A stretch of DNA of 64,000 nucleotides from Dysgonomonas sp. (GTDB lineage: Bacteria; Bacteroidota; Bacteroidia; Bacteroidales; Dysgonomonadaceae). This document shows, one piece after another, positions 1 through 64,000 of the stretch; positions within the stretch are counted from its first letter, which is position 1, and the number at the start of each line of letters is the position of its first letter. The position numbers and the translations under genes were made by a program. Below the pieces are notes generated by a model. It saw only the letters and a program-made list of their open reading frames with translations, had not been told where the DNA came from and made no database searches. The stretch covers positions 4,630-68,629 of the forward strand of contig JASGGC010000012.1 of NCBI GenBank assembly GCA_047605185.1. Direction: 5' to 3'.

Positions 1-487
1 TCTCTAAAAGCTCTTGCGATGTGGCTCTTGTTGCTAACCCTTGTGGATCTCTTATTTCAGCCTTTATTTTTCCATCTAACCCATAAGCGAAATAAGGACC
101 GGCAAAAAATACGACATTAGATTCTTTTCCCGATTGAGCTTTGTACGCAGCCCTTATTGGCATTTGCAAATAAGTAGTATTAATATTGTTATCGACATAA
201 TATGAACTTTCTGTAGTTCTTCTGAAATCTTCTAAATAAGAACCTTTTTTTGTTATCTCTAATCCACTTTCTATCCCCCATGATGATGGAAATGTGTAGC
301 TTACAGTAATTCCCCCTATCGGAGCAATTTTAGATTGGCTATTGTCATCTGATCCTGATATAACAGAGAAATACGATCCACCTTTCAGTCCCAGGTCAAA
401 ACCACTTCTTGCTACTTGTGCTTTTAATGTTGTTGATACAAAAAATAGCATAAAAGCAGATAATAATGTTATGTAATTTTTTCTCAT
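1..487 (-). CDS. Small outer-membrane beta-barrel protein (porin-like); N-terminal part only, the C-terminus runs off the left edge
   Basis: Absent from the ORF track because no stop codon lies inside the window. The reverse complement from 487 reads ATG AGA AAA AAT TAC..., giving MRKNYITLLSAFMLFFVSTTLKAQVARSGFDLGLKGGSYFSVISG...VFFAGPYFAYGLDGKIKAEI, open to position 1. It has a Sec signal peptide ending in AQ, followed by a Gly/aromatic-rich alternating pattern typical of small Bacteroidota OM barrels. Confidence 0.7.
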   Translation of the reverse strand, partial: MRKNYITLLSAFMLFFVSTTLKAQVARSGFDLGLKGGSYFSVISGSDDNSQSKIAPIGGITVSYTFPSSWGIESGLEITKKGSYLEDFRRTTESSYYVDNNINTTYLQMPIRAAYKAQSGKESNVVFFAGPYFAYGLDGKIKAEIRDPQGLATRATSQELLE

Positions 488-683
488 CGTTGTCAAGTTT
501 AAATAACTGTTTATAAATATAATTTATATCTATCTCTACTGTATAAACATATCTGAATGAGGAAAAGTTTGTGTACAAATAAAATATTTTAAAATATTTC
601 AACAATTAACATGTAATAGTTTGTTTTATAGTTGTTTATTTGTTTTTTGTGGATGGGTATTACTTGATTTTTAATCTTGAATT

Positions 684-723
684 AATAAAAAAACCGGAAT
701 TAATTCAAGATTAATTCCGGTTT
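684..723 (-). terminator. Rho-independent terminator after the GpsA-family gene
   Basis: Perfect 13-bp stem, aaaccggaattaa (691-703) pairing with ttaattccggttt (711-723), with a 7-nt loop. On the minus strand it is followed by TTTTATT and lies 44 nt past the stop at 767. Confidence 0.8.
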
Positions 724-766
724 ACATAATATCTATTACTCTTTTGAGCAAGTGTATTTAAATAGT

Positions 767-1813
767 TTATGGTTTTGGAGGAAGGACAGCCTCTGAGATA
801 ATTTTCACTACAGGTCTTTTAGTCCCGTTAAGGATTTCATTCACTGCTTTTAATAAAAGAAGCTTGTCTTTTATTTGAGGAGCTGATTGGTCAACAAATG
901 TTTCAGCTAATCCCGCAGCAGGTACACCTTCTACAGTTTGTTCTAGGCGATCCATTTCTGCAAGAGCCTCTTTTGCAGTTTCACCTTTGCCTATTCTGAC
1001 TCCATATACTTTATTCCTTCCGGAAAGACCTGTAACCTCTAAATCCCCAACACCGGGAAGTCCAAAAGCAGTTTCTGGTTTAGCCCCCATTGCTTGTCCT
1101 AATAGTGACATCTCTTTTACAGCTTGATTGAATATGGCAGCCTTCAAATTGTGATGAGGAAATCCTGTTCCTTCCTCCAATCCATCGGCAATACCAAGGG
1201 CAATTGCATACACATTTTTCATTGGTGCACATATTTCAACCCCGGTTTCATCGTCTGTTGCTTCAATACAATAGACCTCTGTGCGTACTTCTCTTGCATA
1301 TTTGCGTGAAACTTCAAGATCTTTACACCCGAATATTGTAGCAGTCGGCTTACCTTCGGCACATTCATTTGCTTTCACAGGTCCTGCAATAGCTACTATT
1401 GGAGGTATTGCAGTATTGTTTTTTTTTGCAATTGTGCGTATCGCATCAGGGAGCAATTGTATTTTCCCATTGTCGTCAGGACAAAAGCCTTTAGATGTAA
1501 GCCATAATGCTTTAGCTTTGGAAATTCCTTTTAGTGCCATTTCTGTTACCTTCGGAACACCACCTGATGCTACTGACATTACAATAACATCCGCACCTTG
1601 CAATGCTTCTTCCAACTGGCTGGAACGGTATAGCTTCACCCCTTGAGCCAACATTACCTTTGTTCGTGGATGTGGTTTCCCTGCTTCACAGGCATCTATT
1701 AGATGGTCATCTAACCAAGTTCCCCAAAGTCTTACATCCCAACCCGATTGACGGAGTGGGGTACATAAACCGGAACCCATTGCTCCGGCACCCAAAATTG
1801 TTATAGTTCCCAT
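767..1813 (-). CDS. NAD(P)H-dependent glycerol-3-phosphate dehydrogenase family protein (divergent GpsA-like)
   Basis: 348 aa with ATG at 1813. It has the Rossmann motif ILGAGAMGSG and the family motifs KNVYAIALGIADGL and GDLEVTGLSGRN. Canonical GpsA, as I recall, has GDLxLTCxSxxSRN there, so the fold is clear but the substrate-site region has diverged. It is the last gene of a minus-strand operon with two FGGY kinases. Confidence 0.8.
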   Translation of the reverse strand: MGTITILGAGAMGSGLCTPLRQSGWDVRLWGTWLDDHLIDACEAGKPHPRTKVMLAQGVKLYRSSQLEEALQGADVIVMSVASGGVPKVTEMALKGISKAKALWLTSKGFCPDDNGKIQLLPDAIRTIAKKNNTAIPPIVAIAGPVKANECAEGKPTATIFGCKDLEVSRKYAREVRTEVYCIEATDDETGVEICAPMKNVYAIALGIADGLEEGTGFPHHNLKAAIFNQAVKEMSLLGQAMGAKPETAFGLPGVGDLEVTGLSGRNKVYGVRIGKGETAKEALAEMDRLEQTVEGVPAAGLAETFVDQSAPQIKDKLLLLKAVNEILNGTKRPVVKIISEAVLPPKP

Positions 1814-1846
1814 TTCTCAATATTTTAATTAAACTTTTATTACTAA

Positions 1847-3418
1847 TTAGAGTTCGTTCTTTGGTGATTCAGGTTTTGGTCCCGGATACATTTCGGACAA
1901 AACATGAAGCTGTTTAAATATATCTTTCAATTGAGGATATAATTGGCGTTGAATTTTTCCGACTTCATTGTACATTTCAGTTTGTTCTTTATTCGGATAA
2001 ATTGTTTCTCCTAATCGAACCATCTGTTTCGCAGCATGGGCAATATCAGTGTTTCCAAAATAGCCTGTGCTTGCCATAGCCTGAGCCGCTGCTCCGAGTG
2101 CAGATATTTCATCCTCCAGACAAATTGTAACAGGAATTCCTACAATATCGGTTATAATTTGTCTCCATAATTTTGATCTGGATCCACCTCCCATTATTCG
2201 TAACGAATTCAGTTTAACCCCTGTGTTTTGCTGTAGAAACTCTAGGTTTAATTTTACTTCAAAAGCAATTGCCTCTAAAATAGATCTGTACATGTGTGCA
2301 CGTGAATGAGTTCCCCGCCACCCGATTATTGCACCTCGTGCAAATGCATCCCAATACGGGCTTTGCACAGCATTCCAATATGGAAGAGTTACTAAGCCAT
2401 CACAACCCGGTGATAGGCGTGAAGCCTCTTCATCTAATTTCGGATCGGGTTCACCTAATAATTTCGGATCGCCAAGCGCTTGCCTGAACCATCCGGCCAG
2501 ATAGGCGCCTGAATGTTGTGTGACCTCAAATACATAATTATTTTTTATACCCGAAACATAGGTTCTGAAAACAGAGTCTGATTTGTACGTCGAGCTTTCC
2601 ACGCCTGCCACTACAGCAGTTCCTAAGTTTAGGTATGCAATATCTGGTGAAACTGCTGCAGAACCTATCCCCGCTGCCATTCCATCTCCACATCCTGATA
2701 TGATTGGAATTGCTTTAGCCAGTTTCCATTCTGCTACCAGTTCTTGTTTTAGAGTGTCTATGACATCTCCGGCTGGGACAAGATCTGCCATCTGTTCTCT
2801 TTTTACACCTGCTATTTCGAGTAACTCGTCACTATAGTCACGTTTTCTGATATCTAATAACCCTAAAGTGTCGGCACATGCTTGCGATGAAGCCCACCGT
2901 CCAGTAAGATTCCAGTTCAGGTAAGCTGCAACATCTACTATTTTATATGCTTTTTCTAAAGTTTCCGGCTCATTTTCCTTGAGCCATGCCATTTTATATA
3001 TTGCAGGTGGCTCACCCGGAGGTTTACCTGATAAGTCATGAATATGTTTAGACCCATATTGTTGAATCTGTTTCTTAGCTCTTCCGTCCAACCACAATAT
3101 TCCATTTCGGATAGGCTTTCCATCTTTATCAAATGCCGCAAAACTTTCACGTTGATGTGTAATACCTATTGCAGCAATTCGTCCTCTGTCTTTCTCTGAT
3201 AATTCGGATAGAGCGTCAGTAATACTATTATATGTGCTTTCCCACCATCTGATTGGATTATGTTCGTAAAAATCCATTGCCGGTGTATGTAATTGGATGT
3301 TGTGTTTTGCTGATGCTATCACATGCCCATCAACATCAACTATAATCGCCTTTGTTGATGTTGTCGATGAGTCGATTGCAATAACTAGTGGACTGTCCGC
3401 ATTTGTTTTATTTGTCAT
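1847..3418 (-). CDS. FGGY-family carbohydrate/polyol kinase (paralogue 2 of a tandem pair)
   Basis: 523 aa. It has the actin-fold phosphate-1 motif IAIDSSTTSTKAIIVD, GITHQRESF, and the C-terminal FGGY motifs MGGGSRSKLW and EISALGAA. It is colinear and equal in length with the upstream paralogue. Confidence 0.85.
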   Translation of the reverse strand: MTNKTNADSPLVIAIDSSTTSTKAIIVDVDGHVIASAKHNIQLHTPAMDFYEHNPIRWWESTYNSITDALSELSEKDRGRIAAIGITHQRESFAAFDKDGKPIRNGILWLDGRAKKQIQQYGSKHIHDLSGKPPGEPPAIYKMAWLKENEPETLEKAYKIVDVAAYLNWNLTGRWASSQACADTLGLLDIRKRDYSDELLEIAGVKREQMADLVPAGDVIDTLKQELVAEWKLAKAIPIISGCGDGMAAGIGSAAVSPDIAYLNLGTAVVAGVESSTYKSDSVFRTYVSGIKNNYVFEVTQHSGAYLAGWFRQALGDPKLLGEPDPKLDEEASRLSPGCDGLVTLPYWNAVQSPYWDAFARGAIIGWRGTHSRAHMYRSILEAIAFEVKLNLEFLQQNTGVKLNSLRIMGGGSRSKLWRQIITDIVGIPVTICLEDEISALGAAAQAMASTGYFGNTDIAHAAKQMVRLGETIYPNKEQTEMYNEVGKIQRQLYPQLKDIFKQLHVLSEMYPGPKPESPKNEL

Positions 3419-3445
3419 GTTTTATAGATATTATATTTATATGAG

Positions 3446-5017
3446 TTAAAGTTCAGATTTTGGAGACTCTGGTTTTGGACCCGGATATTTTTCTCCTAAA
3501 ACATGTAATTGTTCAAATACATTTTTCAACTGAGGATATAATTGATATTGAACCTTTGCTATATCTTCATATATTTTTGTTTTTTCAAGATCTGGGTTTA
3601 TTGTTTCACCGAAATGTGCCATCTGGTTAGCAGCATATGCAACATCATTATTGCCATAAACACCTGTACTTGCCATTGCCAATACAGCTGCTCCAAGAGC
3701 TGAAATTTCGTCTTGTAAACAAATTGTAATAGGAATTCCAATTATGTCAGCCATTATTTGAGTCCATAAACGTGATCGGGTTCCCCCACCCATTGCGCGT
3801 ATTGATTTGATAGGTACACCTGTTCCTTTTTGTATTGACTCAAGATTAAGTTTCATTTCGAAACCAATGGACTCTAGTATGGATCTGTACATATGTGCAC
3901 GTGAATGAGTTCCACGCCAACCGACTACCGCACCTCTCGCTACAGGATCCCAATATGGGCTTTGCACCGCATTCCAATAAGGAAGAGTTACCAAACCCTC
4001 ACAGCCCGGAGGTATTTGTGAAGCCAGTTTATCCAGTTCAGGATCGGGCTCGCCCAATAGTTTCGGATCACCTAACGATTGTCTGAACCATCCGGCAAGA
4101 TATGATCCTGATGATTGAAGAACCTCAAAAACAAAATTGCCTTTTATCCCTGACACATGGGTTCTGAACACAGGATCGCATTTATATATAGGACTCTCTA
4201 TTCCGGCATTTACGGCCGTTCCCATATTTAGGTAGGCTATTTCAGGAGACACAGCTGCTGCACCGATTCCCGCAGCTTGTCCATCACCCAATCCGGCTAT
4301 TATTGGAATCGATTGTGATAATTTCCATTCATCAACTAGTTCTTGTTTTAGCATCGCTATAACTTCCCCCGGAGGAACAAGGTCTGCCATCTGGCTACGT
4401 GTTACACCTGCAATTTCGAGCAGTTCGTCACTATAGTCAAATTTTTGAATATCTAAGACTCCCAACGAGTCAACAGCAGCAACAGATGTTGCCCATCGGT
4501 CGGTCAAATTCCAAGTAATATATCCCAATACATCTACAACCTTGTGTGCTTTTTTGAAAATTTCAGGTTCATTTTCTTTTACCCATGCCATTTTGTATAG
4601 GCCTGGTGTTACACCAGGTGGTTTTCCCGACAACTCATGTATATGAGTCGAACCATAGGCTCTGATTTGCTTTGCAGCCCGGCTGTCGAGCCATAATATT
4701 CCATTCCGTAATGGTTGGCCTTTTTCGTCAAAAGGAGCAAAACTTTCACGTTGGTGTGTTATGCCAATTGCTGCAATTCTTTTCCTTTCTTCTTCTGAAA
4801 GTTTAGAAATGGCTTCGCCAATGGCTTCATGGGTACTTTCCCACCATCTGGTCGGATTGTGTTCATAAAAATCCATTGCAGGTGTATGCAATTGGATGTT
4901 TCGTTTGCCTGTCTGTAAGACATTACCTTTAGAATCTACAACTATTGCTTTGGATGATGTTGTTGATGAGTCGATTGCAATAACTAAAGGGTCTTTGATT
5001 GTTTGAGTAGCTTTCAT
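3446..5017 (-). CDS. FGGY-family carbohydrate/polyol kinase (paralogue 1 of a tandem pair)
   Basis: 523 aa with the same motifs (IAIDSSTTSSKAIVVD, GITHQRESF, MGGGTRSRLW). By eye it is roughly 70% identical to 1847..3418 with no indels. Both end in YPGPKPESPK(N/S)EL. Confidence 0.85.
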   Translation of the reverse strand: MKATQTIKDPLVIAIDSSTTSSKAIVVDSKGNVLQTGKRNIQLHTPAMDFYEHNPTRWWESTHEAIGEAISKLSEEERKRIAAIGITHQRESFAPFDEKGQPLRNGILWLDSRAAKQIRAYGSTHIHELSGKPPGVTPGLYKMAWVKENEPEIFKKAHKVVDVLGYITWNLTDRWATSVAAVDSLGVLDIQKFDYSDELLEIAGVTRSQMADLVPPGEVIAMLKQELVDEWKLSQSIPIIAGLGDGQAAGIGAAAVSPEIAYLNMGTAVNAGIESPIYKCDPVFRTHVSGIKGNFVFEVLQSSGSYLAGWFRQSLGDPKLLGEPDPELDKLASQIPPGCEGLVTLPYWNAVQSPYWDPVARGAVVGWRGTHSRAHMYRSILESIGFEMKLNLESIQKGTGVPIKSIRAMGGGTRSRLWTQIMADIIGIPITICLQDEISALGAAVLAMASTGVYGNNDVAYAANQMAHFGETINPDLEKTKIYEDIAKVQYQLYPQLKNVFEQLHVLGEKYPGPKPESPKSEL

Positions 5018-5118
5018 GATAAATTAATTTTAGTTAACAGGTTTACATTATGTCTGTTTGAGTTTTTTATGGTTAGGTATAAATTCAGAAATCCAAATTA
5101 AAACAATTATATCCAAAA

Positions 5119-5140
5119 ACGAAAGTAAATAGTCTTTCGA
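5119..5140. promoter_or_regulatory. Candidate DeoR-type operator (aCGAAA-N10-TTTCGa) in the divergent FGGY-operon / HAD promoter region
   Basis: acgaaagtaaatagtctttcga. The same CGAAA-N10-TTTCG architecture, with a spacer also ending in agtc, recurs at 24973..24996. Confidence 0.4.
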
Positions 5141-5441
5141 TTTATTTCTAATTTAATTAAAAAAAGTTAAATAAGCTTTGTGGAGCTATCTTTTTGTGTT
5201 TGTTTATTCTGACATTGATCTTATTTTTCTTAATAGGATTTATATTTTGTTTTCTTGGAGTTGTACTTTTATTATGCAGATTATTAGTCGGTTGTTTAGA
5301 TGTTGAGAGTTGAAGGTTGTCTTTCTTTTGGGGGTATATATCCGCTTGGTATATTAATTGTCCCTTGCTCTATTGCCCTGTTTGATTAACTTATCTGGCT
5401 AAACTTTGTTAGCTTTGTCTTGAAAAAACAAAATAAAGATT

Positions 5442-6101
5442 ATGATAAAACTAGTTATTTTCGATTTAGACGGTACTTTGCTAAATACATTAGATGATTT
5501 AGCAGATTCTTGTAATTATATATTGAATAAGTATGGATTTCCCGAACATCCGGTAGAAGCATATCGCTATTTTGTCGGAAACGGGGTTGCCAAACTGGTA
5601 GAACGCGCCTTGCCTGAAGATGTAAGGACTCCCGAATTTATAGAGAAAGTAAGAAAAGATTTTGTTGAATATTACAGTGCCCATGCAGAGGACAAAACAT
5701 GCCCTTATGATGGGATTTTGAAACTGTTGGAGGATATTTCCGCTAAAGATATAAATTTGGCGGTGGCTTCTAATAAATTTATAGCAGGTACAAAAGCTTT
5801 GGTAAAGAAATACTTTGATCATATAGAATTTACTTCAGTTTTAGGGCAGCGCGAAGGAGTTCCTGTAAAACCAAATCCTCAGATTGTATATGATGTAATG
5901 GCCGAATCTGGAATTACCGACAAAAAACATATATTATATATAGGTGACTCCGGAGCAGATATGAAGACTGCTATGAATGCAGGAGTCGAAAGTGTCGGTG
6001 TGCTATGGGGGTTTAGAGATAGAGCCGAATTGAAAGAGAATGGTGCATCTTATTTTGTTGAATCACCAACCGAAATTTTAGATATTATAAGTAAGCTTTG
6101 A
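5442..6101 (+). CDS. HAD-IA family hydrolase (phosphoglycolate/sugar-phosphate phosphatase-like)
   Basis: 219 aa. It has HAD motif I VIFDLDGTLLNT, motif II ASNK, and motif IV YIGDSGADM. Confidence 0.8.
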   Translation: MIKLVIFDLDGTLLNTLDDLADSCNYILNKYGFPEHPVEAYRYFVGNGVAKLVERALPEDVRTPEFIEKVRKDFVEYYSAHAEDKTCPYDGILKLLEDISAKDINLAVASNKFIAGTKALVKKYFDHIEFTSVLGQREGVPVKPNPQIVYDVMAESGITDKKHILYIGDSGADMKTAMNAGVESVGVLWGFRDRAELKENGASYFVESPTEILDIISKL

Positions 6102-6199
6102 TTTTGATATAGGTAGTTTGAATAATTGCATATTGAAAAAATATTCTATAACATTATTTTTTTTATTTCGAAAAGTTGCGATTGTTTTCTTTTTAGTTT

Positions 6200-6207
6200 T
6201 ATATTTG
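6200..6207 (+). promoter_or_regulatory. Possible Bacteroidota -7 promoter box (TAnnTTTG) for glpABC
   Basis: TATATTTG lies 32 nt upstream of the glpA ATG. The upstream -33 element is poor (ATTG). Confidence 0.3.
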
Positions 6208-6239
6208 TGATATCGTAAAACTAAAAAAACTACCTATCT

Positions 6240-7895
6240 ATGGAAAAAGATTGTTCTAAAACTAGCAAAACAAAACCATATGATGTCATTGTTATAGGAG
6301 GTGGTGCTACAGGAGCGGGGGTTGCTCGTGACTGTTCGCGTCGTGGGCTTTCTGTGCTTCTCATCGAAAGATACGATTTGGCTACAGGGGCTACAGGTCG
6401 TAATCATGGTTTGTTACATAGTGGTGCTCGGTATGCAGTGACCGACAAAGAGTCTGCAGAAGAGTGTATTCAAGAAAACATGATTCTGAGAAGAATTGCA
6501 AGTCATTGCGTAGAGGATACTCAAGGCTTGTTTTTAAGCTTACCTGAAGATGATTTGTCTTATCAGGATAAATTCGTACAGTCATGTCAGATTGCCGGTA
6601 TCAATGCCCAGATCATAGATCCGAAGGAAGCCTTGTTGTTGGAGCCTTCTGCAAATCCTTCTCTTATAGGGGCTGTTAAAGTACCTGATGGCTCCGTAGA
6701 TCCTTTCCGATTGACCTTGTCTAATGTTTTGGATGCAAAAGCTCATGGGGCCGATGTGTTGACCTACCACGAAGTAGTTGGTTTTGTGAAAGAGCAGAAT
6801 AGAATAATCGGGGTTAAAGTAATCGATCATAAATCGAAACAAACGAAAGAAATATATGGAAATATAACCGTAAATGCCGGAGGTATTTGGGGACAGCATA
6901 TTTCAGAATTTGCCGATGTCAAAATTAAAATGTTCCCGGCTAAAGGTTCGTTGTTAATCTTCGGACACAGAATAAATAAGTATGTGTTAAATCGCTGTCG
7001 TAAACCGGCCGATGCAGATATTTTAGTTCCCGGCGACACTATTTGTCTTATCGGTACAACATCTATTCATGTTGAATATGACCAGATAGATAACATGTTT
7101 GTTACACCCGAGGAAGTAGATGTATTGATTAGAGAAGGCGAAAAACTTTCTCCAATTCTATCTCAGACTCGTATACTTCGTGCATATGCCGGAGTCCGTC
7201 CTTTAGTTGCTGCAGATAACGATCCTACCGGACGAAATATTAGCCGTGGCATTGTCTTACTCGACCATGCAGAACGCGATGGGTTAGAAGGCTATGTTAC
7301 TATAACAGGTGGAAAATTAATGACATACCGATTGATGGCAGAACTCACTACAGATTTGGTTTGTAAGAAACTGAATGTTACTGCCGAATGTACAACTGCA
7401 AAAGAGAATTTGCCCGGTTCGCGTGAATCCTCCGAAGAGGTTAATCGTAAAATGACTTCTGTACCTGTGTCCATACGTGAATCAATGATTTATCGTCATG
7501 GAGATATGGTTAGCGAAATGCCAGAAAGTGATACTTTCTCCAGAAGCCTTGTTTGCGAATGTGAAGAAGTCTCGGTGGGTGAAGTTGAATACGCGAAAGA
7601 TAAATTGAATGTTAATAATCTGGTCGATTTACGTCGGCGCACACGTGTTGGAATGGGGACATGTCAAGGTGCTCTGTGTGCTTGTCGTGCAGCTGGCTTG
7701 ATGAGCCAACTTAGAGGGACTTATAGTTCAGACCGGTCGAAAGAAGATCTGGCCATGTTTCTTGATGAACGCTGGCGTGGAGTATACCCTATATCGTGGG
7801 GGGATAGTCTTCGCGAAAGTGAATATGCTTCGTGGGTATATGAGAATGTATGTGGATTAAGTTTACCTGAAAATAAGAAAGAATATGAAGTTTGA
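6240..7895 (+). CDS. glpA: Anaerobic glycerol-3-phosphate dehydrogenase subunit A
   Basis: 551 aa. It has the FAD dinucleotide motif VIVIGGGATGAG and a C-terminal BFD-like Cys cluster (CECEEVS...GTCQGALCAC). It is followed by glpB and glpC. Confidence 0.9.
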   Translation: MEKDCSKTSKTKPYDVIVIGGGATGAGVARDCSRRGLSVLLIERYDLATGATGRNHGLLHSGARYAVTDKESAEECIQENMILRRIASHCVEDTQGLFLSLPEDDLSYQDKFVQSCQIAGINAQIIDPKEALLLEPSANPSLIGAVKVPDGSVDPFRLTLSNVLDAKAHGADVLTYHEVVGFVKEQNRIIGVKVIDHKSKQTKEIYGNITVNAGGIWGQHISEFADVKIKMFPAKGSLLIFGHRINKYVLNRCRKPADADILVPGDTICLIGTTSIHVEYDQIDNMFVTPEEVDVLIREGEKLSPILSQTRILRAYAGVRPLVAADNDPTGRNISRGIVLLDHAERDGLEGYVTITGGKLMTYRLMAELTTDLVCKKLNVTAECTTAKENLPGSRESSEEVNRKMTSVPVSIRESMIYRHGDMVSEMPESDTFSRSLVCECEEVSVGEVEYAKDKLNVNNLVDLRRRTRVGMGTCQGALCACRAAGLMSQLRGTYSSDRSKEDLAMFLDERWRGVYPISWGDSLRESEYASWVYENVCGLSLPENKKEYEV

Positions 7896-9135
7896 TGCTA
7901 TAATAATAGGAGGAGGGCTAGCCGGATTGACCTGCGGTATAAAGTTGAGTCGACAGGGTAAAAAATGCCTGATCATATCGTCTGGACAAAGTGCATTGCA
8001 TTTTTCTTCAGGATCGTTTGATCTATTGAATGTGCAGGATGATAAACTGGTAGAGAATCCAACTTCAGCAATTGACCGTTTGTTAGAAGATAATCCCACA
8101 CACCCTTATTCTAAAATAGGTAAAGATAAATTTATAAAATATGCGCAAGAAGCAAAACTTTTGTTGACAGATGCTAGTGTTGCAGTTGTTGGAACTGCTG
8201 ATAAAAATCACTATCGGATTACACCAATGGGTACACTGAAGCCTACTTGGATGTCTGTAAAAGATTTTGCAACAAGCAACTCGGCTGATTCATTACCTTG
8301 GAAAAAGGTTTCGATATTTAATATTACAGGCTTCTTAGACTTTCATCCCAATTTTGTGGCAGATGAGTTCCGTAAGATGGGAGTGGAATCAGAAACTTAT
8401 TTTATAGATATGCCTGAGTTGGATACTTTGCGCCGCAATCCGAGTGAGCTTCGGGCGACTAATATCTCTCGGTTGTTCGATAATGAGGCCTCTTTAATGC
8501 ACCTGTCGGATGTTATTAAGAAAGGTAGTAAAGATTGTGATGCTGTTATATTTCCGGCATGTATCGGACTGAGTGCAAACACAATTGATAAGCTATCAAG
8601 TGTTGTTGGCAAACCAATCCATCTGATACCGACTTTTCCGCCATCGATAGTTGGTATACGTACACAGCAAACATTGAAGCATCATTTCGAAAAACTCGGG
8701 GGGGTATATATGTTGGGCGATAGTGTGACAGGTGTTGAGATCGAAGGTGATAATGCAACAAAAGTATTTACTTATAATCATGGGGATATACCGTTTGTTG
8801 GTTCTAATATTGTTTTGTCTACCGGAAGTTTCTTTAGTCAGGGGCTAGTAGCTTCTCGCGATCGTATTTTTGAACCCATCTTGGATTTGGATGTCGATTA
8901 TAAGGAAAACAGGCAAAACTGGTATACAAGAAATTTCTTCGAATCTCAGAATTATCAAACATTTGGGGTGAGAACAAATAATTCTTTTAAGGTGCAGAAG
9001 TCAGGACGCTCAATTAATAATATGTATGCAATTGGTGCAGTGTTGAGCGGATTTAATGCAATGAAGGAAGGTTGCGGGTCAGGAGTTTCTATCTTGACAG
9101 CACTATATGTAGCCGATGAAATATTAAAAGATTAA
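7885..9135 (+). CDS. glpB: Anaerobic glycerol-3-phosphate dehydrogenase subunit B
   Basis: 416 aa with the N-terminal motif IIIGGGLAGL. It overlaps glpA by 11 nt. Synteny is glpA-glpB-glpC. Confidence 0.85.
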   Translation: MKFDAIIIGGGLAGLTCGIKLSRQGKKCLIISSGQSALHFSSGSFDLLNVQDDKLVENPTSAIDRLLEDNPTHPYSKIGKDKFIKYAQEAKLLLTDASVAVVGTADKNHYRITPMGTLKPTWMSVKDFATSNSADSLPWKKVSIFNITGFLDFHPNFVADEFRKMGVESETYFIDMPELDTLRRNPSELRATNISRLFDNEASLMHLSDVIKKGSKDCDAVIFPACIGLSANTIDKLSSVVGKPIHLIPTFPPSIVGIRTQQTLKHHFEKLGGVYMLGDSVTGVEIEGDNATKVFTYNHGDIPFVGSNIVLSTGSFFSQGLVASRDRIFEPILDLDVDYKENRQNWYTRNFFESQNYQTFGVRTNNSFKVQKSGRSINNMYAIGAVLSGFNAMKEGCGSGVSILTALYVADEILKD

Positions 9136-9142
9136 GAAAGCT

Positions 9143-10360
9143 ATGGAAGCAATAAATAAAAGCAATAATAATTTCGAACAATGTATCAAATGTACAGTAT
9201 GTACAGTATACTGTCCTGTTTTGAAAGTGAATCCGGATTTTCCGGGCCCTAAACACGGAGGTCCCGATGAAGAACGTTTGCGTCTCAAGAATCCATATTT
9301 TTATGATGAAGCATTGAAGCTATGTTTGAATTGCAAACGCTGTGAGGTAGCTTGTCCTTCAAATGTGAAGATTGGAGATATAATACAATCTGCAAGAATC
9401 AAATACAGTAAGAAAAAACCAAAAGTACGTGATTTTATTTTGGCTAATACAGATTTGATGGGTACGTTGACTACGCCATTTGCTCCGATTGTTAATCCAA
9501 TACTAAAATTAAAATTAACAAGATCAGTGTTGGATGGAGTATTAAGTATCGATCATCGCCGGATTTTTCCTAAATATTCACACGGTACATTTGAGGGCTG
9601 GATGAAAAAGCAAGCGGCTAAGCAGAAAACGTTTGCTAAACAAGTTTCTTTCTTTCATGGCTGTTATGTCAATTACAATAATCCACAGTTAGGAAAAGAT
9701 CTTGTTAAAATTTTTAATGCCTTAGGTTATGGAGTACAGTTGCTTCGTAAAGAGAAATGTTGTGGAGTAGCACTTATTTCGAATGGGCTAATCAATCAGG
9801 CGAAGAAACAAGGAACTGTAAATATCGAGTCGATAAGAGAAAGTGTTCTGGAGAAGAATATGCCGGTTGTGGCAACTTCTTCCACTTGTACTTTTACTTT
9901 GCGTGATGAATATCCCCATCTGTTGGGTCTCAATAATTCAGATGTTCGGGATCATATAGAATTAGCAACTCGTTTTATATATCGATTGATGACAACTTCT
10001 GATATAGTACAAAAATTGAAGTTTAAGGATGATAGAATAAAAGTTGCCTACCATGTGCCTTGCCATATGGAAAAATTAGGCTGGTCTTATTATACAGTAG
10101 AATTGTTGAAATTGATTCCTAATATAGACTTGAAAATGTTGAATCCAAATTGTTGTGGTATTGCTGGAACTTATGGATTTAAAAAAGAAAATTATGCGAC
10201 ATCGCAAAGTATAGGTGCACCATTGTTCGATGAAATTGATAATAGTGATATTGATTTTGTTGTTTCAGATTGCGAAACCTGCAAATGGCAGATAGATATG
10301 TCTACTTCCAAAGAATGTGTGCATCCGATATCTATTATAGCTAATGCTTTGGTAGATTGA
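9143..10360 (+). CDS. glpC: Anaerobic glycerol-3-phosphate dehydrogenase subunit C (Fe-S, CCG domains)
   Basis: 405 aa. It has two 4Fe-4S motifs, CIKCTVCTVYCP and CLNCKRCEVACP, and two Cys-rich CCG motifs (EKCCGV, NCCGIAG). Confidence 0.9.
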   Translation: MEAINKSNNNFEQCIKCTVCTVYCPVLKVNPDFPGPKHGGPDEERLRLKNPYFYDEALKLCLNCKRCEVACPSNVKIGDIIQSARIKYSKKKPKVRDFILANTDLMGTLTTPFAPIVNPILKLKLTRSVLDGVLSIDHRRIFPKYSHGTFEGWMKKQAAKQKTFAKQVSFFHGCYVNYNNPQLGKDLVKIFNALGYGVQLLRKEKCCGVALISNGLINQAKKQGTVNIESIRESVLEKNMPVVATSSTCTFTLRDEYPHLLGLNNSDVRDHIELATRFIYRLMTTSDIVQKLKFKDDRIKVAYHVPCHMEKLGWSYYTVELLKLIPNIDLKMLNPNCCGIAGTYGFKKENYATSQSIGAPLFDEIDNSDIDFVVSDCETCKWQIDMSTSKECVHPISIIANALVD

Positions 10361-10805
10361 AATAGATTTTTTCTATTTTGACATAAAAAGTTTCAATTTG
10401 TGTTTTGCAGAGTTTCCGCTATGTTTAAGTAGTATGGTTTTCTAAAAAAAGGAAAATTCTTTCAATTTCATTCCAGCTAAAGAAAAAAATGTCCCGATCT
10501 GTAAAAATCAATTTATAAGAGTTAGAAATGTAATGGGAAAATAGCCCTGTTTTTGAGCTCGTGGGATAAAAATAGTCTTTTTTATGAAAAAAAAGTTTTG
10601 AAAAGTTTTGATTTTATTTTGAATGTAACTATATTTAATCAAATAAAACAGATAACATTACTTTTACTTACGAATTTTCTTTCTTGAATGTTTTGGATAG
10701 AAAGAAAGATTATTTTAGAAGGCAGTTAAAACCAGCCTTTGTTCTAAGTCTTGAAATATGACTTAGTGGTGCATTAATAAATTAACCTAATACCGCCTAG
10801 TTACC

Positions 10806-12296
10806 ATGGAAGAAAAATTTATTTTAGCATTCGATGCCGGAACTACAAGCTCCCGAGCAATTGTATTTGACAAGCAGGGTAAGATTCGTTCTATTGCCCA
10901 AAAAGAATTTACTCAATACTTTCCACAAAGTGGTTGGGTTGAACATGATCCTCATGAGATTTGGTCGTCTCAGGCCTCTGTTGCTGCAGAAGCTATTACC
11001 AAGATTGGGATTAATGGAACAAATATTGCCGGAATTGGGATTACCAATCAGCGCGAAACAGTCGTTGTGTGGGATCGGACAACAGGAGAACCCGTTTATA
11101 ATGCTATTGTATGGCAGGATAGACGAACATCAGAATATTGTGACCAATTAAAAAATAATGGCTTAGTACAAACCATTCGTTCCAAGACAGGTCTGGTGAT
11201 AGATGCATATTTTAGTGCAACTAAAGTGAAATGGATCTTGGATAATGTAGAAGGAGCCAGAAAGAAAGCAGAAAAAGGAGAGTTGGCATTTGGTACAATC
11301 GATTCTTGGATAATTTGGCAGTTGACAAGAGGAGAGGTACATGTTACAGATGTTACTAATGCATCGCGTACTATGATGTATAATATTCATACTTTGGAGT
11401 GGGATGACGAACTATTGAAACTGTTCAATATTCCTAAAAGTATGTTACCTAAAGTTTGCTCTTCGAGTGAAATATACGGATATACTAAAACAACGATTTT
11501 TGCGTCGAAAGTGCCAATTGCTGGTATTGCCGGCGATCAACAAGCAGCCTTGTTCGGACAGATGTGTATTAAACCAGGTATGGTGAAAAACACTTATGGA
11601 ACAGGCTGTTTTATTTTGATGAATACAGGTGAAGAGCCGGTTGCTTCTAAAAATAACTTGATCACGACTATTGCATGGCAAGTCGGAGGGAAAACTTCGT
11701 ATGCATTAGAAGGTAGTGTATTTGTTGCCGGAGCCATTGTTCAATGGCTTAGAGACGGACTTAATATAATTAATTCCTCTTCGGAAATCGAAACCCTTGC
11801 ACGTCAGGTACCTGACTGTGGCGATGTCTACTTTGTGCCGGCACTCACCGGTTTAGGCGCTCCATATTGGGATCAATATGCAAGAGGCACATTGGTTGGA
11901 ATATCGAGAGGTACTACTGCCGCACATATTGCTAGAGCAGCACTCGAAGGGATTGCTTATCTTACATCCGATGTAATCAATGCTATGGTGTTGGATGCAG
12001 GTACAGGGTTGAAAGAACTGAGAGTTGATGGTGGTGCTTCTAGGAATGACTTGTTGATGGAGTTTCAATCGAATGTGTTGATGCAGAAGGTTATTCGTCC
12101 TCAAACTTCTGAAACTACAGCCTTAGGCGCAGCTTATCTTGCCGGACTTGCTGTTGGTTATTGGGATAGTCTGGAAGAAATAGAAAAACAATGGCATATT
12201 GATAAGACTTTCGAACCGGATGCAAATATTGATATGCAATTGAATAAACAAAAATGGACAAGTGCGGTTCAGCGATCCCAATCGTGGATAAAATAA
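10806..12296 (+). CDS. glpK: Glycerol kinase
   Basis: 496 aa with near-canonical GlpK motifs: [37 protein letters not shown] and [15 protein letters not shown]. Confidence 0.95.
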
Positions 12297-12410
12297 TATA
12301 GATCACATTTTTACTAAAGTTACCTTAATTTTTCACACAACCGGAAATGGTTGTTGCAGAGATACCCATGCCTTATGCCAACAACCATATCTCGGTTAAA
12401 AACTTAGAAC

Positions 12411-13259
12411 ATGAAAAAAAATAGTATTTTGATTGCCTTACTCTTTCTTTTAGGAGTCTCGTCGAATGTTTCGGCACAGGTAGAGTTGAAAGAAAAAGAA
12501 ATCCCTGTCGATATCGCTTTAGAGTTAAAGAATGCGCATATATGGAGGGGGCTCGATGTGTCTCACAATTTGCTTATTGATGCAAATGTTAAATTGACTG
12601 ATAAGTCTAAAACAGTAGGAGTCGGAATCTGGGCTGCAACCACTTTTACAAGTGATTTTAGAGAATTCGATTATTATGCTGGTTTCTATAAAGGAGGTTT
12701 CTCTTTTGAAGTTTGGGATATATTTAATTTTTCAGATAAAAATCAATTCGATCCGGTCACAAATACAGGATATAATACTCAAAAAGCATTTGACTATAGT
12801 GCCCACGGTACAGGTCATTTTGTAGATGTCCGTTTAGCTCACCGTTTTTCAGATAAATTTCCTCTTTGCCTAAAATGGAATACTGTTGTTTTTGGACGTG
12901 ACCGTGCTCGTATTAGTACTCCAAGCCTATCGGAGCCGGGTGTTTATAATCAAAAGTATTCTAGTAGCCGCTATTCTACATATGTAGAAGCTGAATATCC
13001 GATCCTGAAAGGGAATATTGTAGATGTTAAAGTTGGAGTCGGAGGGGCTTTTGCACTCAAAGAAGCAAAGATTGACGGACAAAAAATAAAAGGTCACTTT
13101 TATGGAGAGTCAGCCGGTATTGTAAATGCATCCTTAACAGTAACTAAACGTTTGCAGTTAGGTGAGCACTATAATTTACCTATTACAGCCACTGCTGTTT
13201 GGAATCCTGAAGCAAGCAAAACATATATGGAAATTGCAATGCAAGTATTGCAGTTCTGA
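12411..13259 (+). CDS. Porin-like outer-membrane beta-barrel protein, function unknown (between glpK and glpF)
   Basis: 282 aa. It has the signal peptide MKKNSILIALLFLLGVSSNVSAQ and a C-terminal ...MQVLQF with terminal Phe, the OMP beta-signal. The HIWRGLDVS...GVGIWAAT...EFDYYAGF pattern recalls TorF/Gcw_chp-type putative porins. Confidence 0.6.
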   Translation: MKKNSILIALLFLLGVSSNVSAQVELKEKEIPVDIALELKNAHIWRGLDVSHNLLIDANVKLTDKSKTVGVGIWAATTFTSDFREFDYYAGFYKGGFSFEVWDIFNFSDKNQFDPVTNTGYNTQKAFDYSAHGTGHFVDVRLAHRFSDKFPLCLKWNTVVFGRDRARISTPSLSEPGVYNQKYSSSRYSTYVEAEYPILKGNIVDVKVGVGGAFALKEAKIDGQKIKGHFYGESAGIVNASLTVTKRLQLGEHYNLPITATAVWNPEASKTYMEIAMQVLQF

Positions 13260-13443
13260 TTTATAGTATAATTCAAAAGTAAAACGAAATAAAATTGATC
13301 AAAATTATTTTATTTAGGTCTGTTTCTTTATCGATTATTATTTTGTAAGTTATTTAAAGTTTCGTTTACTTATTATTTTCTTCATTTTATTTTGTTGTTT
13401 ATTATTTTTTCTTTTTCTTTGTCAAAAGCAAAGAGGAATCCGT

Positions 13444-13461
13444 AATTCTTTTAAAAGAATT
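13444..13461. promoter_or_regulatory. Perfect 18-bp palindrome in the glpF leader
   Basis: aattcttttaaaagaatt lies 122 nt upstream of the glpF ATG, inside a 323-bp very AT-rich intergenic region. Confidence 0.3.
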
Positions 13462-13582
13462 GTGTTGTGAGTAAATAGAAATAAGAAGAATTAGGTATTA
13501 AGTAGTATTGAAACTTTCAGATTGTGCATAAATAAAGAAGACAACCTTAATTAATCAATATTAATACCAAAAACAAGAATTT

Positions 13583-14359
13583 ATGACAATTACAGCATCT
13601 CAATTTTTAGGCGAAATGTTAGGGTCTTTTACCCTTATCGCTTTAGGGGTAGGAATCAGTATGAACCTAACCCTGAATAAAAGTTTTAATATGGGTAATA
13701 CAGCTGCGATCAGCGGGCCTCTTTCGTGGGGATTTGCAGTAGCAATGGCTATCATTGTAGCAATGCCTTTCAATAGTGGAGCACATTTTAATCCAGCGGT
13801 TACAATTGGATTTGCAGTAGCAGGAGTATTTCCTTGGGCATTAGTTTTACCATACATTGGAGCACAGGCTATCGGATCCTTTCTTGGTGCTGTCGTAAGC
13901 TGGTTCGTATATAAATGCCAGTTTGACGAAACTGCAAACGACCCTTATAAAACGCGTATTGTGTTTTGTACAAATGCAGCAGTACGTAATCCGCTTCGCA
14001 ATTTTGCGAGCGAGGCTCTGGCAACATTCTTTCTCATATTTATTTCGTTAGTCATGGTTGCTCCTCATATTATTTCGATTGAAGGAACAAAAGTGCCAAT
14101 TGGTCTTGGAGCTAACGGAGCTATAATAAACGGTTTCTTGATTTTTGCTATTGGTATGGCATATGGAGGGGTTACAGGATGGTCATTAAATCCTACTCGT
14201 GATTTGATGCCAAGATTAGCCCATCAGCTATTACCAATAAAAGGAAAAGAAGGTAGTGATTGGGGATATGGAATAAGAAATGGGGCTATTGCACCGGTTG
14301 TGGGTGCTGTTATAGCTGCCGGTTTATATCTGTTGATCAAAGATTATCTTGTTTCGTAG
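13583..14359 (+). CDS. glpF: MIP-family glycerol/polyol uptake facilitator
   Basis: 258 aa. The first NPA box is HFNPAVT. The second box reads LNPTRD, that is NPT instead of NPA. It has six hydrophobic segments and sits in a glp context. Confidence 0.9.
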   Translation: MTITASQFLGEMLGSFTLIALGVGISMNLTLNKSFNMGNTAAISGPLSWGFAVAMAIIVAMPFNSGAHFNPAVTIGFAVAGVFPWALVLPYIGAQAIGSFLGAVVSWFVYKCQFDETANDPYKTRIVFCTNAAVRNPLRNFASEALATFFLIFISLVMVAPHIISIEGTKVPIGLGANGAIINGFLIFAIGMAYGGVTGWSLNPTRDLMPRLAHQLLPIKGKEGSDWGYGIRNGAIAPVVGAVIAAGLYLLIKDYLVS

Positions 14360-14441
14360 TCAAAAGTGACCATGTCACTCTGCACTAACCACCTGATGTT
14401 TTTCGAGCTAAATATAAATTTTTAATTAAAATACTACAGTA

Positions 14442-15092
14442 ATGAAATTTTTTATTGATACAGCAAATTTAGAGCACATTAAGAAAGCTCAGGATTTAGG
14501 CGTTTTAGATGGAGTTACAACTAACCCTTCTATAATGGCCAAAGAAGGTGTTACCGGAAAAGAGAATATAAAAGCTCATTACAAAGCTATTTGTAACATC
14601 GTTGACGGTGATGTTAGTGCAGAGGTATTATCTACAGACTATGATAATATGCTCCGTGAAGCGGACGAATTGGTAAAGATAGACGAAAAAATAGTAGTTA
14701 AAGTTCCCATGATTGCGGACGGAATTAGAGCTATTAAATATCTGACAGATAATGGTATAAAAACCAATTGTACACTAGTGTTCTCTGCAGGTCAGGCTCT
14801 GTTGGCTGCCAAAGCGGGTGCAACTTATGTTTCTCCTTTCTTAGGTCGTTTGGATGATATATCTACAGACGGGTTACATCTTATAGAAGAAATCAGACTT
14901 ATCTATGATAACTATGGATTCGAAACTCAAATATTAGCAGCTTCAATCCGAAATTCGATGCATATAATCAATTGTGCAAAATTGGGTGCAGATGTGATCA
15001 CATCGCCATTAGATGCTATTATGGCACTATTGAAACACCCTTTGACCGATTCGGGATTAGCGAAATTCATTGAAGATTCAAAAAAATTATAA
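14442..15092 (+). CDS. tal: Transaldolase, short type 3B (Tal/FSA family)
   Basis: 216 aa. Motifs are [22 protein letters not shown] (Schiff-base Lys) and [10 protein letters not shown]. The Phe in SPF (E. coli FSA has Tyr in APYVNRID, as I recall) favours transaldolase over fructose-6-phosphate aldolase. Confidence 0.8.
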
Positions 15093-15109
15093 ATAAAAAA
15101 TATAAGATT

Positions 15110-16495
15110 ATGCCTAAACAAGAAGTAGAAAAAGCATTAAGCCTTGCAGATGAAACAAAGTTTCTTAAGATAGGAGAAAATATACTGAGCGAAATTCCGG
15201 CAATATTTAAAGCTCAATTTCCAGGAAAAAAAGCTATTGTTATCGCAGATAAAAATACATATCGTGTAGCAGGCGAAGCCGTTCATAAATATTTATCCGA
15301 CGCAGGTTTAGAATATGGACAACCATTGATAATGGATGACCCTGATCTATATGCAGATTATCGTTTTGTTCAAAAAATAGTAACATATCTGAAACCATTT
15401 GACGCTATTGCTGTGGCAGTAGGTGGAGGTGTGATAAATGATATAACCAAACGTGCTAACTATGAGTTAGAAAGACCATATATGTGTGTTGCTACAGCAG
15501 CCTCTATGGATGGTTATTCAGCTTATGGAGCATCTATAACTAAAGAAGGAGCAAAAATGACAATGACATGTCCTGCACCACAGGCTATTGTTGCCGATTT
15601 GGCTGTTATTTGTAAAGCACCTCCCATCACAACAGCATCAGGCTATGCTGATTTGTATGCAAAAGTCCCAGCCGGAGCTGATTGGATATTGGCTGATGCC
15701 TTAGGTGTAGAACCTTTGGACGACCAGTCATGGCATATAGTACAAGATGGATTGGAAAGCGCATTGAAAGACCCCGCTGGAGCTAAAGCCGGAGAGGTTT
15801 CTGCCATAGAACCTTTGATTGAAGGATTGATGCTTGGAGGCTTTGCCATACAGTCTCTGAGATCGAGCCGTCCCGCATCAGGTGCAGAACACCAGTTCAG
15901 TCACCTATGGGATATGGAACACCATACTTTCAAAGGTGAGATGGCAAAAAAATTCGGATTGTATAAAGATCAGGATGAACAAGCTCCATCGCATGGGTTT
16001 AAAGTAGGTATCGGTCTACTTACTATATCGGCTTTATATGAACGTATATTTGAAACTCCTTTAGATCAATTGGATGTGAAAAAGGCTGTAAGCCAATGGA
16101 AACCATTGGAAGAACAAGTTGCAGAAGTAAACGAAATGTTCAAAGGAACAGGACTTGAAGAATTTGCAGCAAAACAAATTACAGAAAAATATATTTCTAA
16201 AGAAGATTTAGAAAAACAATTGACAACATTAAAAAATAACTGGTCTAAAATAAGAGAGGATTTGAAAAAACAAATTATCCCTTATGCAGAAACTAAAAAG
16301 CGGTTGAAATTAGTTGGTGCACCTGTAGAATGTGAAGAAATTGGTATTACAAGAGACCGATTAAGAAAAAGTTTTTACAGAGCACAGAAGATAAGAAATC
16401 GTTTTACAGTTTTGGACTTGGCTGTACGTACTGGATATCTGGACCAATGGGTAGATGAACTGTTCGGTGAAAATGGCGTTTTGCAACATTCATAA
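15110..16495 (+). CDS. sn-Glycerol-1-phosphate dehydrogenase family protein (AraM/EgsA-like; DHQS/Fe-ADH superfamily)
   Basis: 461 aa. It has the nucleotide motif GGGVINDITK and a metal/substrate motif SGAEHQFSHLWDMEHH...PSHGFKVG. The C-terminal segment is IRNRFTVLDLA. The true substrate is not inferable from sequence. Confidence 0.65.
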   Translation: MPKQEVEKALSLADETKFLKIGENILSEIPAIFKAQFPGKKAIVIADKNTYRVAGEAVHKYLSDAGLEYGQPLIMDDPDLYADYRFVQKIVTYLKPFDAIAVAVGGGVINDITKRANYELERPYMCVATAASMDGYSAYGASITKEGAKMTMTCPAPQAIVADLAVICKAPPITTASGYADLYAKVPAGADWILADALGVEPLDDQSWHIVQDGLESALKDPAGAKAGEVSAIEPLIEGLMLGGFAIQSLRSSRPASGAEHQFSHLWDMEHHTFKGEMAKKFGLYKDQDEQAPSHGFKVGIGLLTISALYERIFETPLDQLDVKKAVSQWKPLEEQVAEVNEMFKGTGLEEFAAKQITEKYISKEDLEKQLTTLKNNWSKIREDLKKQIIPYAETKKRLKLVGAPVECEEIGITRDRLRKSFYRAQKIRNRFTVLDLAVRTGYLDQWVDELFGENGVLQHS

Positions 16496-16509
16496 TTATA
16501 ATTGAGAAC

Positions 16510-16555
16510 TAGGTCACATCTTAAGAGTATTCTTGTACTGTACTCGATGTGGCCT
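16510..16555 (+). other. Intergenic stem-loop (possible weak terminator or processing site)
   Basis: taggtcacatc pairs with gatgtggccta (11 bp with one G-U), with an inner gagta/tactc pairing. It is followed only by ATTTTG. Confidence 0.3.
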
Positions 16556-16625
16556 ATTTTGACTCCTTTGCTCACTTTCCGGTAATTGTTAACTGTTTTT
16601 AGATCAATTAATATATTTATATAGA

Positions 16626-17486
16626 ATGAATTATATAACCGATATACAAAATACCCCACTCCCTATTTTAGACAAAGTAAAAAAAATAAAGCATGTTGCA
16701 TTAGATATGGATGGAACCATATATAATGGTAAAACGCTTTTTCCCTATACAATTGATTTTTTGAAAAAACTCAAGAGCCTAGGGATTACTTATTCTTTTC
16801 TTACCAATAATCCGTCAAGAAGTATTTCTGATTATCTGAAAAAATTGGAAGGATTGGGTATAGAAGCCACCGAAGAAGAAATGTATACTTCGGCACAGGC
16901 CACAATAGATTATTTGAAATATCATCATCCCGAATGGAAAAGATTATTCCTGTTGGGAACACCAAGTATGATAGAGCAATTCGAAAAAAATGGATTTATT
17001 TCGACAGCAGACTCTCCCGACGATGAACCCGATGCTCTGATTGTAGCTTTCGATATGAGTCTTACATACTCTCGTCTTTGCCGTGCGGCATGGTGGGCTA
17101 AACAGCAAAAACCATACTATGCTACCAATCCCGATTGGGTTTGCCCTACCGATCAGCCTGTTGTTTTAGTCGATTGTGCTTCAATTTACACCTGTATCGA
17201 AGCTGCAACTGGTCGCAAGCCGGATAAAGTATTAGGGAAACCGCAACCGGAAATGCTGGATGGTATTTTAGAATCAAAAAATCTAAAACCGGATCAGGTA
17301 GCTATGGTTGGTGATCGCATATATACCGATATGATGATGGCATATAATGCAAAAGCATTTGGTGTTCTGGTGCTTTCAGGAGAAGCAACACTCGAGGATG
17401 CCGAAAAAGCAGATCCCGAATTAGATATAATTCTGCCAAGTATCGACGAATTGGGTCAATTGATAGAATATACAAAAAAGGGTTAA
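16626..17486 (+). CDS. HAD-IIA (NagD/AraL-type) sugar-phosphate phosphatase
   Basis: 286 aa with motifs ALDMDGTIY, FLTNNPS and MVGDRIYTDM, characteristic of the NagD subfamily. Confidence 0.8.
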   Translation: MNYITDIQNTPLPILDKVKKIKHVALDMDGTIYNGKTLFPYTIDFLKKLKSLGITYSFLTNNPSRSISDYLKKLEGLGIEATEEEMYTSAQATIDYLKYHHPEWKRLFLLGTPSMIEQFEKNGFISTADSPDDEPDALIVAFDMSLTYSRLCRAAWWAKQQKPYYATNPDWVCPTDQPVVLVDCASIYTCIEAATGRKPDKVLGKPQPEMLDGILESKNLKPDQVAMVGDRIYTDMMMAYNAKAFGVLVLSGEATLEDAEKADPELDIILPSIDELGQLIEYTKKG

Positions 17487-17487
17487 G

Positions 17488-18189
17488 ATGGATAAATATA
17501 ATTATATAAAAGAAGAAGCCTTCAGAGGAAACTTATTGTTACCTCAACTAGGATTAGTTATATTTACTTGGGGAAATGTAAGTGTTGCAGATCACAATTT
17601 AGGAGTTTTTGCAATCAAACCGAGTGGCATCCCCTACGATAAACTTAAAAAAGACGACATCGTTGTTGTCGATTTCGAAGGAAAAGTAGTCGAAGGTAAA
17701 ATGCGCCCGTCATCCGATACCCCTACTCATGCTGTGTTATATTCGCACCTGAAAGACATTAATTCCGTAGTCCACACCCACAGTACCTATGCTACTGCAT
17801 GGGCACAGACTCAGAAAGATTTGCCTATTTTAGGGACAACACATGCTGATCATACTAAATATGATATTCCATGTACTTTGCCAATGAGTGATGAAATGAT
17901 TGAAGATGATTATGAATATCAGACCGGATTTCAAATCTTAAATGAGTTATCAGACCGTAACATCAGACCTGAGGAATTGAATATGATACTGATTGGTAAC
18001 CATGGTCCTTTTACTTGGGGTAAGAATGCGGAAGACGCAGTTTACAATAGTGCTGTATTAGAGAATATAGCGCAAATGGCATTCATTTCATTACAGATAA
18101 ACCCCCAAGCACCTCGTCTAAAAGAAGCCCTTATACAAAAACACTATGAACGTAAGCATGGCAAGAATGCTTATTACGGACAGAAGTAA
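17488..18189 (+). CDS. araD: L-ribulose-5-phosphate 4-epimerase (class II aldolase/adducin family)
   Basis: 233 aa. It aligns by eye along its whole length with E. coli AraD (FTWGNVS, IKPSG, PSSDTPTH, VVHTHS, GTTHADH). It starts 1 nt after the HAD-IIA stop codon (TAA 17484-17486), which suggests coupling. Confidence 0.85.
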   Translation: MDKYNYIKEEAFRGNLLLPQLGLVIFTWGNVSVADHNLGVFAIKPSGIPYDKLKKDDIVVVDFEGKVVEGKMRPSSDTPTHAVLYSHLKDINSVVHTHSTYATAWAQTQKDLPILGTTHADHTKYDIPCTLPMSDEMIEDDYEYQTGFQILNELSDRNIRPEELNMILIGNHGPFTWGKNAEDAVYNSAVLENIAQMAFISLQINPQAPRLKEALIQKHYERKHGKNAYYGQK

Positions 18190-18220
18190 CAAACATTAAT
18201 ATACATCAAAAACTAATACC

Positions 18221-19885
18221 ATGAGTGATAATTTAGTAATAGGAATCGACTATGGATCCGATTCGTGTAGAGCATTGCTTGTTGATGCACAATCTGGAAA
18301 AGAATTAGCACTAGCTGTTAAAGAATATCCAAGATGGAAAAGAGGATTGTATTGCGATCCTATCCATTTTCAATTCAGACACCATCCTTTAGATTATGTA
18401 GAAGGACTAGAGTATGTAATCAATGATGTTATCAGACAAGTACCCGGTTCGAAAGATAAAATAAAAGCTTTGGCTATCGATGTGACTTGTTCTACACCGG
18501 TTGCTGTAAACAAAGAAGGTACACCATTAGCTTTATTATCCGAATTTTCAGAAAATCCTAACGCTATGTTTGTCTTATGGAAAGACCATACAGGTGTTCA
18601 GGACTGTAAAGATATAAATGAGTTTTCTCAAAAATGGGAAATCGACTACACCAAATATGCAGGTGGAGGAGGCAATTATTCAGCCGAACACTTTTGGACA
18701 AAAGTCCTTCATGTATTGCGGACTGATGAAAAAGTAAAAGTCGCTACCCATTCATTTGTCGAAGCTTGTGACTGGTTGCCGGCAATGCTTACAGGAGAGA
18801 CTAAGCCGGAAGAATTGAAAAGAAATATGTGTACGGCAGGTTTCAAAGTTTTTTGGAATAAGGAGTGGGGTGGTTATCCACCAAATGAATTTTTCAAAGC
18901 CTTAGATCCCGTATTGGATGGAATAGTTGATACTTTTTCGAAAGATGTATATACTTGCGATAAGCCGATCGGAACATTAGACTGTGAATGGGCAGAACGT
19001 TTAGGACTTAACGAAAATACAATTGTGACAGTCGGAAATGTAGATGCACACGCCGGTGGAATAGGTGCCGGAGTTAAAAATAAATCTATCGTACAGATAA
19101 TCGGAACATCTACATGTAACATTATTGTAGGTTCGAAAGAAAATAATCGGGCAATACCGGGTATCTCAGGTCAGGCAGACGATTCCGTCATTCCGGGTAT
19201 GATTGGATATGAAGCAGGTCAGGCTGCCTATGGCGATTTATATGCATGGTTCAAAAAAATACTGATGTGGCCTTTAAACAATATTCTGGCCAATACAACA
19301 GTTGTGGATGAAGCCACTAAAAAAGAACTGATTGACGAAGTATATGCTGAGATGATTCCGGCATTGGCACGTCAGGCAAAAGCAATTCCGGCAACAGATA
19401 GCTATATGCTGGCTACGGATTGGATTAATGGCCGTAGAACTCCCAATGTTGACTATGAGCTAAAAGGAACTGTAACCGGTTTAACCCTTTCTAGTACAGC
19501 ACCTTTGATTTATAAATCTTTGGTCGAGGCTACAGCTTTTGGTTCACGTGCTATTGTTGAACAATTTATCAATAACGGAATCGAAATAGAAGAAATTATT
19601 GGGGTAGGAGGCATAACACAGAAATCTCCATATGTAATGCAGGTTTTATCAGATGTTTTAGGTAAACCTATCAAGGTAATAGAAACTCGCGAAGCATGTG
19701 CACTAGGTGTTGCTATGTGTGCCGCTGTAGCTGCCGGTATTCATCCGAGTATCGAGAAAGCTCAGGATGCAATGTGCATGAAGGTTTCGAAATATTATCA
19801 ACCGGATCCTGTTGCTCACGAGCATTATAATACTGAATATCAGAAGTATCATAAGCTAGAGCAAATAAAACATCTGACAGAATAA
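18221..19885 (+). CDS. araB: Ribulokinase-family FGGY kinase (AraB-like, paralogue 1)
   Basis: 554 aa. It shows strong colinear similarity to E. coli AraB (IGIDYGSDSCRAL, YPRWK, FRHHPLDY, NPNAMFVLWKDHT, DWINGRRTPN, EACALG). Confidence 0.8.
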   Translation: MSDNLVIGIDYGSDSCRALLVDAQSGKELALAVKEYPRWKRGLYCDPIHFQFRHHPLDYVEGLEYVINDVIRQVPGSKDKIKALAIDVTCSTPVAVNKEGTPLALLSEFSENPNAMFVLWKDHTGVQDCKDINEFSQKWEIDYTKYAGGGGNYSAEHFWTKVLHVLRTDEKVKVATHSFVEACDWLPAMLTGETKPEELKRNMCTAGFKVFWNKEWGGYPPNEFFKALDPVLDGIVDTFSKDVYTCDKPIGTLDCEWAERLGLNENTIVTVGNVDAHAGGIGAGVKNKSIVQIIGTSTCNIIVGSKENNRAIPGISGQADDSVIPGMIGYEAGQAAYGDLYAWFKKILMWPLNNILANTTVVDEATKKELIDEVYAEMIPALARQAKAIPATDSYMLATDWINGRRTPNVDYELKGTVTGLTLSSTAPLIYKSLVEATAFGSRAIVEQFINNGIEIEEIIGVGGITQKSPYVMQVLSDVLGKPIKVIETREACALGVAMCAAVAAGIHPSIEKAQDAMCMKVSKYYQPDPVAHEHYNTEYQKYHKLEQIKHLTE

Positions 19886-19947
19886 AATCATAAATCTAAA
19901 CCTATATACCATATATTAAACATTTTCAAACCTTAAAGCGTATTATC

Positions 19948-21615
19948 ATGGAATTTTCTAATAATTTAGTAATCGGGCTCGATTATGGTACAGATTCGGC
20001 AAGAGCTATACTGATCGATGCAGAAACGGGCAAAGAATTAGCTTTATCAATAAAAGAATATCCTAGATGGAAACAAGGGTTATATTGTGATCCTGTAAAA
20101 TCTCAATTCAGACAACATCCATTGGACTATTTGGAAGCAATGGAGTATGTTATAAACGATGTTTTAAATACAGTTGCAGGGGCAAAAGAAAAAGTGAGAG
20201 CAATAAGTGTCGATATGACTGGGTCTACCCCTATTGCTGTCGATGCAGAAGGAACTCCTTTGGCTATGAAGCTCGAATTTTCAGAATATCCGAATGCAAT
20301 GTTCGTATTGTGGAAAGACCATACAGGGCAGAAAGAGTGCGATTATATTAATGAGTTTTCAAAAAAATGGAAAATTGATTATACACGCTCTAAATGGTGT
20401 GGAAACTATTCGACAGAGCACTTTTGGACAAAAGCTCTTCATATATTTAAAGACCCTAAAATAAAAGCAGCTGCTCATTCTTTTGTAGAATCGAGTGATT
20501 GGCTTCCCGGAGAATTGACAGGCAATACAAAACCTGAAAAACTCAAAAGGGGAATGGGTATAGCTTCCTCACGTGTGATGTGGAACAAAGAATGGGGAGG
20601 TTATCCGCCTAACGAATATTTTAAAGCTCTCGATCCGGCTTTGGATGGTCTAGTCAATACTTTCGATCCTCAGGCTTATACCTGCGATCAGTCCGTGGGG
20701 ACTCTCACTTGTGAGTGGGCAGAGCGTTTAGGGCTTAGTGATAAAGTTCTTGTTGCTGTCGGTAATTTAGACTGTCATGCAGGTGCTATTGGTGCCGGGG
20801 TAAAAGATCGTGCTATGGTCGAAATTATAGGAACATCTACATGTGCCATAACAGTAGCTCCGAAAGCGCTTGATGGAGGAAAAGTTCCGGGTGTTCCACA
20901 ACAGGCAGACGATATGATATTGCCGGGTATGATTGGTTATGAAGGTGGACAGTCTTGCTTCGGAGACTTATACGCATGGTTCAAAAAAATGTTGATGTGG
21001 CCGTTAAACAATATTTTGGCCAATACAACAGTTGTAGATGAGGATATAAAAAAGAAACTGATAGATGAGGTTTATGCCGAAATGATACCGACTTTAGCTC
21101 GTCAGGCGAAAATTGTACCGGCCGAAGATAGTTCTGTTATTTCTACAGACTGGGTGAATGGGCGACGTTCACCAAATGTTGACTACGACCTGAAAGGAAC
21201 TATTGCAGGGCTGACACTATCCAGTACAGCTCCTCTGGTTTACAAATCGTTAGTCGAAGCTACTGCCTTCGGGGCAAAAGCCTTTATCGAACAGTTCCAA
21301 AATAATGGAGGGCATCTCGAAGAGGTTATTGCAGTTGGAGGTATATCCCAAAAATCGCCATACGTAATGCAAGTACTTGCTGATGTAATTGGTATGCCGA
21401 TCAATGTAATTGCTACCCGCGAGGCTTGTGCATTAGGTGTTGCCATGTGTGCAGCAGTTGTGGCTGGAGTATATCCGAGTTTGGAAGAAGCTCAACAAAG
21501 TATGAAAATGAAAATATCGACTGTGTATAAACCAAGTGATAGAAATCATGATCATTATTGTAAAGAATACAGAAAATATTTGAATCTGGAAGAAGTCAAG
21601 AAATTTATTGAATAA
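19948..21615 (+). CDS. araB: Ribulokinase-family FGGY kinase (AraB-like, paralogue 2)
   Basis: 555 aa. It is colinear with 18221..19885 and about 70% identical by eye, with the same AraB motifs. Confidence 0.8.
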   Translation: MEFSNNLVIGLDYGTDSARAILIDAETGKELALSIKEYPRWKQGLYCDPVKSQFRQHPLDYLEAMEYVINDVLNTVAGAKEKVRAISVDMTGSTPIAVDAEGTPLAMKLEFSEYPNAMFVLWKDHTGQKECDYINEFSKKWKIDYTRSKWCGNYSTEHFWTKALHIFKDPKIKAAAHSFVESSDWLPGELTGNTKPEKLKRGMGIASSRVMWNKEWGGYPPNEYFKALDPALDGLVNTFDPQAYTCDQSVGTLTCEWAERLGLSDKVLVAVGNLDCHAGAIGAGVKDRAMVEIIGTSTCAITVAPKALDGGKVPGVPQQADDMILPGMIGYEGGQSCFGDLYAWFKKMLMWPLNNILANTTVVDEDIKKKLIDEVYAEMIPTLARQAKIVPAEDSSVISTDWVNGRRSPNVDYDLKGTIAGLTLSSTAPLVYKSLVEATAFGAKAFIEQFQNNGGHLEEVIAVGGISQKSPYVMQVLADVIGMPINVIATREACALGVAMCAAVVAGVYPSLEEAQQSMKMKISTVYKPSDRNHDHYCKEYRKYLNLEEVKKFIE

Positions 21616-21622
21616 TAGATTT

Positions 21623-21655
21623 GATGGCTATCTGAATTTAATGAAGGTAGCCATC
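21623..21655 (+). other. Stem-loop between araB-2 and tkt
   Basis: gatggcta (21623-21630) pairs with tagccatc (21648-21655): 8 bp perfect with a 17-nt loop and no real T-run. Confidence 0.3.
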
Positions 21656-21708
21656 ATTTCCTATACGTGTGAATTAGTAGGTATTAGGTAATTATAAAAT
21701 AATAGATA

Positions 21709-23739
21709 ATGGAAAAAGATAGAGTTATTGAGCATGCGGCTGATAATATTAGAATTTTATCCGCTGCAATGGTTGAAAAAGCAAAATCGGGACATCCTGG
21801 TGGAGCTATGGGTGGAGCTGATTTTATGAATGTTTTATATTCAGAATTTTTGGTTTATGACCCACAAAATCCTCAATGGGAACAGAGAGACCGTTTCTTT
21901 TTGGATGCAGGTCACATGTCGCCGATGTTATATTCTACGCTGGCTCTTGCCGGAAAATATACGGTAGAAGATTTGATGCAATTCCGCCAATGGGAAAGTG
22001 TTACTCCCGGGCATCCCGAATTAGATTTAAAGCATGGAATTGAAAATACCTCAGGTCCATTAGGACAAGGGCACGCTTATGGAGTAGGAGCAGCGATTGC
22101 AGCCAAATTCTTAAAATCCCGTATGGGTGATATAATGAGTCAGACGATTTATGCATATATTACCGACGGTGGTATACAGGAAGAAGTTTCGCAAGGAGCA
22201 GGGCGTATTGCCGGGCACTTAGGACTAGATAACCTGATAATGTTTTACGACTCTAATGGCATTCAACTTTCTACCGAAGTTAAAGAAGTGAATGAAGAAG
22301 ATGTTGTAGCCAAATATAAAGCTTGGGGTTGGGAAGTATTCGAAATAGACGGAAATAATACGAAACAAATTCGTGAAGCATTGACCAAAGCTAAAGCTGT
22401 GCAGGGAAAACCTACATTAATTATTGGAAATACGATAATGGGCAAAGGTGCAGTCGATGCTAACGGCGGCTCTTTCGAGAATAAGACTTCTACTCATGGA
22501 CAGCCGTTAAGTGCAGCCGGAGCCAGCTTCGAAAAAACTGTTGAAAACTTAGGAGGAGACCCACAGAAACCGTTTACTATCTTTGCCGAGGTGCAGGAGT
22601 TATACTCGAAACGTGCAGAGGAGTTGAAACATATAGTTGCAGAAAGAGAAAAAGAAAAAGCAGCTTGGGCAAAACAAAATCCGGACAAAGCAACCAAATT
22701 GAAAAAATGGTTTGCTAATGAAACTCCTGATATAGCTTGGGATAAAATACAGCAAAAAGCAAATGATGCCACTCGTAATGCTTCTGCCACAGTATTAGGG
22801 GCTCTGGCACAACAAGTGGAGAATATGATCGTGTCTTCTGCCGATTTATCTAATTCGGACAAAACGGATGGATTCTTAAAACATACACATAGTTTCAAGA
22901 AAGGAGACTTTTCAGGAGCATTCCTTCAAGCAGGTGTTGCTGAATTTACAATGGCATGTCTTTGTGTTGGTATGAGCCTTCATGGAGGGATCATTCCGGC
23001 TTGTGCAACATTCTTTGTCTTTTCTGACTATATGAAACCTGTTATCCGTGTCGCAGCATTGATGGAAAAACAAGTTGTATTTGTTTGGACACATGATGCA
23101 TTTAGAGTAGGTGAAGATGGGCCTACACACGAACCAGTGGAGCAGGAAGCACAAATCCGATTGATGGAGAAATTAAAAAACCATCATGGCAAAAATTCAA
23201 TGTTGGTATTACGTCCGGCAGATGTTCAGGAAACGACAGTTGCTTGGAAACTAGCTATCGAAAACAAAAACTCTCCGACTGGTTTAATTCTTTCCCGTCA
23301 GAACATAACAGACTTGCCATCGGCAGGCAATAGATATCAAGATGCTTTGCAAGCAGGCAAAGGCGCATATGTGGTGCAAGAAGAGAAAGATTATGATGTG
23401 ATTCTGGTAGCAACAGGCTCTGAAGTTTCAACATTGATTGAAGGTGCTGAATTGTTGAAGAAGGATAATATAAAGGCTCGCATCGTATCTGTACCGTCCG
23501 AAGGCTTATTCCGTTCTCAGCCGAAAGAATATCAAGAATCTGTTTTACCTAAAGGCAAAAAGAAATTTGGTCTTACAGCAGGTCTTCCTGTTAATCTGTT
23601 AGGATTAGTTGGTGACATTGATGCTATATGGGGCTTGGAATCGTTCGGATATTCTGCTCCATACAAGATTCTTGATGAGAAGTTGGGCTTTACTGCCGAC
23701 AATGTATGCAAACAAGTTAAAAAATATCTGGGGAAATGA
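21709..23739 (+). CDS. tkt: Transketolase
   Basis: 676 aa with motifs GHPGGAMG, the ThDP-binding region YITDGGIQEEVSQGA...FYDSNGIQ, and VWTHDAFRVGEDGPTHEPVEQ. Confidence 0.95.
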   Translation: MEKDRVIEHAADNIRILSAAMVEKAKSGHPGGAMGGADFMNVLYSEFLVYDPQNPQWEQRDRFFLDAGHMSPMLYSTLALAGKYTVEDLMQFRQWESVTPGHPELDLKHGIENTSGPLGQGHAYGVGAAIAAKFLKSRMGDIMSQTIYAYITDGGIQEEVSQGAGRIAGHLGLDNLIMFYDSNGIQLSTEVKEVNEEDVVAKYKAWGWEVFEIDGNNTKQIREALTKAKAVQGKPTLIIGNTIMGKGAVDANGGSFENKTSTHGQPLSAAGASFEKTVENLGGDPQKPFTIFAEVQELYSKRAEELKHIVAEREKEKAAWAKQNPDKATKLKKWFANETPDIAWDKIQQKANDATRNASATVLGALAQQVENMIVSSADLSNSDKTDGFLKHTHSFKKGDFSGAFLQAGVAEFTMACLCVGMSLHGGIIPACATFFVFSDYMKPVIRVAALMEKQVVFVWTHDAFRVGEDGPTHEPVEQEAQIRLMEKLKNHHGKNSMLVLRPADVQETTVAWKLAIENKNSPTGLILSRQNITDLPSAGNRYQDALQAGKGAYVVQEEKDYDVILVATGSEVSTLIEGAELLKKDNIKARIVSVPSEGLFRSQPKEYQESVLPKGKKKFGLTAGLPVNLLGLVGDIDAIWGLESFGYSAPYKILDEKLGFTADNVCKQVKKYLGK

Positions 23740-24203
23740 ATAAGCCAGATAAAGATTTAGTTTGTTTGTCAGGCAAGCCAGTAGGTCTTTGTTGTGATCA
23801 TGCCGGGTTCGAATTGAAACAATTTGTGATTAAATTGTTGTCGGACAATGGTATTGTATATGAGGATTTTGGTACATATACGGACGAGAGTTGCGACTAC
23901 GCTGATTATGCACATAAGCTGGCCAATGCTGTGGAGTCGGGTAAATGTTATCCCGGCATTGCAATTTGTGGTTCGGGTAATGGGATTAATATGACCCTCA
24001 ACAAGCATCAACTTATCCGTTCTGCATTGTGTTGGACAGCAGAATTGTCTCGCTTGTCCCGTGCTCATAATAATGCTAATATTCTCACCTTGCCGGCTCG
24101 GTTTATAACAGAGGAAGAGGCATATAAGGCTATAAAAACTTTTTTCGAAACTCCATTTGAAGGTGGAAGACATCAAAAAAGAATTGAAAAGATTCCAGTG
24201 TGA
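23736..24203 (+). CDS. rpiB: Ribose-5-phosphate isomerase B
   Basis: 155 aa with motifs CCDHAGFELK, ICGSGNGINMTLNK, HNNANILTLPARF and GGRHQKRI. Its ATG overlaps the tkt stop (ATGA). Confidence 0.85.
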   Translation: MNKPDKDLVCLSGKPVGLCCDHAGFELKQFVIKLLSDNGIVYEDFGTYTDESCDYADYAHKLANAVESGKCYPGIAICGSGNGINMTLNKHQLIRSALCWTAELSRLSRAHNNANILTLPARFITEEEAYKAIKTFFETPFEGGRHQKRIEKIPV

Positions 24204-24230
24204 TTTTAGAAATAGATAAAGTTTGATTAA

Positions 24231-24270
24231 AAGCAGGTTCCTTTGATGGGGCTTGCTTTTTGTTTTGAAT
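24231..24270 (+). terminator. Rho-independent terminator after rpiB
   Basis: agcaggttcc pairs with ggggcttgct (10 bp including G-U pairs, loop tttgat), followed by TTTTTGTTTT. Confidence 0.65.
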
Positions 24271-24282
24271 TAAAGTAGATAA

Positions 24283-24316
24283 ATAAAAAAACACTCAGGA
24301 GGCTAAACCCTGAGTG
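24283..24316 (-). terminator. Rho-independent terminator after the minus-strand RpiB/LacAB paralogue
   Basis: acactcagg (24290-24298) pairs with cctgagtgt (24308-24316). On the minus strand a run of 6-7 T follows. Confidence 0.8.
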
Positions 24317-24360
24317 TTTCTTTGTTGAGGTAACATAATAAATAAACTACCTAAATGTCA

Positions 24361-24822
24361 TTACTTTTTTAGGATTTCTTGCTCATATTCAGCTATTCGG
24401 TTTACCTTAGGTGTAGATCCTCCTCCGGCAAATTCGCTTTCTAACCAGATGTCCAATAGATTTTTAGCTAGTTCCAATCCAATAACACGCTCTCCGAAGC
24501 AAACGATTTGTGCATTGTTGCTTTTTCTTGCTCTTTGTGCCGAAAATGAATCGTGACATACCGCAGCTCGCACACCCGGAACTTTGTTTGCACACATACA
24601 TACGCCAAGTCCTGTTCCACACACAAGGACAGCCCGTTCAAACTCCTTGTTTGCCACAGCTTCGGCAACTTTGAATGCTACATCCGGATATAAAATTACT
24701 TCTCCCGATTCTGCACCGTAATCTGCAACTTCATAACCTTTTTCTTCCAAATGTTTCTTTAAAACTACTTTCATGTTGTAGGCTGCTTCATCACAACCTA
24801 TTGCAATTTTTTTCTTTTCCAT
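24361..24822 (-). CDS. RpiB/LacA/LacB-family sugar-phosphate isomerase (divergent second paralogue)
   Basis: 153 aa with motifs IAIGCDEAAY, LVCGTGLGVCMCANK and SNNAQIVCFGERV. Where rpiB has GGRHQKRI, this protein has GGGSTPKVNRI. Confidence 0.75.
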   Translation of the reverse strand: MEKKKIAIGCDEAAYNMKVVLKKHLEEKGYEVADYGAESGEVILYPDVAFKVAEAVANKEFERAVLVCGTGLGVCMCANKVPGVRAAVCHDSFSAQRARKSNNAQIVCFGERVIGLELAKNLLDIWLESEFAGGGSTPKVNRIAEYEQEILKK

Positions 24823-24972
24823 ATTCTATGTTTTGATTTATACTGTAATTCTTTCTATTCAGTTTCTGTTATTTCGGTTTTTTTATTTAAACCAATCTTG
24901 TGAAAACAAAAATAGAAATAATTCGGATAATTACATCAATAAATAGAAATAAATCGTAATATTTTATTTTCA

Positions 24973-24996
24973 TTCGAAATATTTAAGTCTTTCGAA
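24973..24996. promoter_or_regulatory. Candidate DeoR-type operator (TTCGAAA-N10-TTTCGAA) in the divergent rpiB2 / ribB-deoR promoter region
   Basis: ttcgaaatatttaagtctttcgaa. It has the same CGAAA-N10-TTTCG core and agtc spacer end as 5119..5140. Confidence 0.4.
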
Positions 24997-25101
24997 GTTT
25001 GCATTTGTTTCCTATTTCGCTTTGTAAAACTTTCTATTGAAAGTCTGGATTATCTCATAGTTTTATTATTATATTTGTATTTTATAGACAAAACATAAAA
25101 T

Positions 25102-25710
25102 ATGAATACAATAGAAGAGGCGTTAGAGGATATCCGCAAAGGGAAGTTGATAATCGTAGTAGATGATGAAAATAGGGAGAATGAAGGTGACTTTGTTGTG
25201 GCTGCCGAAAGAATAACTCCCGATACAGTTAACTTTATGTTACACCAAGGGCGAGGTATACTTTGTGTATCATTACCGGGCGAACGATGTGAAGAACTTC
25301 AATTGCCGATGATGGGAGAAGATAATACTTCACTGTTGGGTACTCCTTTTACCGTATCTGTCGATTTGATTCCGGGTTGTGCTACAGGAGTTTCCTCTAA
25401 AGAGCGTGCTGCTACAATCTATTCACTAGTAGATCCGGCAACTAAACCTTCAGACTTAGCCCGTCCGGGTCATATATTCCCATTACGAGCTTGCTCCGGA
25501 GGTGTCTTTGACAGAGAGGGACATACCGAAGCTGTAGTCGATTTGACAAGACTTGCCGGACTCAAACCGGGTGGGGCATTAATTGAAATTATGACAGAAG
25601 ATGGGGCTATGGCGCGTTTGCCTCAGTTGCAGGAAATTGCAAATAAATTCGATCTGAAGATTGTTTCAATCGCAGATTTGATAAAATACAGAAAGGCTAA
25701 TAATTTATAA
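25102..25710 (+). CDS. ribB: 3,4-dihydroxy-2-butanone-4-phosphate synthase (stand-alone, no GTP cyclohydrolase II domain)
   Basis: 202 aa. Full-length similarity to E. coli RibB includes [21 protein letters not shown] and EGHTEA. Confidence 0.9.
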
Positions 25711-25785
25711 GGATATATTCTTACATTCTTTTACAAGACTATTGATCCGATTTAGTTTTTTTGAATATTAATGAATTAAAGTATT

Positions 25786-26553
25786 ATGGGAAATATTGCA
25801 CAGCGACATAAGTATATTTTAGAGCAACTCAAAAAGGAAGATTACGTAAAAGTACAAGAACTGAGTAAAATCCTAAATGTATCAGAAGTTACAATCCGAA
25901 AGGATCTGAAATATTTGGAAGAAAAGAAAATGCTTTCCAGAAATCACGGGTCTGCAAGTAATGTTCTTACAATTATGCCCGATAGGCATATCGATGTAAA
26001 AGAAAAGATACAAGTTGATGAAAAATGTAGGATTGCTGCTGCTGCCAGAGATTTGATTGAAGTTAATGATCGGATTATAGTAGCATCCGGAACTACGACT
26101 TTGGCTTTTGCGAATGCTATAAATGAGTTGAATGTTCCTGTCTCGGTAATAACTCCTTCGGTAAAAGTTTCGTTAGCTTTGTGTTATAATCCAAATATTG
26201 AGATAATCCAATTGGGAGGAGTTATCAGAAAAAATGCAGCATCGGTAATAGGCAATGAGGCTGAAAGCATGTTGAAAGGAATATCTTGTAACAAACTATT
26301 TTTTGGAATTGATGGACTGGAATTAGACTATGGTTTGACAACTAGCAGTCTGAGTGAAGCTCATATTCATCAGCAAATGATTAACTGCTCACAGAAAATT
26401 ATTGTGCTGGTCGATTCTTCTAAATTTGGAAAACGTGGATTCTGTAAAATATGTAGTATAAATAAAGTGCATCAGATCATTACAGATTCGAATGCACCTA
26501 CTCATACTGTAAATGCTTTGAGAGAAAGTGGTATCGAAGTAACAATTGTTTAA
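25786..26553 (+). CDS. DeoR/GlpR-family transcriptional regulator
   Basis: 255 aa. It has an N-terminal wHTH (VKVQELSKILNVSEVTIRKDLKYLEE) and a C-terminal DeoR sugar-phosphate sensor domain. Confidence 0.9.
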   Translation: MGNIAQRHKYILEQLKKEDYVKVQELSKILNVSEVTIRKDLKYLEEKKMLSRNHGSASNVLTIMPDRHIDVKEKIQVDEKCRIAAAARDLIEVNDRIIVASGTTTLAFANAINELNVPVSVITPSVKVSLALCYNPNIEIIQLGGVIRKNAASVIGNEAESMLKGISCNKLFFGIDGLELDYGLTTSSLSEAHIHQQMINCSQKIIVLVDSSKFGKRGFCKICSINKVHQIITDSNAPTHTVNALRESGIEVTIV

Positions 26554-26574
26554 TTTTGGTTCTTCATCATATAT

Positions 26575-26612
26575 AAAAATCCTGCTAGATTCAAACTAGC
26601 AGGATTTTTTTT
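26575..26612. terminator. Bidirectional terminator between the DeoR gene and the OsmC-repeat gene
   Basis: aaaaatcctgctag pairs with ctagcaggattttt. An A-run precedes the hairpin and a T-run follows, and the flanking genes are convergent. Confidence 0.8.
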
Positions 26613-26638
26613 ATATTTAAAATAGCCCGTCAAGGTTA

Positions 26639-27904
26639 TTATTTACCGACTCTTACAATCTTTCCTTCTATTGTTTGCTCATCCTTTAATAAATTATAGA
26701 TAGGGCATACAGATTCTACCTTATCCCTAAGTTTTTCAATTTGGTCTATAGGAGCCGGAGATTTTACATGTACAGTATAATGAATGTCGTACGGATAACT
26801 TGGTGTTTTCTCAAAACCTGCACGTCCTGCACGTATATCTGTTGTGCCTTTTACACTAACTTCTAATGAATCGAGTGGAATTTCACCCGCTGCTGCCTGA
26901 ATAAGAAATATGTGTGTAAGGCAACTAGTTAAGACTCCTAACTGATGCTCTTTCGAGCTAGGACCTAAATCACTTCCGGCCAGATAGGTTGGATTATCGT
27001 GCAAAATCTGAAATTGTCTGATTTGCAAACGTCGAACGCCAGTCTTGCTATCTACTGTTATTATTGGACCTGTTGGCTCTTTTTCGCCTATTGTGATCGG
27101 GTTGTTTTTACGTTCCTCCTCTCTTTTCTGAGCTTCGGCTTGAAGATGCAGATAAGCAATCCGTTTATACTTCAAATATTCACGTAGACCCGGTTGCCCT
27201 CCTTCGGGAATTATAACTTCTTGGGGAGTTTGCTCATAGTTAATATCACCGGTTACTATTTGAGGTTTCTGTATAAAGTTGAATATGGCAGAATTTCTTT
27301 CTGCCGCTTGGCGGAGTTCCTCTAACTGTTCATCACTTGCAGACGATTTTATATAGGCTGTATATAAAAAGTTGCGAGGATAACTAACCCTATTAGTTGG
27401 TTCTGAATCGGGACGATTAATGATTTCAATTTTTAGTGAATCGAGCGGAATTCCTTTTATTGCTGCCTGATTCAGGTAGCTGTCAGCCAAATCACTGGCT
27501 ATGATTGCTACTTGCGACTCTGGCGATCCGGGTCCTAGGCTATAACCGGCAAAATTTGTTTCGCTGTCACTTATTATTTGAAATCCTCGAATACGTATCC
27601 TGCGTACACCAGCCCGTTGTTCTGCTGTTGTGCGTGCCTCCAATGTGATTGGTTGCAACTCGTTACTAGGCAGGCTTTGGAGTTGGAGGAGAGCTTTGCG
27701 TCTGTATAGCAAATGATCGTTGAGAGTAGGAACATTTTTTTTCGATTCTTCTTTAGCAGCCTCAGTTGTAAATATTGATTTTGGCTCGCCAGATACTATT
27801 GCACTTTTTTGAGCATATATATAATTAATCGGTAATGATCCTAGTAAGGCAAAGGTTAGGACTCCTCTTCGCAATGCTTTTTGATATTTAGATGAAAATC
27901 TCAT
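26639..27904 (-). CDS. Secreted protein with two tandem OsmC/Ohr-like domains
   Basis: 421 aa. The signal peptide is ...LLGSLPINYIYAQ with no lipobox Cys. There are two homologous halves, about residues 60-225 and 240-421. The C-terminal half has OsmC-like motifs with both cysteines (DLGPSSKEHQLGVLTSCLTH; VESVCPIYN). In the N-terminal half these positions read SLGPGSPESQVAIIASDLAD and ERNSAIFN, with no Cys. Confidence 0.7.
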   Translation of the reverse strand: MRFSSKYQKALRRGVLTFALLGSLPINYIYAQKSAIVSGEPKSIFTTEAAKEESKKNVPTLNDHLLYRRKALLQLQSLPSNELQPITLEARTTAEQRAGVRRIRIRGFQIISDSETNFAGYSLGPGSPESQVAIIASDLADSYLNQAAIKGIPLDSLKIEIINRPDSEPTNRVSYPRNFLYTAYIKSSASDEQLEELRQAAERNSAIFNFIQKPQIVTGDINYEQTPQEVIIPEGGQPGLREYLKYKRIAYLHLQAEAQKREEERKNNPITIGEKEPTGPIITVDSKTGVRRLQIRQFQILHDNPTYLAGSDLGPSSKEHQLGVLTSCLTHIFLIQAAAGEIPLDSLEVSVKGTTDIRAGRAGFEKTPSYPYDIHYTVHVKSPAPIDQIEKLRDKVESVCPIYNLLKDEQTIEGKIVRVGK

Positions 27905-27939
27905 AATATTCTATATTAAATTATTATTAGTAATTATTT

Positions 27940-29487
27940 TTATTGGAAACTCGCATATGGATTTGCTCCTGTTTTTGATTCCTCATAACCATCATATCCC
28001 CAGTTTTGCCACAAACCTTCCGGATTTATATTACGTTGTGATTGAGGGATCGGGAAGCGATAATTTTTAAGTTCTACAGTCTGTTTTTTGAATGCTTCGT
28101 CAACTCCAGATTCTTTCAATGTTTTTACGAAGATCTTCCATCTAACCAAATCGAGCCAGTGATTTTGTTCGTATGTTAACTCAAATACTCTTTCTGCTTG
28201 TATTGCTTTTTTAAACCCATCATAGTTCAGCCCTGAAGGGAGGTCGTCAGATGATGTTTGAGTGATAGGGAAGTGTCTGAATGCACGTCTGCGAACTTGG
28301 TTTATTGCTTCATATGCCTCAGAAGAAGGGCCGTTATTATATTCATTTATTGCTTCTGCTTTTATTAGGAGTACTTCTGCATATCGTAATATAGACCGGT
28401 TTATATTGCGATTACTTGCAGAGCCTAACGGATCACTTGTGTCAATATATTTCCGATAGCGGGGAAGTGTGAATGTAAATATTGTATTTGTAGCCGGGTT
28501 GTATAGCTCTTTGGCATATGTTCCGGTTTTTCTCTGGTCTTGATCGTCAAATGCATTATAAAACTTAATGTCAGAAATCAAGACATGTGGAGTAGAGTTG
28601 CTAAACCCGCTCGAAAATGCACAGTGTGCCAAGTGGTTTCCTCCACTGCCGTCTGTTGCTGTTGATAATGTATGTTGGGTAGAAAAAATACTTTCCTTTC
28701 CATTCTTATTATTTATATCCCAATTTGCAAGATAATCTTCTTCCAGCTCATATCCGGTTACATTGTTGGCAGCTTCAATCGCTTTCTGAAACTTTTCTTT
28801 CTTGGCTGTTGCACCACCCGTTTCGGAGGTCTGTCCCCATGTCAAATAGACTTTTGAAAGCAGGGTATAGGCTGCACCTCTGCTAGCCCTTCCTTTGTCG
28901 CTGTCTGCATAATTGGCTACATCTGGTAAATTTTCTGTTGCGTTTTTTAGATCTGTTACAATTTGTGTATACACATCATCTACAGCAGCTCGTGTAGTTC
29001 CGGTCCCATCTATATTGTGTAGAATCAGAGGTACTTCTCCCCAGAATTGAACAGCATAGAAATAGTAATAAGCTCTAAGAAACTGTGCTTCACCAATTGA
29101 TCGTTTTTTTATTGATTCGGATACGGTACTTGATTCCGACAATTTATCTATAACGTCATTTGCACTCGTGATACCTACATATAGGGCTGTCCATACAGAT
29201 GTTACATAACTATTGGTCGGTTCCCATTGCATAAGTCCCAGCAATCCACCTCCACTATTTGGGTTTTCACCTGATACGGTAGTTTCTGTTGTTAGGTCTG
29301 TCATATAGCCAAGGGCGGTGCTAATACCTACATTTGGGGCATATACACCATTGGAAAGTGCAATGGCGTCATCATCTGTTACAGGGAAATTTCCTCCCAT
29401 CAGTTTGCCAATGGGTGTCACATCGAGACTGTCACTGCATGATAGCAGTGTTACTGATAAAATCAGAATATATAATAACCTTTTCAT
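27940..29487 (-). CDS. SusD/RagB-family nutrient-binding outer-membrane lipoprotein
   Basis: 515 aa with the lipobox LLSC followed by acidic residues (SDSLD). SusD-like segments are FLRAYYYFYAVQFWGEVPL and RYAEVLLIKAEA. It lies directly downstream of SusC. Confidence 0.9.
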   Translation of the reverse strand: MKRLLYILILSVTLLSCSDSLDVTPIGKLMGGNFPVTDDDAIALSNGVYAPNVGISTALGYMTDLTTETTVSGENPNSGGGLLGLMQWEPTNSYVTSVWTALYVGITSANDVIDKLSESSTVSESIKKRSIGEAQFLRAYYYFYAVQFWGEVPLILHNIDGTGTTRAAVDDVYTQIVTDLKNATENLPDVANYADSDKGRASRGAAYTLLSKVYLTWGQTSETGGATAKKEKFQKAIEAANNVTGYELEEDYLANWDINNKNGKESIFSTQHTLSTATDGSGGNHLAHCAFSSGFSNSTPHVLISDIKFYNAFDDQDQRKTGTYAKELYNPATNTIFTFTLPRYRKYIDTSDPLGSASNRNINRSILRYAEVLLIKAEAINEYNNGPSSEAYEAINQVRRRAFRHFPITQTSSDDLPSGLNYDGFKKAIQAERVFELTYEQNHWLDLVRWKIFVKTLKESGVDEAFKKQTVELKNYRFPIPQSQRNINPEGLWQNWGYDGYEESKTGANPYASFQ

Positions 29488-29523
29488 TGTCTTTTTGTCT
29501 TTATGTTTATTATATCTATGTGA

Positions 29524-32500
29524 TTAATATGCAATATTTACTCCGAAAGAGAATGTTTTTGCAGTAGGATATGCACCGGCATCTATGCCACTCGAAATTT
29601 CAGGGTCATAGCCTGTATATTTAGTGAATGTCAATAAATTTTGACCGGTTGCAAATACCTTGAATTTTGTTTGAGGAGCTTTTGCTATCTTGATAGGAAG
29701 AATGTAGCTTAATGTTACATTCTTGAGACGCAAATAGGATGCATCTTCAATATAACGGCTATCTAACCAAGTGGAAGATGTTACAGAAGCTTTTGCAATA
29801 GTGTTCGATGGATTGTCGGCTGTCCATCTGTTAACAAGGCTTGCCGAAACATTGTAACTGGTAGATGGAGATTCTAAATCTTGTCTCAGAAGATTGCATA
29901 TCTGATTACCTTTGCTGCCTTGAAATGCAGCAAACAGGCTTAACGATTTATATCGTAATGTTGTAGAAAAGCCATATGTAAAATCCGGTTGGATTGAACC
30001 TAATACAACTCGGTCTTCATCTTGGGTGATTTTTCCGTCTTTGTTCTGATCTACATATTTTACATCGCCTGGCTCCACATTAGTCTTCCAACTTGGAACC
30101 GGAACTTTCGATATGTCATCACCTTCTTGTACTATTCCATCAAAAACAACTCCATAGAAAGACCCCAGCGATTCGCCTTTTTTTACAATTGTGTTTCCCG
30201 AAAGGAAATAGTCCAGATTGCCAATGTCGGTTATCTCATTTTTATTTGTTGCAATATTTGCAGACAAGTTCCATTCCAGATTTTTTGTTTCGATAATATT
30301 TCCTGCTACACTAAACTCGATTCCTTTATTAGTAACATTACCCACATTTTTTAGCATAGTACTGAATCCGCTTGTTATTTCGACAGGTACATCCAATAGT
30401 AGGTCTGTTGTTTTCTTGTAATAAACATCGGCAACAAATCCTAATCTGCGATCGAAGAGGTTTAAATCGAAACCTACATTATATTGGGAAGTTTGTTCCC
30501 ATTTTAGGTCTGGATTTTCAGCATTCGATCTGGCATAAGCTGTTACAAGTTGATTGTTGAACGAATATGTTTTTGTTGTATATGTCGCTTCATATCTATA
30601 ATCTCCAATCTCCTGATTCCCTACTGTACCTAAACTACCTCTTAATTTCAAGTCATTGATTGTTTTATTGTTTTTCAGAAATGATTCTTCGCTCGCATTC
30701 CATGATAATCCTATCGAAGGAAAATACCCCCATTTGTGATCTTTTGCAAAGCGCGAAGAACCGTCGGCTCTCAATGTTGCTGTCAAATTATACTTGCTAC
30801 GGAACGAATAGTTTACTCTACCTAATACCGAATTAAGAATTGATTCAGAACCTCCCGAACTAGGAGATATCAATGTAGAACCTCCTTGAAGATTATGATA
30901 GGATAATTGCTCATTTGCAAAATTGCTAGCTGATGCTATGGCGTACTCTATATTGGTAGTCTGAGTAGTGTATCCCCCTAAGATGTCGAAGAAATGATCA
31001 TTATTCAACTTTTTTGTATAGTTGAGGGTGTATTCGAACTGCCATGAGTCTGATCTTCTGTTGGCTATACTTCCATATCCTTTAGAAAGGAAACCCGGAG
31101 CAGAAGATGACGGAGCAAAGAAATTCTGGGTTGTATTGATAAGATTTGTACCAGCACTGAATTTTGCCACAAGTGATGGTATGATCGTATATTTTGCAAA
31201 AAAGCTACCAATCACTGTATTGTTTTTTGTTTGCGAAACAGTGTTGTTCAAGTCAGATATAGCATTTACTGTACGGTCTCCAAATCGTAAGTCACCTTTT
31301 TCGAAAAGGTTATTGTAGTTATAACTTCCATCTGCATTGTATATAGAAACCACTTGCGGTATTCGCAATACATAATCGAGCGAGTTAGATACTCCGTTAA
31401 CATATAGACCTGTATAATCACTCAAGCCATTCTGCTCCATTTTTCCGGCTGTGACATTGAGCCCGATTGTTAAGTTCGAGAACAAATCCCGCTCAAAATT
31501 GAAACGTCCACTATAGCGTTTGAAGTTCGTATTTAGCAAGATACCATCTTGGTCACTATAGTTTCCGGATAGTAAATATCTGGTTTTCTCGTCACCGCCA
31601 CTGATCGATAATTGATGATTTTGAGTTGTGGCTGTACGCAATGCTGCATCTTGCCAATTTGTACCTTCTCCAAGTTGTGCTACCTTATCAGCAGTTAATC
31701 CGGTTTCACTGATATTATCTTTCGATGCTATTTCCAGATACAATTCGCCCCATTCTTTGGCATTCATTAAATCCAGTTTCTTTCGTGCCCATTGCCATCC
31801 GATAGAGTATTGGTATTCGATATTGGTTTTCCCTTTTTTACCACTTTTTGTCGTGATTATAATTACTCCATTTGCACCTCGTGAACCATAAATGGCTGAA
31901 GCAGAAACGTCTTTGAGTACTTCAATCGATTCAATATCATTCGGATTTAATGCTGCCAATGGATTTAGTGCTCCACCCGAACGGCTGATTCCTATATTAT
32001 TTGTCGAATTGTCATTGTATATAATTACTCCGTCAATAACATATAGCGGTTCATTCCCTCCATTAATAGAGTTTCCTCCACGGATACGGATATTTGAGGT
32101 TGCTCCCGGTTGTCCTGAACTTTGAGACACGTTTAGTCCTGAGACAGCTCCACCTAATAATCCATCGAAAGATGTTGATAGTTGTGATAATGAGCCTTTT
32201 GGTATGGACGAAATAGCTCCTGTCAGTTCTTTTCTTTTTTGTGTACCATACCCAACTACCACTACTTCATTTAGATAGTTTAGATCTTCAGATAGAGTGA
32301 TAATGATAGGTTCCGTTGCTTCATAAATATCTATCTCTTGGTCTTTGAAACCGACCAGTTTAACAGATAAGGTAATTGGCAATGCTTCGCGTATGGTAAA
32401 TGAAAAGCTACCATCTATATCTGTAATACTACCTTGTGTGGTTGATTTTAGAGCTACTGATGCACCTACCAAAGGTTCTTTGGTTCTCTCATCAAGTACA

Positions 32501-32628
32501 TGTCCGTTGATGATTGTTTGACTGTATAAACTACCGGAAAACAATAGTATGCCTAATGTTACAAAAATATGTTTGTTAACATATGATAATTGTTTCCTCG
32601 TTCTGAGAAATCTGATTATATTTATCAT
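29524..32628 (-). CDS. SusC/RagA-family TonB-dependent outer-membrane transporter (no STN domain)
   Basis: The track ORF begins at a TTG (32658). I place the start at ATG 32628 (MINIIRFLRT...). It has a carboxypeptidase-regulatory-like domain (INGHVLDERTKEPLVGASVALK..TDIDGSFSF), a plug (VVVGYGTQKRKELTGAIS) and a C-terminal ...GVNIAY. Confidence 0.9.
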   Translation of the reverse strand: MINIIRFLRTRKQLSYVNKHIFVTLGILLFSGSLYSQTIINGHVLDERTKEPLVGASVALKSTTQGSITDIDGSFSFTIREALPITLSVKLVGFKDQEIDIYEATEPIIITLSEDLNYLNEVVVVGYGTQKRKELTGAISSIPKGSLSQLSTSFDGLLGGAVSGLNVSQSSGQPGATSNIRIRGGNSINGGNEPLYVIDGVIIYNDNSTNNIGISRSGGALNPLAALNPNDIESIEVLKDVSASAIYGSRGANGVIIITTKSGKKGKTNIEYQYSIGWQWARKKLDLMNAKEWGELYLEIASKDNISETGLTADKVAQLGEGTNWQDAALRTATTQNHQLSISGGDEKTRYLLSGNYSDQDGILLNTNFKRYSGRFNFERDLFSNLTIGLNVTAGKMEQNGLSDYTGLYVNGVSNSLDYVLRIPQVVSIYNADGSYNYNNLFEKGDLRFGDRTVNAISDLNNTVSQTKNNTVIGSFFAKYTIIPSLVAKFSAGTNLINTTQNFFAPSSSAPGFLSKGYGSIANRRSDSWQFEYTLNYTKKLNNDHFFDILGGYTTQTTNIEYAIASASNFANEQLSYHNLQGGSTLISPSSGGSESILNSVLGRVNYSFRSKYNLTATLRADGSSRFAKDHKWGYFPSIGLSWNASEESFLKNNKTINDLKLRGSLGTVGNQEIGDYRYEATYTTKTYSFNNQLVTAYARSNAENPDLKWEQTSQYNVGFDLNLFDRRLGFVADVYYKKTTDLLLDVPVEITSGFSTMLKNVGNVTNKGIEFSVAGNIIETKNLEWNLSANIATNKNEITDIGNLDYFLSGNTIVKKGESLGSFYGVVFDGIVQEGDDISKVPVPSWKTNVEPGDVKYVDQNKDGKITQDEDRVVLGSIQPDFTYGFSTTLRYKSLSLFAAFQGSKGNQICNLLRQDLESPSTSYNVSASLVNRWTADNPSNTIAKASVTSSTWLDSRYIEDASYLRLKNVTLSYILPIKIAKAPQTKFKVFATGQNLLTFTKYTGYDPEISSGIDAGAYPTAKTFSFGVNIAY

Positions 32629-33265
32629 AACTTTTTTAATGAGCACTTCCAATACCAATTGCCAGCGGAGGAGGAAGTGTTTGTTTTTTATAAACTATTC
32701 TATAAGATTACGTCTCCTTTCCCTTCAAATTTTATTCAAAGAGTACTTGTTGTTTGAGTAAGAAGATGTTTTGTATCGAAGCTAATGTATAGATATCAAT
32801 CAGCTTTGATTTGGGGTGAGTGGAATTAGCGAAAACACATTCGCATTCGAAGAAGGAGATGGGTCGGATTAGAAACTCTCGATAAATGAGAATTTGATAT
32901 GCTGCCTGCATATTGCTTTGTTTCGGAAAAATGCCTTCGGAAGCCAGTTTTCAACTTGATTAACTGTGTCATTGTCTGTCTTATTTAAAATTAGTTTTTT
33001 TGTGTGATAAAATTAAGGCATTTTAACTTGTTTCGAAATACCATAAATGCGGTATATTTTATTCTATTGCTAATATATTTTTAGCAAAGACTTTGTTTGT
33101 AGGACTTTATTATTTAATCATTAAGATTTTAATTAAACAGATATATTCAAATAAGGCTTATGAAAATTTTTATTGTACAATTCGTCTGATTTATACATTG
33201 AAAGGTAATAAATTATATTTGGCTGGCTTCATAGATTAGCTAGTATTTGATAAAATATTTTCATT

Positions 33266-34150
33266 TTATTCAACCCATGTTATTTGCGAGGATTGTATGA
33301 TCCACTTATCCTCTTCTTTTTTTAAGATTGCTTCTCCCCCTTCGTATACAATTCTAAAATATATTTTTGCATACTGCATTTCTTTGTCAAAAATGATAAT
33401 TTGGACTTCTGGGTAAGTAATCAATTGCCAGTAAGCACCCCAATGGCCTTTATATATTTTGATTTTATGTTCTAAAAATTTCTTTCTTGAATTGATTGTT
33501 TTAAGTGGTAAATAGGTAGTGTAGTGAAGCCTTTCATTGTTTCTGTCAATCTGACTGCCTAAAAAAAATGTCAACTCTATTTCATATGGTAAAGTAAGGT
33601 ATACAGCCTTTTGTTTATTTGTAAATGATATATCTGGTCTAAACTCTGCTATAGTATCAATAAATAAAAAATCATTTCCGTATAATTCTTCTACATCCCG
33701 ATCTTCTTCTGGAAATTGGGACAAGGATAGCCTTAGAATGTCAAGACTGTCTTTTCCGTACTTTGATAGGAGTTCTTCATAAATAGTCTTTTTTTCATCA
33801 ATAGTATAATAAACTTTATTTTGAATTCGAATTGGTAATTTGGGTTGTATAATCAAATAGCTTACATTCTTATATCTGTCGTCATTTGATTCTAGTTTGT
33901 CAATATTATTTAATCTAGAATTATAAAAAGCTTTGAATACATTATATGCTTCTTTTGATGTGTCAGATAAATTGAGAAATTGGTTGTCTGAGATTGGTGG
34001 TATTTCACGTCTCCATAACTCGAAAAAATCATCAAGTTTTTTTTGAGATTTTTCCTTATATGCTTCATCCAATAATGTAAACTGTGAGAACGCTTGATTA
34101 GTGATAGTTATAGATAGCACTAAGAGGAAACATATTTTTTTTATAAACAT
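33266..34150 (-). CDS. Hypothetical secreted protein
   Basis: 294 aa with signal peptide MFIKKICFLLVLSITITNQAFSQ. I recognised no family. The region is AT-rich. Confidence 0.6.
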   Translation of the reverse strand: MFIKKICFLLVLSITITNQAFSQFTLLDEAYKEKSQKKLDDFFELWRREIPPISDNQFLNLSDTSKEAYNVFKAFYNSRLNNIDKLESNDDRYKNVSYLIIQPKLPIRIQNKVYYTIDEKKTIYEELLSKYGKDSLDILRLSLSQFPEEDRDVEELYGNDFLFIDTIAEFRPDISFTNKQKAVYLTLPYEIELTFFLGSQIDRNNERLHYTTYLPLKTINSRKKFLEHKIKIYKGHWGAYWQLITYPEVQIIIFDKEMQYAKIYFRIVYEGGEAILKKEEDKWIIQSSQITWVE

Positions 34151-34335
34151 ATTTTTTTATTTAAGATCTATTTATAAACTTTCAAAGATAAATACTATCT
34201 GTGATGTAATTATCCATACAAATACATCGTGATTAATAAAGATGATTCTGTACTATTTTATCTTTGTTCAAAAACAGAAATTTGAGCACTAATAAAATCT
34301 TCACAATTAAATTTTATAAGTATACACTGTTGAAC

Positions 34336-36291
34336 TCAACATAATTGATTATCAATAGATAGCTCTACAGTTGTTTGATCTTCTTGTTGACTGACAGATA
34401 TTTTTCCATTGATGGCCTGAGAAAAATCGTAAATTAATCGTAAGCCCAAGCCATCCGACGAAGAATAATCGAGACGATTTCCAATAAGTGAGTCGATCAC
34501 TTTTTGGCTCATTTCAGGCCCATTATTCGATACTCGAAAACAGATTCTACCTTCAGAGGCTGATATCTGACATAATACTTTTTGTGGATTCTCACTCTCA
34601 GATGCTTTTAAGCTATTGCTGATAAGATTGCGCAAAATTGTTTTTAAATAGTTAAACTCTGTCGTTATTTCAAAATCACTGTTGTAGTTGAATGTGATCT
34701 TATCGTTATTGTTGAAGAATATCTTTAACTCTTCATATAGTTTGGATACTTTAAATGTAGATAACGACAACGAGTAATTAGACATTATATTCTTACTCCA
34801 TTGCAAAAGGTCTTCCATGCTGAATAGTAGATTTTCTGTCATTTGCATAGCTTGTTTATTCAGTTTTAGCATTTCATCAGACGATACATCATCCGATGAG
34901 AGAACATTTTTGATTTGCAAGAAACCTATTAGACTGGCTACCGGTTGCCTTAAGTCGTGATTGATAATCCCAAGAATTTGGTTTTTAATCGAATTAGATT
35001 CAGTTAAATCCTTATTCAGTATCTGAAGTTGTTTGTTATTCTTTTTTTGCTTGTATATGAATATAACTAACATTACAAGTATGATTGTCGATAAGATGAT
35101 ACTGATATAATACATCTTTATCTCATTCTCCTTATTCTTTAATCTTTCTGCTGATAATTGTAATTCATATTCGTGTTTTTCTTCCTGTTGCTTGAGTTCC
35201 AGAGTAGTTATCTTATTTTGATTTTCTCTAGTAAATATATGAGTGTATGATGATGTTAATTTCTCCAGATTTTCTAACGATTTTTCAAAGTTACCTTCCA
35301 TCTTATACACCTCATAAGCAAAAACATAATTATTTATTATTATACTCGAGTCTCGTGCTATTGCATCTTTGTCATTAGATGACTTTTCGATATAGTACTT
35401 CGCTTTTTCTAAATATTTTTTTCTTTGATTGTAGGATGAATAATGTTTCGCTGTACTTGTATAAGCATTAATAATTGTATTATATAGAAAAGGTTTACTT
35501 TCGTTAGGCGCTTTTTCTAATGCATTCTCTATTTGTGTTATGTATCCGTTGATAAGTTCAGGACTCTCTCCGGCTGCAACAAGGCTCCCGACTACTGCTG
35601 CTGACATATTCAGTTGTATTGCTTTATTTTTCAGAGGCGTTGTATCTTGTTGCATTTTATCTACAGCTTTTTGATAATATTCAGCAGCTTTCTTGTGCTC
35701 CCCTTGCTGTTTGTATATGTCAGCTACAAAACTCAATGCAAGCCCCTGAATATAAGGAGATTCTTTCTCTGACTCTTTGATAGCCTCATTGGCATATTTG
35801 AATGCAATATCATACTCTTTCTCCATGATGTAGATTGATATAATCATCGAATAGGCTTTAAAAACATAGAGGGTGGTACTTTTATTTTTCCTGCTGTGCT
35901 TCATTGATAAAAAGAAGTTTTCCAAAGCCTTGGGAGGGTTGGGACTTGTTTTAAAATAATAATGACCCAATTTATAATAAGCTTCGCTTAATCCTTTATC
36001 CCAATTCGCTTTTTTAGCTAATTCAATAGCCTTTAGGGTATTCTCTTTATATACTTCGGGATCAGGATTCGTTTGATTTTGAAAGTCGGCCAGCATAAGG
36101 TATATGTTAGCTTTTGTAGTATCATCTTTTGCCAAAGCGAGAGAATTCTGAAGCGAGTCGCGACGTTGTATTACCTCTGATTGGGCGTATAATGGTTGAA
36201 TAAAAATCCCTATAAAAAGTATAGATAATAAGACTATTCTTTGTATTCCTTTACTTTTAATATGAAACTTGATTGAGCTATTTATTTTCAT
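34336..36291 (-). CDS. Sensor histidine kinase with N-terminal TPR-like repeats
   Basis: 651 aa. It has an N-terminal signal/TM segment, a repetitive TPR-like region of about 350 aa, a coiled coil and a TM segment (ISIILSTIILVMLVIFIY). The kinase boxes are an H-box INHDLRQPV, an N-box NLISNSLKAS and a G-box DGLGLRLI. Confidence 0.85.
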   Translation of the reverse strand: MKINSSIKFHIKSKGIQRIVLLSILFIGIFIQPLYAQSEVIQRRDSLQNSLALAKDDTTKANIYLMLADFQNQTNPDPEVYKENTLKAIELAKKANWDKGLSEAYYKLGHYYFKTSPNPPKALENFFLSMKHSRKNKSTTLYVFKAYSMIISIYIMEKEYDIAFKYANEAIKESEKESPYIQGLALSFVADIYKQQGEHKKAAEYYQKAVDKMQQDTTPLKNKAIQLNMSAAVVGSLVAAGESPELINGYITQIENALEKAPNESKPFLYNTIINAYTSTAKHYSSYNQRKKYLEKAKYYIEKSSNDKDAIARDSSIIINNYVFAYEVYKMEGNFEKSLENLEKLTSSYTHIFTRENQNKITTLELKQQEEKHEYELQLSAERLKNKENEIKMYYISIILSTIILVMLVIFIYKQKKNNKQLQILNKDLTESNSIKNQILGIINHDLRQPVASLIGFLQIKNVLSSDDVSSDEMLKLNKQAMQMTENLLFSMEDLLQWSKNIMSNYSLSLSTFKVSKLYEELKIFFNNNDKITFNYNSDFEITTEFNYLKTILRNLISNSLKASESENPQKVLCQISASEGRICFRVSNNGPEMSQKVIDSLIGNRLDYSSSDGLGLRLIYDFSQAINGKISVSQQEDQTTVELSIDNQLC

Positions 36292-36293
36292 TT

Positions 36294-36992
36294 TTATGTT
36301 ATACTATTTGTATCTATATCGTCAACTATTGATTGTCGATAGATTCGCCCTAGTGGCAATGAAGAACCATCTATAAGAACTATTTGATTATATTTGATTG
36401 ACTTTATATATACTCGTTGTACAGCATAACTCTTATGGATTCGAAGTAGTGTGTGGTAAGGCTCCGAGCGTAAGATGGAAGCTAAATTACCATGTATTGT
36501 TGTTGATGTTTTATTTAGATAAATAATCTTTGTATAATCTTTCATAGCCTCCATATATAAGATGTCGGAGATGTCAATTGCTCCTACCTGTTGTATATTC
36601 AGATCAAATAGCTTTGCTTTGTTATTAGCATCAAGGAAGTTCTTAGCGTACAATACCGTTTCGTTCAGAGCTTCTACTCTTATCGGTTTTGTCAAATAAT
36701 CGAGAGCTTTCAGTTTGAATCCGTCAAGTGCATAGCTGTTATATGCAGATATTAATATCGGGCAGGTAACCTTACTGCGTATTGTTTCTAATAGAGTCAG
36801 TCCATCTATATCAGGCATCCTAATATCACAAAACATAAGATCTACCTGCTTGTTTTTGAGAAAATCTAAAGCAGCTTGTCCAGAAGAGAAAGAGCCCAGA
36901 TGTACTAAGAAAGGATATTTCTTTAAATGTAAATTCAGGAATATCCTATCTAGATCATTATCATCTACAATAATAAAAGAATATGTTTTCAT
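36294..36992 (-). CDS. LytTR-family response regulator
   Basis: 232 aa. The receiver domain has FIIVDDN...DLMFCDIRMPDIDG. The C-terminal LytTR DNA-binding domain has LLRIHKSYAV. Its stop lies 2 nt from the kinase ATG. Confidence 0.9.
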   Translation of the reverse strand: MKTYSFIIVDDNDLDRIFLNLHLKKYPFLVHLGSFSSGQAALDFLKNKQVDLMFCDIRMPDIDGLTLLETIRSKVTCPILISAYNSYALDGFKLKALDYLTKPIRVEALNETVLYAKNFLDANNKAKLFDLNIQQVGAIDISDILYMEAMKDYTKIIYLNKTSTTIHGNLASILRSEPYHTLLRIHKSYAVQRVYIKSIKYNQIVLIDGSSLPLGRIYRQSIVDDIDTNSIT

Positions 36993-37254
36993 TCTTGTAT
37001 TTATTACAACCCTCTTGAGTCTTTTGTTTGCTGGAACTGCAAAAATACATCATTTATTTCGTTGATATACAAATAAGAATAGTTTTTCTAATCTTTCTAT
37101 GTCGTTGGTATAATAAAAACGTAATACATATAATTACACCTTGTGTTCATCTGGCACTAAATATACATTTGCATTCTGTTATTTCACATTACTGTTTTGA
37201 TGACAAATCAAGAAATAAGTGTAGACAGTTAAACCAACAACATAAGACAAACTA

Positions 37255-39219
37255 ATGAGACTACAACAACTTAGACATTTAATATTACTTTTAGGAACTA
37301 TATTTTTATGTACATCGCCCTTGCTCGGGCAAGTGACAATTGGGAGTAGCGCCTCTCCTGTTAGTGGTGCATTACTTCAATTGAAAGAGAATGACTCTAT
37401 ACAAGACAATTCGACTAAGGGGTTATTATTACCTCGTGTTAAACTTACTGATTTATATAATCTTTATCCAATGTTTGCAGAAGATATTTATTACAAGAAA
37501 AACATTGACAATAAAAAAGAAAAGGAAGATTCTATTCATACAGGATTGGTCGTATATAATACAGACGATTGTAGCCTTTATGGCTTCGGTGTATATGTGT
37601 GGAATGGAGAAGAATGGACAATACTGGAAAATAATGCTACACTGAAAGGACTAAATGTTGATAAAACGTTTATTGAGTTTGCGAGTGGTTATGATGCCAG
37701 ACCTATGACTCCCAAAACAATCACTGTCAATTGGGGTATTTCTCCGGCCACATGGACTACCGGTCCTGCCGGTACTGGGAATATCGATATAACAGGTATC
37801 CCTGCCGGTGGCACTCTGTCTAATTCGCCGCAAACGATTACATTATTGGCAGATCCTATAGCTAAGTCTCGTATGGAGTTCCCTTTTAACCAATCGACAC
37901 TCAAGTTGACTGTTCAAAGTGCAGACTGTGGCGGACAAACTAAGGAGGTCTATTTATTGCAAATGAATTATGCTATAGCTATAGGTGATTCAGTCGGGCA
38001 TAGGAAAGTTTTTCACGATTCAAAGAAAAGTCAATTACCTATACAAACGAATGTAGATTGGGTAGTAACAGTGGCGGGCAGCTTGAAAGATCAGGTAGTA
38101 ATCCCTAAATACTCAGGGATTTCCACCGAAACGCCTTATTTTGAGTACACATTACCTAAAAACACAAGAAAATATAATAATCTGGACTTCTTTTTTGTCG
38201 ATAAATACAAAGGGACATCTGCTCAACGTGCAAAAGATTTGACAGTGAATCTTTATGTTTGTGATGGTGTTGAACCTACCGTTGATGAATGGGTCACGAG
38301 AGCTGGCTTTACGGCAGCAGAGGCAGAGTTGGTTACTGATGCTATGGGCAATTCATCTCGGATAACGGATAACGGGATACAACTTCACCGAGATCAGGAT
38401 CAGAATCTTTTTATGTCCGGCGACTTTGGAGTAGCCGGCAGATGGATGCTTATGAGTTTGAGAGCCAAAACGTTTGCTCCAGCAGGTTCACGCACCGGTG
38501 ATGACAAGACAATATTAGCTGAGATGGGTACGATTCCGACTAAAGGCATGGATATGGAAAATAATATAGGTGCACCTTTATGGTGTTATCCTCATAAGGA
38601 GGATGCAACTAATAGTGCACTTTATGATAGCAACTATAGAGTCGGTTTGTTCTATAATTGGGCTGCTGTAACAAATTCGCGGGGAGGAGCTACCGGACAG
38701 TTAATCATTAATGATGGTGAGAATGTTACAGGTGTCACCAGACCCAAAATACAAGGAATCTGTCCCAATGGCTGGCATGTGCCAAATGATGTAGAGTGGA
38801 CTGCACTGGAAAAAGAAATAGAAACAAATGCCAGTCGATATAGCAATAAGCAAGATGGGGATCCAAACTCAGTACAAACTGTAACAACGACTGCATTAAG
38901 TACACCACGCGGAACTGTATTAGCTGGTGCAATGGCTGACGTTTGCCCTATAAACTCTCTTGTATCTTCATACGGGGAATCTCATGTTACGAATGCTGTA
39001 GATACGTATAAACCCGGAATGCAGGTTCTTTATTTAGGTAATTATATGCCAGAATTGGATAGGCTTGGCAATTATGGTAAGACAGCATTTTTTTCTTCCA
39101 GTAGTGCTTCCTCGGCTAACTTTGGATGGAGTAGGCAGCTTACTGAAGGCCTCGCAACAGTAAGCAGAAGTACACTAGTGAAATCTACCCCTGCGTCAGT
39201 TCGATGTATACAAGATTAA
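37255..39219 (+). CDS. FISUMP-domain (Fibrobacter succinogenes major paralogous domain) surface protein
   Basis: 654 aa with a signal peptide and the N-terminal VTIGS...KGLLLPRVKL motif. The C-terminal hallmark is GICPNGWHVPNDVEWTALEKEI. Confidence 0.75.
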   Translation: MRLQQLRHLILLLGTIFLCTSPLLGQVTIGSSASPVSGALLQLKENDSIQDNSTKGLLLPRVKLTDLYNLYPMFAEDIYYKKNIDNKKEKEDSIHTGLVVYNTDDCSLYGFGVYVWNGEEWTILENNATLKGLNVDKTFIEFASGYDARPMTPKTITVNWGISPATWTTGPAGTGNIDITGIPAGGTLSNSPQTITLLADPIAKSRMEFPFNQSTLKLTVQSADCGGQTKEVYLLQMNYAIAIGDSVGHRKVFHDSKKSQLPIQTNVDWVVTVAGSLKDQVVIPKYSGISTETPYFEYTLPKNTRKYNNLDFFFVDKYKGTSAQRAKDLTVNLYVCDGVEPTVDEWVTRAGFTAAEAELVTDAMGNSSRITDNGIQLHRDQDQNLFMSGDFGVAGRWMLMSLRAKTFAPAGSRTGDDKTILAEMGTIPTKGMDMENNIGAPLWCYPHKEDATNSALYDSNYRVGLFYNWAAVTNSRGGATGQLIINDGENVTGVTRPKIQGICPNGWHVPNDVEWTALEKEIETNASRYSNKQDGDPNSVQTVTTTALSTPRGTVLAGAMADVCPINSLVSSYGESHVTNAVDTYKPGMQVLYLGNYMPELDRLGNYGKTAFFSSSSASSANFGWSRQLTEGLATVSRSTLVKSTPASVRCIQD

Positions 39220-39286
39220 ACATTCTTTTTTTGAGAGTTTTGGAACTAATATAAACTTTACAAAATTACAAAATTTGCAAAATTTG

Positions 39287-39317
39287 AAAAACGCTGTCCA
39301 CAAGATGGCGTTTTTTA
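39287..39317 (+). terminator. Rho-independent terminator after the FISUMP gene
   Basis: The stem is cgctgtc / gatggcg, extended by A/T pairs, and is followed by TTTTTTAT. Confidence 0.7.
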
Positions 39318-39664
39318 TACTTTTATCTTCTCTATTTTATTTTTTAGCGTTAATCAAAAAATATATTCGTAGGTATTTTGTGTTGGTTCCTATTGATTCA
39401 GATTTTAAAACGACAAGTTGAAGATGGTCGTCAAAAATAAATTATGCTCCCTTATTTAAGCCTTTTTTTGAGGATGAAATGGTTATTTCTTCATAGAATT
39501 CCCTTAATAGTTTGTTTTTTACCAAAAATGGAGTGTGTTGAACTTCATGTTGCCATAAATTAATACAGTGAAGAATAGTGTTCGGACGGATAATTCTTTA
39601 TTTATTCTCCATTTACGACTACTTTCAATGAGTCGGTACACTTCTATGTAAATTGCATATACAT

Positions 39665-39701
39665 AATAAAATAAAAGAGCTAGATAAAATCTAGCTCTTT
39701 T
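39665..39701 (-). terminator. Terminator immediately downstream of tRNA-Pro
   Basis: aaaagagctag (39673-39683) pairs with ctagctctttt (39691-39701), 11 bp perfect. On the minus strand TTTTATT follows. Confidence 0.75.
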
Positions 39702-39705
39702 ATTG

Positions 39706-39780
39706 TCGGGATAGCGGGATTCGAACCCACGACCCCCTGCTCCCAAAGCAGGTGCGCTAACCGGACTGCGCTACATCCCG
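39706..39780 (-). tRNA. tRNA-Pro (anticodon TGG)
   Basis: The minus-strand sequence CGGGATGTAGCGCAGTCCGGTTAGCGCACCTGCTTTGGGAGCAGGGGGTCGTGGGTTCGAATCCCGCTATCCCGA folds by hand into a cloverleaf. It has a 7-bp acceptor stem, a GCGC D-stem, an anticodon stem CCTGC/GCAGG with loop TTTGGGA, and a T-arm GTGGG-TTCGAAT-CCCGC. CCA is not encoded. Confidence 0.9.
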
Positions 39781-40007
39781 TTCTTTTCGTGATTGCGGTG
39801 CAAAGATACGGTCTTTTTTTAGAATTCAAAATAAAAAAGGAATATTTTTTAATTTTATTTTGTCGCATATAGTTAACCATACAAAATGTCAATAATATGC
39901 ATTATATCCTTGTCGAATTGCTCGTCAAATATTTAGTTAAAAATACAACAGGACATTAGGAGATGTTTTTTTTAGTTATTTTTGTGAAAAATTATCTAAT
40001 AATCAAT

Positions 40008-40715
40008 ATGAACAGAAAATCTTTATTGTTTTTAATCTTATTTGCTGTTACATGTTTCGTTTCAGCCCAAAACATCCAATTACACTTCGACCCACGCCAT
40101 GCTCTTCACAATGATGATTTTAGTAAAAACTATTTTACTACAACATTCGAAATGTTTAAACCTGATAAATGGGGATCTACATTTGGATTTGTCGATTTGG
40201 ATTTCAATCAAAGTCGTGGAAATATAGGCTTGGCCTATATGGAGATAATGAGAGACCAGAATTTAGGTAGTTTACCAATACGTGCTCATGTTGAGTTTAA
40301 TGGTGGATTAGCATCTTGGGGAACAATTCCTAATGCATATCTGGCAGGAGCCTCATATTCAACAAATGTTGGAGGGTTTAATTTAGGTACTTATTTTGCT
40401 TACAAATATCATGCTTTTGCAAGAGTTAGCAACGATGTGCAATGGACAGCTACTTGGGGAGGATCTTTGTTTAATAATAAATTGACAATCTGTGGATTCA
40501 TAGATATATGGACTGAAAATAAGGATAGGAGCCAGGCTAAGACTACTGATGATAAGAAGATTGTATTACTAACAGAACCTCAGTTCTGGTATAATGTTAA
40601 TTCTAATCTGGCTTTTGGAACCGAAATAGAAATTAGTAATAACTTTTTACCCGACTCAAGAGGTAAAGACAAGGCATATGTAAATCCGACTATTGCTGCA
40701 AAATGGACTTTTTAA
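40008..40715 (+). CDS. Outer-membrane beta-barrel protein, possibly a Tsx/OmpK-like nucleoside/nucleobase channel
   Basis: I trimmed the start to ATG 40008 (MNRKSLLFLILFAVTCFVSAQ signal peptide). It has amphipathic beta-strand periodicity and the motif GFVDLDF, and ends ...AAKWTF. It lies 12 nt upstream of an NCS2 purine permease. Confidence 0.55.
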   Translation: MNRKSLLFLILFAVTCFVSAQNIQLHFDPRHALHNDDFSKNYFTTTFEMFKPDKWGSTFGFVDLDFNQSRGNIGLAYMEIMRDQNLGSLPIRAHVEFNGGLASWGTIPNAYLAGASYSTNVGGFNLGTYFAYKYHAFARVSNDVQWTATWGGSLFNNKLTICGFIDIWTENKDRSQAKTTDDKKIVLLTEPQFWYNVNSNLAFGTEIEISNNFLPDSRGKDKAYVNPTIAAKWTF

Positions 40716-40727
40716 TAAATATGACAA

Positions 40728-42098
40728 ATGAATAATTTTTTAGATAAAACATTTAAGCTGACAGAAAATAAAACAACTGTTCGTCGCGAACTGTTGGCAG
40801 GACTTATAACATTTCTTACAATGTCATATATCCTGATTGTTAACCCGAGTATTTTAGGTGCAACAGGCATGGATAAGGGTGCTTTGTTTACAGCAACAGC
40901 ACTGGCAACAATTATAGCAACTCTATTAATGGCTATATTGGCAAAATTGCCGATTGCACAAGCACCGGGCATGGGATTGAATAGTTTCTTTGCATTTTCG
41001 GTTGTTTTAGGAATGGGCTATACATGGCAATTTGCATTGACTGCCGTTTTCATAGAAGGTATTATATTCATATTACTTACATTCTTTAATGTTCGTGAAT
41101 TGATCGTGAAAAGTATTCCCAAAGTGATAAAAGATGCTATACCGGTTGGTATTGGTCTGTTCATTACTTTGATTGGTTTGAAAAATGCAGGAATTGTAGT
41201 TGCAAGTGATGCTACATTGGTCAAACTTGGTGATTTTTCAGAACACAGTATTTGGATTGCTTTCTTGGGACTTCTTATTACCACAGTATTATATGTTCGC
41301 AATGTAAATGGTGCGATTCTGATTGGTATCGTATCAGCAACAGTGTTTGGTATTATATTGGATGTTGCAACCCAACCGGAGGCGCCTTTGGTTGCTTTAC
41401 CGACTTCTTCAATCATAGCTTTACCTCCATCTATCGCTCCAATATTTGGAAAAGCCATCGAACCGATGCTTTCTATAGAAGGATGGAAAAGCATTTTTTC
41501 TCTGAAAATGCTTATCGTTGTGTTTACTTTCTTGTTTGTAAATCTGTTTGATACTGTGGGTACACTTATCGGAGTTGTTTCTAAAGCAGGATTGGCTGAC
41601 GAAGATGGTAATTTTCCTCAAATGAAAAAAGCCTTATTTGCAGATGCTCTTGGTACTACTTTCGGAGCAGTATTAGGAACAAGTACAATCACATCCTACG
41701 TAGAAAGTGCTTCGGGTGTAGCATCAGGTGGTAGAACAGGATTGACTGCAGTTGGTACAGCATTGATGTTTGCTTTAGCTTTGTTCTTGGCGCCATTGTT
41801 CTTGATGGTTCCGGCAGCAGCCACTGCACCGGCACTTATCATTGTTGGTCTATTTATGGTGTCATCAGTTGCTAAGATAAACTTCAACGATATGAGCGAA
41901 GGACTTCCAGCATTCATCACAATGGTATTTATGCCATTCACTTACAGCATTGCAGAAGGTATCGTATTTGGTATGTTGAGCTTTGCTTTCATCAAAGTTT
42001 GCTCAGGACGATTCAAAGATGTCACGGCTACAGTATACGTAATTGCAATATTATTCTTGTTGAAGATAATACTAGATGCAGCACATATAATCGGATAA
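40728..42098 (+). CDS. NCS2-family (AzgA/PbuG-type) adenine/guanine/hypoxanthine permease
   Basis: 456 aa and polytopic. The N-terminus KLTENKTTVRRELLAGLITFLTMSYILIVNPSIL is typical of AzgA-like purine permeases. Confidence 0.85.
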   Translation: MNNFLDKTFKLTENKTTVRRELLAGLITFLTMSYILIVNPSILGATGMDKGALFTATALATIIATLLMAILAKLPIAQAPGMGLNSFFAFSVVLGMGYTWQFALTAVFIEGIIFILLTFFNVRELIVKSIPKVIKDAIPVGIGLFITLIGLKNAGIVVASDATLVKLGDFSEHSIWIAFLGLLITTVLYVRNVNGAILIGIVSATVFGIILDVATQPEAPLVALPTSSIIALPPSIAPIFGKAIEPMLSIEGWKSIFSLKMLIVVFTFLFVNLFDTVGTLIGVVSKAGLADEDGNFPQMKKALFADALGTTFGAVLGTSTITSYVESASGVASGGRTGLTAVGTALMFALALFLAPLFLMVPAAATAPALIIVGLFMVSSVAKINFNDMSEGLPAFITMVFMPFTYSIAEGIVFGMLSFAFIKVCSGRFKDVTATVYVIAILFLLKIILDAAHIIG

Positions 42099-42218
42099 TA
42101 TCTTTTGTCTGAGAACTTTCTTATTTTAGAATGAATTGACAAGATTTACATTAAATTGAAAATTGACTCTATCAAAACTTTGAAAAAAACTATTTAATAT
42201 AACCTAAAATTAAATTTA

Positions 42219-44081
42219 ATGACAATTTCTTCTTACAGATGTTATCTAAAACTTATCTTTTGTTTTAGTTTACTATTGTTTTATGCTTGTGAATATGATA
42301 GTAATGAGATGAATTATCACGAGCTAACACCTCCAGAGAAAGAGGTTTCAGCAACATTTAATTTGGCAGATATACCAGAAGGAAATATGATATATATATA
42401 TAATAATACCTATCTGACATATAATCTAAATGTTTCATCGGGTACAATTATTAATAAAGAATTCTTTCTGAATGGTCAGTCAATTAATAGCTCCAATGGG
42501 TATATTGTGCTATCACCCTCTAAATTACAAGGAAATACAACTAATACAATAAAAGTAAAAGTAAAAACAACATCTGCTACAGGGAGTTTAGCTGAAATAT
42601 TAGGAGGGGAGAAAGACGAGTTTGAATTTAGTTATTCTGTTAAATATGTCAATCCTAATATTGATCTAAACATTCGACAACGAGTAAGTAACGATAAGCA
42701 CTTGGAATTGTATTGGGATAAGCCACAAATAGAGGGCGTGGAAATCGAGAGCTATACAATTTATAATTATAATAATTTTGATGACGTATTAGTGAGTAAA
42801 ATAACAAATCCGGATCAAACTTCGTATGTAGATGAAAATTATGTTTATGGAGTTAAGACTGTCCGGGTAGTGGTCAAATATAAATCAAATGTAATTGCAG
42901 AAAAAGAAGATTTCTATACGATTAAATATGATGAATTCACTTCTAAACATTTTTTGTGTGATATATCTCGTACCGGGGATTTACTAATCTCATGGAATAA
43001 TCCTAATATGTATACTTGTAAATATGTATTTGAAGATAATAAGAATAATAAAACAAATTTAGAGCATGGTATTTCTAACACTATATTTACTGAGTATGCA
43101 TTTCCTCAGGATCAGGAAATGTATTTCAAACTATACATACTACCTGTTAATGCAAATTATTCTGATTATGCTAAATATCCAAGTGTAATTTTTAATTATA
43201 AAGATAAAAATTTGGGATACTCACACTATGGAAACTTAGCAGTTGATGTCACGAATAGTTTGATATTAGGGATTACTCCTTATAATTCATATCAAAACCA
43301 TACTGTAAATGTGTATGACATGGCTAATGATTTCAAATTAATCCAAACAAATCCGGCATATGAATCCGGTAATTATTTTGCCGAAGAAATACTAGCTTCT
43401 AGAAAAGGAAAAATTGGTATTTATTATAGAACGTCAAACAATGGTAGTTTCAGTACATTCTCAAATTATATGTTGAATAGCAAGAAATCTACAGTTAATT
43501 CTGCTTATTGGGTACAACATTATTTAGGAGATAATGATAAATATTTTGTGAATGATCATCAATATTCTCTTCGTATTTATGATATTAATACAGGAAATTT
43601 GATTCTTACTACAACAGAGAATAACAGAGAATTTGGTACTAAAGTTTCTGCTTCTGGTAAATATGTATTTAATGGTCAAAAAGATGATAAATGGTATAAT
43701 TTATATGAATTTGATGGGAATAAATTAAATCTATTAAAAAGTAGCTCTACCGGTCACACTGGCTTATTTTGGTTTAGTCCATATGATGAAAAATTTGCAA
43801 TAATGGAAAAGCCTGATTACACATTTTTAGTTGTGAATGTTCCCGAGTTGACTACTGTAACTAAAATCAATGGGATATTTATGGGATTTGATCCCAGCAC
43901 AGGTAATATTTTGTATAAGGAAAAGGTACAAGGAGATTTTCACTATTTCAGAGTAAGGAATAGTACTTTTGATAAGGATATTTTTCAAATCATCACAAAA
44001 TATGGAAATGATTTACAGCTGATTAATGGCTACCTGTTTTATAACCGATATAATTACATTAATATTTCTAAAGCACTGTGA
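42219..44081 (+). CDS. Hypothetical lipoprotein (Ig/FN3-like N-terminal repeats plus probable C-terminal beta-propeller)
   Basis: 620 aa with the lipobox LLFYAC followed by the acidic EYDSNE, which resembles the Bacteroidota surface-export signal. It is Asn/Tyr-rich and the region is AT-rich. I recognised no family. Confidence 0.6.
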   Translation: MTISSYRCYLKLIFCFSLLLFYACEYDSNEMNYHELTPPEKEVSATFNLADIPEGNMIYIYNNTYLTYNLNVSSGTIINKEFFLNGQSINSSNGYIVLSPSKLQGNTTNTIKVKVKTTSATGSLAEILGGEKDEFEFSYSVKYVNPNIDLNIRQRVSNDKHLELYWDKPQIEGVEIESYTIYNYNNFDDVLVSKITNPDQTSYVDENYVYGVKTVRVVVKYKSNVIAEKEDFYTIKYDEFTSKHFLCDISRTGDLLISWNNPNMYTCKYVFEDNKNNKTNLEHGISNTIFTEYAFPQDQEMYFKLYILPVNANYSDYAKYPSVIFNYKDKNLGYSHYGNLAVDVTNSLILGITPYNSYQNHTVNVYDMANDFKLIQTNPAYESGNYFAEEILASRKGKIGIYYRTSNNGSFSTFSNYMLNSKKSTVNSAYWVQHYLGDNDKYFVNDHQYSLRIYDINTGNLILTTTENNREFGTKVSASGKYVFNGQKDDKWYNLYEFDGNKLNLLKSSSTGHTGLFWFSPYDEKFAIMEKPDYTFLVVNVPELTTVTKINGIFMGFDPSTGNILYKEKVQGDFHYFRVRNSTFDKDIFQIITKYGNDLQLINGYLFYNRYNYINISKAL

Positions 44082-44083
44082 AA

Positions 44084-44785
44084 ATGAAAAAATACATTAT
44101 ATTTATTCTAATATGTATATCTTCAATATCGGCAAATGCCCAATTCAAAATAGAGTATTCTGTTGGATATGGAAGTTATAAAATGGATGATATGAAAGGG
44201 CAGCTCAGCAATATACAAACTGAACTAAAAAAACAATATCCTTTCGATATAGCCATTACTGACAATTTTCCAAACTATGTGACACATAACTTCGGAATAG
44301 TATATATGCAGGATAAACATGAATTCGGGGCTAATTTGACCTATCAAACAACGGCCGGAAGGCTTGCTTATTCAGACTATTCGGGTGAGATTGTTGATAA
44401 ATTATCACTTAATGCTTATCGTATAGGTTTATTATATCGTTACCATTTCTATCAAATTGAGTTTAGTGATAAAACTAATATCTCCTTTTATGGAGAATTA
44501 TCACCCGGTATGACATTAAATAGTTTGAAAACGAAGGGGCATGTCAAAGTCGGAAATGATCAAAAAGATCTAGATGATAGATATAAATTGAATTCGAATA
44601 TGGTCGGATTTTCTGTTCTACCCCAATTAGGAGTTAATTTGAATCTCCCCTATGGTATAGGTGCTCATCTCAGCGGAGGGTATGACGTTGATATGGGGGC
44701 TAGTCTGAAGGGAAATAAAGATGTGAAAGTTGATTGGTCAGGACTGCGTATCAGCGGAGGTGTATCTTATCAATTACCATTCTAA
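44084..44785 (+). CDS. Small outer-membrane beta-barrel protein
   Basis: The track start is a GTG at 44078 that overlaps the upstream stop. The ATG at 44084 gives MKKYIIFILICISSISANAQ. The protein ends ...GGVSYQLPF with terminal Phe. Confidence 0.7.
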   Translation: MKKYIIFILICISSISANAQFKIEYSVGYGSYKMDDMKGQLSNIQTELKKQYPFDIAITDNFPNYVTHNFGIVYMQDKHEFGANLTYQTTAGRLAYSDYSGEIVDKLSLNAYRIGLLYRYHFYQIEFSDKTNISFYGELSPGMTLNSLKTKGHVKVGNDQKDLDDRYKLNSNMVGFSVLPQLGVNLNLPYGIGAHLSGGYDVDMGASLKGNKDVKVDWSGLRISGGVSYQLPF

Positions 44786-44804
44786 TAAACAAAAAATAAA
44801 TTAT

Positions 44805-44846
44805 AAAAAGGAGATATCTTATGAATGGAGATATCTCCTTTTTTTA
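44805..44846. terminator. Bidirectional terminator between convergent genes
   Basis: aaaaaggagatatc pairs with gagatatctccttttt, with an A-run before the hairpin and a T-run after it. Confidence 0.8.
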
Positions 44847-44862
44847 TCAATAAATATAATCA

Positions 44863-46914
44863 TTACTCATAAGACGGAGGAAAAGATGTTATTCGCAAAC
44901 GTGCCGTTCCCATCGGAACTAATGTTATATCCTCTATCGTATCTGCTTTTTTTACATCCTCATCGGGCAGTACTGCACATAAACCATATTGATCTATTAC
45001 CCACGATGGAATCTTACGTCCTTTTGCTTTGACAATGATTGGAGAATTGGCTTGAGTGAAAGGATAATCATCTTTAGGCCATTCCCGTTTTTCGACAATC
45101 ATGTCTGATAATGGATTTTTAGCATTGATAATCAATGCATAATTCCATGCACTTTTGGGATATATCTCGTAAGTAGGCCATTGGGATGGATCAGCATCCT
45201 TTTGCCATTTAGAATCCCAGATTGCACTCTCGCGGCTATCTACTTTTTTATACTCTTCATCAATGTTGAGCGACAGAGCAAGAGGACCATAGTTGATGCT
45301 TACACTATTTTTGTTGACTTGCCATACCTTCATGCTTAGTGCCATAGGATAAGTAACAGATACAACATCGCCATCGTTCCATTCTCGGTTGATACAAGCA
45401 TATTTTCCTGCAACCAGTTGAGTCGATATTTTTTTTCCATTAATCTCAATCTGTGCATTCTTAGTCCACGATGGGATGCGAAGGTAGAATGGAAATCTTA
45501 CACTCTTAGGAGTCTTTATTCCAAAACGTATTCCTTCTTCGAATGGATATTGAGTATCTTCGTTAACAGTTATTTCCGTTCCATCATCGCCTACTTTCAC
45601 CTTGCCCTCACATGCTCCATATATTGCTGCTGCAACACCATTGTCGGCAGTTGCCAATAGTAGATTTTCTATATAGTAAGGCCATCCTTGCGTATGGTTG
45701 TGCTGACAGCAACGGCTACTGAATGGATTCATAGAAAGGAATGGACCACCATTGTCTATGCCCGGTTTATGATCTTTCGAATCACTCATCACATGATTGG
45801 GACAAGTAATATAGCGTAGTGCCTTGAAATCGGGCATCACGGCAGCAGGGTAGGAGTTGAATGCAACCTCCTCGCAATGTTCAGCCCAAAGCGGGTCGCC
45901 CGTATAACGTAACAACATCTCGTCAGAAGCCATTTGTTCTACAAAACCGCACGTTTCGGTTCCTTGTCTTGGGTCGATATATCCCATGCGTGCATTTTCG
46001 TCAGCACCGAACATTCCACCCGATACTTGACCGAATGTGCGATGAATCAACTCTTGGTCATTATAAGTTGCTTTGAGGTGTGCTGAATCTTTCGTTAGCA
46101 TATAATAAGTTGCCGGTTCACGGAAACCTTGTGCTATATTCACATTATGCCAGTTAGGAAGCGATGAGTCCATCATCCAATTGGCAGTATTACGGTGTAT
46201 TTTATGAACCAGATCTAATAAAAACGAATCGCCTGTAATGTTGTAGAGCCAATATACACTATAAATGTTATCACCACCGCGGCTGTTTTCCCAATAGTCC
46301 TTCAGGAAATCTTCGTCAGGAACGGTCGTCTGCCATTTAAAATAGTTAGTCATCAGGTCTATCACTCGCCGATCGTTAGAATATTCGTAATAAGATTGCA
46401 AACACCATAACATAATCATATTTGCCCATAGCTCTTTCTTTCCATTCCGTTCATTTACAGGACCGAAATATCCATTTGGTTGCTGGCTTTTGAATACAGC
46501 CCCTATCCATGTCTTTGTTTCCTCCAGCATTTTAGAGTCTTCGAGAATATAGGCTATGTTCCCATACCCTTTGAGCCAATATGGTACTTCTTCCCAGCCG
46601 GCATCGCTACCTTCATTTAACCATGCATTGTTGCTTTTATCGAGCCATGCACTTATTTCACCCAAATGTCCGGTCAATCCGTTTTTCTGCAATTCGAGGT
46701 AGCGGTTTAGCCATCCCTTTGGTTTGACACTACCGACAGGTAATTTAATAAAGTGAGTAGGCAGTAAAGGTTGTCTATTACTTACATAATGTTTGTTCGT
46801 AGTCTCTACAGATGGTCTGTCAACAAGAGTTACTTTACTTTCAGAATCTGTTTTAGAAGAGCAGCCCATCAGTAAGCATCCTATGATGAGGGCATAAAAT
46901 GTGTTTTTCTTCAT
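44863..46914 (-). CDS. GH127/GH146-like (DUF1680-type) Cys-Zn glycosidase, beta-L-arabinofuranosidase-like lipoprotein
   Basis: 683 aa with lipobox LLMGCSS. GTETCGFVEQMASDEMLLRYTGD resembles the GH127 ETC...TGD region, and SSRCCQHNHTQGW resembles the GH127 CCPPN Zn/nucleophile motif. Family assignment is from memory. Confidence 0.6.
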   Translation of the reverse strand: MKKNTFYALIIGCLLMGCSSKTDSESKVTLVDRPSVETTNKHYVSNRQPLLPTHFIKLPVGSVKPKGWLNRYLELQKNGLTGHLGEISAWLDKSNNAWLNEGSDAGWEEVPYWLKGYGNIAYILEDSKMLEETKTWIGAVFKSQQPNGYFGPVNERNGKKELWANMIMLWCLQSYYEYSNDRRVIDLMTNYFKWQTTVPDEDFLKDYWENSRGGDNIYSVYWLYNITGDSFLLDLVHKIHRNTANWMMDSSLPNWHNVNIAQGFREPATYYMLTKDSAHLKATYNDQELIHRTFGQVSGGMFGADENARMGYIDPRQGTETCGFVEQMASDEMLLRYTGDPLWAEHCEEVAFNSYPAAVMPDFKALRYITCPNHVMSDSKDHKPGIDNGGPFLSMNPFSSRCCQHNHTQGWPYYIENLLLATADNGVAAAIYGACEGKVKVGDDGTEITVNEDTQYPFEEGIRFGIKTPKSVRFPFYLRIPSWTKNAQIEINGKKISTQLVAGKYACINREWNDGDVVSVTYPMALSMKVWQVNKNSVSINYGPLALSLNIDEEYKKVDSRESAIWDSKWQKDADPSQWPTYEIYPKSAWNYALIINAKNPLSDMIVEKREWPKDDYPFTQANSPIIVKAKGRKIPSWVIDQYGLCAVLPDEDVKKADTIEDITLVPMGTARLRITSFPPSYE

Positions 46915-46947
46915 TATTATAATTGATTAATACAGGTTAAATTTAAA

Positions 46948-46990
46948 AATATTGGCTCTTGTTTAAGTATATAAACAAGAAGCCAATATT
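46948..46990 (-). terminator. Terminator between the glutaminase-like gene and the GH127-like gene
   Basis: A stem of about 18 bp, aatattggctcttgttta / taaacaagaagccaatatt, with a one-nt bulge. On the minus strand TTTTTAAATTT follows. Confidence 0.7.
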
Positions 46991-47023
46991 AAACTTACAT
47001 ATTATTACCGAATCTGTACTTCC

Positions 47024-49528
47024 TTATTTTTCTAATTTGTCTTCCAACATTTTGATATAATATCCACCAACTACAGAGCGGGCTTTGAAACCTACGTGTG
47101 TTTTATTATCCGTATTGTACCAGTCAGACATTGGAACACGGTCAGTAGTCTCATTCATGAATTTATGTACAGGTGCCACAAATTTTTTAAATGTTTCTAT
47201 ATCATCCGTCAATGTCGCAGTCCATATGATCCAATCCGATTTAGTATAATTCATTCGGCTATCCAGTGGAAGCCCATATTCATTCTGTTTGGTCAGATAG
47301 TATGGGATTTCTTTCTCAACAATCGTATTTGGGAATATTCCGAATTTAAGCAACTTGTCCCATATCAGATTATACTTCTGACTCCATGTGCCCGGTTGGT
47401 CGAAAGTCAAACGGTAGTGATCTCCATCATCAGCCATCTTCACCCACTCCTGAGCCATTTCTTTTGCTTTGTTTGTATACTTTTCGGCAATCTCTTTTTT
47501 ACCTAGCATTTCTGCCAAATGTCCGTACGATGCTATCCCCATAATTGCTTTTATAGACAAGTTGGTATTGTGCGCAAAGTGTCCGGCAAAGTCGTCCGTA
47601 CAGAGTTGGTTTTCAGGATCTAATCCTTTTTCTACCAGATAGTCAGTCCATGTAGTCAATACGTCCCAATGCTTTTCTGCATATTTTGCATTGCCTTCCA
47701 CTACGGCAATGGCTGCCGTAAGAGCTAGCATATTCCCAGCCTCTTCTACTGGCATATCACCACCATAAGTTTGTCCATTTGCCAAAGGATACGTACCCAC
47801 ATCGTGTGCAGGGAATGGTTTTACCCATTTGCCGCTTTCGCTGTAATAGAATATATGGTTTAGCAGACCTTTAGCCAGTTCCGGATTGTAATATAAGAAC
47901 AATGGTGCAGAAGGGTAGGTAACATCTACTGTTCCGATAGAACCATTACTATTATTTTCTTTCGATAAGAATAGCAGGTCTCCATTAGGAGCTTCGACCA
48001 GCTTGTGTGCCGATATTGCTTGGCGATATGCCAAAGCGCATAGTTCGGCATATTCTTTACCTCCTGCTTCGGCAGCTTTTACCATCAGGTTATAATCGAA
48101 TTGATTACATTTTTCAATAAGGCTATCATATTCTTTGTTAGCTTCCGCAAATGCTTGTTCTATTGTTTTGTCACCTTTCTTATTCCAATAAGGGCGAAGG
48201 TTTTCACCAAAATATTGAATCGAATAAATATCATCGTACCCGATCAAAATTTTACCCGATGCCGATTTGGTATTTCCCAGCGATTGAGCAATAGCCAGAT
48301 TTGCTTTGTCTTTCGATGCAACATCACCCGACAAAGAACCTTTGTCAGCAAATGCATTTCTCATGTCAAAACCATTGCCAACGGCATAAGTTGCATTTGC
48401 CTTTTCACTCGATAGATAAAAATACCCCCAATCGATGCGCAAGTCGTCACCACGTTTTCCAAGAATGTTTTGTTCCACGCTTCCTGTTTTTACAAATAGA
48501 AGATCGTCTTTTTCATACCCTTCGCTTTTGCTTGTTTGCGATGGAACATTCAGAGCCCAATTAGGTGAAGCTTCGAAATATATTTCTACATCATGCTTGC
48601 TGCCATCCAGAGATGTAACATCGTACGAAATATAGTTGACAGGGCGTGATACCAGATTCAAATCGTCCATGAATAATGGAGCTGTGAAAGTAAGGTTCAA
48701 TTGAACACTGCCACATTCGAAAATATAACGTGTTTGTGTTGCTTGAACGTCTGCCGATTTCTGAACTGCTGCTATCTGGAACGATTGTTTTATATCCTCT
48801 TCTGTATAGATACCAAAGTCTACGAGTGCACCTCCGGTCTTATTGTTGCAATGTGCGGCAATAACGATATTACCGTCTTTGATAGCATTTGCAATATCGT
48901 CCGACAAAGGTAATATTACATTCTTGTGCCATTCGTAACCCGTTTTTACAACTTGCTTACCATTGATATACAGTTCGAAAGTATCGTCGTGCGAATATTG
49001 CAAATATAGCTTCTTGCCTGATATAGTATTCGGGTCGAGCTTTATTGCTCTGCGAACCCATATGTCGGGAGTGTTCCATACAGTTTTCACATTGGTTTCA
49101 TCTTCGGTGCCGAAAGCGGCTTCTGAACTTTTCCAACTATTATCGTCAAAGCTATTACTTTCCCATCCGTTTGCCGGTTTGGTATTTGTGTATTTAGCAG
49201 TCCATGTCTCGTCGGTCGACATGGCTGCTAATGCTTTTAGTGGAGTTTTCTCTACTCCCATAAAGCGGAATACTTGTCCGTCTACCCGTATAGCACCTAC
49301 TAGAGGGAATTCTTTGCCTGTCCAATGTTGTACCTGATTGTCGTACAGATTGTCTGCTGCCGACCATGCACTTGTATACGGATCTATTGTAACCAATGGA
49401 TATGCCGGTGCACGCAGTTCATTCTTTATGATGTTTGCTTCTTTCTTGGCTGGCTGTTGGCTACAACTGAAAAGAGTAACCATACCGATTCCTAAGCAGG
49501 ATAGTAAATATAAGTGTTTCTTTTTCAC
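47024..49528 (-). CDS. Glutaminase-A-like putative glycoside hydrolase (DUF4964/DUF5127/DUF4965/DUF1793 architecture) lipoprotein
   Basis: 834 aa. The start codon is GTG (cac at 49526-49528), giving MKKKHLYLLSCLGIGMVTLFSC with a lipobox. The N-terminal APAYPLVTIDPYTSAWS is typical of this family as I remember it. An extra galactose-binding-like insert is present (WTAKYTNTKPANGWESNSFDDNSW). Confidence 0.55.
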   Translation of the reverse strand: MKKKHLYLLSCLGIGMVTLFSCSQQPAKKEANIIKNELRAPAYPLVTIDPYTSAWSAADNLYDNQVQHWTGKEFPLVGAIRVDGQVFRFMGVEKTPLKALAAMSTDETWTAKYTNTKPANGWESNSFDDNSWKSSEAAFGTEDETNVKTVWNTPDIWVRRAIKLDPNTISGKKLYLQYSHDDTFELYINGKQVVKTGYEWHKNVILPLSDDIANAIKDGNIVIAAHCNNKTGGALVDFGIYTEEDIKQSFQIAAVQKSADVQATQTRYIFECGSVQLNLTFTAPLFMDDLNLVSRPVNYISYDVTSLDGSKHDVEIYFEASPNWALNVPSQTSKSEGYEKDDLLFVKTGSVEQNILGKRGDDLRIDWGYFYLSSEKANATYAVGNGFDMRNAFADKGSLSGDVASKDKANLAIAQSLGNTKSASGKILIGYDDIYSIQYFGENLRPYWNKKGDKTIEQAFAEANKEYDSLIEKCNQFDYNLMVKAAEAGGKEYAELCALAYRQAISAHKLVEAPNGDLLFLSKENNSNGSIGTVDVTYPSAPLFLYYNPELAKGLLNHIFYYSESGKWVKPFPAHDVGTYPLANGQTYGGDMPVEEAGNMLALTAAIAVVEGNAKYAEKHWDVLTTWTDYLVEKGLDPENQLCTDDFAGHFAHNTNLSIKAIMGIASYGHLAEMLGKKEIAEKYTNKAKEMAQEWVKMADDGDHYRLTFDQPGTWSQKYNLIWDKLLKFGIFPNTIVEKEIPYYLTKQNEYGLPLDSRMNYTKSDWIIWTATLTDDIETFKKFVAPVHKFMNETTDRVPMSDWYNTDNKTHVGFKARSVVGGYYIKMLEDKLEK

Positions 49529-49544
49529 GTTTTTCTAATTAGAT

Positions 49545-51353
49545 TTATTTGTTCAGAGAATTACAAATTTCTTGGTTTATGGATTTCACTCTAGACTCTT
49601 CTACTTTTATAACTTTTCGGTCATAAGTCATAAGTCCGTTTACTTCACCTTCCACATCGGTGGTCTGTGTGTATACAGCTGCACTAAACCCTCTTTGGAT
49701 AAATCCTTTCAGTTCTTGAGCATATTTTACATACTCGTCGGTTACTTCTTTGGCATTCTTGAACTGAACATAACCCCAGTTTTTGTCTGCTTGCCACAAG
49801 TGATTTTCTAGAGGTAAACCAATGCCTCCATACTCGCCCAGTACATTTACACGTTTGGCATCGAACAGATACATAGCTGGTCCCGGATAGTTATGCAGGT
49901 CGGTAATGTCGCCCGTATAGTAGAAATTACCACCACTGGCTGGGTTAACAAGGCGTGAAGGATCGTGACTTTTTGTCCATTCTGCAATTTCGGCTGTCTT
50001 AAATTGCCCCCATGCTTCATTGAATGGAACCCATACTACGATGGATGGGTACGAAACCAGATAGTCCATTATTTCTCTCCATTCTTTACGGTAGTTGTTT
50101 TCCGATTCTATGCTGCGTTGCAATTCTTTGCCATCAAAATATTTTTGATTTTGCCATTGTGGCGATTTGTCGCCATTCGGCATATCCTGCCATACCAAAA
50201 TTCCTAAACGATCGCAATGAGTATACCAGCGTGCAGGTTCTACTTTCACGTGTTTACGGATCATGTTGAATCCGAAATCTTTTGTTTTTTTGATGTCATA
50301 CACTAATGCTTCATCGGTTGGAGCTGTGTATAATCCATCAGGCCACCATCCTTGGTCGAGCGGACCAAATTGGAAGTAATCTTTGTTATTCAGTTGCATG
50401 CGTAAGATTCCCATTGCATCTTTTGCCATAGATACTTTGCGCATAGCTGCATAGCTTTTTACTTTATCGAGCAGTTTTGATCCTTCGTATAGTTCTATTT
50501 CTACATTGTAAAGAAAAGGTGATTCGGGAGACCAAAGTTTGATGTCAGCCAATGCAATATCGACACTTTGTCCTGCTACCGCTTTGCTGGTTGCCACTGT
50601 TTTGCTGCCATCCAATACTGTTACCTTAACTATATTAGTTGCATTTGTGTTTTGAGTACATACATTGAATGATAACTGTTTAGTATCAATGTTTGGTATT
50701 GTTTTGATATCAGAAATATATTTTTTCGAAACAGGTTCTAACCAAACTGTTTGCCAGATGCCCGATACGGGCGTGTACCAGATTCCTTCGGGTCTGGCAT
50801 GTTGTTTACCTACAGGTTGATAGCCTTCGGTTGTCGGATCCCATACTTTGACAACAAGTTTTTGATTTCCTGCTGTGAGGTAGGGAGTAATATCGAATGA
50901 AAATGGAGTATATCCTCCTGTATGTGAGCCTATCTTGATGTCATTGAGGTAGATCTCGGCTTTCCAGTCCACAGCTCCGAAATGAAGTAATACTGATTTA
51001 TCTTTCCAAGAAGATGGTACTGTAAATGTACGTTTGTACCATAACTCTTTGTCTTTGTTCAGTTCTTTCTGAACACCCGACAAACTGGATTCGACAGCGA
51101 ATGGAACTAGTATTTTTCCATCAAAACTTTGTGGCTCTTTTTCGCCTACCGGAAGTATGGAATATTCCCATAATCCATTCAGGTTAGTCCAGTCTGACCG
51201 TTCCATAATCGGACGGGGATATTCTGGCAATACGTTGTTGGGGTCAATTGTTTCAGCCCACTTTGTTTTGATTTTGTCGCCCGCGGGTTTCCACTGTGCG
51301 AAAAGAGATGTACCGGATAGTACAAATGCTAATAGTAACAGTTTTTTTTTCAT
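49545..51353 (-). CDS. Glycoside hydrolase family 2
   Basis: 602 aa with a signal peptide. It has a GH2 sugar-binding N-terminus, an acid/base region VPFNEAWGQ and a nucleophile region VLGEYGGIG. Confidence 0.8.
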   Translation of the reverse strand: MKKKLLLLAFVLSGTSLFAQWKPAGDKIKTKWAETIDPNNVLPEYPRPIMERSDWTNLNGLWEYSILPVGEKEPQSFDGKILVPFAVESSLSGVQKELNKDKELWYKRTFTVPSSWKDKSVLLHFGAVDWKAEIYLNDIKIGSHTGGYTPFSFDITPYLTAGNQKLVVKVWDPTTEGYQPVGKQHARPEGIWYTPVSGIWQTVWLEPVSKKYISDIKTIPNIDTKQLSFNVCTQNTNATNIVKVTVLDGSKTVATSKAVAGQSVDIALADIKLWSPESPFLYNVEIELYEGSKLLDKVKSYAAMRKVSMAKDAMGILRMQLNNKDYFQFGPLDQGWWPDGLYTAPTDEALVYDIKKTKDFGFNMIRKHVKVEPARWYTHCDRLGILVWQDMPNGDKSPQWQNQKYFDGKELQRSIESENNYRKEWREIMDYLVSYPSIVVWVPFNEAWGQFKTAEIAEWTKSHDPSRLVNPASGGNFYYTGDITDLHNYPGPAMYLFDAKRVNVLGEYGGIGLPLENHLWQADKNWGYVQFKNAKEVTDEYVKYAQELKGFIQRGFSAAVYTQTTDVEGEVNGLMTYDRKVIKVEESRVKSINQEICNSLNK

Positions 51354-51519
51354 TAAATTAATATGTTTTTATGGTTCTGATTCTTTAGTAATTCGCTAGA
51401 TAGATATCAAAAGGTTTTACCGTTGTCTTTTACAGATAGTTTATATTTCTAATCGTACAATCTGTATTGATAAATATGCATTTGGTAAGGAATAATGCCA
51501 TTGGGCATTGGAATAACCC

Positions 51520-51553
51520 AGTTCTTGCCCCCTGGTTTATGAGGGCAGGAACT
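51520..51553 (-). other. Stem-loop between the DUF3823 gene and the GH2 gene
   Basis: agttcttgccc pairs with gggcaggaact (11 bp with one G-U and a 12-nt loop). No clear T-run follows on the minus strand. Confidence 0.3.
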
Positions 51554-51604
51554 AAGATCATAAATATAAGACATTTATTTCTCATATTTAGAAAGGATTA
51601 TGCA

Positions 51605-52273
51605 TTATTTGACTTTTATTGAACCTGCCGTATATAGCATCTGATCAACATCTGTTATTTTGACTCCTATGCGCGCGTATAAGACCGGATTGGACAGAGT
51701 ACTAAGATCCATTGTGATTGTATTAGTGCCCACAGTTGGCGAGGTTGCATCCGTACTTTTTACTTTGAAACTGCTATCGACAAATCTGGTACTATTTACA
51801 TACAATGTGATGCGTTCTATTGATTTTCCGGCTGTCACTTCATCGATGTCGAATGTAACAGTCAGCGTCTTGCCATTTACATTGAAATTTTCGTTTTTCA
51901 ATATATAGTATGGGTTGACAATATATTCGACACTTGTATTGCCTTTTACATTGATAACGACTGTATCTCTTTTGTTTACCCATGGTCCGTTATTGTCACG
52001 CGTTACAAGTTTGTATGTGCCATCAAACAGCTTCGCGGCAAATGTACCATCTTGGTTTACATAGACAGCTATTGGGGTATATAGTTCGTAGCCATCTTGC
52101 CAGAGCTGAACCTGAACTGCTCCCTCTGTTTCTCTGACACCAATGGCTTCTTTCGCCCCGGCAGAAATAATTCTTCCGGTCAGGTTGCTTTGGGGTTCGT
52201 CATAGTTGTCTTTTTCGCAACTGACTAGTATGAGCAAAAGGAAACTGATTGTTCCTAAGATATATTTTTTCAT
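51605..52273 (-). CDS. DUF3823-like PUL lipoprotein
   Basis: I trimmed the start to ATG 52273 (MKKYILGTISFLLLILVSC, lipobox followed by EKDNYDE). The transthyretin-like segment is LTGRII...DGTFAAKLFDGTYKLV. It lies directly downstream of SusD. Confidence 0.7.
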   Translation of the reverse strand: MKKYILGTISFLLLILVSCEKDNYDEPQSNLTGRIISAGAKEAIGVRETEGAVQVQLWQDGYELYTPIAVYVNQDGTFAAKLFDGTYKLVTRDNNGPWVNKRDTVVINVKGNTSVEYIVNPYYILKNENFNVNGKTLTVTFDIDEVTAGKSIERITLYVNSTRFVDSSFKVKSTDATSPTVGTNTITMDLSTLSNPVLYARIGVKITDVDQMLYTAGSIKVK

Positions 52274-52317
52274 ATTTGAATATACTTTTTTGTTTATAAT
52301 CAAGATATTTATTTCAA

Positions 52318-54180
52318 TTATTGGAATGGATTCTTAACCAATTTAGGATTCTTGTTTAGCCAGTCCTGATCGAAGAAGTTGTAATAATTCCGCATTTGGA
52401 AATAGCGCGGATATCTGGTTGTGTATGTTTTCACTTTTTCGAATACCCATTTGCCATTTTGAGGATGTCCCGGCTGATTAATTTTGTAAGGATATAGTGA
52501 ATAATACATAGCGGAATCACTATTAGCATCGTCGTTCCACAGTATATGTGCTTTTCTCCATCTTTTCAGATCCCAGTATCTATGATTTTCATACACAAAT
52601 TCGACACGGTTTTCATTGATAATGTCATCTAGTGTAACTGTCGATAAATTTTGTATTCCGGCTCTGGCTCTGATTTGGTTGATATATCCGCAAACTTCGG
52701 TTTGGGCTTTGTTCAATTCCAACGACGCTTCTGCAGCTATTAATAAAGTTTCCGCATAACGGAATCTTGTGAACCAGACATCACTGCCCCGTCCTCGTGT
52801 AGAAGCATCTTTGTTTTCGTCTATAAACTTGCGAATATTAAATCCGGTTTTTGATATATATTCCTGATCTCCGCTTACAGGTCCATTCTGGTCTGTCAAT
52901 AAGCCATATGTAGGATTTACAACTCCCGGGTTACCGATTCGGTTGTTCCATTGTCCGCTTTCCCAATACTTTTGTCCTGCTTGGTAAGACATATATGTGC
53001 TTCTGAACTCTGATCCGGGTGTAATTATAGAACCATACAGACGGGCATCTTTATTGGCAAACAGGTCTTCTGGTTTGTTGTAATAGATATATTCGCCAGA
53101 TGAATCCTTAATTTTAAGTTTACCGTCCCTACTATTTTTGTACTCGAAGGATTCTACAATATTTAATATTGGTGTTATCCTATTAGCATCCACATCTCCT
53201 TTGACGGAATAAGCAATGTTGGCATTTGTAAATCCATTCGTTTTTCCGGGTGATATATAATCTAGTGCCCAAATAACTTCAGTATTACCTTCTTTGGTCA
53301 TAAATAGCTCATAAAAGTTACGGCCTGCATCATTCGTATTTTTGCGGTATAGGGAATATTTACCGCCGGTGATGATTGCATTTGCTGCATCATAAGCTTG
53401 CTGATAGTATTTGTTGGCATCACTGGCCGGTATACCTACTTCGCCATTTGGTAGCCGAAGGGCTGGATCTGTTGTATATTTTGCAATTGACCCGGCATAG
53501 ATTGCAGCCCGAGCTTTTAGAGAAAGGGCAACCCATTTGTTGGCTCTTGCAGCATGTACATTCTTGTCGGGCGAGTTTGCATCTACATCCTCAAGTAGGG
53601 ATGCGGCGGCAGTACATTCCGAAATAATATAGTCGTAGGTGGCTGCTTCGGTAGAACGTGCTATCTGCAAAGTGAGAACATCTGTGTTTGATTCGTAACC
53701 ATATACTTCATCGTAAACGATGGGTAACCCCCCTAATCCCTTTGCCATATTGAAATATGTCCATGCCCGAAGGAAACGTGCTTCACCTTCGAATTGTTTT
53801 TTCTTATTTTCGGTCAGGTCTATATTTTTGTTTGCAGCATCAGAGCGTAATCCTCTGATGAAAACATTTATGTCTCGGACTAGGGTATAATCATATACAC
53901 GCCACCAATCGTCGGCATATGTCCGATAGTCTCTGATTCCTCCGCTCGAAAAAGCTGCTTCGTCAGTGTAGGCATGTCCATCTGTGTCGTCCAGACTTGG
54001 TCCCCAGTTGACCCGTCCATAATAGTTAGCCAATACAGAATTGATCATGTTGATGTCAGAAAATACCTGATCATCCGTAAAAATACTATTTGGATCTTCC
54101 TCTAAGAAGTTGGAACAGCTATATAGTCCACTTATTCCAGCGATGAGGATACCTATTATATATAATTTTATAGTTTTCAT
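52318..54180 (-). CDS. SusD/RagB-family outer-membrane lipoprotein
   Basis: 620 aa with lipobox GLYSC. SusD-like segments are FLRAWTYFNMAKGLGGLPIV and RYAETLLIAAEA. Confidence 0.9.
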   Translation of the reverse strand: MKTIKLYIIGILIAGISGLYSCSNFLEEDPNSIFTDDQVFSDINMINSVLANYYGRVNWGPSLDDTDGHAYTDEAAFSSGGIRDYRTYADDWWRVYDYTLVRDINVFIRGLRSDAANKNIDLTENKKKQFEGEARFLRAWTYFNMAKGLGGLPIVYDEVYGYESNTDVLTLQIARSTEAATYDYIISECTAAASLLEDVDANSPDKNVHAARANKWVALSLKARAAIYAGSIAKYTTDPALRLPNGEVGIPASDANKYYQQAYDAANAIITGGKYSLYRKNTNDAGRNFYELFMTKEGNTEVIWALDYISPGKTNGFTNANIAYSVKGDVDANRITPILNIVESFEYKNSRDGKLKIKDSSGEYIYYNKPEDLFANKDARLYGSIITPGSEFRSTYMSYQAGQKYWESGQWNNRIGNPGVVNPTYGLLTDQNGPVSGDQEYISKTGFNIRKFIDENKDASTRGRGSDVWFTRFRYAETLLIAAEASLELNKAQTEVCGYINQIRARAGIQNLSTVTLDDIINENRVEFVYENHRYWDLKRWRKAHILWNDDANSDSAMYYSLYPYKINQPGHPQNGKWVFEKVKTYTTRYPRYFQMRNYYNFFDQDWLNKNPKLVKNPFQ

Positions 54181-54185
54181 ATTAT

Positions 54186-57100
54186 TTAGAAAGTTAAATT
54201 ACAACCTATACTTATCACTCTATTAGTCGGATATTGTAATCCTGAGCCGGATGTGATTTCCGGATCCATTTGGATGTCACCCAGATTGTCAATTGAGAAT
54301 AGATTTTGCATTGATGTATAGAATCTGGCTTTTTGCATACCTACACGTCCTATAATGTTTTTAGGGATTGAATAGCCTAGCTCAAGATTTCTTAGTTTCA
54401 AGTAGCGGACATTCTTTAGCCAGAAGTCGTTTCTCCAATAGTTGCTATGACTGGCATTTCCTTCTATCACAGTCGGGTATTTTCCGGCAATGAGCGAACT
54501 GTTGGCATCATTTATATCTGATAGATGCCATTGGTCTGATAAGTAGTATTGGGGATTGTTTCCTCCGTCATGCAATGGATTTCGCATTTCCCAATCCATG
54601 TAGAATGAGGCAAAAGCCGAACCGCCGAAGGTTAGTCCTAAGTCGAAATTTTTATAATCGAAATTGAATGTAAAGTTATAGTTCAGATAAGGAACATCGC
54701 CCTCTCTGTAACCAATTGGTCTGTCGTCCATATCATTGATTATTCCGTCTCCGTTTACATCTTTGTAAATAAGATCGCCCGGACGTAGTGTTGTATTTCC
54801 TTTGCCATCAACATTGATTGGGTGGTTTGCTATTTCTTCCCACGACTGGAATTGACCTATCACCTGTTTCCCCCAATTAATGTTTCCATAACGCTCATTG
54901 ATGGAATTTCGATAAACATTCCACGAGTTACCAAATCGAGGTTTGTATTGATGCCAGTCATATCTACGTGCAAAGGTAAAATTACCTGTTACTGAATAAT
55001 TCAGTTCTTGTACTTTGTCTCTCCATGTGATGCTTCCATCCAATCCTTTAAGCATTTCCGATTTGAGATTTTCTTTTGGTAGGTCAAATCCTGATTCTGC
55101 CGGGATTAAAACATCATTTTTTCGTTCTGGGATTCCTTCAAAATTACGGGTGAAAAAGTTAAACTCTCCGGATAGTTTTCCATCCAGGAAGCCAAAGTCT
55201 AGTCCAATATTAAACATTTTTGCTTTCATCCACGATAGAGTTTTTACAGGAACACCTCTTGGCTTTGTACCTATCACCCATTGTCCGTCTATTACAGCTC
55301 CACCATCGTTGTAGTTGTATCCGTCCATATAGTCGAAAGCATAGTATGGCTCTCTATTGTTCTCTTTCCATGCCGAGAAGTCGTCATATCCTACTATTCC
55401 ATAAGAGGCTTTCAGTTTTAGATCGGATACAGTTGGTTTTATGTTCTCCCAAAACGGTTCTTCAGAGATTCTCCACCCTGCCGAAACTGAAGGGAAGAAT
55501 CCCCATCTGTCTCCACTTGGGAATTTCCAAGAGCCATCGTAACGCCCGATAAGCTCTAATAAATATTTGTGCTCGTAATCATAATTTATCCTACTTATAA
55601 ATCCTGCTCTTGACTGAGGATTGTCAAGTTCATCATTTAATTCGACCATAGATGTGAGGTACATCTGATCGATAACGTTAGATGCAGGTCGGTCGTGCAA
55701 CCATATTTTAGGGGTTTTTCTTCTTAAAAACTCTCCTCCGGCAACAGCTGCAATTGTATGTGAACCAAATGTTCGGTTGAAATCGAACGTAAACTGTCCG
55801 GATGTCTCTTCTACTGAAGCATATGTACGTTCCATATATGGGTTGTCCATAGAATCTACAACTTTGTATGCATCATTTGCTTCATCATATTCATAAAGTT
55901 TATATGTAAATTCATGGTTTTTTTGGAACCGATTTGCAAAATAATAACCTCCTAATACGTTCACCTTTAGTCCATTTATTATCTGATATTCTGCATTCAG
56001 GTTTAATTGTATAACTCGCCATGTGTCTTCAAACGTACCAGAGCGTTCATAGTTTAACATCCCGAAGTTTGTAGAGTTATTTGTAGATGTTTTTGCCGGA
56101 TAGTTGGGATTGTCATTTGCAAAAGGTCTCACAGTCGGCAAATTACGATAAATAGCAAATAGGGCAGTCCAGTAATCATCGTTGCCCGGTACTCCCGGAT
56201 TCTTTTTCTGCTCTATACGGCCATTCATACTACCACCTATTTTCAATTTTTTAGTAATATTTGCATCAATATTCATCTGCATATTGGTGCGGTTGAAGCC
56301 TCCATAATTTACAATAATAGCTTGTTGGTCAAGATGGCTTAATGATAGATAGTAATTAATTTTATCTGATCCTCCTGAAATATTTCCACCAACGTACGAC
56401 ATTGGAGCTGTATTAATTACATAGTCATACCAGTCCCAGCCTTGATAGCCTTTGTCTGTCCCTGCTTCCCATTTAGCTAAATCTTCAGCTGAATATTTCA
56501 TACTGTAGTTTGGGTCTGCTGCTTTTTTTATTATGTCTGACTGATATTTAGAGCGTACATAAGTTTTAGTATTTGCGGGTTTCGGAAATTTGAAGAAATC
56601 TTGCCAACCGTACGATGCTGTAATGTTTACAGTATTGCGGCTATCTCGTTGTCCTGTTTTTGTTTTAACAACAACAACTCCGTTTGCAGCACGGACTCCG
56701 TATATAGCAGCAGATGCGTCTTTTAATATGGATATAGACTCTATATCGTTGGGGTCTATATTGTTAAATTGTCCTTCGTCTTTTTGCACTCCATCTATCA
56801 CATAGAGAGGTGTACCCATACCGCGGATTCGGATTGTAGTTCCCGATCCCGGGCGACCATCTGGCTGACGGGTGTTCAGTCCCGCTATTTTACCGGCTAA
56901 TGCTGTTGAGGTGGTCGATGCGTTTGTTGTCATCAATTCGCTTCCACTAATGGCTGAAATAGCTCCGGTGATCGATTCTTTTTTCTGTGTGCCGAAGCCA
57001 ACTATTACAACTGCTTCCAGTTCTTTTGTCGCTTCTTGTAGTTTAATATCCAGCTTAGTATTGTTCCCAACCTTTATTTCTTGGCTCAGATATCCGATGT

Positions 57101-57650
57101 AGCTAATCACCAAAGTTGTTCCGGCCGATGTGCTGATACTGAAATAACCATCAAGATCAGTCATAACACCTTGTGTTGTTCCTTTAACGGCAATGCTGAC
57201 ACCGGGTAGAGATTCCCCTGCATTGTCTACTACCCGTCCGGTAATAGTTGTTGCCTGCAACGTGTTTTGTTCATCCTTTGTGCTGGTTTTAGGAGCTAGT
57301 ACTATTTGACGGTCATGGATTGTGTATGTTATATCACCATTTGAAAATATTTGATTGAGTATTTCAGAAACAGGCTTATTCTGTGATGAGATGGATACTT
57401 TCCTATTTACATCTACAATTTTTTTGTTGTATAAAAATCTAAATTCTGATTGTTTCTCAATCTGGTTTAATACTTCTTCTATTGGGGCATTGTTGATGTG
57501 GATTGTAAGGTTAGCTCCTTGCGAGTAAGAAGGCAGACTGAATACATTTGTAATACCACAAAACAAGAACAGAATTATGATTCTTGTAGAAAGATGGACA
57601 TTTGGGCGCCTAAAGCGCCATCTGACTTTGCTTATTAGATTCGGTTTCAT
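54186..57650 (-). CDS. SusC/RagA-family TonB-dependent transporter with N-terminal STN signalling domain
   Basis: 1154 aa. The STN domain is PIEEVLNQIEKQSEFRFLYN...ITYTIHDRQIVL. It also has a carboxypeptidase-regulatory-like domain, a plug, and a C-terminal ...GCNLTF. Confidence 0.9.
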   Translation of the reverse strand: MKPNLISKVRWRFRRPNVHLSTRIIILFLFCGITNVFSLPSYSQGANLTIHINNAPIEEVLNQIEKQSEFRFLYNKKIVDVNRKVSISSQNKPVSEILNQIFSNGDITYTIHDRQIVLAPKTSTKDEQNTLQATTITGRVVDNAGESLPGVSIAVKGTTQGVMTDLDGYFSISTSAGTTLVISYIGYLSQEIKVGNNTKLDIKLQEATKELEAVVIVGFGTQKKESITGAISAISGSELMTTNASTTSTALAGKIAGLNTRQPDGRPGSGTTIRIRGMGTPLYVIDGVQKDEGQFNNIDPNDIESISILKDASAAIYGVRAANGVVVVKTKTGQRDSRNTVNITASYGWQDFFKFPKPANTKTYVRSKYQSDIIKKAADPNYSMKYSAEDLAKWEAGTDKGYQGWDWYDYVINTAPMSYVGGNISGGSDKINYYLSLSHLDQQAIIVNYGGFNRTNMQMNIDANITKKLKIGGSMNGRIEQKKNPGVPGNDDYWTALFAIYRNLPTVRPFANDNPNYPAKTSTNNSTNFGMLNYERSGTFEDTWRVIQLNLNAEYQIINGLKVNVLGGYYFANRFQKNHEFTYKLYEYDEANDAYKVVDSMDNPYMERTYASVEETSGQFTFDFNRTFGSHTIAAVAGGEFLRRKTPKIWLHDRPASNVIDQMYLTSMVELNDELDNPQSRAGFISRINYDYEHKYLLELIGRYDGSWKFPSGDRWGFFPSVSAGWRISEEPFWENIKPTVSDLKLKASYGIVGYDDFSAWKENNREPYYAFDYMDGYNYNDGGAVIDGQWVIGTKPRGVPVKTLSWMKAKMFNIGLDFGFLDGKLSGEFNFFTRNFEGIPERKNDVLIPAESGFDLPKENLKSEMLKGLDGSITWRDKVQELNYSVTGNFTFARRYDWHQYKPRFGNSWNVYRNSINERYGNINWGKQVIGQFQSWEEIANHPINVDGKGNTTLRPGDLIYKDVNGDGIINDMDDRPIGYREGDVPYLNYNFTFNFDYKNFDLGLTFGGSAFASFYMDWEMRNPLHDGGNNPQYYLSDQWHLSDINDANSSLIAGKYPTVIEGNASHSNYWRNDFWLKNVRYLKLRNLELGYSIPKNIIGRVGMQKARFYTSMQNLFSIDNLGDIQMDPEITSGSGLQYPTNRVISIGCNLTF

Positions 57651-58044
57651 ACTTTAAGATTGTTTAGAAATTTTGAATGTGGTTTTTCGGACGGCTAAAC
57701 ATTTATAAAAGGACAATAATAACTGTTTTAGAGCCGTTTTGGTGGTTAAAAATTGTTTTCATACATAGATTTAAAAAGTGATTTGTTTTTAGATTTGATT
57801 AATTTAACGGTTAGTGTATTTTCATGCATATAGTAATATGACGTTCCATAAATATAAACCCACATCTGTAAGTATATATTTTTTATATTATTTTTTCTGT
57901 CTCTATGTAATTGACTTAAAAATAGTAAGATAGATATGGATGTTTGAGTATGGTATCTTGTTGATACAGAGATGGGTTTTGTTTGTATTGTTGGGTGCTG
58001 AGTAGTTGCTGCTTACAGCTTTTTATACTATAATACCAATCAAG

Positions 58045-58094
58045 CTATACAACTATATGGTTGTTGATTGAGTAACAACCATATAGTTGTATAG
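58045..58094. repeat. Perfect 21-bp inverted repeat (stem-loop) between the anti-sigma gene and SusC
   Basis: ctatacaactatatggttgtt (58045-58065), loop gattgagt, then aacaaccatatagttgtatag (58074-58094). Confidence 0.9.
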
Positions 58095-58223
58095 TTATAA
58101 AATATGCGATTTATAATGTTTCCAAAAGAGACTAGCAATACTACGGAAAATGGAATTTCCATGCCATGCTATGTGATGACACTATTATAGCTAACAATGT
58201 CGTAAATGGGTTACGGATTTTTA

Positions 58224-59261
58224 TTATTTAAGTTTATGGACTTCAATTTGTTGTTTCTGATAGAAATTGTTTTTATCCTTTCGTGGTCCTACTCTCTTAT
58301 AAAAAATAGGGGCACTCGATTGTAGCAGGTTAAGTATCTCATCTAATGATTCTCCTTCGAATGTTGCCCGGTAAATGTATTGCGCTACCTCTTTGTCTTT
58401 TACTACAAAGTCGATATTATACATATATCCTAATCGTTTAAATACATATTCTAAACGATCATCCCTGAATGCAAGTATCCCGTCTTTCCATGCATACCAT
58501 TTATAAGTATCTCCTTTGGTTAAGTTATAGTTCGCATTCTTATTATCATATCTGATCCTCTCTCCTGGATTGAGCTTTGTTGTCACTATTGGAGATATAA
58601 CATCTACAACGCCATGTGTTAATGTAACAGATGTTATGCTATCCGTATCGTATGCTTCCACATTGAATGCCGTCCCTGTTGCTTTTATATTTATAGATTT
58701 AGTTTGTACAAAGAAAGGATGCGACTTATCTGATTGGACTTCAAAATATGCTTCTCCCTGCAAAGTTACCAAGCGTTGATTTTCTCTAAATTGGAGTGGG
58801 TATTTTATATAACTTCCCGCATTGAGCCATACTTTAGAACTGTCCGGTAGTATAATTAAAGAACGGCTACCATATGGTGAATATACTTCTTGATATGCTA
58901 CAACATCATTGATGTTATTATCTCTCGATTCAAGAAATAGGTATCCTGATATGCACAGAAGAGGAATAACTATTATTGCTGCTATTTTTTGTAAAACTGA
59001 TCCAATCTTCGAAACTTTTTTGGTTCTGTCTTCATTGTTATTTATTTTTGCTATAACATTACTAAGAGCTAATTCTTCGTCAATCTCTTTTCGGTTGAAT
59101 ACCGGATGCGATATGTCCCATATATTTTTTAGGTTGGTGAAAATCTTTCTGTTTTCATCAATTTTTATCCATTCTTTTATATTTTCAATTTCCGCCTGAT
59201 CGGCTTCCCCTGATAAATATCTGATTATAGCTTGCTCTATGTGATCTGGTAACTTGGTCAT
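58224..59261 (-). CDS. FecR-family anti-sigma factor
   Basis: 345 aa. It has an N-terminal cytoplasmic region, one TM segment (IAAIIVIPLLCISGYLFL) and a periplasmic FecR domain (LPDSSKVWLNAGS...GEAYFEV). It sits between the ECF sigma gene and SusC(STN). Confidence 0.85.
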   Translation of the reverse strand: MTKLPDHIEQAIIRYLSGEADQAEIENIKEWIKIDENRKIFTNLKNIWDISHPVFNRKEIDEELALSNVIAKINNNEDRTKKVSKIGSVLQKIAAIIVIPLLCISGYLFLESRDNNINDVVAYQEVYSPYGSRSLIILPDSSKVWLNAGSYIKYPLQFRENQRLVTLQGEAYFEVQSDKSHPFFVQTKSINIKATGTAFNVEAYDTDSITSVTLTHGVVDVISPIVTTKLNPGERIRYDNKNANYNLTKGDTYKWYAWKDGILAFRDDRLEYVFKRLGYMYNIDFVVKDKEVAQYIYRATFEGESLDEILNLLQSSAPIFYKRVGPRKDKNNFYQKQQIEVHKLK

Positions 59262-59300
59262 TTATTATTCTACTTGTCTTTATGTCTATAATATAGACGA

Positions 59301-59897
59301 TTAAAAAATGATATTCCACATATAATAGGATGATAAAATAAGTGCAATCGATATTAAATACTCTTTTAGACTGATTCGCAATAGTTGTAAAGCCTTACTG
59401 ATGCGGTCTTCCACAGTGCGGATCGATATATTGAGTTGTTCAGATATATCCTTATATTTTATACCATCTATGCGGCTAAGGACTAATGTCTCTCTGTATT
59501 TTTCAGGTAATTTGCTGAGGGCTTCTTCCAAATGGTCTTGTAGATCGGAATATAAAATATAATCTTCTATGTCGATCTCATTATTAAATAAGATTTCTTT
59601 AGCTGCATAATTATCCACTATCTTTTTGTGACGGATTTCATCTATACAATTATTCCTGACTGATTGTAACAAGTATGATTTTAGAGAAGTCTTGATTTCA
59701 AAAGAGTGTCTATTCTCCCAGATATTCAAAAATATGCTTTGTATTATATCTTCACATATTGACTTTTCTCTTATATAATTACCAGCAAACAAGACTAAGT
59801 CTTTATAATATGTTCTGAACAAAATAGAAAACGCATCTTGGGAGTCGCTTTTGAGTCCTGACATTATTTGTTGTTCTAACAGGTCTATTCTGGACAT
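59301..59897 (-). CDS. ECF (sigma-70 family, group 4) RNA polymerase sigma factor
   Basis: 198 aa. Region 2 is DIIQSIFLNIWEN and the region 4 HTH is KYKDISEQLNISIRTVEDRISKAL. Confidence 0.9.
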   Translation of the reverse strand: MSRIDLLEQQIMSGLKSDSQDAFSILFRTYYKDLVLFAGNYIREKSICEDIIQSIFLNIWENRHSFEIKTSLKSYLLQSVRNNCIDEIRHKKIVDNYAAKEILFNNEIDIEDYILYSDLQDHLEEALSKLPEKYRETLVLSRIDGIKYKDISEQLNISIRTVEDRISKALQLLRISLKEYLISIALILSSYYMWNIIF

Positions 59898-60113
59898 TTG
59901 GTGTTATTCGTGCTTTGAATTCAAAAATAGAAAGATTAAGATTAAAAGATGAAGGCTTTTATTGAAATAGGGTTGCCTGCAAAAGATAAAACTAAACAAA
60001 TGGTTTTATACCATTTGTATTCTACCTCCTTGTGAGTTATTCATAATTATTAGTTCAATATTAGCTTTGTAAATATATATAAAATATTGATATGTATCAG
60101 TTGTAATAAAATA

Positions 60114-60160
60114 ATCTAAAAGAGAAAAGCAGTAATCGTATTAATATGATTACTGCTTTC
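60114..60160 (-). terminator. Terminator after the greA-HIT operon
   Basis: aaagcagtaatc (60127-60138) pairs with gattactgcttt (60149-60160), 12 bp perfect. On the minus strand TCTCTTTTAG follows. Confidence 0.65.
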
Positions 60161-60256
60161 TATCAAAAGACCATTCTCTTGAAGTCTTTAATATTTTTAT
60201 AATTTTAATCTTTTATGCTTTTGTCGCATTATAATTGGGGAGTTGCAACAGAGAAG

Positions 60257-60649
60257 TTATAGTTGTTCTCTTATTTTTGTTGCAATTTCGTTGAACTCAC
60301 TTTGTTCTAGTTTCAATTTAGGGTTAGACAGTATCATGTCAGACTCTTTATTCATCGGAACCAGATGGATATGAGCATGTGGAACTTCTAGTCCCAAAAC
60401 CATCATACTGATACGGTTGCACGGAATTGCCTTTTTTATGGCAATTGCAACCTGTTTGGCAAATACAGCCATCTCGGCTAGTAGAGCATCATCTATGTCA
60501 AACAAGTAATCTATTTCGAGCTTTGGTATTACTAGCGTATGCCCTTTTGCCATCGGGTTAATATCGAGAAAAGCGAAGAATTTATCGTTTTCTGCAATCT
60601 TATACGATGGTATCTCACCTGCTATTATTTTGCTGAAAATACTGGGCAT
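60257..60649 (-). CDS. HIT-family (histidine triad) nucleotide hydrolase
   Basis: 130 aa with the histidine triad HAHIHLVP. Confidence 0.9.
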   Translation of the reverse strand: MPSIFSKIIAGEIPSYKIAENDKFFAFLDINPMAKGHTLVIPKLEIDYLFDIDDALLAEMAVFAKQVAIAIKKAIPCNRISMMVLGLEVPHAHIHLVPMNKESDMILSNPKLKLEQSEFNEIATKIREQL

Positions 60650-60654
60650 ATTCC

Positions 60655-61125
60655 TTAAATTGAAATTTTAACAATCTCGAATGACATCATTCCTGACGGT
60701 ACCTTGATTTCAGCAACTTCACCTACCTTCTTACCCATCAAACCTTGGGCAATAGGAGTGCTGACAGCAATTTTGCTCTCTTTAAGATTAGCTTCACTTT
60801 CAGCAACCAGCGTATACGTCATTTCCTGATTGTTCTTCGTATTGCGGATAGTTACTTTGTTTAATATTTGTACAAAGTCAGTCCCGATTGCATCCTCATT
60901 GATCAATCGCGCATTGGCAAGTAAATTTTTCAATTGAGCTATCTTTGCCTCAAGCATACCTTGCGCCTCCTTTGCTGCATCATATTCTGCATTTTCAGAC
61001 AAGTCGCCTTTATCTCTAGCTTCAGCAATCTGTCTCGAAATAGCAGGTCTGTCTACAGTCTCAAGCGCATTAATTTCCTCTTTCAGCTTTTTATAGCCTT
61101 CTTCAGTCATGTAAGAAACAGCCAT
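60655..61125 (-). CDS. greA: Transcription elongation factor GreA
   Basis: 156 aa with an N-terminal coiled coil carrying the acidic tip (ARDKGDLSENAEYDAAKE) and a C-terminal FKBP-like domain. Confidence 0.95.
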   Translation of the reverse strand: MAVSYMTEEGYKKLKEEINALETVDRPAISRQIAEARDKGDLSENAEYDAAKEAQGMLEAKIAQLKNLLANARLINEDAIGTDFVQILNKVTIRNTKNNQEMTYTLVAESEANLKESKIAVSTPIAQGLMGKKVGEVAEIKVPSGMMSFEIVKISI

Positions 61126-61281
61126 AGTGATTTTAATTTTTAAATTATTTATTTTTCTTTTAAAGAGATAAAAAGAAAAAGAATCCTTGCCGTTAAGGCC
61201 AGAACTCCTTTTCTTTTTCTACTTATTACTTTAACAAAGATAAAGTATATTTTTTATACTATCCAAATATTATAGAGAGAT

Positions 61282-62451
61282 TTATAATAATTTTTGAACT
61301 TCTCTCGATAAGTCATCTGTGGGTGCCAGTCTTTTCACCAGATCCCCTTTTTTATCTAGTAGGAAGGTTGTTGGCAGAGTACGTATATTAAATCTGATAA
61401 CCCAATCAGAGTTTAGAGATTTAGCATCTCTAACACATATCCAAGGGAGATTGGTCGCCGTATTTCGCCACGCATGTGCATCATTGTCAAACGAAACCTG
61501 ATAGACTTCAACATTCTGTTTGTATTTGCTGTATACATTATTAATTAGAATGTTATGGGCTGGAGAAAAATCGGTTTGATAAGCTGTAAAATCCAAAATG
61601 ACAACTTTTCCGGTTGTCGATGATAAGCTTATATTCTTATTGTTAATGTCAGGTAGAGTAACATTGTAATAAGCTTTTGAGTCAGTTTCCGAAACATCTA
61701 TTCCATCAAGTAACTTTTCCTGCTTTTCCTGTCTTTTAACTTCGGCTAGAGATGTAAGTGTGAAGTCACGTACATGGGCAGCTCTTGGCGATTTACTTTT
61801 TGTCTGATCCCAAGCTGTCGCTACTGCGCGGAACATCGCTAAATCTTTTTTCTCATATGGATCAAAGATCAATAGGTTATCCACCTTCTGAAATAATGCA
61901 AAATATCCAGCCATACTTGTATAGTCAGATAAAATAGATGCCTTTGCCAGATTTTTGTATTCAGCAATAGCGTCTTGCATTTGGTTGATATAATCATCTC
62001 CGGATATTTCTTTTCCGGCCAGCTTCTTTTTCAAGTCATTAATTGTCTGGCTTAGCTTGTATTGAGCCAGTGTTATGTCTTTAATTTTGCTTGTGCTTTC
62101 AGAACCTTCTACTGTATAATCCGTTCCAAAAGACTGTTTAGAAGCATTTATTGTAATCGACTCTGTAGAGTCAATAGCAAGATTTATAACCTGATTATTC
62201 AATTTTAATAGATAATATTCAGGGTAGTCCCATGCCGGTTCTTTAAATTTGAATCTGCCGTCACTATCTAATTTTACAGAATCAATAGTTTTAATTTCGG
62301 TCAAAGAACGTCTTTGCAGATATAAAAAAGCAGAGTCGGCATTGCTTATTGTACCTTCAATTGTAAAATGAGGCTTGCTGTCTTTGCATGAAACAAAACC
62401 TAGAATTGCTATTGTTATAATTATAAATTTCGACCAGAAGAATGTTTTCAT
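61282..62451 (-). CDS. Thioredoxin-fold (TlpA/AhpC-TSA-like) lipoprotein with DUF4369-like N-terminus; CXXC motif absent
   Basis: I trimmed the start to ATG 62451 (MKTFFWSKFIIITIAILGFVSC lipobox). Where TlpA-like proteins have DFWASWCGPC, this one reads ILDFTAYQTDFSPAHN. Confidence 0.65.
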   Translation of the reverse strand: MKTFFWSKFIIITIAILGFVSCKDSKPHFTIEGTISNADSAFLYLQRRSLTEIKTIDSVKLDSDGRFKFKEPAWDYPEYYLLKLNNQVINLAIDSTESITINASKQSFGTDYTVEGSESTSKIKDITLAQYKLSQTINDLKKKLAGKEISGDDYINQMQDAIAEYKNLAKASILSDYTSMAGYFALFQKVDNLLIFDPYEKKDLAMFRAVATAWDQTKSKSPRAAHVRDFTLTSLAEVKRQEKQEKLLDGIDVSETDSKAYYNVTLPDINNKNISLSSTTGKVVILDFTAYQTDFSPAHNILINNVYSKYKQNVEVYQVSFDNDAHAWRNTATNLPWICVRDAKSLNSDWVIRFNIRTLPTTFLLDKKGDLVKRLAPTDDLSREVQKLL

Positions 62452-62614
62452 GTATAATTTAATTTTGATGATTCCTATTTTTTGATGCAAAGATATTAAT
62501 TTATCGTTTTTATAATATCAAAAAACAAAGACTCTTTTCTCTCTCCTTTCCGTGGATTAAAAATAGAGACTACTTACCTGATATTGACAGGTAGAAGTTG
62601 GGTAAAATAAATAA

Positions 62615-63196
62615 TTAATGAGTTTCGGTTTTTCTTAAAGGAGCAATTGTAGAACAACCTTTATATAAAATCCCATTGTAGTTGATAAATATTTCGAATA
62701 AACTTTTTTCATCATTTAGGCATAGATCACACATCGTATTGTCTGCCGGAAAGTATGTATATTCTCTAATCAACCCATAAACACCATGATCGTCACTTTG
62801 GAACATCAAAGAAAAGGAACCATCAATATCATACTTGTTCACAACAGTTTTAATTGGGTATACCTCTGTTTCGTTTGCAGATAGTGTTATGGAATCTTTT
62901 GTTAAAATTGCAGACCAGAAGGGCTCATCACCATCAGCGAAGAAAGCAAGACTATTTACCATTATTGCATCTAGAAACTCTTCTGGGTTTAGTATTCCGG
63001 TTTGGTTGAGGTCATTCGTCGATTTCCAAACGATGAAACCATCCTCTCCAATTAGCTTTATATTGGAGCCATCAACACTCCCTATAAAGATGAAGTTCTC
63101 TTTCCCATCCATGCTTCTATAGGTTTCTTGAGCAAAGCATATATTCCCTATCAATAATACACATATTGTTAGGAAAACGATTTTTGCATATTTCAT
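62615..63196 (-). CDS. Hypothetical secreted protein (DEPFWS motif, COG3650-like?)
   Basis: 193 aa with signal peptide ...GNICFAQ. The GDEPFWSA motif recalls COG3650-type periplasmic proteins, but the assignment is weak. Confidence 0.5.
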   Translation of the reverse strand: MKYAKIVFLTICVLLIGNICFAQETYRSMDGKENFIFIGSVDGSNIKLIGEDGFIVWKSTNDLNQTGILNPEEFLDAIMVNSLAFFADGDEPFWSAILTKDSITLSANETEVYPIKTVVNKYDIDGSFSLMFQSDDHGVYGLIREYTYFPADNTMCDLCLNDEKSLFEIFINYNGILYKGCSTIAPLRKTETH

Positions 63197-63208
63197 ATTA
63201 GCGCAGGC

Positions 63209-64000
63209 TTATATCTTTATTCGTTTTGCAAGCTTGCCAATACTCATACCTTGAACAATGATAGAGAATACAACTACAAAATAAGTGGCTGCAATAATTA
63301 CTTTCTTATAAGGGCCTTCAGCGACAGATAATGCTAAGGCAATAGACACACCACCTCGTAACCCACCCCATACAAGTATGGTGATAGTACCTTTTGACAG
63401 TTTCTCCTTGAATGGGATAATCATTGTTGGTATTTTTATAGAAATATATCTGGCAAAAAGTACAACTATAATACAAATCAATCCAATAGACCAGTATTTG
63501 CCCAAATCAGGAATCAGTATTAACTCCAGTCCAATAAATAGGAACAATATAGCATTCATAACTTCGTCAATTAGCTCCCAAAATATTCCTAGATAGCTAG
63601 ATGTTACAGAATCTTTTTTGAGTCCTTTTTTTCGAGAATTACCAATAATCAATCCCGCAGCTACCATTGTCAACGGACCCGAAATATGCATCGCTGTAGC
63701 AATCAAATAACCACCCATCACTACAGATAAGGTAATTAATACTGAAATTTTATAATCATTAGCTGTTCTCATTCCGTACCAAGCTAGATGCCCAATACCG
63801 ATACCAACAAGAAGCCCTCCTATAGCCTCCTTGACGAGTAGCCATGTTACGCCTCCGAATGTAATAGAATGTGCAGAACCTGTTCCTTGAGCAATACTTA
63901 GGATAATTGTAAATACAACAACTGCAACTCCATCATTAAAAAGAGACTCACCAGCTACCTTTGTCTCTAACGATTTCGAAACCTTAGCCTCTTTCAATAT
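63209..64000 (-). CDS. CPA1-family Na+/H+ (cation/proton) antiporter, C-terminal part; N-terminus is outside the window
   Basis: The track start at 63997 is a TTG and the frame stays open to the window edge. The protein is polytopic and carries the CPA1 motif GESLFNDG. Confidence 0.8.
   Translation of the reverse strand: MLKEAKVSKSLETKVAGESLFNDGVAVVVFTIILSIAQGTGSAHSITFGGVTWLLVKEAIGGLLVGIGIGHLAWYGMRTANDYKISVLITLSVVMGGYLIATAMHISGPLTMVAAGLIIGNSRKKGLKKDSVTSSYLGIFWELIDEVMNAILFLFIGLELILIPDLGKYWSIGLICIIVVLFARYISIKIPTMIIPFKEKLSKGTITILVWGGLRGGVSIALALSVAEGPYKKVIIAATYFVVVFSIIVQGMSIGKLAKRIKI

Follow-up and report, generated by a model that had tools for sequence, protein, structure and literature searches.

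Gene content of the region

The 64-kb window (the whole stretch of DNA that was analyzed) carries, over some 26 kb, five FGGY-family kinases and three kinds of dehydrogenase in company with glycerol and pentose-phosphate genes (Table 1). The first-pass annotation had listed these genes, and every one of them is present where it was placed; what escaped it is a 282-residue secreted protein encoded between glpK and the MIP channel. This protein finds no match in Pfam or NCBIfam searches, has a homologue just 5' of the MIP gene in loci L090 (59% identity) and L091, and is probably an outer-membrane barrel or channel.

Table 1. Features of the region: positions in the window, strand and supporting matches
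Feature	Position	Strand	Match or characteristic
GpsA-like NAD(P)-dependent dehydrogenase (module C)	767..1813	-	NAD_Gly3P_dh N and C domains; 181 bits, below every NCBIfam GpsA cut-off
FGGY kinase 1a, diverged duplicate (module C)	1847..3418	-	72% identity to 1b; best model XylB, 305 bits (cut-off 380)
FGGY kinase 1b, orthologue of the single-copy kinase of other genomes (module C)	3446..5017	-	Best model XylB, 286 bits (cut-off 380)
HAD-IA phosphatase, upstream of glpA	5442..6101	+	Phosphoglycolate phosphatase-like, 141 bits (cut-off 225)
glpA, glpB, glpC (anaerobic glycerol-3-phosphate dehydrogenase)	6240..10360	+	NCBIfam equivalogs, 946, 518 and 644 bits, far above cut-offs
glpK, bona fide glycerol kinase	10806..12296	+	822 bits (cut-off 498)
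282-aa secreted protein	12411..13259	+	Signal peptide; C-terminal ...VLQF (final Phe)
MIP channel, first gene of core module	13583..14359	+	PF00230
tal, short-type transaldolase	14442..15092	+	TIGR00875, 284 bits
AraM/G1PDH-like dehydrogenase	15110..16495	+	Fe-ADH_2; 161 bits (cut-off 413)
HAD-IIA phosphatase (AraL-like), constant partner of AraM-like	16626..17486	+	TIGR01460, 130 bits (cut-off 100)
AraD-type L-ribulose-5-phosphate 4-epimerase	17488..18189	+	NF006047, 342 bits (cut-off 257)
AraBa, AraB-like kinase, clade a	18221..19885	+	Ribulokinase model NF003154, 664 bits (cut-off 428)
AraBb, AraB-like kinase, clade b	19948..21615	+	Ribulokinase model NF003154, 603 bits (cut-off 428)
tkt, general pentose-phosphate gene	21709..23739	+	71% identity to Parabacteroides ara-operon tkt
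rpiB1, general pentose-phosphate gene	23736..24203	+	68% identity to Parabacteroides ara-operon rpiB
rpiB2, module-linked RpiB paralogue	24361..24822	-	TIGR01120, 150 bits (cut-off 139)
ribB, stand-alone DHBP synthase	25102..25710	+	TIGR00506, 231 bits
DeoR-family (GlpR-like) regulator	25786..26553	+	HTH_DeoR and DeoRC domains

The glycerol genes are ordinary: GlpK is 57% identical to its E. coli namesake and keeps every glycerol-binding residue. The HAD-IA gene is missing from a related Tannerellaceae locus, in which a DeoR gene lies directly 5' of glpA, and its membership of the locus is uncertain; ribB has no FMN riboswitch or other Rfam match upstream, and related loci other than near-identical contigs have no ribB. 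Both genes had been taken for members of the locus, and no evidence of linkage was found for either. The tkt-rpiB1 pair, 3' of AraBb, closely resembles the tkt-rpiB pair that lies 3' of AraB in the canonical ara operon of Parabacteroides. Strong terminators follow rpiB1 (24229-24260) and the DeoR gene (26575-26609); no hairpin of that kind lies within 10806-24203, from glpK to rpiB1, and co-transcription of tkt and rpiB1 with the core module is proposed.

Tblastn searches of the 64-kb window with E. coli and Bacteroidales AraA and XylA found nothing, nor did searches with an SSF symporter, mutarotase, RbtT/DalT and OPA transporters of the MFS, and GldA; the other large ORFs (at least ~120 residues), when scanned against Pfam, proved to include no SDR/MDR dehydrogenase or sugar permease. 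The absence from the window of araA, xylA, an SDR/MDR polyol dehydrogenase and a sugar permease, claimed at first pass, is thus upheld. It also continues past the border: the 10 kb to the left, read on a near-identical contig, contain no araA, xylA or sugar permease.

The conserved core and its relatives

The order MIP-tal-AraM-like-HAD-IIA-AraD-AraBa-AraBb, together with rpiB2, is a conserved core found in at least 11 loci; it recurs in Apibacter spp., in Tannerellaceae and in other MAGs. Among nine related loci, AraB-like kinases and the HAD-IIA phosphatase occur in all, the MIP channel and AraD in eight and tal in seven, and XylA and SSF homologues in none. The MIP channel is 57-73% identical to the MIPs heading the same module in eight of these nine, against just 39% for a MIP linked to glpK; relative to GlpF it keeps both NPA-type motifs, R206 and G191, with W48 changed to Gly and F200 to Trp. 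A reading of the tal gene as fructose-6-phosphate aldolase was rejected: where FSA has Q59 and Y131 this protein has Glu and Phe, the transaldolase pattern.

Relatives of the AraM-like gene populate 73 loci designated type I; nine loci are of type II. In type I the gene is embedded among glycerol-phosphate genes, adjoins a GlpT/UhpC-type organophosphate antiporter in 56 of the 73, and has a kinase nearby in just one; most of the relatives lie near organophosphate antiporters and glycerophosphodiesterases. The HAD-IIA gene is its neighbor in 58 of the 73 type I and all nine type II loci. The AraM-like protein belongs to a kinase/AraD-linked subclade that differs from the OPA-linked subclade, as fixed differences, by one substitution (T108V) and one 13-residue insertion (279-291) only. 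In two sister loci (Sphingobacterium phlebotomi and one MAG) the MIP channel is replaced: AraM-like-(HAD)-AraBb-RpiB2 is followed by a transporter of the RbtT/DalT family (565-567 bits; cut-off 375). The Sphingobacterium version is a compact four-gene unit of AraM-like, AraBb, RpiB2 and transporter, free of glycerol genes, in which the AraM-like protein is 74% and the kinase 76% identical to those described here. RpiB2 shares only 29% identity with RpiB1, against 85% and 76% with the RpiB adjoining an AraBb-type kinase in L100 and L007, respectively.

AraBa and AraBb are 67% identical to each other and form sister clades that lie outside canonical and E. coli AraB (for AraBa, 54% identity to canonical Bacteroidales AraB and 43% to the E. 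coli enzyme). Each clade has fixed changes in the sugar-binding loop, at or beside the ribulose-binding Lys208: AraBa keeps K208, with the adjacent His changed to Phe and one canonical Trp to His, and in AraBb this lysine is Arg in 37 of 37 clade members. As first proposed, then, these are not plain orthologues of the araA-linked ribulokinase. AraD is 53-54% identical to araA-linked AraD and keeps D76, H95, H97, D120, H171 and Y229 of the E. coli enzyme.

The core module is also present in Apibacter adventoris wkB301 (locus L008). This strain acidifies glycerol, D-adonitol (ribitol), D-arabitol and L-arabitol but gives a negative result on L-arabinose, ribose, xylose, xylitol and erythritol (PMC7442301); its pentitol phenotype could stem from genes elsewhere in its genome. 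Apibacter is microaerobic (PMC5913662), so that the framing of such loci as a matter of anaerobic Bacteroidota does not hold generally. The analogy that had been drawn with the erythritol routes of Brucella and Mycobacterium smegmatis fails as well: there is no EryA-type kinase, FAD-dependent EryB-type paralogue or EryC/TpiA2/LerI, RpiB2 scores below the DerI cut-off (158 against 240 bits), and A. adventoris does not use erythritol.

AraBa, AraBb and AraD do pass the NCBI ribulokinase and epimerase models, which would suit an ordinary L-arabinose pathway with araA and a transporter elsewhere in the genome, where araA could lie. That reading is hardly credible. An araA gene is missing from the nine type II loci, L100 and three near-identical contigs as well as from the window; in the two canonical Bacteroidales ara operons compared (Paludibacter and Parabacteroides), AraD-AraA-AraB are contiguous and accompanied by an SSF symporter and an NrtR-type regulator; the kinases form a separate clade; and A. 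adventoris is L-arabinose-negative (PMC7442301).

A proposed route for pentitols

The cluster combines ordinary glycerol genes with an arabinose-like operon devoid of the isomerase, and most likely serves growth on five-carbon sugar alcohols. That the region is more than a glp regulon stands. The idea of a single 26-kb super-locus does not: the region is probably a catabolic island of mosaic make-up that handles glycerol and pentitols, and no single linear pathway is meant. Its parts are the ordinary glpABC/glpK set, the conserved core, the tkt-rpiB1 pair of canonical Parabacteroides type, and module C, discussed below.

Within this scheme glpK and glpABC would provide the standard glycerol route. 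In the core, an "araA-less ara operon", the MIP channel would admit pentitols, of which ribitol and L-arabitol are the likeliest; the G1PDH-family dehydrogenase, together with the kinases derived from AraB, would turn them into pentulose 5-phosphates. AraD would convert L-ribulose-5-phosphate to D-xylulose-5-phosphate, RpiB2 would take the ketose phosphate of the AraBb branch (probably D-ribulose-5-phosphate), and tal, tkt and rpiB1 would pass the carbon to glycolysis. A path from polyols to the pentose-phosphate pathway is well supported by the RbtT/DalT sister loci, pentitol use by A. adventoris, conservation of the core and the separate kinase clade. If it is correct, pentitols sustain growth by way of enzyme families never before assigned to that task; our literature search found no published description of such a cluster.

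The order of the steps is less straightforward. Phosphorylation first, with oxidation of the pentitol phosphate second, is plausible and is favored here, at near parity within this model; the AraM-like enzyme is accordingly proposed to be a pentitol(-phosphate) 2-dehydrogenase. E. coli AraB accepts ribitol and L-arabitol for phosphorylation, and ribulokinase acting on pentitols is a known toxic side reaction; the kinase-first order would make a pathway of it, with the HAD-IIA phosphatase as a putative relief valve. The case for a phosphorylated dehydrogenase substrate is circumstantial: it comprises the antiporter-neighboring relatives, the small differences between subclades, and the motifs kept by the GpsA-like and FGGY1 proteins of module C.

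The same genes accommodate the reverse order equally well, since classical pentitol routes, such as the Klebsiella rbt and dal operons, oxidize first and the relatives of AraB are ketopentose kinases. The AraM-like enzyme would then oxidize free ribitol or arabitol to L- and D-ribulose, AraBa and AraBb would be L- and D-ribulokinase, and AraD and RpiB2 would finish. AraBa keeps every ribulose-binding residue, and AraBa and AraBb alike score above the ribulokinase cut-off; some members of the Fe-ADH superfamily are dehydrogenases of free polyols, and glycerol dehydrogenases appear among the matches (compare GldA, which acts on glycerol). In twelve type I loci the AraM-like gene is accompanied by an RbtT/DalT transporter but by no kinase, from which oxidation of free polyols could follow. 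Against this, the SRPASGxEHxxSH motif of the AraM-like protein is common to G1PDH and AraM and absent from E. coli GldA, most relatives keep the organophosphate company noted above, and the universally linked phosphatase is left with no clear role. On balance oxidation before phosphorylation appears rather unlikely.

A further reading takes the AraM-like and HAD-IIA proteins to serve glycerol-1-phosphate and to be merely co-located with a ketopentose-scavenging system, in which free L- and D-ribulose would enter through the MIP channel for use by AraBa, AraBb and AraD. The B. subtilis araABDLMNPQ operon also has AraL and AraM, and its AraM is a proven G1PDH; the setting of the AraM-like gene in type I loci speaks for the same role. 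D-Ribulose, moreover, is a real gut nutrient and is phosphorylated by E. coli AraB (PMC12307932). Nevertheless this is improbable: the Sphingobacterium four-gene unit has no glycerol genes, and A. adventoris uses pentitols (PMC7442301). A scavenging system of this sort would also have to admit ketopentoses through an aquaglyceroporin, and we know of no documented case of such passage.

In the favored pentitol pathway, a weak point is that a single AraM-like enzyme must serve both kinases.

Module C and the regulator

The two FGGY1 kinases and the GpsA-like dehydrogenase of module C stand apart. Apibacter, Actinomycetaceae and Propionibacteriales have proteins with 67-88% identity to the GpsA-like protein, which lies directly downstream of a 523-residue FGGY kinase in the three loci examined, all three alike; the two-gene FGGY and GpsA-like module as a whole is 67-88% identical to Actinomycetota proteins. 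FGGY1b is 70-75% identical to the GpsA-like-linked kinases of Mobiluncus, Propionimicrobium and Apibacter; FGGY1a is 25-28% identical to E. coli GlpK and XylB. The GpsA-like protein retains the KNV, GDL..T and SGRN motifs and the phosphate-binding Arg/Asn.

These features might suggest that the region is an extended glycerol regulon and nothing else, its additional kinases and dehydrogenases leading from glycerol or its phosphates to DHAP by alternative routes that are NAD(P)-linked or specific for one enantiomer: FGGY1 with the GpsA-like protein would be a glycerol kinase and NAD(P)-G3PDH pair in the style of A. fulgidus, and G1P would fall to the AraM-like enzyme. The best PDB matches are indeed A. 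fulgidus G3PDH (1txg) for the GpsA-like protein and archaeal glycerol kinases for FGGY1, in which the glycerol kinase residues that bind the diol (R83, E84, W103 and D245) are retained; in Propionimicrobium the pair adjoins glpCBA and glpK, and the regulator is GlpR-like. However, the three pocket-closing residues of glycerol kinase are lost (in FGGY1a, Y135 is Pro, Q246 is Gly and F270 is deleted), and such routes would be redundant next to the genuine glpK/glpABC that this locus also carries. Glycerol as the sole object also leaves the conserved AraD, transaldolase, RpiB2 and two AraB-derived kinases unexplained, along with the RbtT/DalT-linked sister loci, and is very improbable. As part of the pentitol and glycerol mosaic, module C may instead be a horizontally mobile pair of kinase and polyol-phosphate dehydrogenase whose putative substrate is a polyol held via its glycerol-like end. 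The spacing of the phosphate site in the GpsA-like protein suits the carbon beside CH2OP, which predicts ketose-1-phosphates; no aldolase for these is evident, and that counts against the mosaic interpretation.

The DeoR protein is 69% identical, and orthologous, to the regulator that precedes glpABC-MIP-AraM-like in L090, and 45-52% identical to AraM-like-linked DeoRs of both locus types; those of glycerol-phosphate-type and kinase-type loci are themselves 45-52% identical to each other. Its identity to the actinobacterial GpsA-like-linked DeoR is 24%. Orthology to a regulator 5' of glpABC and likeness across locus types suggest that its effector may be a glycerol phosphate, a point against the pentitol scheme. 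A SusC/SusD pair begins 86 bp past the DeoR gene, on the opposite strand.

Gene content and what the window lacks

The genes named in the first-pass annotation were all recovered by ORF listing and HMM scans; the features with assigned coordinates are collected in the table. To these must be added AraD, a short transaldolase (tal), tkt, two RpiB proteins that are 29% identical (rpiB1, the copy paired with tkt, and rpiB2), a DeoR regulator, and phosphatases of the HAD-IA and HAD-IIA classes. The two kinases of FGGY pair 1 (FGGY1a and FGGY1b) share 72% identity with each other and 25-28% with E. coli GlpK and XylB; those of pair 2 (AraBa and AraBb) are 67% identical. Two features had been missed: the secreted protein between glpK and the MIP channel gene, and a SusC/SusD pair just past DeoR.

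Principal features of the window
Feature	Coordinates	Strand	Assignment
GpsA-like dehydrogenase	767-1813	-	Under all equivalog cut-offs; top score 181 vs 257 bits
FGGY pair 1	1847-3418, 3446-5017	-	Best model XylB, sub-threshold (305/286 bits vs 380 cut-off)
glpABC	6240-10360	+	NCBIfam equivalogs, scores far over cut-offs (GlpA 946 bits)
glpK	10806-12296	+	NCBIfam equivalog, score far over cut-off
282-aa secreted protein	12411-13259	+	Signal peptide, C-terminal Phe, no family match
MIP channel	13583-14359	+	Sole MIP at the locus
AraM/G1PDH-like dehydrogenase	15110-16495	+	Fe-ADH_2; under equivalog cut-off
FGGY pair 2	18221-19885, 19948-21615	+	Both pass NCBI ribulokinase model NF003154
Hairpin past rpiB1	24229-24260	+
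Stand-alone ribB (DHBP synthase)	25102-25710	+	GTP cyclohydrolase II domain missing
Hairpin past DeoR	26575-26609	+
SusC/SusD pair and 421-aa protein	26639-32658	-
tRNA gene	39706-39780	-
Separate PUL	44863-59897

The claim that araA, xylA and a sugar permease are absent stands: tblastn with AraA, XylA, an SSF symporter, mutarotase and RbtT/DalT yields 0 matches in the 64-kb window, queries with an OPA antiporter and GldA likewise find nothing there, and Pfam scans of the window's remaining large ORFs (at least ~120 aa) detect no SDR or MDR dehydrogenase or sugar permease domain. Leftward of the window, the adjoining 10 kb, read from a near-identical contig, contain envelope genes only.

That the core module (MIP-tal-AraM-like-HAD-IIA-AraD-AraBa-AraBb plus rpiB2) feeds polyols into pentose phosphates is well supported by comparative genomics and by the phenotype of one relative, and this role, with either order of its first two steps, is very probable. 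The original interpretation is partly supported; its erythritol analogy and its notion of a single super-locus are not.

Mosaic architecture and two kinds of related locus

The single 26-kb unit that had been proposed is not supported; the region is a mosaic. With the AraM-like protein (a G1PDH-family dehydrogenase, relatives of which are encoded in at least 592 species) as anchor, 80 loci were taken from species-representative genomes, together with contexts on metagenome contigs, and the neighbourhoods fall into two architectures. In type I (73 loci, with AraM-like proteins at 52-58% identity, in Bacteroidota, some Verrucomicrobiota/Opitutaceae and a few other MAGs) the order is AraM-like, OPA-family antiporter (GlpT/UhpC-like), HAD-IIA, the antiporter being present in 56 of the 73 and HAD-IIA in 58. 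Also found nearby are a DeoR regulator (25 loci), a glycerophosphodiesterase (22), a GlpD-like FAD dehydrogenase (16) and SusC (16). An RbtT/DalT-family transporter is found in 12 type I loci that have no kinase; a kinase occurs in just one of all 73. Type II consists of the window and nine further loci (Apibacter spp., Tannerellaceae, other MAGs) with AraM-like proteins at least 63% identical, arranged [DeoR] MIP-tal-AraM-like-HAD-IIA-AraD-AraBa-(AraBb). Among the nine, AraB-like kinases are universal (9/9), MIP and AraD are each present in eight, and tal in seven; glpABC, tkt and a second dehydrogenase-kinase pair are variable attachments.

The type I module (L013-L086; e.g., L034, 7394-13477, in Bacteroides caecimuris, and L035 in Gaoshiqia) is widespread and unannotated, mainly in Bacteroidota. 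Its gene content of DeoR, GlpD-like, glycerophosphodiesterase, AraM-like, GlpT/UhpC-type antiporter and HAD-IIA, often beside SusC/D, looks like a system for breaking down phosphate esters of glycerol or alditols, its substrates being, at a guess, fragments of teichoic acid or of phosphatidylglycerol head groups. Some Apibacter and related loci (L010, 10001-19570, in Apibacter muscae; L008, L011, L092) carry extra dehydrogenase and kinase pairs in the operon. One pair combines a second AraM-like paralogue (56% identity) with an additional FGGY kinase, and another a different GpsA-like protein (31% identical to the window's) and an FGGY kinase of 560-584 aa, whose branch lies outside the AraB group. 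Dehydrogenase-kinase pairs act as modules.

On the forward strand from glpK onward, only two strong hairpins (at least 13 pairs) occur, one past rpiB1 and one past DeoR. This terminator pattern is consistent with one long transcript, missing terminators being weak evidence.

An arabinose-like operon without arabinose isomerase

Ordinary arabinose operons are the source of the proteins with 53-56% identity to AraBa. In the two canonical examples, from Paludibacter (AraD-AraA-AraB-mutarotase-SSF-AraR) and Parabacteroides (AraR-AraD-AraA-AraB-tkt-rpiB-SSF), AraA lies between AraD and AraB. The window looks like such an operon from which araA and the symporter have been removed, to which a second kinase has been added, and in front of which MIP-tal-AraM-like-HAD-IIA has been placed. 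The AraD-type epimerase, the AraB-family kinases and, as in Parabacteroides, a directly downstream tkt-rpiB are common to both. The window's tkt and rpiB1 match the Parabacteroides pair at 71% and 68% identity, and are thus general pentose-phosphate genes and not inventions specific to this pathway. AraA, sugar symporter, mutarotase and an NrtR-type regulator are lacking in the window, whereas MIP, AraM-like and HAD-IIA are gained, the regulator is of DeoR type, and the two kinases belong to a distinct clade. Three AraA proteins find no tblastn match in the window, in the type II loci or in the left flank; the window encodes no SSF or MFS sugar permease, and its regulator is not AraR or AraC. 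Lacking AraA and a transporter, and with paralogous kinases, the locus does not qualify as a canonical araBAD pathway of L-arabinose use. AraD retains its Zn ligands and catalytic residues (D76, H95, H97, D120, H171, Y229; NF006047, 342 vs 257 bits), so that L-ribulose-5-P is still to be expected as an intermediate.

The AraB-like pair are not plain ribulokinase orthologues, despite passing NF003154. AraBa and AraBb are 52-54% identical to canonical AraB. Their orthologues form sister clades of a neighbour-joining tree, outside the group of canonical Bacteroidales and E. coli AraB, and sequences from Apibacter and from the window's lineage are found in both clades. The duplication is old or, alternatively, the operon was transferred as a unit. 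Changes in the sugar-binding loop are fixed within each clade. The L-ribulose contacts of Bacillus halodurans AraB (3QDK) were traced across the alignment, with residue roles as reported in its structure paper; the residue letters of the 3QDK chain agree with them. W126, D274 and E329 are invariant across canonical, AraBa and AraBb sequences; K208 is Lys in all 13 canonical and all 28 AraBa sequences and Arg in all 37 of AraBb. The His just before it is replaced by Phe in AraBa and by Ser in AraBb, and one canonical Trp has become His in both clades.

A separate PUL elsewhere in the window encodes a GH127 beta-L-arabinofuranosidase, a glutaminase-A-like six-hairpin protein, GH2, DUF3823, SusD/SusC with an STN domain, a FecR anti-sigma factor and an ECF sigma factor. 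It could free arabinose-containing glycans, yet no araA is encoded in the window.

Pentitols as the predicted substrates

Two sister loci, in Sphingobacterium phlebotomi (L100) and in a MAG (L007), encode orthologues of AraM-like (74% identity), the AraBb-type kinase (76%) and RpiB2 (85% and 76%), followed by a transporter of the RbtT/DalT/CsbX family (565-567 bits vs a cut-off of 375). This family includes the Klebsiella ribitol and D-arabitol permeases. It follows that MIP replaces a pentitol permease in the window and that rpiB2 goes with the AraBb branch.

Type II locus L008 comes from Apibacter adventoris wkB301T, which acidifies glycerol, D-adonitol (ribitol), D-arabitol and L-arabitol; tests with L-arabinose, D-ribose, D-xylose, xylitol, erythritol, mannitol and sorbitol are negative (PMC7442301). 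The Apibacter genome paper identified no pentitol pathway (PMC5913662). The pentitol-negative strain wkB309 has no protein in the cluster membership lists, which is not proof that it lacks the module. Since a cultured and phenotyped organism carries the module, the question is directly testable.

The 216-aa protein has Glu and Phe where FSA has Gln59 and Tyr131 and keeps the Schiff-base Lys85; it is thus a transaldolase, and these residues dispose of a DHA/FSA route on the E. coli gldA-fsaB model (Fe-ADH polyol dehydrogenase plus F6P aldolase). A transaldolase conserved in the operon fits a pentose-phosphate product. The MIP protein reaches none of the specific NCBIfam cut-offs and, compared with E. 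coli GlpF, has W48 changed to G and F200 to W. Its selectivity filter reads Gly (W48), Gly (G191), Trp (F200), Arg (R206), the alignment at W48 being uncertain; if that alignment holds, the shifted aromatic might alter the pore for larger polyols. The 282-aa secreted protein is conserved directly upstream of MIP in a Tannerellaceae MAG (L090) and in L091, which has two copies; small polyols may cross the outer membrane through it.

The best explanation of the whole, a mosaic glycerol and pentitol island in which phosphorylation is favoured as the first step, is in our judgement rather probable.

The order of the first two steps

Within the pentitol model, phosphorylation before oxidation and the reverse are about equally probable. 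In the classical pentitol operons oxidation precedes phosphorylation, the ribulose site of AraBa is complete, and the 12 kinase-less type I loci couple AraM-like to an RbtT/DalT transporter; these three points count against a kinase-first order. The kinase-first mechanism is plausible on other grounds: the constant partnership with a HAD-IIA phosphatase, a shared SRPASGxEH motif, and the small difference between type I and type II AraM-like proteins. The DG, GYADL and SRPASGxEHxxSH motifs of AraM-like align with Methanocaldococcus jannaschii G1PDH and with AraM, and SRPASGxEH, common to all of these, is missing in E. coli GldA, although the motif is only a correlate of phosphate binding. Against the EgsA/AraM equivalog model NF002022 the protein scores 161 vs 413 bits, with the match limited to residues 20-269. 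All that separates the type I from the type II proteins is a single fixed substitution (T108V) and a 13-residue insertion (279-291) beside the HQFSHLWDMEHH motif. Standing beside organophosphate antiporters and phosphodiesterases and without a kinase, the type I enzyme must have imported phosphate esters as its substrates.

A classical toxic side reaction of E. coli AraB is the phosphorylation of ribitol and L-arabitol. At C2, L-arabitol-5-P and D-ribitol-5-P would be configured like sn-G1P, and the D-arabitol phosphates like G3P; these opposite configurations would account for the presence of both dehydrogenase families at the locus. A bolder reading, which we regard as tentative and on balance doubtful, concerns the AraM-like proteins of Bacteroidota, which in more than 590 species bear the annotation sn-glycerol-1-phosphate dehydrogenase; it would make them catabolic alditol-phosphate dehydrogenases, and the pathway at this locus a non-PTS, kinase-first pentitol pathway. 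AraB-derived kinases would phosphorylate the pentitols, and the pentitol phosphates would then be divided between G1PDH-type and G3PDH-type dehydrogenases of opposite C2 stereospecificity. Were this so, AraL and AraM of the B. subtilis ara operon, a long-standing puzzle, would be explained as clearing or using polyol phosphates made by ribulokinase.

The FGGY1 and GpsA-like pair

The GpsA-like protein (for comparisons of which P0121, 99% identical, served as stand-in) is 67-88% identical to proteins of Apibacter, Propionibacteriales and Actinomycetaceae (Mobiluncus, Gleimia, Arcanobacterium, Trueperella, Schaalia, Actinomyces). In all three loci examined (Mobiluncus, Apibacter mensalis, Propionimicrobium) its gene follows that of a single 523-aa FGGY kinase, and in both actinobacterial loci DeoR comes next; no dedicated transporter or isomerase gene adjoins the pair in any of the three. 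In Propionimicrobium the pair lies beside glpCBA and glpK. FGGY1b is the orthologue of the single-copy kinase (70-75% identity), and FGGY1a is a more diverged local duplicate. The pair (window 767-5017; L087, L088, L089) is 65-88% identical between Bacteroidota and Actinomycetota, implying recent inter-phylum transfer, and looks like a horizontally mobile two-enzyme unit. The score against the equivalog (181 vs 257 bits) and the pairing with FGGY in 3/3 loci and with DeoR in 2/3 speak against a plain biosynthetic GpsA.

An NAD(P)-linked route for glycerol itself is possible, and the best PDB matches, Archaeoglobus fulgidus G3PDH for GpsA-like and archaeal glycerol kinases for FGGY1, lie in that direction. 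The FGGY1 kinases keep the glycerol kinase residues R83, E84, W103 and D245 and lose the pocket-closing Y135, Q246 and F270. In GpsA-like, KNVYAI (catalytic Lys), GDLEVT and SGRNKVYG (Arg-Asn phosphate site) align with E. coli GpsA. This pattern of residues fits a kinase that would grip the glycerol-like end of a larger polyol, followed by a polyol-phosphate dehydrogenase. In propionibacteria, catabolism of erythritol and ribitol is known biochemically or phenotypically universal and has no assigned genes (PMC4437456, PMC10733421). The mobile pair is thus a candidate, and may encode one of these gene-less polyol routes of propionibacteria or Actinomycetaceae, although the stereochemistry to be expected is no obvious fit for the P. 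pentosaceum intermediates.

Relation to known polyol systems

The tetritol pathways of Brucella and M. smegmatis share a general logic with the window: FGGY kinase, G3P-dehydrogenase homologue, RpiB-family isomerase, DeoR-type regulator. The closer analogy with them that the first-pass annotation drew breaks down in its components. EryA belongs to a RhaB-related FGGY branch (PMC3245297); rhamnulokinase models give FGGY1a and FGGY1b some of their lowest scores (64-96 bits; 23% identity to E. coli RhaB), and GlpK and XylB are nearest, so that an EryA-type kinase is not supported on the published placement of EryA. EryB is FAD-dependent and GlpD-like, whereas GpsA-like is of NAD(P) type; the sole FAD enzyme among the window's dehydrogenases is the genuine GlpA. 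No TIM-barrel isomerase or TPI paralogue (EryC, TpiA2) is found among the window ORFs scanned, and LerI, LerK and EltD have no counterpart in the window. The DerI/EryI model NF051858 has a cut-off of 240 bits, and rpiB2 scores 158 and rpiB1 58 (rpiB2 passes the generic TIGR01120). By stereochemical analogy, the first two intermediates made by GK-like FGGY1 and GpsA-like would be those of EryA and EryB; such a pair would yield the Brucella-type enantiomers and not the L-erythrulose-1-P of P. pentosaceum, which leaves the erythritol link as a weak lead only.

In architecture, the nearest parallel is the ara operon of B. subtilis (araABDLMNPQ-abfA), in which AraL, a HAD-IIA phosphatase, is encoded together with AraM; it is, to our knowledge, the only other site at which AraB, AraD, a HAD-IIA phosphatase and a G1PDH-family enzyme share an operon. 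B. subtilis AraM is reportedly (Guldan's work of 2008, cited in PMC5059525) a Ni-dependent G1P dehydrogenase; it supplies G1P for ether lipid, and the window's AraM-like protein is ~65 residues longer. The best PDB match of the latter, 9h4x, is a G1PDH chain of 414 residues and probably represents AraM of B. subtilis. Unlike the window, the B. subtilis operon encodes AraA and an ABC transporter for arabinose oligosaccharides.

The Klebsiella/E. coli C operons for ribitol (RbtD-RbtK-RbtT) and D-arabitol (DalD-DalK-DalT) resemble the window in predicted substrates, in pentulose 5-phosphate end products and in use of an FGGY kinase. Their dehydrogenase is of SDR/MDR type, in contrast with the window's G1PDH-family metal enzyme, AraB-derived kinases and MIP uptake, and the order of steps in the window may be the reverse. 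With no SDR/MDR dehydrogenase (among ORFs of at least ~120 aa) and no RbtT/DalT transporter in the window, the locus does not qualify as an operon of this type. Gram-positive bacteria have PTS pentitol routes, with ribitol/xylitol-5-P dehydrogenases in Lactobacillus casei and D-arabitol-phosphate dehydrogenase in Enterococcus avium. The chemistry, pentitol phosphate to pentulose 5-phosphate, is alike if the kinase acts first; phosphorylation there is by the PTS and oxidation by MDR enzymes, whereas the window would use ATP-dependent FGGY kinases after channel uptake, and the G1PDH and GpsA families. With the E. coli glp regulon the window has in common bona fide glpK and glpABC, a MIP channel and a DeoR-family regulator. 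It differs by ~14 kb of interleaved extra kinases, dehydrogenases, epimerase, isomerase and pentose-phosphate genes, and by a MIP of a module-specific subgroup, 39% identical to a glpK-linked MIP.

Polyol catabolism as such is known. The recruited G1PDH-family dehydrogenase, the AraB-derived kinase pair and the GpsA-like dehydrogenase are new, and the order of steps possibly so; literature searches turned up neither an account of this module nor a catabolic role ascribed to the AraM-like enzymes of Bacteroidota. Genes for pentitol use in Bacteroidota have so far been unassigned, and in P. freudenreichii the erythritol and adonitol routes could not be reconstructed from known pathways (PMC4437456). 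If the model holds, the "G1P dehydrogenase" of hundreds of Bacteroidota/Verrucomicrobiota genomes is a catabolic polyol(-phosphate) dehydrogenase and not an archaeal-lipid enzyme, and a "ribulokinase" annotation without araA marks sugar-alcohol utilisation. Both points bear on metabolic models of gut bacteria and insect symbionts, and on the predicted consumers of dietary or host-derived polyols.

Regulator, ribB and flanking genes

The window's DeoR shares 69% identity with the regulator that precedes glpABC-unk-MIP-AraM-like in a Tannerellaceae MAG, 45-52% with AraM-like-linked DeoRs of both architectures, and 24% with the actinobacterial DeoR linked to GpsA-like; its effector is probably a polyol or glycerol phosphate. 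In a search for a shared operator, neither 8-mer enrichment over the nine intergenic regions nor the candidate AAATAGTCTTT gave more than AT-rich matches dispersed throughout the window, and no regulon motif can be claimed. The position of HAD-IA is not conserved in a related locus.

The stand-alone ribB is divergent from rpiB2 and beside DeoR, and its substrate is ribulose-5-P, which the locus is predicted to produce. Apart from near-identical contigs, none of the related loci examined carries the gene. Control by riboflavin is rejected: there is no FMN riboswitch upstream, nor any other Rfam match at the locus.

Directly past DeoR lies the SusC/SusD pair, and then a 421-aa protein with an OsmC-like domain over its C-terminal 100 residues. 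Type I AraM-like loci likewise often border SusC/D pairs. Farther on come the tRNA gene, a DUF5020 protein and a xanthine/uracil-family permease (to 42098), all unrelated.

Follow-up and report, generated by a model that had tools for sequence, protein, structure and literature searches.

An AraM-like dehydrogenase and a HAD-IIA phosphatase are encoded with AraD and two ribulokinase-family kinases in a Dysgonomonas genome without an arabinose isomerase

In the araABDLMNPQ-abfA operon of B. subtilis, AraM is a Ni2+-dependent sn-glycerol-1-phosphate (G1P) dehydrogenase (G1PDH) and AraL is a HAD-IIA sugar phosphatase. G1P dehydrogenase is treated as a hallmark of archaeal lipid synthesis. To our knowledge, AraM of B. 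subtilis is the only bacterial one known, and we know of no explanation for the presence of araM beside araL in an arabinose operon. The pentitol-phosphate pathways of Gram-positive bacteria (a PTS with ribitol-5-P, xylitol-5-P or arabitol-P dehydrogenases) and the Klebsiella rbt/dal systems lead from a polyol to a pentulose-5-P and on to the pentose-phosphate pathway, and their dehydrogenases are MDR or SDR enzymes, not members of the Fe-ADH_2/G1PDH family. The arabinose locus of B. thetaiotaomicron presumably has araB, araA and araD beside tkt-rpiB.

The locus that we compare with these systems comes from a Dysgonomonas sp. genome (98.4% complete) and lies in a stretch of 64,000 nt, which we call the window. 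Like the B. subtilis operon, it combines araB and araD with genes for an AraM-type dehydrogenase and a HAD-IIA phosphatase, but araA and an arabinose transporter are absent, and so is a PcrB partner. The likeness of the phosphatase to AraL is at the level of the HAD-IIA family, and the dehydrogenase, at 461 aa, is longer than the 395-residue AraM chain of 9h4x, with about 65 extra residues separating the metal-ligand region from the C-terminal helices and, in addition, a clade-specific insertion of 14 aa. It shares the fold, the Asp/His/His metal site and SRPASGxEH with archaeal EgsA (M. jannaschii 4rgq/4rgv), but is about 130 residues longer and stands in a catabolic rather than a lipid-biosynthetic setting. 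The logic of the locus is that of the pentitol pathways, although those are not known to have a phosphatase step or AraD. Compared with the Bacteroides arabinose locus, the window lacks araA, the Nudix hydrolase, the symporter and the mutarotase, and has the AraM-like and HAD-IIA genes instead. There are also cassettes of a GlpT/GDPD/GlpD type, in Bacteroidota, Verrucomicrobiota and other groups, with an orthologous dehydrogenase (54-57% identical), HAD-IIA gene (62-65%, for those adjoining AraM-like genes in GlpT-type loci) and DeoR gene (42-51%, for those adjoining the AraM-like gene in loci L004, L005 and L096). NCBI annotates the AraM-like genes of these cassettes as sn-glycerol-1-phosphate dehydrogenase. 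Against them, the window has GlpF in place of GlpT, has no GDPD, and adds tal, araD, two araB genes, tkt and rpiB.

On the + strand the genes run glpF, tal, AraM-like dehydrogenase, HAD-IIA, araD, two ribulokinase paralogues, tkt and rpiB, with intergenic gaps of -4 to 130 nt from tal to rpiB. Directly upstream of the tal and AraM-like genes are glpABC, glpK and glpF. The original prediction was of an araM-araL-araD-araB-araB-type order after glpF-tal, and the open reading frames proved to lie exactly where it placed them and to match the families it named. The unit had been ended too early, since tkt and rpiB continue it to a terminator-like hairpin with a 13-bp stem at 24229-24260, past rpiB, which is the only strong terminator on the + strand.

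Between glpK and glpF there is a candidate outer-membrane beta-barrel channel of 282 aa (12411..13259, + strand), which has an N-terminal signal peptide and ends in Phe (...VLQF). This protein had no match in Pfam or NCBIfam, and its gene was not found in the corresponding Apibacter loci. The unit that is conserved with Apibacter begins at the glpF-type MIP channel gene (13583..14359, + strand; PF00230, 95 bits), whose position is kept in loci L006-L008. The tal gene (14442..15092, + strand) encodes a short transaldolase (TIGR00875, 284 against a cut-off of 246) that scores 267 bits with T. maritima Tal, 245 with T. acidophilum Tal and 115 with E. coli FSA. The Glu (..SAEV..) and Phe (..YVSPFLGR..) of wild-type T. 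acidophilum Tal (3s0c) are present. We rejected the gene as a fructose-6-P aldolase; the Gln and Tyr of the FSA-like E-to-Q, F-to-Y variant (4xz9) were not found. It is the one TAL_FSA gene of the genome; with no second transaldolase, the operon may in part serve housekeeping and not a specific pathway. At the other end, the transketolase gene tkt (21709..23739, + strand) is 75% identical to the tkt of the Apibacter operon and has a second copy elsewhere in the Dysgonomonas genome. The last gene of the unit encodes an RpiB-type sugar-phosphate isomerase (23736..24203, + strand) and overlaps the tkt stop by 4 nt.

Beyond the hairpin is a DeoR-family regulator (25786..26553, + strand), an orthologue of DeoR genes that stand divergently beside AraM-like loci elsewhere. 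It falls in one cluster with the divergent DeoR of Apibacter, and one DeoR orthologue is common to GlpT-type and GlpF-type loci. The effectors of DeoR-family regulators are usually phosphate esters.

The AraM-like enzyme (15110..16495, + strand) is an NAD(P)/metal dehydrogenase of the sn-glycerol-1-phosphate-dehydrogenase family, matching Pfam Fe-ADH_2 (PF13685) with 115.5 bits against a gathering score of 28. The archaeal G1PDH model NF002022 gives 161.2 bits over profile positions 15-259 of 350, which is below its equivalog cut-off of 413, and the GldA model gives only 43 bits. The closest solved structure by both sequence and fold is B. subtilis AraM 9h4x (132 bits, E 2e-37), as expected of the AraM-like enzyme that had been proposed. 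Its AF2 model (pLDDT 93.8) matches 9h4x with a TM of 0.83 on the target and 23% identity in the fold alignment, while a GldA structure is the second-best fold match and scores 36 bits by sequence. GGGxxNDxxK, TAASMDGY, D181, SRPASGAEHQFSH and H295 are invariant in 56 relatives, and the G1PDH-type motif residues do not vary between the GlpT-type and GlpF-type proteins. The metal site (D181, H261/H265, H295) and GGGVINDITK align with AraM and with M. jannaschii G1PDH; the Asp/His/His metal-ligand pattern of G1PDH is as quoted in PMC6737245.

The 461-aa length and the insertion were part of the original prediction, and we could place the insertion at residues 278-291, just before the invariant metal ligand His295. 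It occurs in 22 of the 56 aligned family members and is missing in the others. The window dehydrogenase belongs to a separate, long-branched, insertion-bearing clade, and within the window/Apibacter clade G283, L284, Y285, D289, E290 and Q291 of the insertion are conserved and Tyr183 stands instead of Phe. Judged from the sequence, the insertion and Tyr183 are compatible with a changed substrate pocket. On our preferred reading, which the unvarying G1PDH-type motif residues and the common DeoR orthologue support, the window dehydrogenase would act on a phosphorylated polyol.

The next gene encodes a NagD/AraL-type HAD-IIA phosphatase (16626..17486, + strand; TIGR01460, 129.6 against a cut-off of 100.15) with intact DMDGT, SFLTNN, GKP and GDRIYTD motifs (DxDGT, S/T, K, GDxxxTD). 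The closest PDB entry is T. maritima 1vjr (188 bits); YutF of B. subtilis gives 97 bits, and the glycerol-3-P phosphatases 4i9f and 7po7 are also among its relatives with solved structures. Starting 1 nt past the HAD stop, araD (17488..18189, + strand) encodes an L-ribulose-5-phosphate 4-epimerase (NF006047, 342.5 against a cut-off of 257; equivalog TIGR00760, 292, below its cut-off of 389). It scores 243 bits with E. coli AraD 1jdi and conserves HTHS, GTTHAD, HGPF and the C-terminal YYGQ; these motifs and the C-terminal Tyr we take to be the zinc ligands and acid-base residues, following work on E. coli AraD. The two tandem ribulokinase-family FGGY kinases (18221..19885 and 19948..21615, both + strand) reach 664 and 603 with NF003154 (cut-off 428), and 551 and 512 with TIGR01234, both below the cut-off of 583. 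They are 67% identical to each other, and the first has the ribulokinase 3qdk as its best PDB match (342 bits). The genome has no other ribulokinase-family genes. The ribulokinase of E. coli phosphorylates the L-configured end of a pentitol, and the product does not have a G1P-like configuration.

That the locus has no isomerase, as the original prediction said, extends to the whole genome. We found no match to araA (PF02610) in the 98.4%-complete Dysgonomonas genome or in three Apibacter genomes, and the controls matched. PcrB/GGGPS (PF01884), with controls that also matched, was missing from the Dysgonomonas genome and above cut-off in 0 of 50 dehydrogenase-carrying genomes, so the AraM-like family does not look lipid-biosynthetic. 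GlpT was not found in the Dysgonomonas genome either, which makes imported G1P an unlikely substrate in this organism.

We surveyed neighbours within 5 kb at 80 AraM-like loci from Bacteroidota, Verrucomicrobiota, Planctomycetota and Lentisphaerota. A HAD-IIA gene is present at 50 of the 80, so the AraM/AraL-type pairing recurs more widely than had been supposed, and the pair forms a two-gene module that is conserved across four or more phyla, consistently in catabolic company and never with PcrB. Other neighbours are a GlpT-like antiporter (47/80), GDPD (21/80), GlpD (15/80) and, in 6/80, an adjoining RbtT/DalT-family transporter. With GlpT-like, GDPD, GlpD and DeoR/SorC proteins as the usual company, the surroundings point to G1P consumption, and the family is most likely catabolic, converting sn-glycerol-1-P to DHAP. 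It had been suggested that the enzyme could either make or consume G1P; the company that it keeps favours consumption, and the lack of PcrB/GGGPS speaks against making G1P for lipid.

The adjacency is conserved in relatives, the pair alone in several phyla and the complete nine-gene string only in Apibacter (three genomes, also araA-less, 63-81% identical gene by gene). AraD is above cut-off in just 22 of the 50 dehydrogenase-carrying genomes, so a pentulose route cannot be what the pair generally serves, and in the remaining genomes its phosphatase must do something else. Ribulokinase-family genes are found directly beside the AraM-like/HAD pair in three branches of the tree (the window with Apibacter, Maribellus, and D. 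massiliensis), and have thus joined it at least three separate times. A. muscae has a duplicated dehydrogenase and an extra ribulokinase-family gene. Loci with a GlpF channel carry 2-3 ribulokinase-family kinases each and the two that have a GlpT-like importer of phosphate esters carry one each, which fits a need to phosphorylate a polyol that enters unphosphorylated.

Our preferred reading, held tentatively and with slightly more doubt than belief, is that the genes from glpF to rpiB form a single catabolic operon under DeoR control, with the AraM-like enzyme, a kinase and the phosphatase taking the place of AraA in supplying L-ribulose(-5-P). The tight operon, the intact AraD residues and the intact phosphatase motifs support it. 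In a genome without arabinose isomerase, L-ribulose-5-phosphate, the substrate of AraD, must come from a polyol, and the operon's candidate makers of it would be only the AraM-like dehydrogenase, the two kinases and the phosphatase. A small neutral polyol, in all likelihood a pentitol (ribitol or L-arabitol, for example), would pass the outer-membrane barrel and likely enters by the GlpF channel. The order of steps that we favour, which is conjectural, would be a kinase, the dehydrogenase acting at the carbon beside the phosphoester (as with G1P), the phosphatase, L-ribulokinase and AraD; a shorter order of kinase, dehydrogenase and AraD may also operate. AraD would then give D-xylulose-5-P, and Tkt, Tal and RpiB would feed central metabolism. 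The favoured order costs two ATP per pentitol, which counts against it, as does the configuration of the product of E. coli ribulokinase. The dehydrogenase/phosphatase pair may have been borrowed from the widespread cassette of GDPD, AraM-like, GlpT-like, HAD-IIA, GlpD and DeoR/SorC genes, which would salvage glycerophosphate-type esters and where the AraM-like enzyme most likely oxidises sn-glycerol-1-phosphate to DHAP. That the dehydrogenase supplies AraB and AraD from a pentitol or its phosphate, an idea already in the original prediction, fits the gene logic and the repeated recruitment of ribulokinases. However, its active-site motifs are the same as in relatives from glycerophosphate loci, which argues for G1P and DHAP everywhere and against the pentitol reading.

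The enzyme could instead be a strict catabolic G1PDH in a glycerol/glycerophosphate island made up with glpABC, glpK and glpF directly upstream, having araD, araB, tkt and rpiB as unlinked neighbours and a phosphatase that trims glycerol phosphates. The invariant G1PDH motifs, AraM as closest structure, the glycerol-3-P phosphatases among the HAD-IIA relatives and the commonest neighbours of the family (GlpT-like, GDPD, GlpD) all agree with this. So does the growth of marine bacteria on G1P, for which transporters were recently described and the catabolic enzyme is unnamed (PMC12718374); our literature search turned up no description of a bacterial G1PDH with a catabolic role. We nevertheless regard it as unlikely, if worth serious weight, because with no GlpT in the genome and a channel for neutral solutes in the operon there is no evident supply of G1P, araB and araD are left without a source of substrate in four araA-less genomes, and three independent recruitments of ribulokinase beside the pair go unexplained. 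A plain GldA-like polyol dehydrogenase, turning free ribitol or L-arabitol into L-ribulose for AraB and AraD, is the simplest chemistry that could replace AraA. It suits entry through GlpF, the second-best fold match to GldA, and a clade-specific insertion with many Tyr, Asp, Glu and Gln residues beside a metal ligand. The phosphatase would then protect the cell from toxic phosphates of pentitols or pentuloses, as has reportedly been proposed for B. subtilis AraL. But the G1PDH-specific SRPASGxEH is strictly kept and is missing from the aligning part of GldA, a second kinase and a phosphatase would not be needed and are both conserved, and the DeoR orthologue is common to phosphate-ester loci, so we find this improbable too.

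The pair might also run in the reductive direction. As a redox valve, the dehydrogenase would reduce DHAP to G1P, the HAD-IIA enzyme would dephosphorylate this, and glycerol would leave by GlpF, balancing NADH in the fermentation of reduced substrates while the sn-1 isomer stays separate from the G3P-specific GlpK and GlpABC. The G1PDHs of archaea and B. subtilis do reduce DHAP (PMC5059525), HAD-IIA enzymes can be glycerol-phosphate phosphatases, and the order glpF-tal-dehydrogenase-phosphatase is in keeping with it. It is nonetheless very unlikely, as most family members sit in a catabolic setting beside importers, GDPD and GlpD, the GlpK encoded upstream would recapture the glycerol, and the kinases are left unexplained. 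Alternatively, the enzyme might provide G1P for ether lipids of the archaeal type, the part that AraM plays alongside PcrB in B. subtilis. Homology to AraM and the use of G1P by some Bacteroidota GGGPS homologues (PMC7852524) lend themselves to this, but the lack of PcrB/GGGPS in the genomes searched contradicts it and we would be most surprised if it were true.

Returning to the preferred reading, in which a kinase, the dehydrogenase and the phosphatase stand in for AraA, a broader version would take bacterial AraM-type enzymes to be catabolic dehydrogenases for sn-1 (D) polyol phosphates. They would convert sn-G1P to DHAP and D-ribitol-5-P to L-ribulose-1-P, after which HAD-IIA would dephosphorylate, ribulokinase would act at C5 and AraD would finish. 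The local stereochemistry of D-ribitol-5-P is that of sn-G1P. We consider this generalisation quite doubtful. If true, it would be a new pentitol-phosphate route, and it would account for the linkage of araL and araM to araB and araD in B. subtilis.

The window is the cleanest case that ties the AraM/AraL-type module to AraB and AraD without an isomerase, and it thereby poses a testable question, namely which polyol or polyol phosphate is oxidised. The module is also relevant to the bacterial recycling of sn-glycerol-1-phosphate, whether this derives from lipoteichoic acid, from the head groups of phosphatidylglycerol or from the lipids of archaea. For Dysgonomonas itself, the locus makes it probable that small sugar alcohols are consumed by a route not yet described.

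The gene string of the original prediction, a G1P dehydrogenase-family gene followed by a phosphatase gene, araD and two ribulokinase-family genes (15110-21615), is genuine and has those boundaries, and transketolase and rpiB extend it by two further genes. On the forward strand, glpA, glpB and glpC (6240-10360) and glpK (10806-12296) come ahead of glpF (13583-14359), the short transaldolase gene tal (14442-15092), the 461-aa Fe-ADH_2/G1PDH-family dehydrogenase (15110-16495), the HAD-IIA phosphatase (16626-17486), AraD (17488-18189), two ribulokinase-family kinases that are 67% identical to each other (18221-19885 and 19948-21615), transketolase (21709-23739) and RpiB (23736-24203). Intergenic spacing from tal to rpiB is -4 to 130 nt, and the terminator-like hairpin just 3' of rpiB (24229-24260) is the sole strong one on this strand. 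A scan for sigma-70 promoters gave 52 sites against 60 expected. A DeoR-family regulator is encoded at 25786-26553. Judged by sequence comparison, the "FSA/tal" gene is a transaldolase; its product scores 267 bits against the transaldolase of T. maritima and 245 against that of T. acidophilum, versus 115 against E. coli FSA, and it has Glu and Phe in place of the Gln and Tyr of the FSA-like variant 4xz9. The genome contains no other TAL_FSA gene.

Between glpK and glpF, a 282-aa protein (12411-13259, forward) begins with a signal peptide and has Phe as its last residue (it ends in ...VLQF). We found no family match for it and the Apibacter loci have no counterpart, and it looks like a candidate small outer-membrane barrel. 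Immediately 5' of glpABC is a HAD-IA phosphoglycolate-phosphatase-like gene (5442-6101, forward, 219 aa; 141 bits, cut-off 225), which gives this island a second phosphatase. A second RpiB gene (24361-24822, reverse) converges on that of the operon and has its own strong terminator (24323-24285); its score on the model for D-erythrulose-4-P isomerase is 158 bits (cut-off 240), and it is followed by a stand-alone ribB (25102-25710, forward) for the ribulose-5-P-using DHBP synthase. A SusD/SusC-like pair and, adjoining it, a 421-aa protein whose C-terminal domain is OsmC-like are encoded downstream of the DeoR gene (26639-32658, reverse). There is also a second polyol-looking unit (767-5017, reverse) in which two XylB-like FGGY kinases, both of 523 aa, stand in tandem (1847-3418 and 3446-5017), after which comes a divergent GpsA paralogue (767-1813, reverse; 181 bits, cut-off 257). 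This unit could pair a kinase with a polyol-phosphate dehydrogenase that acts on the opposite, G3P-like configuration.

We found no AraA, PcrB/GGGPS or GlpT in the source genome, which is 98.4% complete, and no ribulokinase-family genes in it besides the operon's two. Elsewhere it encodes Rpe, a Dak-type dihydroxyacetone kinase, a second transketolase and, on another contig than the divergent paralogue, the canonical gpsA. A sequencing-run look-up also found the window's DNA in several isolates and in metagenomes from wastewater, bioreactors and insect guts.

The dehydrogenase scores 161 bits on the archaeal G1PDH model, under the equivalog cut-off of 413, and 43 bits on the GldA model. The nearest solved structure is B. 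subtilis AraM, 9h4x (sequence E 2e-37; TM 0.83 on the target, using an AlphaFold model with a pLDDT of 93.8). The nucleotide motif, TAASMDGY, Asp181, SRPASGAEHQFSH and His295 are common to AraM and M. jannaschii G1PDH and invariant in 56 relatives, and this conservation suggests that the phosphate pocket of G1PDH is kept. Compared with AraM, the enzyme has about 65 more residues, which lie after the metal-ligand region and ahead of the C-terminal helices. A segment that had been flagged as an insertion is indeed one, of 14 residues (278-291), and is present in 22 of the 56 aligned relatives. It has conserved Gly283, Leu284, Tyr285, Asp289, Glu290 and Gln291 and lies immediately N-terminal to His295, a position in the sequence from which it may contact the substrate pocket. 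The insertion clade has Tyr183 where other relatives have Phe. The nearest metagenomic relatives (69-90% identical) come from Tannerella, Tannerellaceae and Flavobacteriaceae MAGs, and one metagenome scan, which returned four loci, gave nothing informative on the insertion clade.

Among the matches listed, the exact string DeoR-glpF-tal-dehydrogenase-HAD-IIA-araD-araB-araB-tkt is seen again in three genomes only, all of Apibacter (Flavobacteriales), gene by gene 63-81% identical to the window, and AraA was not found in any of the three. A tree built from 69 members of the family groups the proteins of the window and of Apibacter, with full support, in a clade that sits on a long branch. The AraM-like gene is patchy in Dysgonomonas, occurring in one of 24 other species and there in another context, and block transfer of the unit is therefore probable. 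In Maribellus and in D. massiliensis, which represent two more branches that are unrelated, a ribulokinase-family gene directly follows the dehydrogenase-phosphatase pair, and by parsimony this adjacency requires three or more changes on the tree. That such genes were recruited repeatedly is our chief reason for placing the pair and the kinase in one pathway. Loci with a GlpF channel have two or three kinases and the two with a GlpT-like antiporter have one. In Apibacter muscae (L007:10001-19570) the dehydrogenase is duplicated (67% identical) and followed by an extra ribulokinase-family gene, giving two AraM-like paralogues and three kinases in one operon, which adjoins an anaerobic C4-dicarboxylate transporter.

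Relatives of 440-475 aa occur at no fewer than 594 loci in species-representative genomes, spread over the Bacteroidota, Verrucomicrobiota, Planctomycetota and Lentisphaerota. For the best 80 of these we searched within 5 kb of the AraM-like gene with tblastn and found a HAD-IIA phosphatase at 50, a GlpT-like organophosphate:phosphate antiporter at 47, a GDPD phosphodiesterase at 21, GlpD at 15 and an RbtT/DalT-family polyol transporter at six; DeoR and SorC regulators are also common. The most frequent order is regulator, GlpD, GDPD, dehydrogenase, GlpT-like, HAD-IIA. Some loci lie within SusC/SusD loci with calcineurin-like and EEP-fold phosphoesterases. Five of these (L025, L071, L039, L045 and L009) combine the pair with MetallophosN/C phosphoesterases, a second calcineurin-like phosphoesterase, an EEP-fold enzyme, a PF12831 FAD oxidoreductase and a GlpT-like antiporter, and appear to serve the utilisation of a polymer joined by phosphodiester bonds, e.g. 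a teichoic-acid-type polyol phosphate. At six high-GC loci (L051, L052, L066, L080, L082 and L085) long open frames give rise to artefacts that we discarded, namely a 505-aa "ORF" lying antisense over the AraM-like gene and 645-859-aa HAD-IIA "fusions" with upstream sequence; tblastn resolved separate dehydrogenase, MFS and HAD genes there.

PcrB/GGGPS was above cut-off in none of 50 genomes carrying the dehydrogenase, so we consider the family to be catabolic in its setting. It is not a supplier of G1P for ether lipids, in contrast to B. subtilis AraM; such a supply is contradicted as an explanation of the window's enzyme, and we give it almost no credence. A reductive "glycerol valve" we also regard as very improbable. 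G1P is the isomer freed from lipoteichoic acid, phosphatidylglycerol head groups and archaeal lipids, and the simplest activity for the family would be oxidation of G1P to DHAP. AraD was above cut-off in only 22 of the 50 carriers, and among the remainder are isolates that have GDPD, dehydrogenase, GlpT-like and HAD-IIA at the locus. We thus dropped a general L-ribulose route as the family-wide role, which predicts AraD always with the pair, and the phosphatase must have a role independent of AraB and AraD. Like its relatives Rv1692 (4i9f) and PGP (7po7), it may act on glycerol phosphates. We found 14 AraD loci in 101 Rikenellaceae genomes. In 12 of them a ribulokinase homologue lies no more than about 1.8 kb from AraD, and in ten it is the immediate neighbour; within the flanks retrieved, none of the 14 has the AraM-like gene.

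In the window, AraD retains all of the residues that we take to be catalytic in the E. coli enzyme, which makes L-ribulose-5-P very likely an intermediate. With no isomerase, it must arise from something that the operon's own enzymes can make. We take the substrate to be a small polyol, most likely a pentitol, because entry would be through the candidate outer-membrane barrel and then the GlpF channel for neutral solutes, in a genome without GlpT. We tentatively favour two orders of reaction, which together fall a little short of an even chance. One kinase would make a pentitol phosphate and the AraM-like enzyme would oxidise the carbon adjoining the phosphoester, as in G1P. By our stereochemical reasoning, D-ribitol-5-P has the local configuration of sn-G1P and would yield L-ribulose-1-P. 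The phosphatase would then liberate L-ribulose, and the second kinase would form L-ribulose-5-P. This order would employ each gene in canonical chemistry at a cost of two ATP, and it fits the difference in kinase number between GlpF-type and GlpT-type loci. Alternatively, the dehydrogenase product would go straight to AraD, for example if L-arabitol-5-P were oxidised at C2 to L-ribulose-5-P; this requires a pocket accepting a phosphate three carbons farther off, with the phosphatase as a safety valve. Direct oxidation of free pentitol to L-ribulose seems to us distinctly unlikely, as it gives no role to the phosphatase or the second kinase and disregards the G1PDH-specific motif, which is conserved. 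A strict G1P dehydrogenase is unlikely but deserves the most weight among these rivals. The active-site motifs are the same across clades, save for the insertion, Tyr183 and three other positions, which argues for it; against it, the source genome has no evident supply of G1P.

The original interpretation, in which the dehydrogenase may oxidise a pentitol or its phosphate for the AraB-like and AraD enzymes, is partly supported. A 2025 study that identified G1P transporters calls G1P recycling previously unexplored (PMC12718374), and a 2026 paper still describes AraM as mainly restricted to Bacillus (PMC13400652). Our literature search found no paper describing a catabolic bacterial G1PDH of this type. 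We conclude that pairs of the AraM/AraL type make up a catabolic module of wide distribution. The window and Apibacter carry a distinct variant of this module, in which it is joined to araD, araB, tkt and rpiB and the genome lacks araA; this variant most likely converts a polyol to L-ribulose-5-P without an isomerase.

Follow-up and report, generated by a model that had tools for sequence, protein, structure and literature searches.

Why should a SusC/SusD pair be followed by an exported protein of the OsmC/Ohr family? PULs combine a SusCD pair with CAZymes and usually with a glycan sensor (HTCS, or ECF sigma and anti-sigma factors with an STN-bearing SusC). The locus analysed here lies in a 64,000-nucleotide stretch of Dysgonomonas sp. 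DNA (GCA_047605185.1, JASGGC010000012.1:4630-68629; hereafter, the window), and an earlier note made from its sequence had described it as a SusCD operon whose only cargo gene encodes a fused, half-degenerate OsmC-like protein, with an oxidised lipid or an organic hydroperoxide as possible substrates.

Anatomy of the SusC-SusD-OsmC operon

Three ORFs were confirmed on the minus strand in the order SusC (29524-32628), SusD (27940-29487) and tandem OsmC (26639-27904), separated by gaps of 36 nt (SusC/SusD) and 35 nt (SusD/OsmC gene) in which no terminator was found. The operon is closed 3' of the OsmC gene by a palindromic, bidirectional intrinsic terminator (26575-26609), common to the operon and a convergent DeoR-family gene (25786-26553, plus strand); the 14-bp stem of this terminator (AAAAATCCTGCTAG / CTAGCAGGATTTTT) pairs without mismatch and is flanked by an A run and, on the opposite side, a T run. 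The operon-like layout and the bidirectional terminator described in the earlier note are thus borne out. So is the lack of an attached glycoside hydrolase or peptidase, as judged by ORF and profile searches of the window, in which no sulfur-metabolism gene, reductant gene or peptidase adjoins the operon. SusC, SusD and the tandem OsmC protein are predicted to form one operon, encoding an importer and its dedicated exported partner.

SusC is a SusC/RagA-type TonB-dependent transporter (TBDT) of 1034 aa, scoring 885.3 bits against TIGR04056 (cutoff 368) and 63.5 bits against the TIGR04057 signature (cutoff 46.2). It contains CarbopepD_reg_2 and Plug domains (Plug, 59.3 bits), and profile search found no STN domain. 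ORF calling extends the gene to a TTG at 32658, and the ATG at 32628, which the earlier note used and from which the 1034 aa are counted, yields a normal signal peptide. SusD, encoded directly after SusC, is a lipoprotein lid of the SusD/RagB family (515 aa), with SusD_RagB (PF07980, 100.9 bits) and SusD-like_3 (PF14322, 96.7 bits) domains and a lipobox that reads LLSC|SDSLD. The SusC and SusD orthologues of Dysgonomonas gadei are 84% and 82% identical, respectively.

Unlike a PUL, this operon has neither a CAZyme nor an STN domain, and the contrast is internal to the genome because a canonical PUL (44863-59897), in which glycoside hydrolases accompany an STN-bearing SusC and sigma and anti-sigma factors, lies in the same window. 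A SusC/SusD pair lacking CAZymes and an STN domain resembles the RagAB peptide importer of Porphyromonas gingivalis (6sli), and a peptide-like cargo is suggested by peptidase-rich neighbourhoods in related genomes. The relation is not close, however, since the best match among solved SusC structures is 8aa4 (E = 4e-159, 535 bits), which we take to be a glycan utilisome, with RagA second (353 bits). We know of no OsmC partner of RagAB.

The leader contains a conserved 13-mer, ATGCGAATGTGTT (32834..32846, minus strand), which lies ~205 nt ahead of the SusC ATG and may serve the operon as an operator or a promoter element. The window has a single copy, and the 13-mer recurs, exactly or with one mismatch, at the heads of orthologous operons (loci L001, L002, L003, L005, L009, L012 and L017), for which we estimate a chance expectation of ~0.04 matches. 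The operon leader matched no Rfam family, and no SAM or other riboswitch was detected in any leader examined.

A single-chain, exported pair of OsmC units

The third gene (26639..27904, minus strand) encodes 421 aa plus the stop codon, and its product matches Pfam OsmC (PF02566) in two stretches, with 63.9 bits for the whole protein (cutoff 27.5) and 50.2 bits for the C-terminal half alone (residues 232-421; 26642..27211, minus strand). The N-terminal half (residues ~57-231; 27212..27736, minus strand), which lacks the cysteines, scored 18.9 bits alone (E = 0.002), under the gathering score, but is counted as homologous because BLASTP aligns it to the C half at 36% identity with E = 3e-32. In an AlphaFold2 model (pLDDT 89.1, pTM 0.85), each half follows the order of the OsmC fold (beta1-3, helix 1, beta4-5, helices 2-3, beta6), and Foldseek returned a probability of 1.0 to 2opl, 1lql, 6mjn and Ohr and OsmC entries; the best PDB sequence match had E = 0.0015. 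Profile search and predicted structure thus agree with the proposal of two homologous OsmC-fold halves, and the protein looks like the single-chain pseudo-dimer that had been suggested, with one Cys-Cys site.

The best 120 of 374 homologues found are all tandem proteins of ~350-510 aa, most of them 400-460 aa. The fold of each half is the same as in Ohr and OsmC (E. coli OsmC 1nye; Xylella and Pseudomonas Ohr 1zb9/4xx2), the helix-1 cysteine, the V-C-P cysteine, an Arg and a Glu occupy alignable positions, and in both cases the functional unit would comprise two intertwined OsmC units. Whereas Ohr and OsmC are homodimers of ~140-aa cytoplasmic subunits reduced by lipoyl proteins or thioredoxin, with a catalytic Arg and Glu that complete the active site at the dimer interface, here two units are fused in a single 421-aa chain with a signal peptide, only one of the two sites has cysteines, and the gene is coupled to a TBDT. 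The tandem protein belongs to a distant subfamily of the Ohr/OsmC superfamily, and a phmmer search started from it reached no more than 455 clusters among 1.84 billion representatives. Its best structural and sequence neighbours are the GSU2788-type protein 2opl (~185 aa) and NCBIfam NF041052 'OsmC-related (seleno)protein', which are single-domain and presumably cytoplasmic and share with it a helix on the N-terminal side of the OsmC core. Membership in NF041052 itself was rejected (56 bits, cutoff 95). In Glu-to-Cys spacing the tandem protein matches 2opl (9 residues) and differs from Ohr and OsmC (10), and 2opl has Ser at the second cysteine position (YSPVYN), as does the N half of the tandem protein (NSAIFN).

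Both family cysteines are kept in the C half, as the earlier note had it: Cys328 (26921-26923), on helix 1, and Cys400 (26705-26707), in the V-C-P motif, are invariant in family members, and the Arg291, Glu319, Cys328 and Cys400 columns are present in every C half and single-domain relative examined. For the N half, the note had placed Asp and Ala at the cysteine positions; Asp138 (27491-27493) is confirmed opposite Cys328, while the alignment puts Ser205 (27290-27292, in NS-AIFN), not Ala, opposite Cys400 (all four codons on the minus strand). Tandem proteins from outside the Bacteroidota have Ala at the first of these positions but retain Ser at the second. The description of this half as degenerate does not hold, given that it is as conserved as the C half: Asp138, Ser205 and numerous further positions of this half do not vary among 76 Bacteroidota members, and Arg101 and Glu129, the counterparts of Arg291 and Glu319, are conserved at alignable positions. 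After fusion, one of two symmetric sites appears to have kept Arg291, Glu319, Cys328 and Cys400, the presumed catalytic set, and the other to have become Asp138/Ser205 and then to have been fixed.

Residues 1-31 (27812..27904, minus strand) read as a signal peptide, with a basic n-region, a hydrophobic core and a predicted signal-peptidase-I cut after IYA and before QK, giving A-Q at the cleavage site; residues 1-39 have low pLDDT in the AlphaFold2 model. Each tandem relative has an A/Q-type signal or a lipobox (lipoprotein forms make up ~40% of relatives, 33/76 by a loose pattern), and the single-domain relatives have no signal. The earlier note had proposed export to the periplasm or the cell surface. 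Export stands, but the cell surface is unlikely because the signal is of the signal-peptidase-I type and neither a lipobox nor a T9SS tail was found in the Dysgonomonas protein, which suggests that it resides in the periplasm.

Linkage to TonB-dependent transporters in three phyla

The arrangement is found in many genomes. Among the Bacteroidota loci with at least 4 kb of upstream flank (Bacteroidales and Marinilabiliales), SusC, SusD and tandem OsmC are colinear on one strand in 22 of 23, and the pairing is kept with a different SusCD lineage, at 29–35% identity, in L009, L017 and L021. In five Proteobacteria (Lysobacteraceae, Caulobacter, Sphingopyxis, Stakelama and Sphingobium), the gene immediately upstream of the tandem protein encodes an orthologous classical TBDT (64–68% identical). 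The pairing of a TBDT with tandem OsmC recurs in three bacterial phyla; there is no adjacent TBDT at the acidobacterial copies L026, L028 and L033, nor at L030. We found no published description of a SusCD/TBDT-tandem OsmC pairing in the searchable literature, in line with the earlier note, which knew of none.

This distribution bears on whether the OsmC gene is merely an independent stress gene lying after SusCD. Weak sigma-70-like matches occur everywhere in the AT-rich DNA of the window, and the operon is a prediction from sequence. Nevertheless, the 35–36 nt gaps without an intervening terminator, a gene order retained in more than 20 genomes with different flanks and the proteobacterial pairing with a non-SusC TBDT make fortuitous adjacency very improbable.

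N halves are more alike across phyla (41%) than N and C halves are to each other (28–31%), and therefore a single fusion event is indicated: a cytoplasmic, homodimeric OsmC-like protein with two cysteines was probably duplicated and fused once, long ago, to give the tandem protein.

Gene neighbourhoods, cargo and chemistry

The claim that OsmC is the only cargo gene, with no peptidase, is correct for this Dysgonomonas genome and for loci L004, L006, L020 and L081, but not for the module in general. At least 13 loci have an S9 peptidase gene (PF00326) after the OsmC gene, and recurrent Bacteroidota neighbours include an M20 amidohydrolase (TIGR01891, 252 bits), an M14 peptidase, a Cys_Met_Meta_PP enzyme of the methionine-gamma-lyase family (410 bits), an SDF symporter and an amino-acid permease; L082, for example, has the order SusC-SusD-M20-OsmC2-Cys_Met_Meta_PP. 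Proteobacterial loci hold parts of MetQ-type and cystine-type ABC transporters, NtaA/DmoA monooxygenases and a ResA/TlpA-like thiol-disulfide oxidoreductase. A thioredoxin-like neighbour was seen at one locus only (L027). The cytoplasmic single-domain relatives are encoded in sulfur-scavenging clusters, where their neighbours include SfnB (562 bits), NtaA/DmoA (559 bits), CysK, AhpD/CMD proteins and a binding protein of the SsuA family. There are no CAZymes among the annotated recurrent neighbour families of related loci, which agrees with the non-glycan substrate proposed earlier. No neighbour supports oxidised lipids or organic hydroperoxides as cargo; instead, what adjoins the module in other genomes suggests a cargo of sulfur-containing amino acids or peptides, not of sugars, a link made by guilt by association.

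OsmC/Ohr-family genes are among those most induced under sulfur limitation in SAR11 and P. aeruginosa [PMC5069961, PMC12581299]. These sulfate-starvation sets, which include antioxidant proteins (P. aeruginosa Ohr and LsfA; SAR11 osmC under a SAM riboswitch), tie OsmC/Ohr proteins to sulfur acquisition by regulation [PMC12581299, PMC5069961]. The proteins concerned are cytoplasmic and presumably belong to canonical subfamilies, unlike the tandem protein, which is exported, fused, encoded next to an outer-membrane importer and without a riboswitch. The sulfur-scavenging setting of the cytoplasmic single-domain relatives could also reflect antioxidant protection instead of sulfur chemistry.

An alternative close to the idea of the earlier note, which we regard as unlikely, is that the tandem protein is a periplasmic organic-hydroperoxide peroxidase for defence, which would detoxify lipid or organic hydroperoxides in the cell envelope, with SusCD importing or exposing oxidised lipophilic compounds. 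Its C half has the full Ohr/OsmC-type set of Arg, Glu, helix-1 Cys of the peroxidatic type and VCP resolving Cys, and Ohr and OsmC peroxidases are its structural neighbours. Peroxidase activity, and not the reduction of disulfides or sulfoxides, is what the enzymes of this family are known for, which weighs against a sulfur-redox reading. Antioxidant proteins including Ohr are, moreover, co-induced with sulfur scavenging, which could account for the context of the cytoplasmic relatives without any sulfur chemistry [PMC12581299]. A general defence enzyme, however, would have no reason to stay with one TBDT lineage in three phyla, and no lipid-metabolism or stress-regulator genes (OhrR, OxyR) recur near the loci. 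In addition, many hosts are strict anaerobes of termite guts, and lipoylated proteins, the known reductant of Ohr, are cytoplasmic.

The place of the gene, directly downstream of a TBDT, is the usual one for a binding protein, and the tandem protein might be a non-catalytic receiver of cargo in the periplasm, comparable to the binding proteins found there in other TBDT systems. The pseudo-dimer would bind the ligand, perhaps in the remodelled Asp138/Ser205 pocket or by forming a transient mixed disulfide with Cys328, before passing it to an inner-membrane transporter. The invariant, cysteine-free N pocket suggests a conserved non-redox site, and the family includes both soluble proteins and lipoproteins, as is also seen among binding proteins. 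Yet both cysteines, Arg and Glu are strictly kept in every C half, favouring catalysis, proteobacterial loci already hold separate MetQ-type and cystine-type binding proteins, and we know of no OsmC-fold protein that serves as a binding protein in transport. We consider this role quite improbable.

We tentatively favour, at somewhat short of even confidence, the reading of the tandem OsmC protein as a periplasmic, one-site thiol redox partner of a sulfur-nutrient importer. The nutrient imported by the SusCD pair would be small and not a glycan, the likeliest being a peptide or amino-acid derivative that contains sulfur. The Cys328 thiolate would then, in the periplasm, attack an oxidised group (a disulfide, sulfoxide or hydroperoxide) of the cargo or close to it, Cys400 would resolve the intermediate so that an intramolecular disulfide forms, as it does in Ohr and OsmC, and a periplasmic thioredoxin-like reductant would recycle the protein. 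In related genomes, periplasmic S9, M20 and M14 peptidases may then trim the product, SDF or APC permeases may take it up and a cytoplasmic enzyme of the methionine-gamma-lyase family may free its sulfur.

Anatomy and conservation of the operon

The operon consists of three minus-strand ORFs arranged head to tail, encoding a SusC-type protein (29524-32658 when read from a TTG), a SusD-type protein (27940-29487) and a tandem OsmC protein of 421 codons (26639-27904), with AT-rich spacers of 36 and 35 nt in which no hairpin was found. For SusC, the ATG at 32628 seems a more plausible start than the TTG at 32658, since the protein then begins MINIIRFLRTRK and has a normal signal peptide. This protein matches TIGR04056 (885 bits) and carries CarbopepD_reg_2 and Plug domains, the STN domain being absent in a profile search, and SusD matches PF07980 and PF14322 and has a lipobox. 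Located 29 bases beyond the OsmC stop codon, a perfect 14-bp palindrome, AAAAATCCTGCTAG-N7-CTAGCAGGATTTTT (26575-26609), could terminate both the operon and the convergent DeoR-family gene (25786-26553). This three-gene layout, with its terminator, is as an earlier note had read it from the sequence.

The DeoR-family regulator is flanked by pentose-phosphate and riboflavin genes (21709-25710) which, judged by length and translation, probably encode a transketolase of 676 aa, two isomerases of the RpiB/LacAB type (155 and 153 aa) and a DHBP synthase resembling RibB (202 aa). The upstream side of the operon carries, at 33266-34150 and 34336-36992 on the minus strand, a secreted ORF of 294 aa, for which no family match was found, together with genes for a TPR histidine kinase and for a response regulator of the LytTR type.

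The pairing was surveyed in other genomes by tblastn with the SusC and SusD of the window and by ORF clustering. Of the 23 Bacteroidota loci having at least 4 kb of upstream sequence, 22 share the gene order SusC, SusD, tandem OsmC on a single strand, namely L001-L009, L012-L015, L017, L019-L022, L035, L081 and L082, and also L016, in which four genes intervene; L010 is the sole exception. In L018, the SusCD pair is downstream of tandem OsmC. Most loci carry orthologous SusC and SusD (55–84% identity), and even in L009, L017 and L021, where SusCD comes from another lineage (29–35% identity), the pairing with tandem OsmC is still kept. Similarly, five Proteobacterial loci encode a classical TonB-dependent transporter (TBDT; Plug and barrel, 946-972 aa, 64–68% mutual identity) immediately upstream of tandem OsmC on the same strand. 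By contrast, the genes that flank the operon in the window, among them the DeoR gene, RibB, the LytTR regulator, the TPR histidine kinase and the 294-aa ORF, are not conserved beside the module in other loci, which leaves the transporter plus tandem OsmC as the conserved unit. Mere adjacency by chance is exceedingly improbable given this recurrence across genomes, and the SusCD or TBDT module with tandem OsmC is almost certainly a real functional unit.

A conserved regulator (DeoR, TPR histidine kinase or LytTR) was considered and rejected, as none is kept beside the module elsewhere. In L025 (Lysobacteraceae), a distant LytTR-type regulator (10349-10903, 24% identity, E = 9e-11) is found just after tandem OsmC.

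The head of the SusCD-OsmC operon is marked in eight genomes by a 13-mer, ATGCGAATGTGTT, preceded by a TTCTTC-rich stretch. It occurs once in the 64-kb window (32834-32846, minus strand), and further copies are located at L001:4016, L002:3932, L003:3932, L005:3952 and 18456 (the second near the end of that locus), L009:3078, L012:2525 and L017:2432, all exact save for one mismatch in L009 and in L017. It is probably an operator or promoter element. No riboswitch or leader RNA naming a ligand was detected with Rfam gathering thresholds in the window or in the other loci scanned (eight of Bacteroidota and seven from outside that phylum), only tRNAs being returned; the sole match in the window is a tRNA gene (39706-39780, minus strand). 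At the operon head, downstream of the 13-mer and before SusC, six loci (L007, at 2861-3898, and, by orthology, L009, L012, L017, L020 and L022) encode cluster c13, a protein of 310-345 aa that has a signal peptide. It has no Pfam match and only sub-threshold PstS-like similarities (PDB 8ods, E = 0.74; TIGR00975, E = 0.007), and it may represent an additional binding component of the module.

Fold, active site and export of the tandem OsmC protein

Pfam OsmC matches the 421-aa protein in two stretches and, when the halves were tested singly, scored 50.2 bits against the C-terminal half and 18.9 bits (E = 0.002) against the N-terminal one; the two halves share 36% identity (E = 3e-32). An AlphaFold2 model built from an alignment of 76 sequences (mean pLDDT 89.1, pTM 0.85) is uncertain only in residues 1-39 and places in each half an N-terminal helix, beta1-3, a long helix, beta4-5, two helices and beta6. 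The order from beta1-3 to beta6 is that of the OsmC fold. Foldseek searches against the PDB returned at probability 1.0 only OsmC-like proteins (2opl, 1lql, 6mjn and several Ohr/OsmC entries). A whole-chain pTM of 0.85 points to a fixed mutual packing of the halves, from which we infer a single-chain pseudo-dimer. No characterised close relative emerged from a PDB sequence search, which retrieved just 2opl (E = 0.0015) and 9wo1 (E = 0.011), and neither the tandem protein nor its single-domain relatives passed any NCBIfam model.

Neither of the two cysteines in the C-terminal half (C328, C400) varies across the alignments examined, which comprise 20 and 76 family members. In the same alignments, D138, S205, R101, G99, D113 and many more residues of the N-terminal half are also invariant, which suggests that the second site was rebuilt and then held fixed rather than abandoned. 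Profile and fold comparison bear out the two OsmC-like halves described in the earlier note and agree with the pseudo-dimer that it proposed. Its view of the N-terminal half as degenerate is not supported by this conservation, and the residue aligned with C400 is Ser205, not the alanine that had been assigned to that position. Considering its constant transporter partner, the protein might simply receive cargo without catalysis; with a single Cys-Cys/Arg/Glu site retained, this is quite improbable.

The N-terminus shows a basic n-region, a hydrophobic core and a signal-peptidase-I site between IYA and QK, with Gln at +1. Since neither a lipobox nor a T9SS C-terminal domain was found in this protein, its signal peptide indicates that it should be periplasmic. 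A periplasmic one-site pseudo-dimer is, overall, a likely description. Among the 76 relatives, 33 match a loose lipobox pattern (..SC at the cleavage point), a count in which a few matches look spurious and at least three true lipoboxes are missed, and the rest mostly have signals cleaved between A and Q. In several Proteobacterial tandem OsmC proteins (from L025, L027, L029 and L032), the n-region is rich in Arg (RQRRLL, RRVLL, RKRFL, RRRSW) and looks like that of a twin-arginine (Tat) signal; if it acts as one, these bacteria would export the protein in folded form. Outside the Dysgonomonas clade, many tandem proteins end in a conserved tail of 15-18 residues, NPDxYRxHPQxxYxYK[DE] (for example, P0023, P0026, P0040, P0056 and P0097 of family alignment A1), which the window protein lacks.

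A word-indexed search yielded 374 homologues, the best 120 of which are all tandem proteins of about 350-510 aa (most 400-460) from Bacteroidales and relatives, named, where named, only 'OsmC family protein' or 'uncharacterized OsmC-like protein'. Searching 1.84 billion cluster representatives with phmmer gave 455 matches at E <= 1e-3 and 26 at E <= 1e-30. The subfamily is thus small, and by sequence it stands well apart from mainstream Ohr and OsmC. A scan that took a single genome for each GTDB species gave 146 loci, of which 80 were kept. They comprise tandem proteins of Bacteroidota, the nearest from Dysgonomonas gadei and D. termitidis (69–72% identity); tandem proteins of Lysobacteraceae, Caulobacter, Sphingopyxis, Stakelama, Sphingobium and Acidobacteria; and single-domain proteins of about 180-210 aa without a signal peptide from Streptomyces, Paenibacillus, Burkholderia/Paraburkholderia, Chloroflexia and others. 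When tandem proteins were split into halves and aligned with the single-domain proteins, the N-terminal halves of Bacteroidota and non-Bacteroidota showed a mean identity of 41%, against 28–31% between N- and C-terminal halves, which argues for one fusion event predating the spread among phyla. C-terminal halves and single-domain proteins share 42–44% mean identity, and all of those aligned keep Arg, Glu, Cys and Cys in the four columns examined. In the N-terminal halves aligned, the Arg is always retained, whereas Ser invariably takes the place of the second Cys and either Asp (Bacteroidota) or Ala (others) that of the first.

Genomic neighbours and the putative cargo

No peptidase or sulfur genes were found in the window by tblastn with the recurrent neighbours of the module, and the minimal SusC-SusD-OsmC form also occurs in L004, L006, L020 and L081. 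The claim that OsmC is the only cargo gene holds for these loci, but other Bacteroidota carry peptidases, a PLP enzyme and permeases. An S9 peptidase, of a family present in 14 loci (13 of them Bacteroidota), lies directly 3' of the OsmC gene. Other recurrent Bacteroidota neighbours encode an amidohydrolase of family M20 that is secreted (TIGR01891, 252 bits), a carboxypeptidase of family M14, a methionine-gamma-lyase/cystathionine-family PLP enzyme of Cys/Met metabolism (PF01053, 410 bits) and two transporters, an APC amino-acid permease and an SDF symporter. The order in L082 is SusC-SusD-M20-OsmC2-Cys_Met_Meta_PP, OsmC2 being the tandem gene, and in L011 a tricorn-type S41 protease adjoins. 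No CAZyme was present among the annotated recurrent neighbour families.

The Sphingopyxis locus encodes a MetQ/NlpA-type binding protein, NtaA/DmoA-family FMN monooxygenases and a CmcJ-like oxidoreductase, and the Caulobacter locus a cystine-type ABC binding protein and permease and a ResA/TlpA-like thiol-disulfide oxidoreductase. The genes of the cytoplasmic single-domain proteins are accompanied by those for sulfur-acquisition oxidoreductases of the SfnB family (562 bits, above cutoff), for NtaA/DmoA (559 bits) and other luciferase-like monooxygenases, for AhpD/CMD proteins and CysK, and for binding proteins of the SsuA and SBP_bac_5 families together with components of ABC transporters. The theme common to all three forms is sulfur-containing amino acids, peptides or organosulfur compounds. 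In sulfur-limited SAR11, osmC is the most induced gene and is preceded by a SAM-V riboswitch (PMC5069961), and ohr is upregulated more than 40-fold in sulfur-starved P. aeruginosa, an induction its authors read as antioxidant defence (PMC12581299).

Considering these associations in other genomes, the operon is best read as pairing a TonB-dependent importer of a sulfur-containing, non-glycan nutrient with an exported redox protein of its own; a connection with sulfur or peptide nutrients is slightly more likely than not. Inferring the cargo from SusC and SusD was tried and rejected, since their best solved relatives, the SusC homologue 8aa4 and RagA, are both distant and hence uninformative.

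In Ohr and OsmC, a thiolate attacks the oxidised group and a second cysteine resolves the product into a disulfide. By analogy, the tandem protein may use similar thiol chemistry, with a periplasmic thioredoxin-like protein, seen beside one copy only, as candidate reductant, although any specific reaction assigned to it is doubtful. The same chemistry, like the antioxidant reading of ohr induction, would suit a periplasmic hydroperoxide peroxidase for defence, a reading close to that of the earlier note; set beside the sulfur and peptide genes of the related loci, this is unlikely and is kept only as a rival. The observation in that note is confirmed and its interpretation supported in part.

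Relation to known systems and significance

Characterised OsmC/Ohr peroxidases are cytoplasmic homodimers with two sites. The tandem protein belongs to their superfamily by profile and fold, but it does not have this defining organisation. The locus is a SusCD system and not a PUL, a contrast made plain by the canonical PUL located 12 kb away in the same window (44863-59897, all on the minus strand), which encodes an ECF sigma factor (59301-59897), a FecR anti-sigma factor (58224-59261), SusC with an STN domain (54186-57650), SusD (52318-54180), GH2 (49545-51353), a GtaA-like/DUF4964/DUF5127 protein (47024-49528) and a GH127 beta-L-arabinofuranosidase-like protein (44863-46914). The non-glycan SusCD system that comes nearest in concept is RagAB, although its kinship with this SusCD is not close.

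A full-text literature search retrieved no description of a tandem or exported OsmC, nor of OsmC coupled to SusCD or a TBDT, in agreement with the earlier note. Both components are of known kinds; the fused, one-site, exported OsmC form is an undescribed variant, and its fixed partnership with TonB-dependent transporters in three phyla and its descent from sulfur-cluster OsmC-like proteins are likewise undescribed.

SusCD systems have been studied almost wholly as glycan importers, and the few non-glycan cargoes known are peptides, B12, haem and siderophores. The present SusCD module is compact and conserved, has a redox-type protein as its one constant companion, and thus offers an entry point to a new cargo class. 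For the OsmC/Ohr family, it provides a natural pseudo-dimer within a single chain, which retained one site while the other was apparently rebuilt and then fixed, and it places the OsmC fold outside the cytoplasm, raising the question of its reductant there. A part in the use of organosulfur compounds is suggested by the recurring association of the subfamily with sulfur-acquisition genes across Actinobacteria, Firmicutes, Chloroflexi, Proteobacteria and Bacteroidota. Given cultured hosts (Dysgonomonas gadei ATCC BAA-286 and D. termitidis), the hypothesis is directly testable.

We tentatively suggest, as a possibility well short of even, that TBDT and tandem OsmC form a hitherto unrecognised outer-membrane route of sulfur acquisition across several phyla, in which the TonB-dependent importer would bring in an oxidised or disulfide-linked organosulfur nutrient and the dedicated periplasmic one-site OsmC-fold reductase would turn it into a transportable thiol or thioether. 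If true, this would give the OsmC fold a nutritional, non-peroxidase role and would help to explain the reduced-sulfur supply of those Bacteroidales that depend on reduced sulfur.
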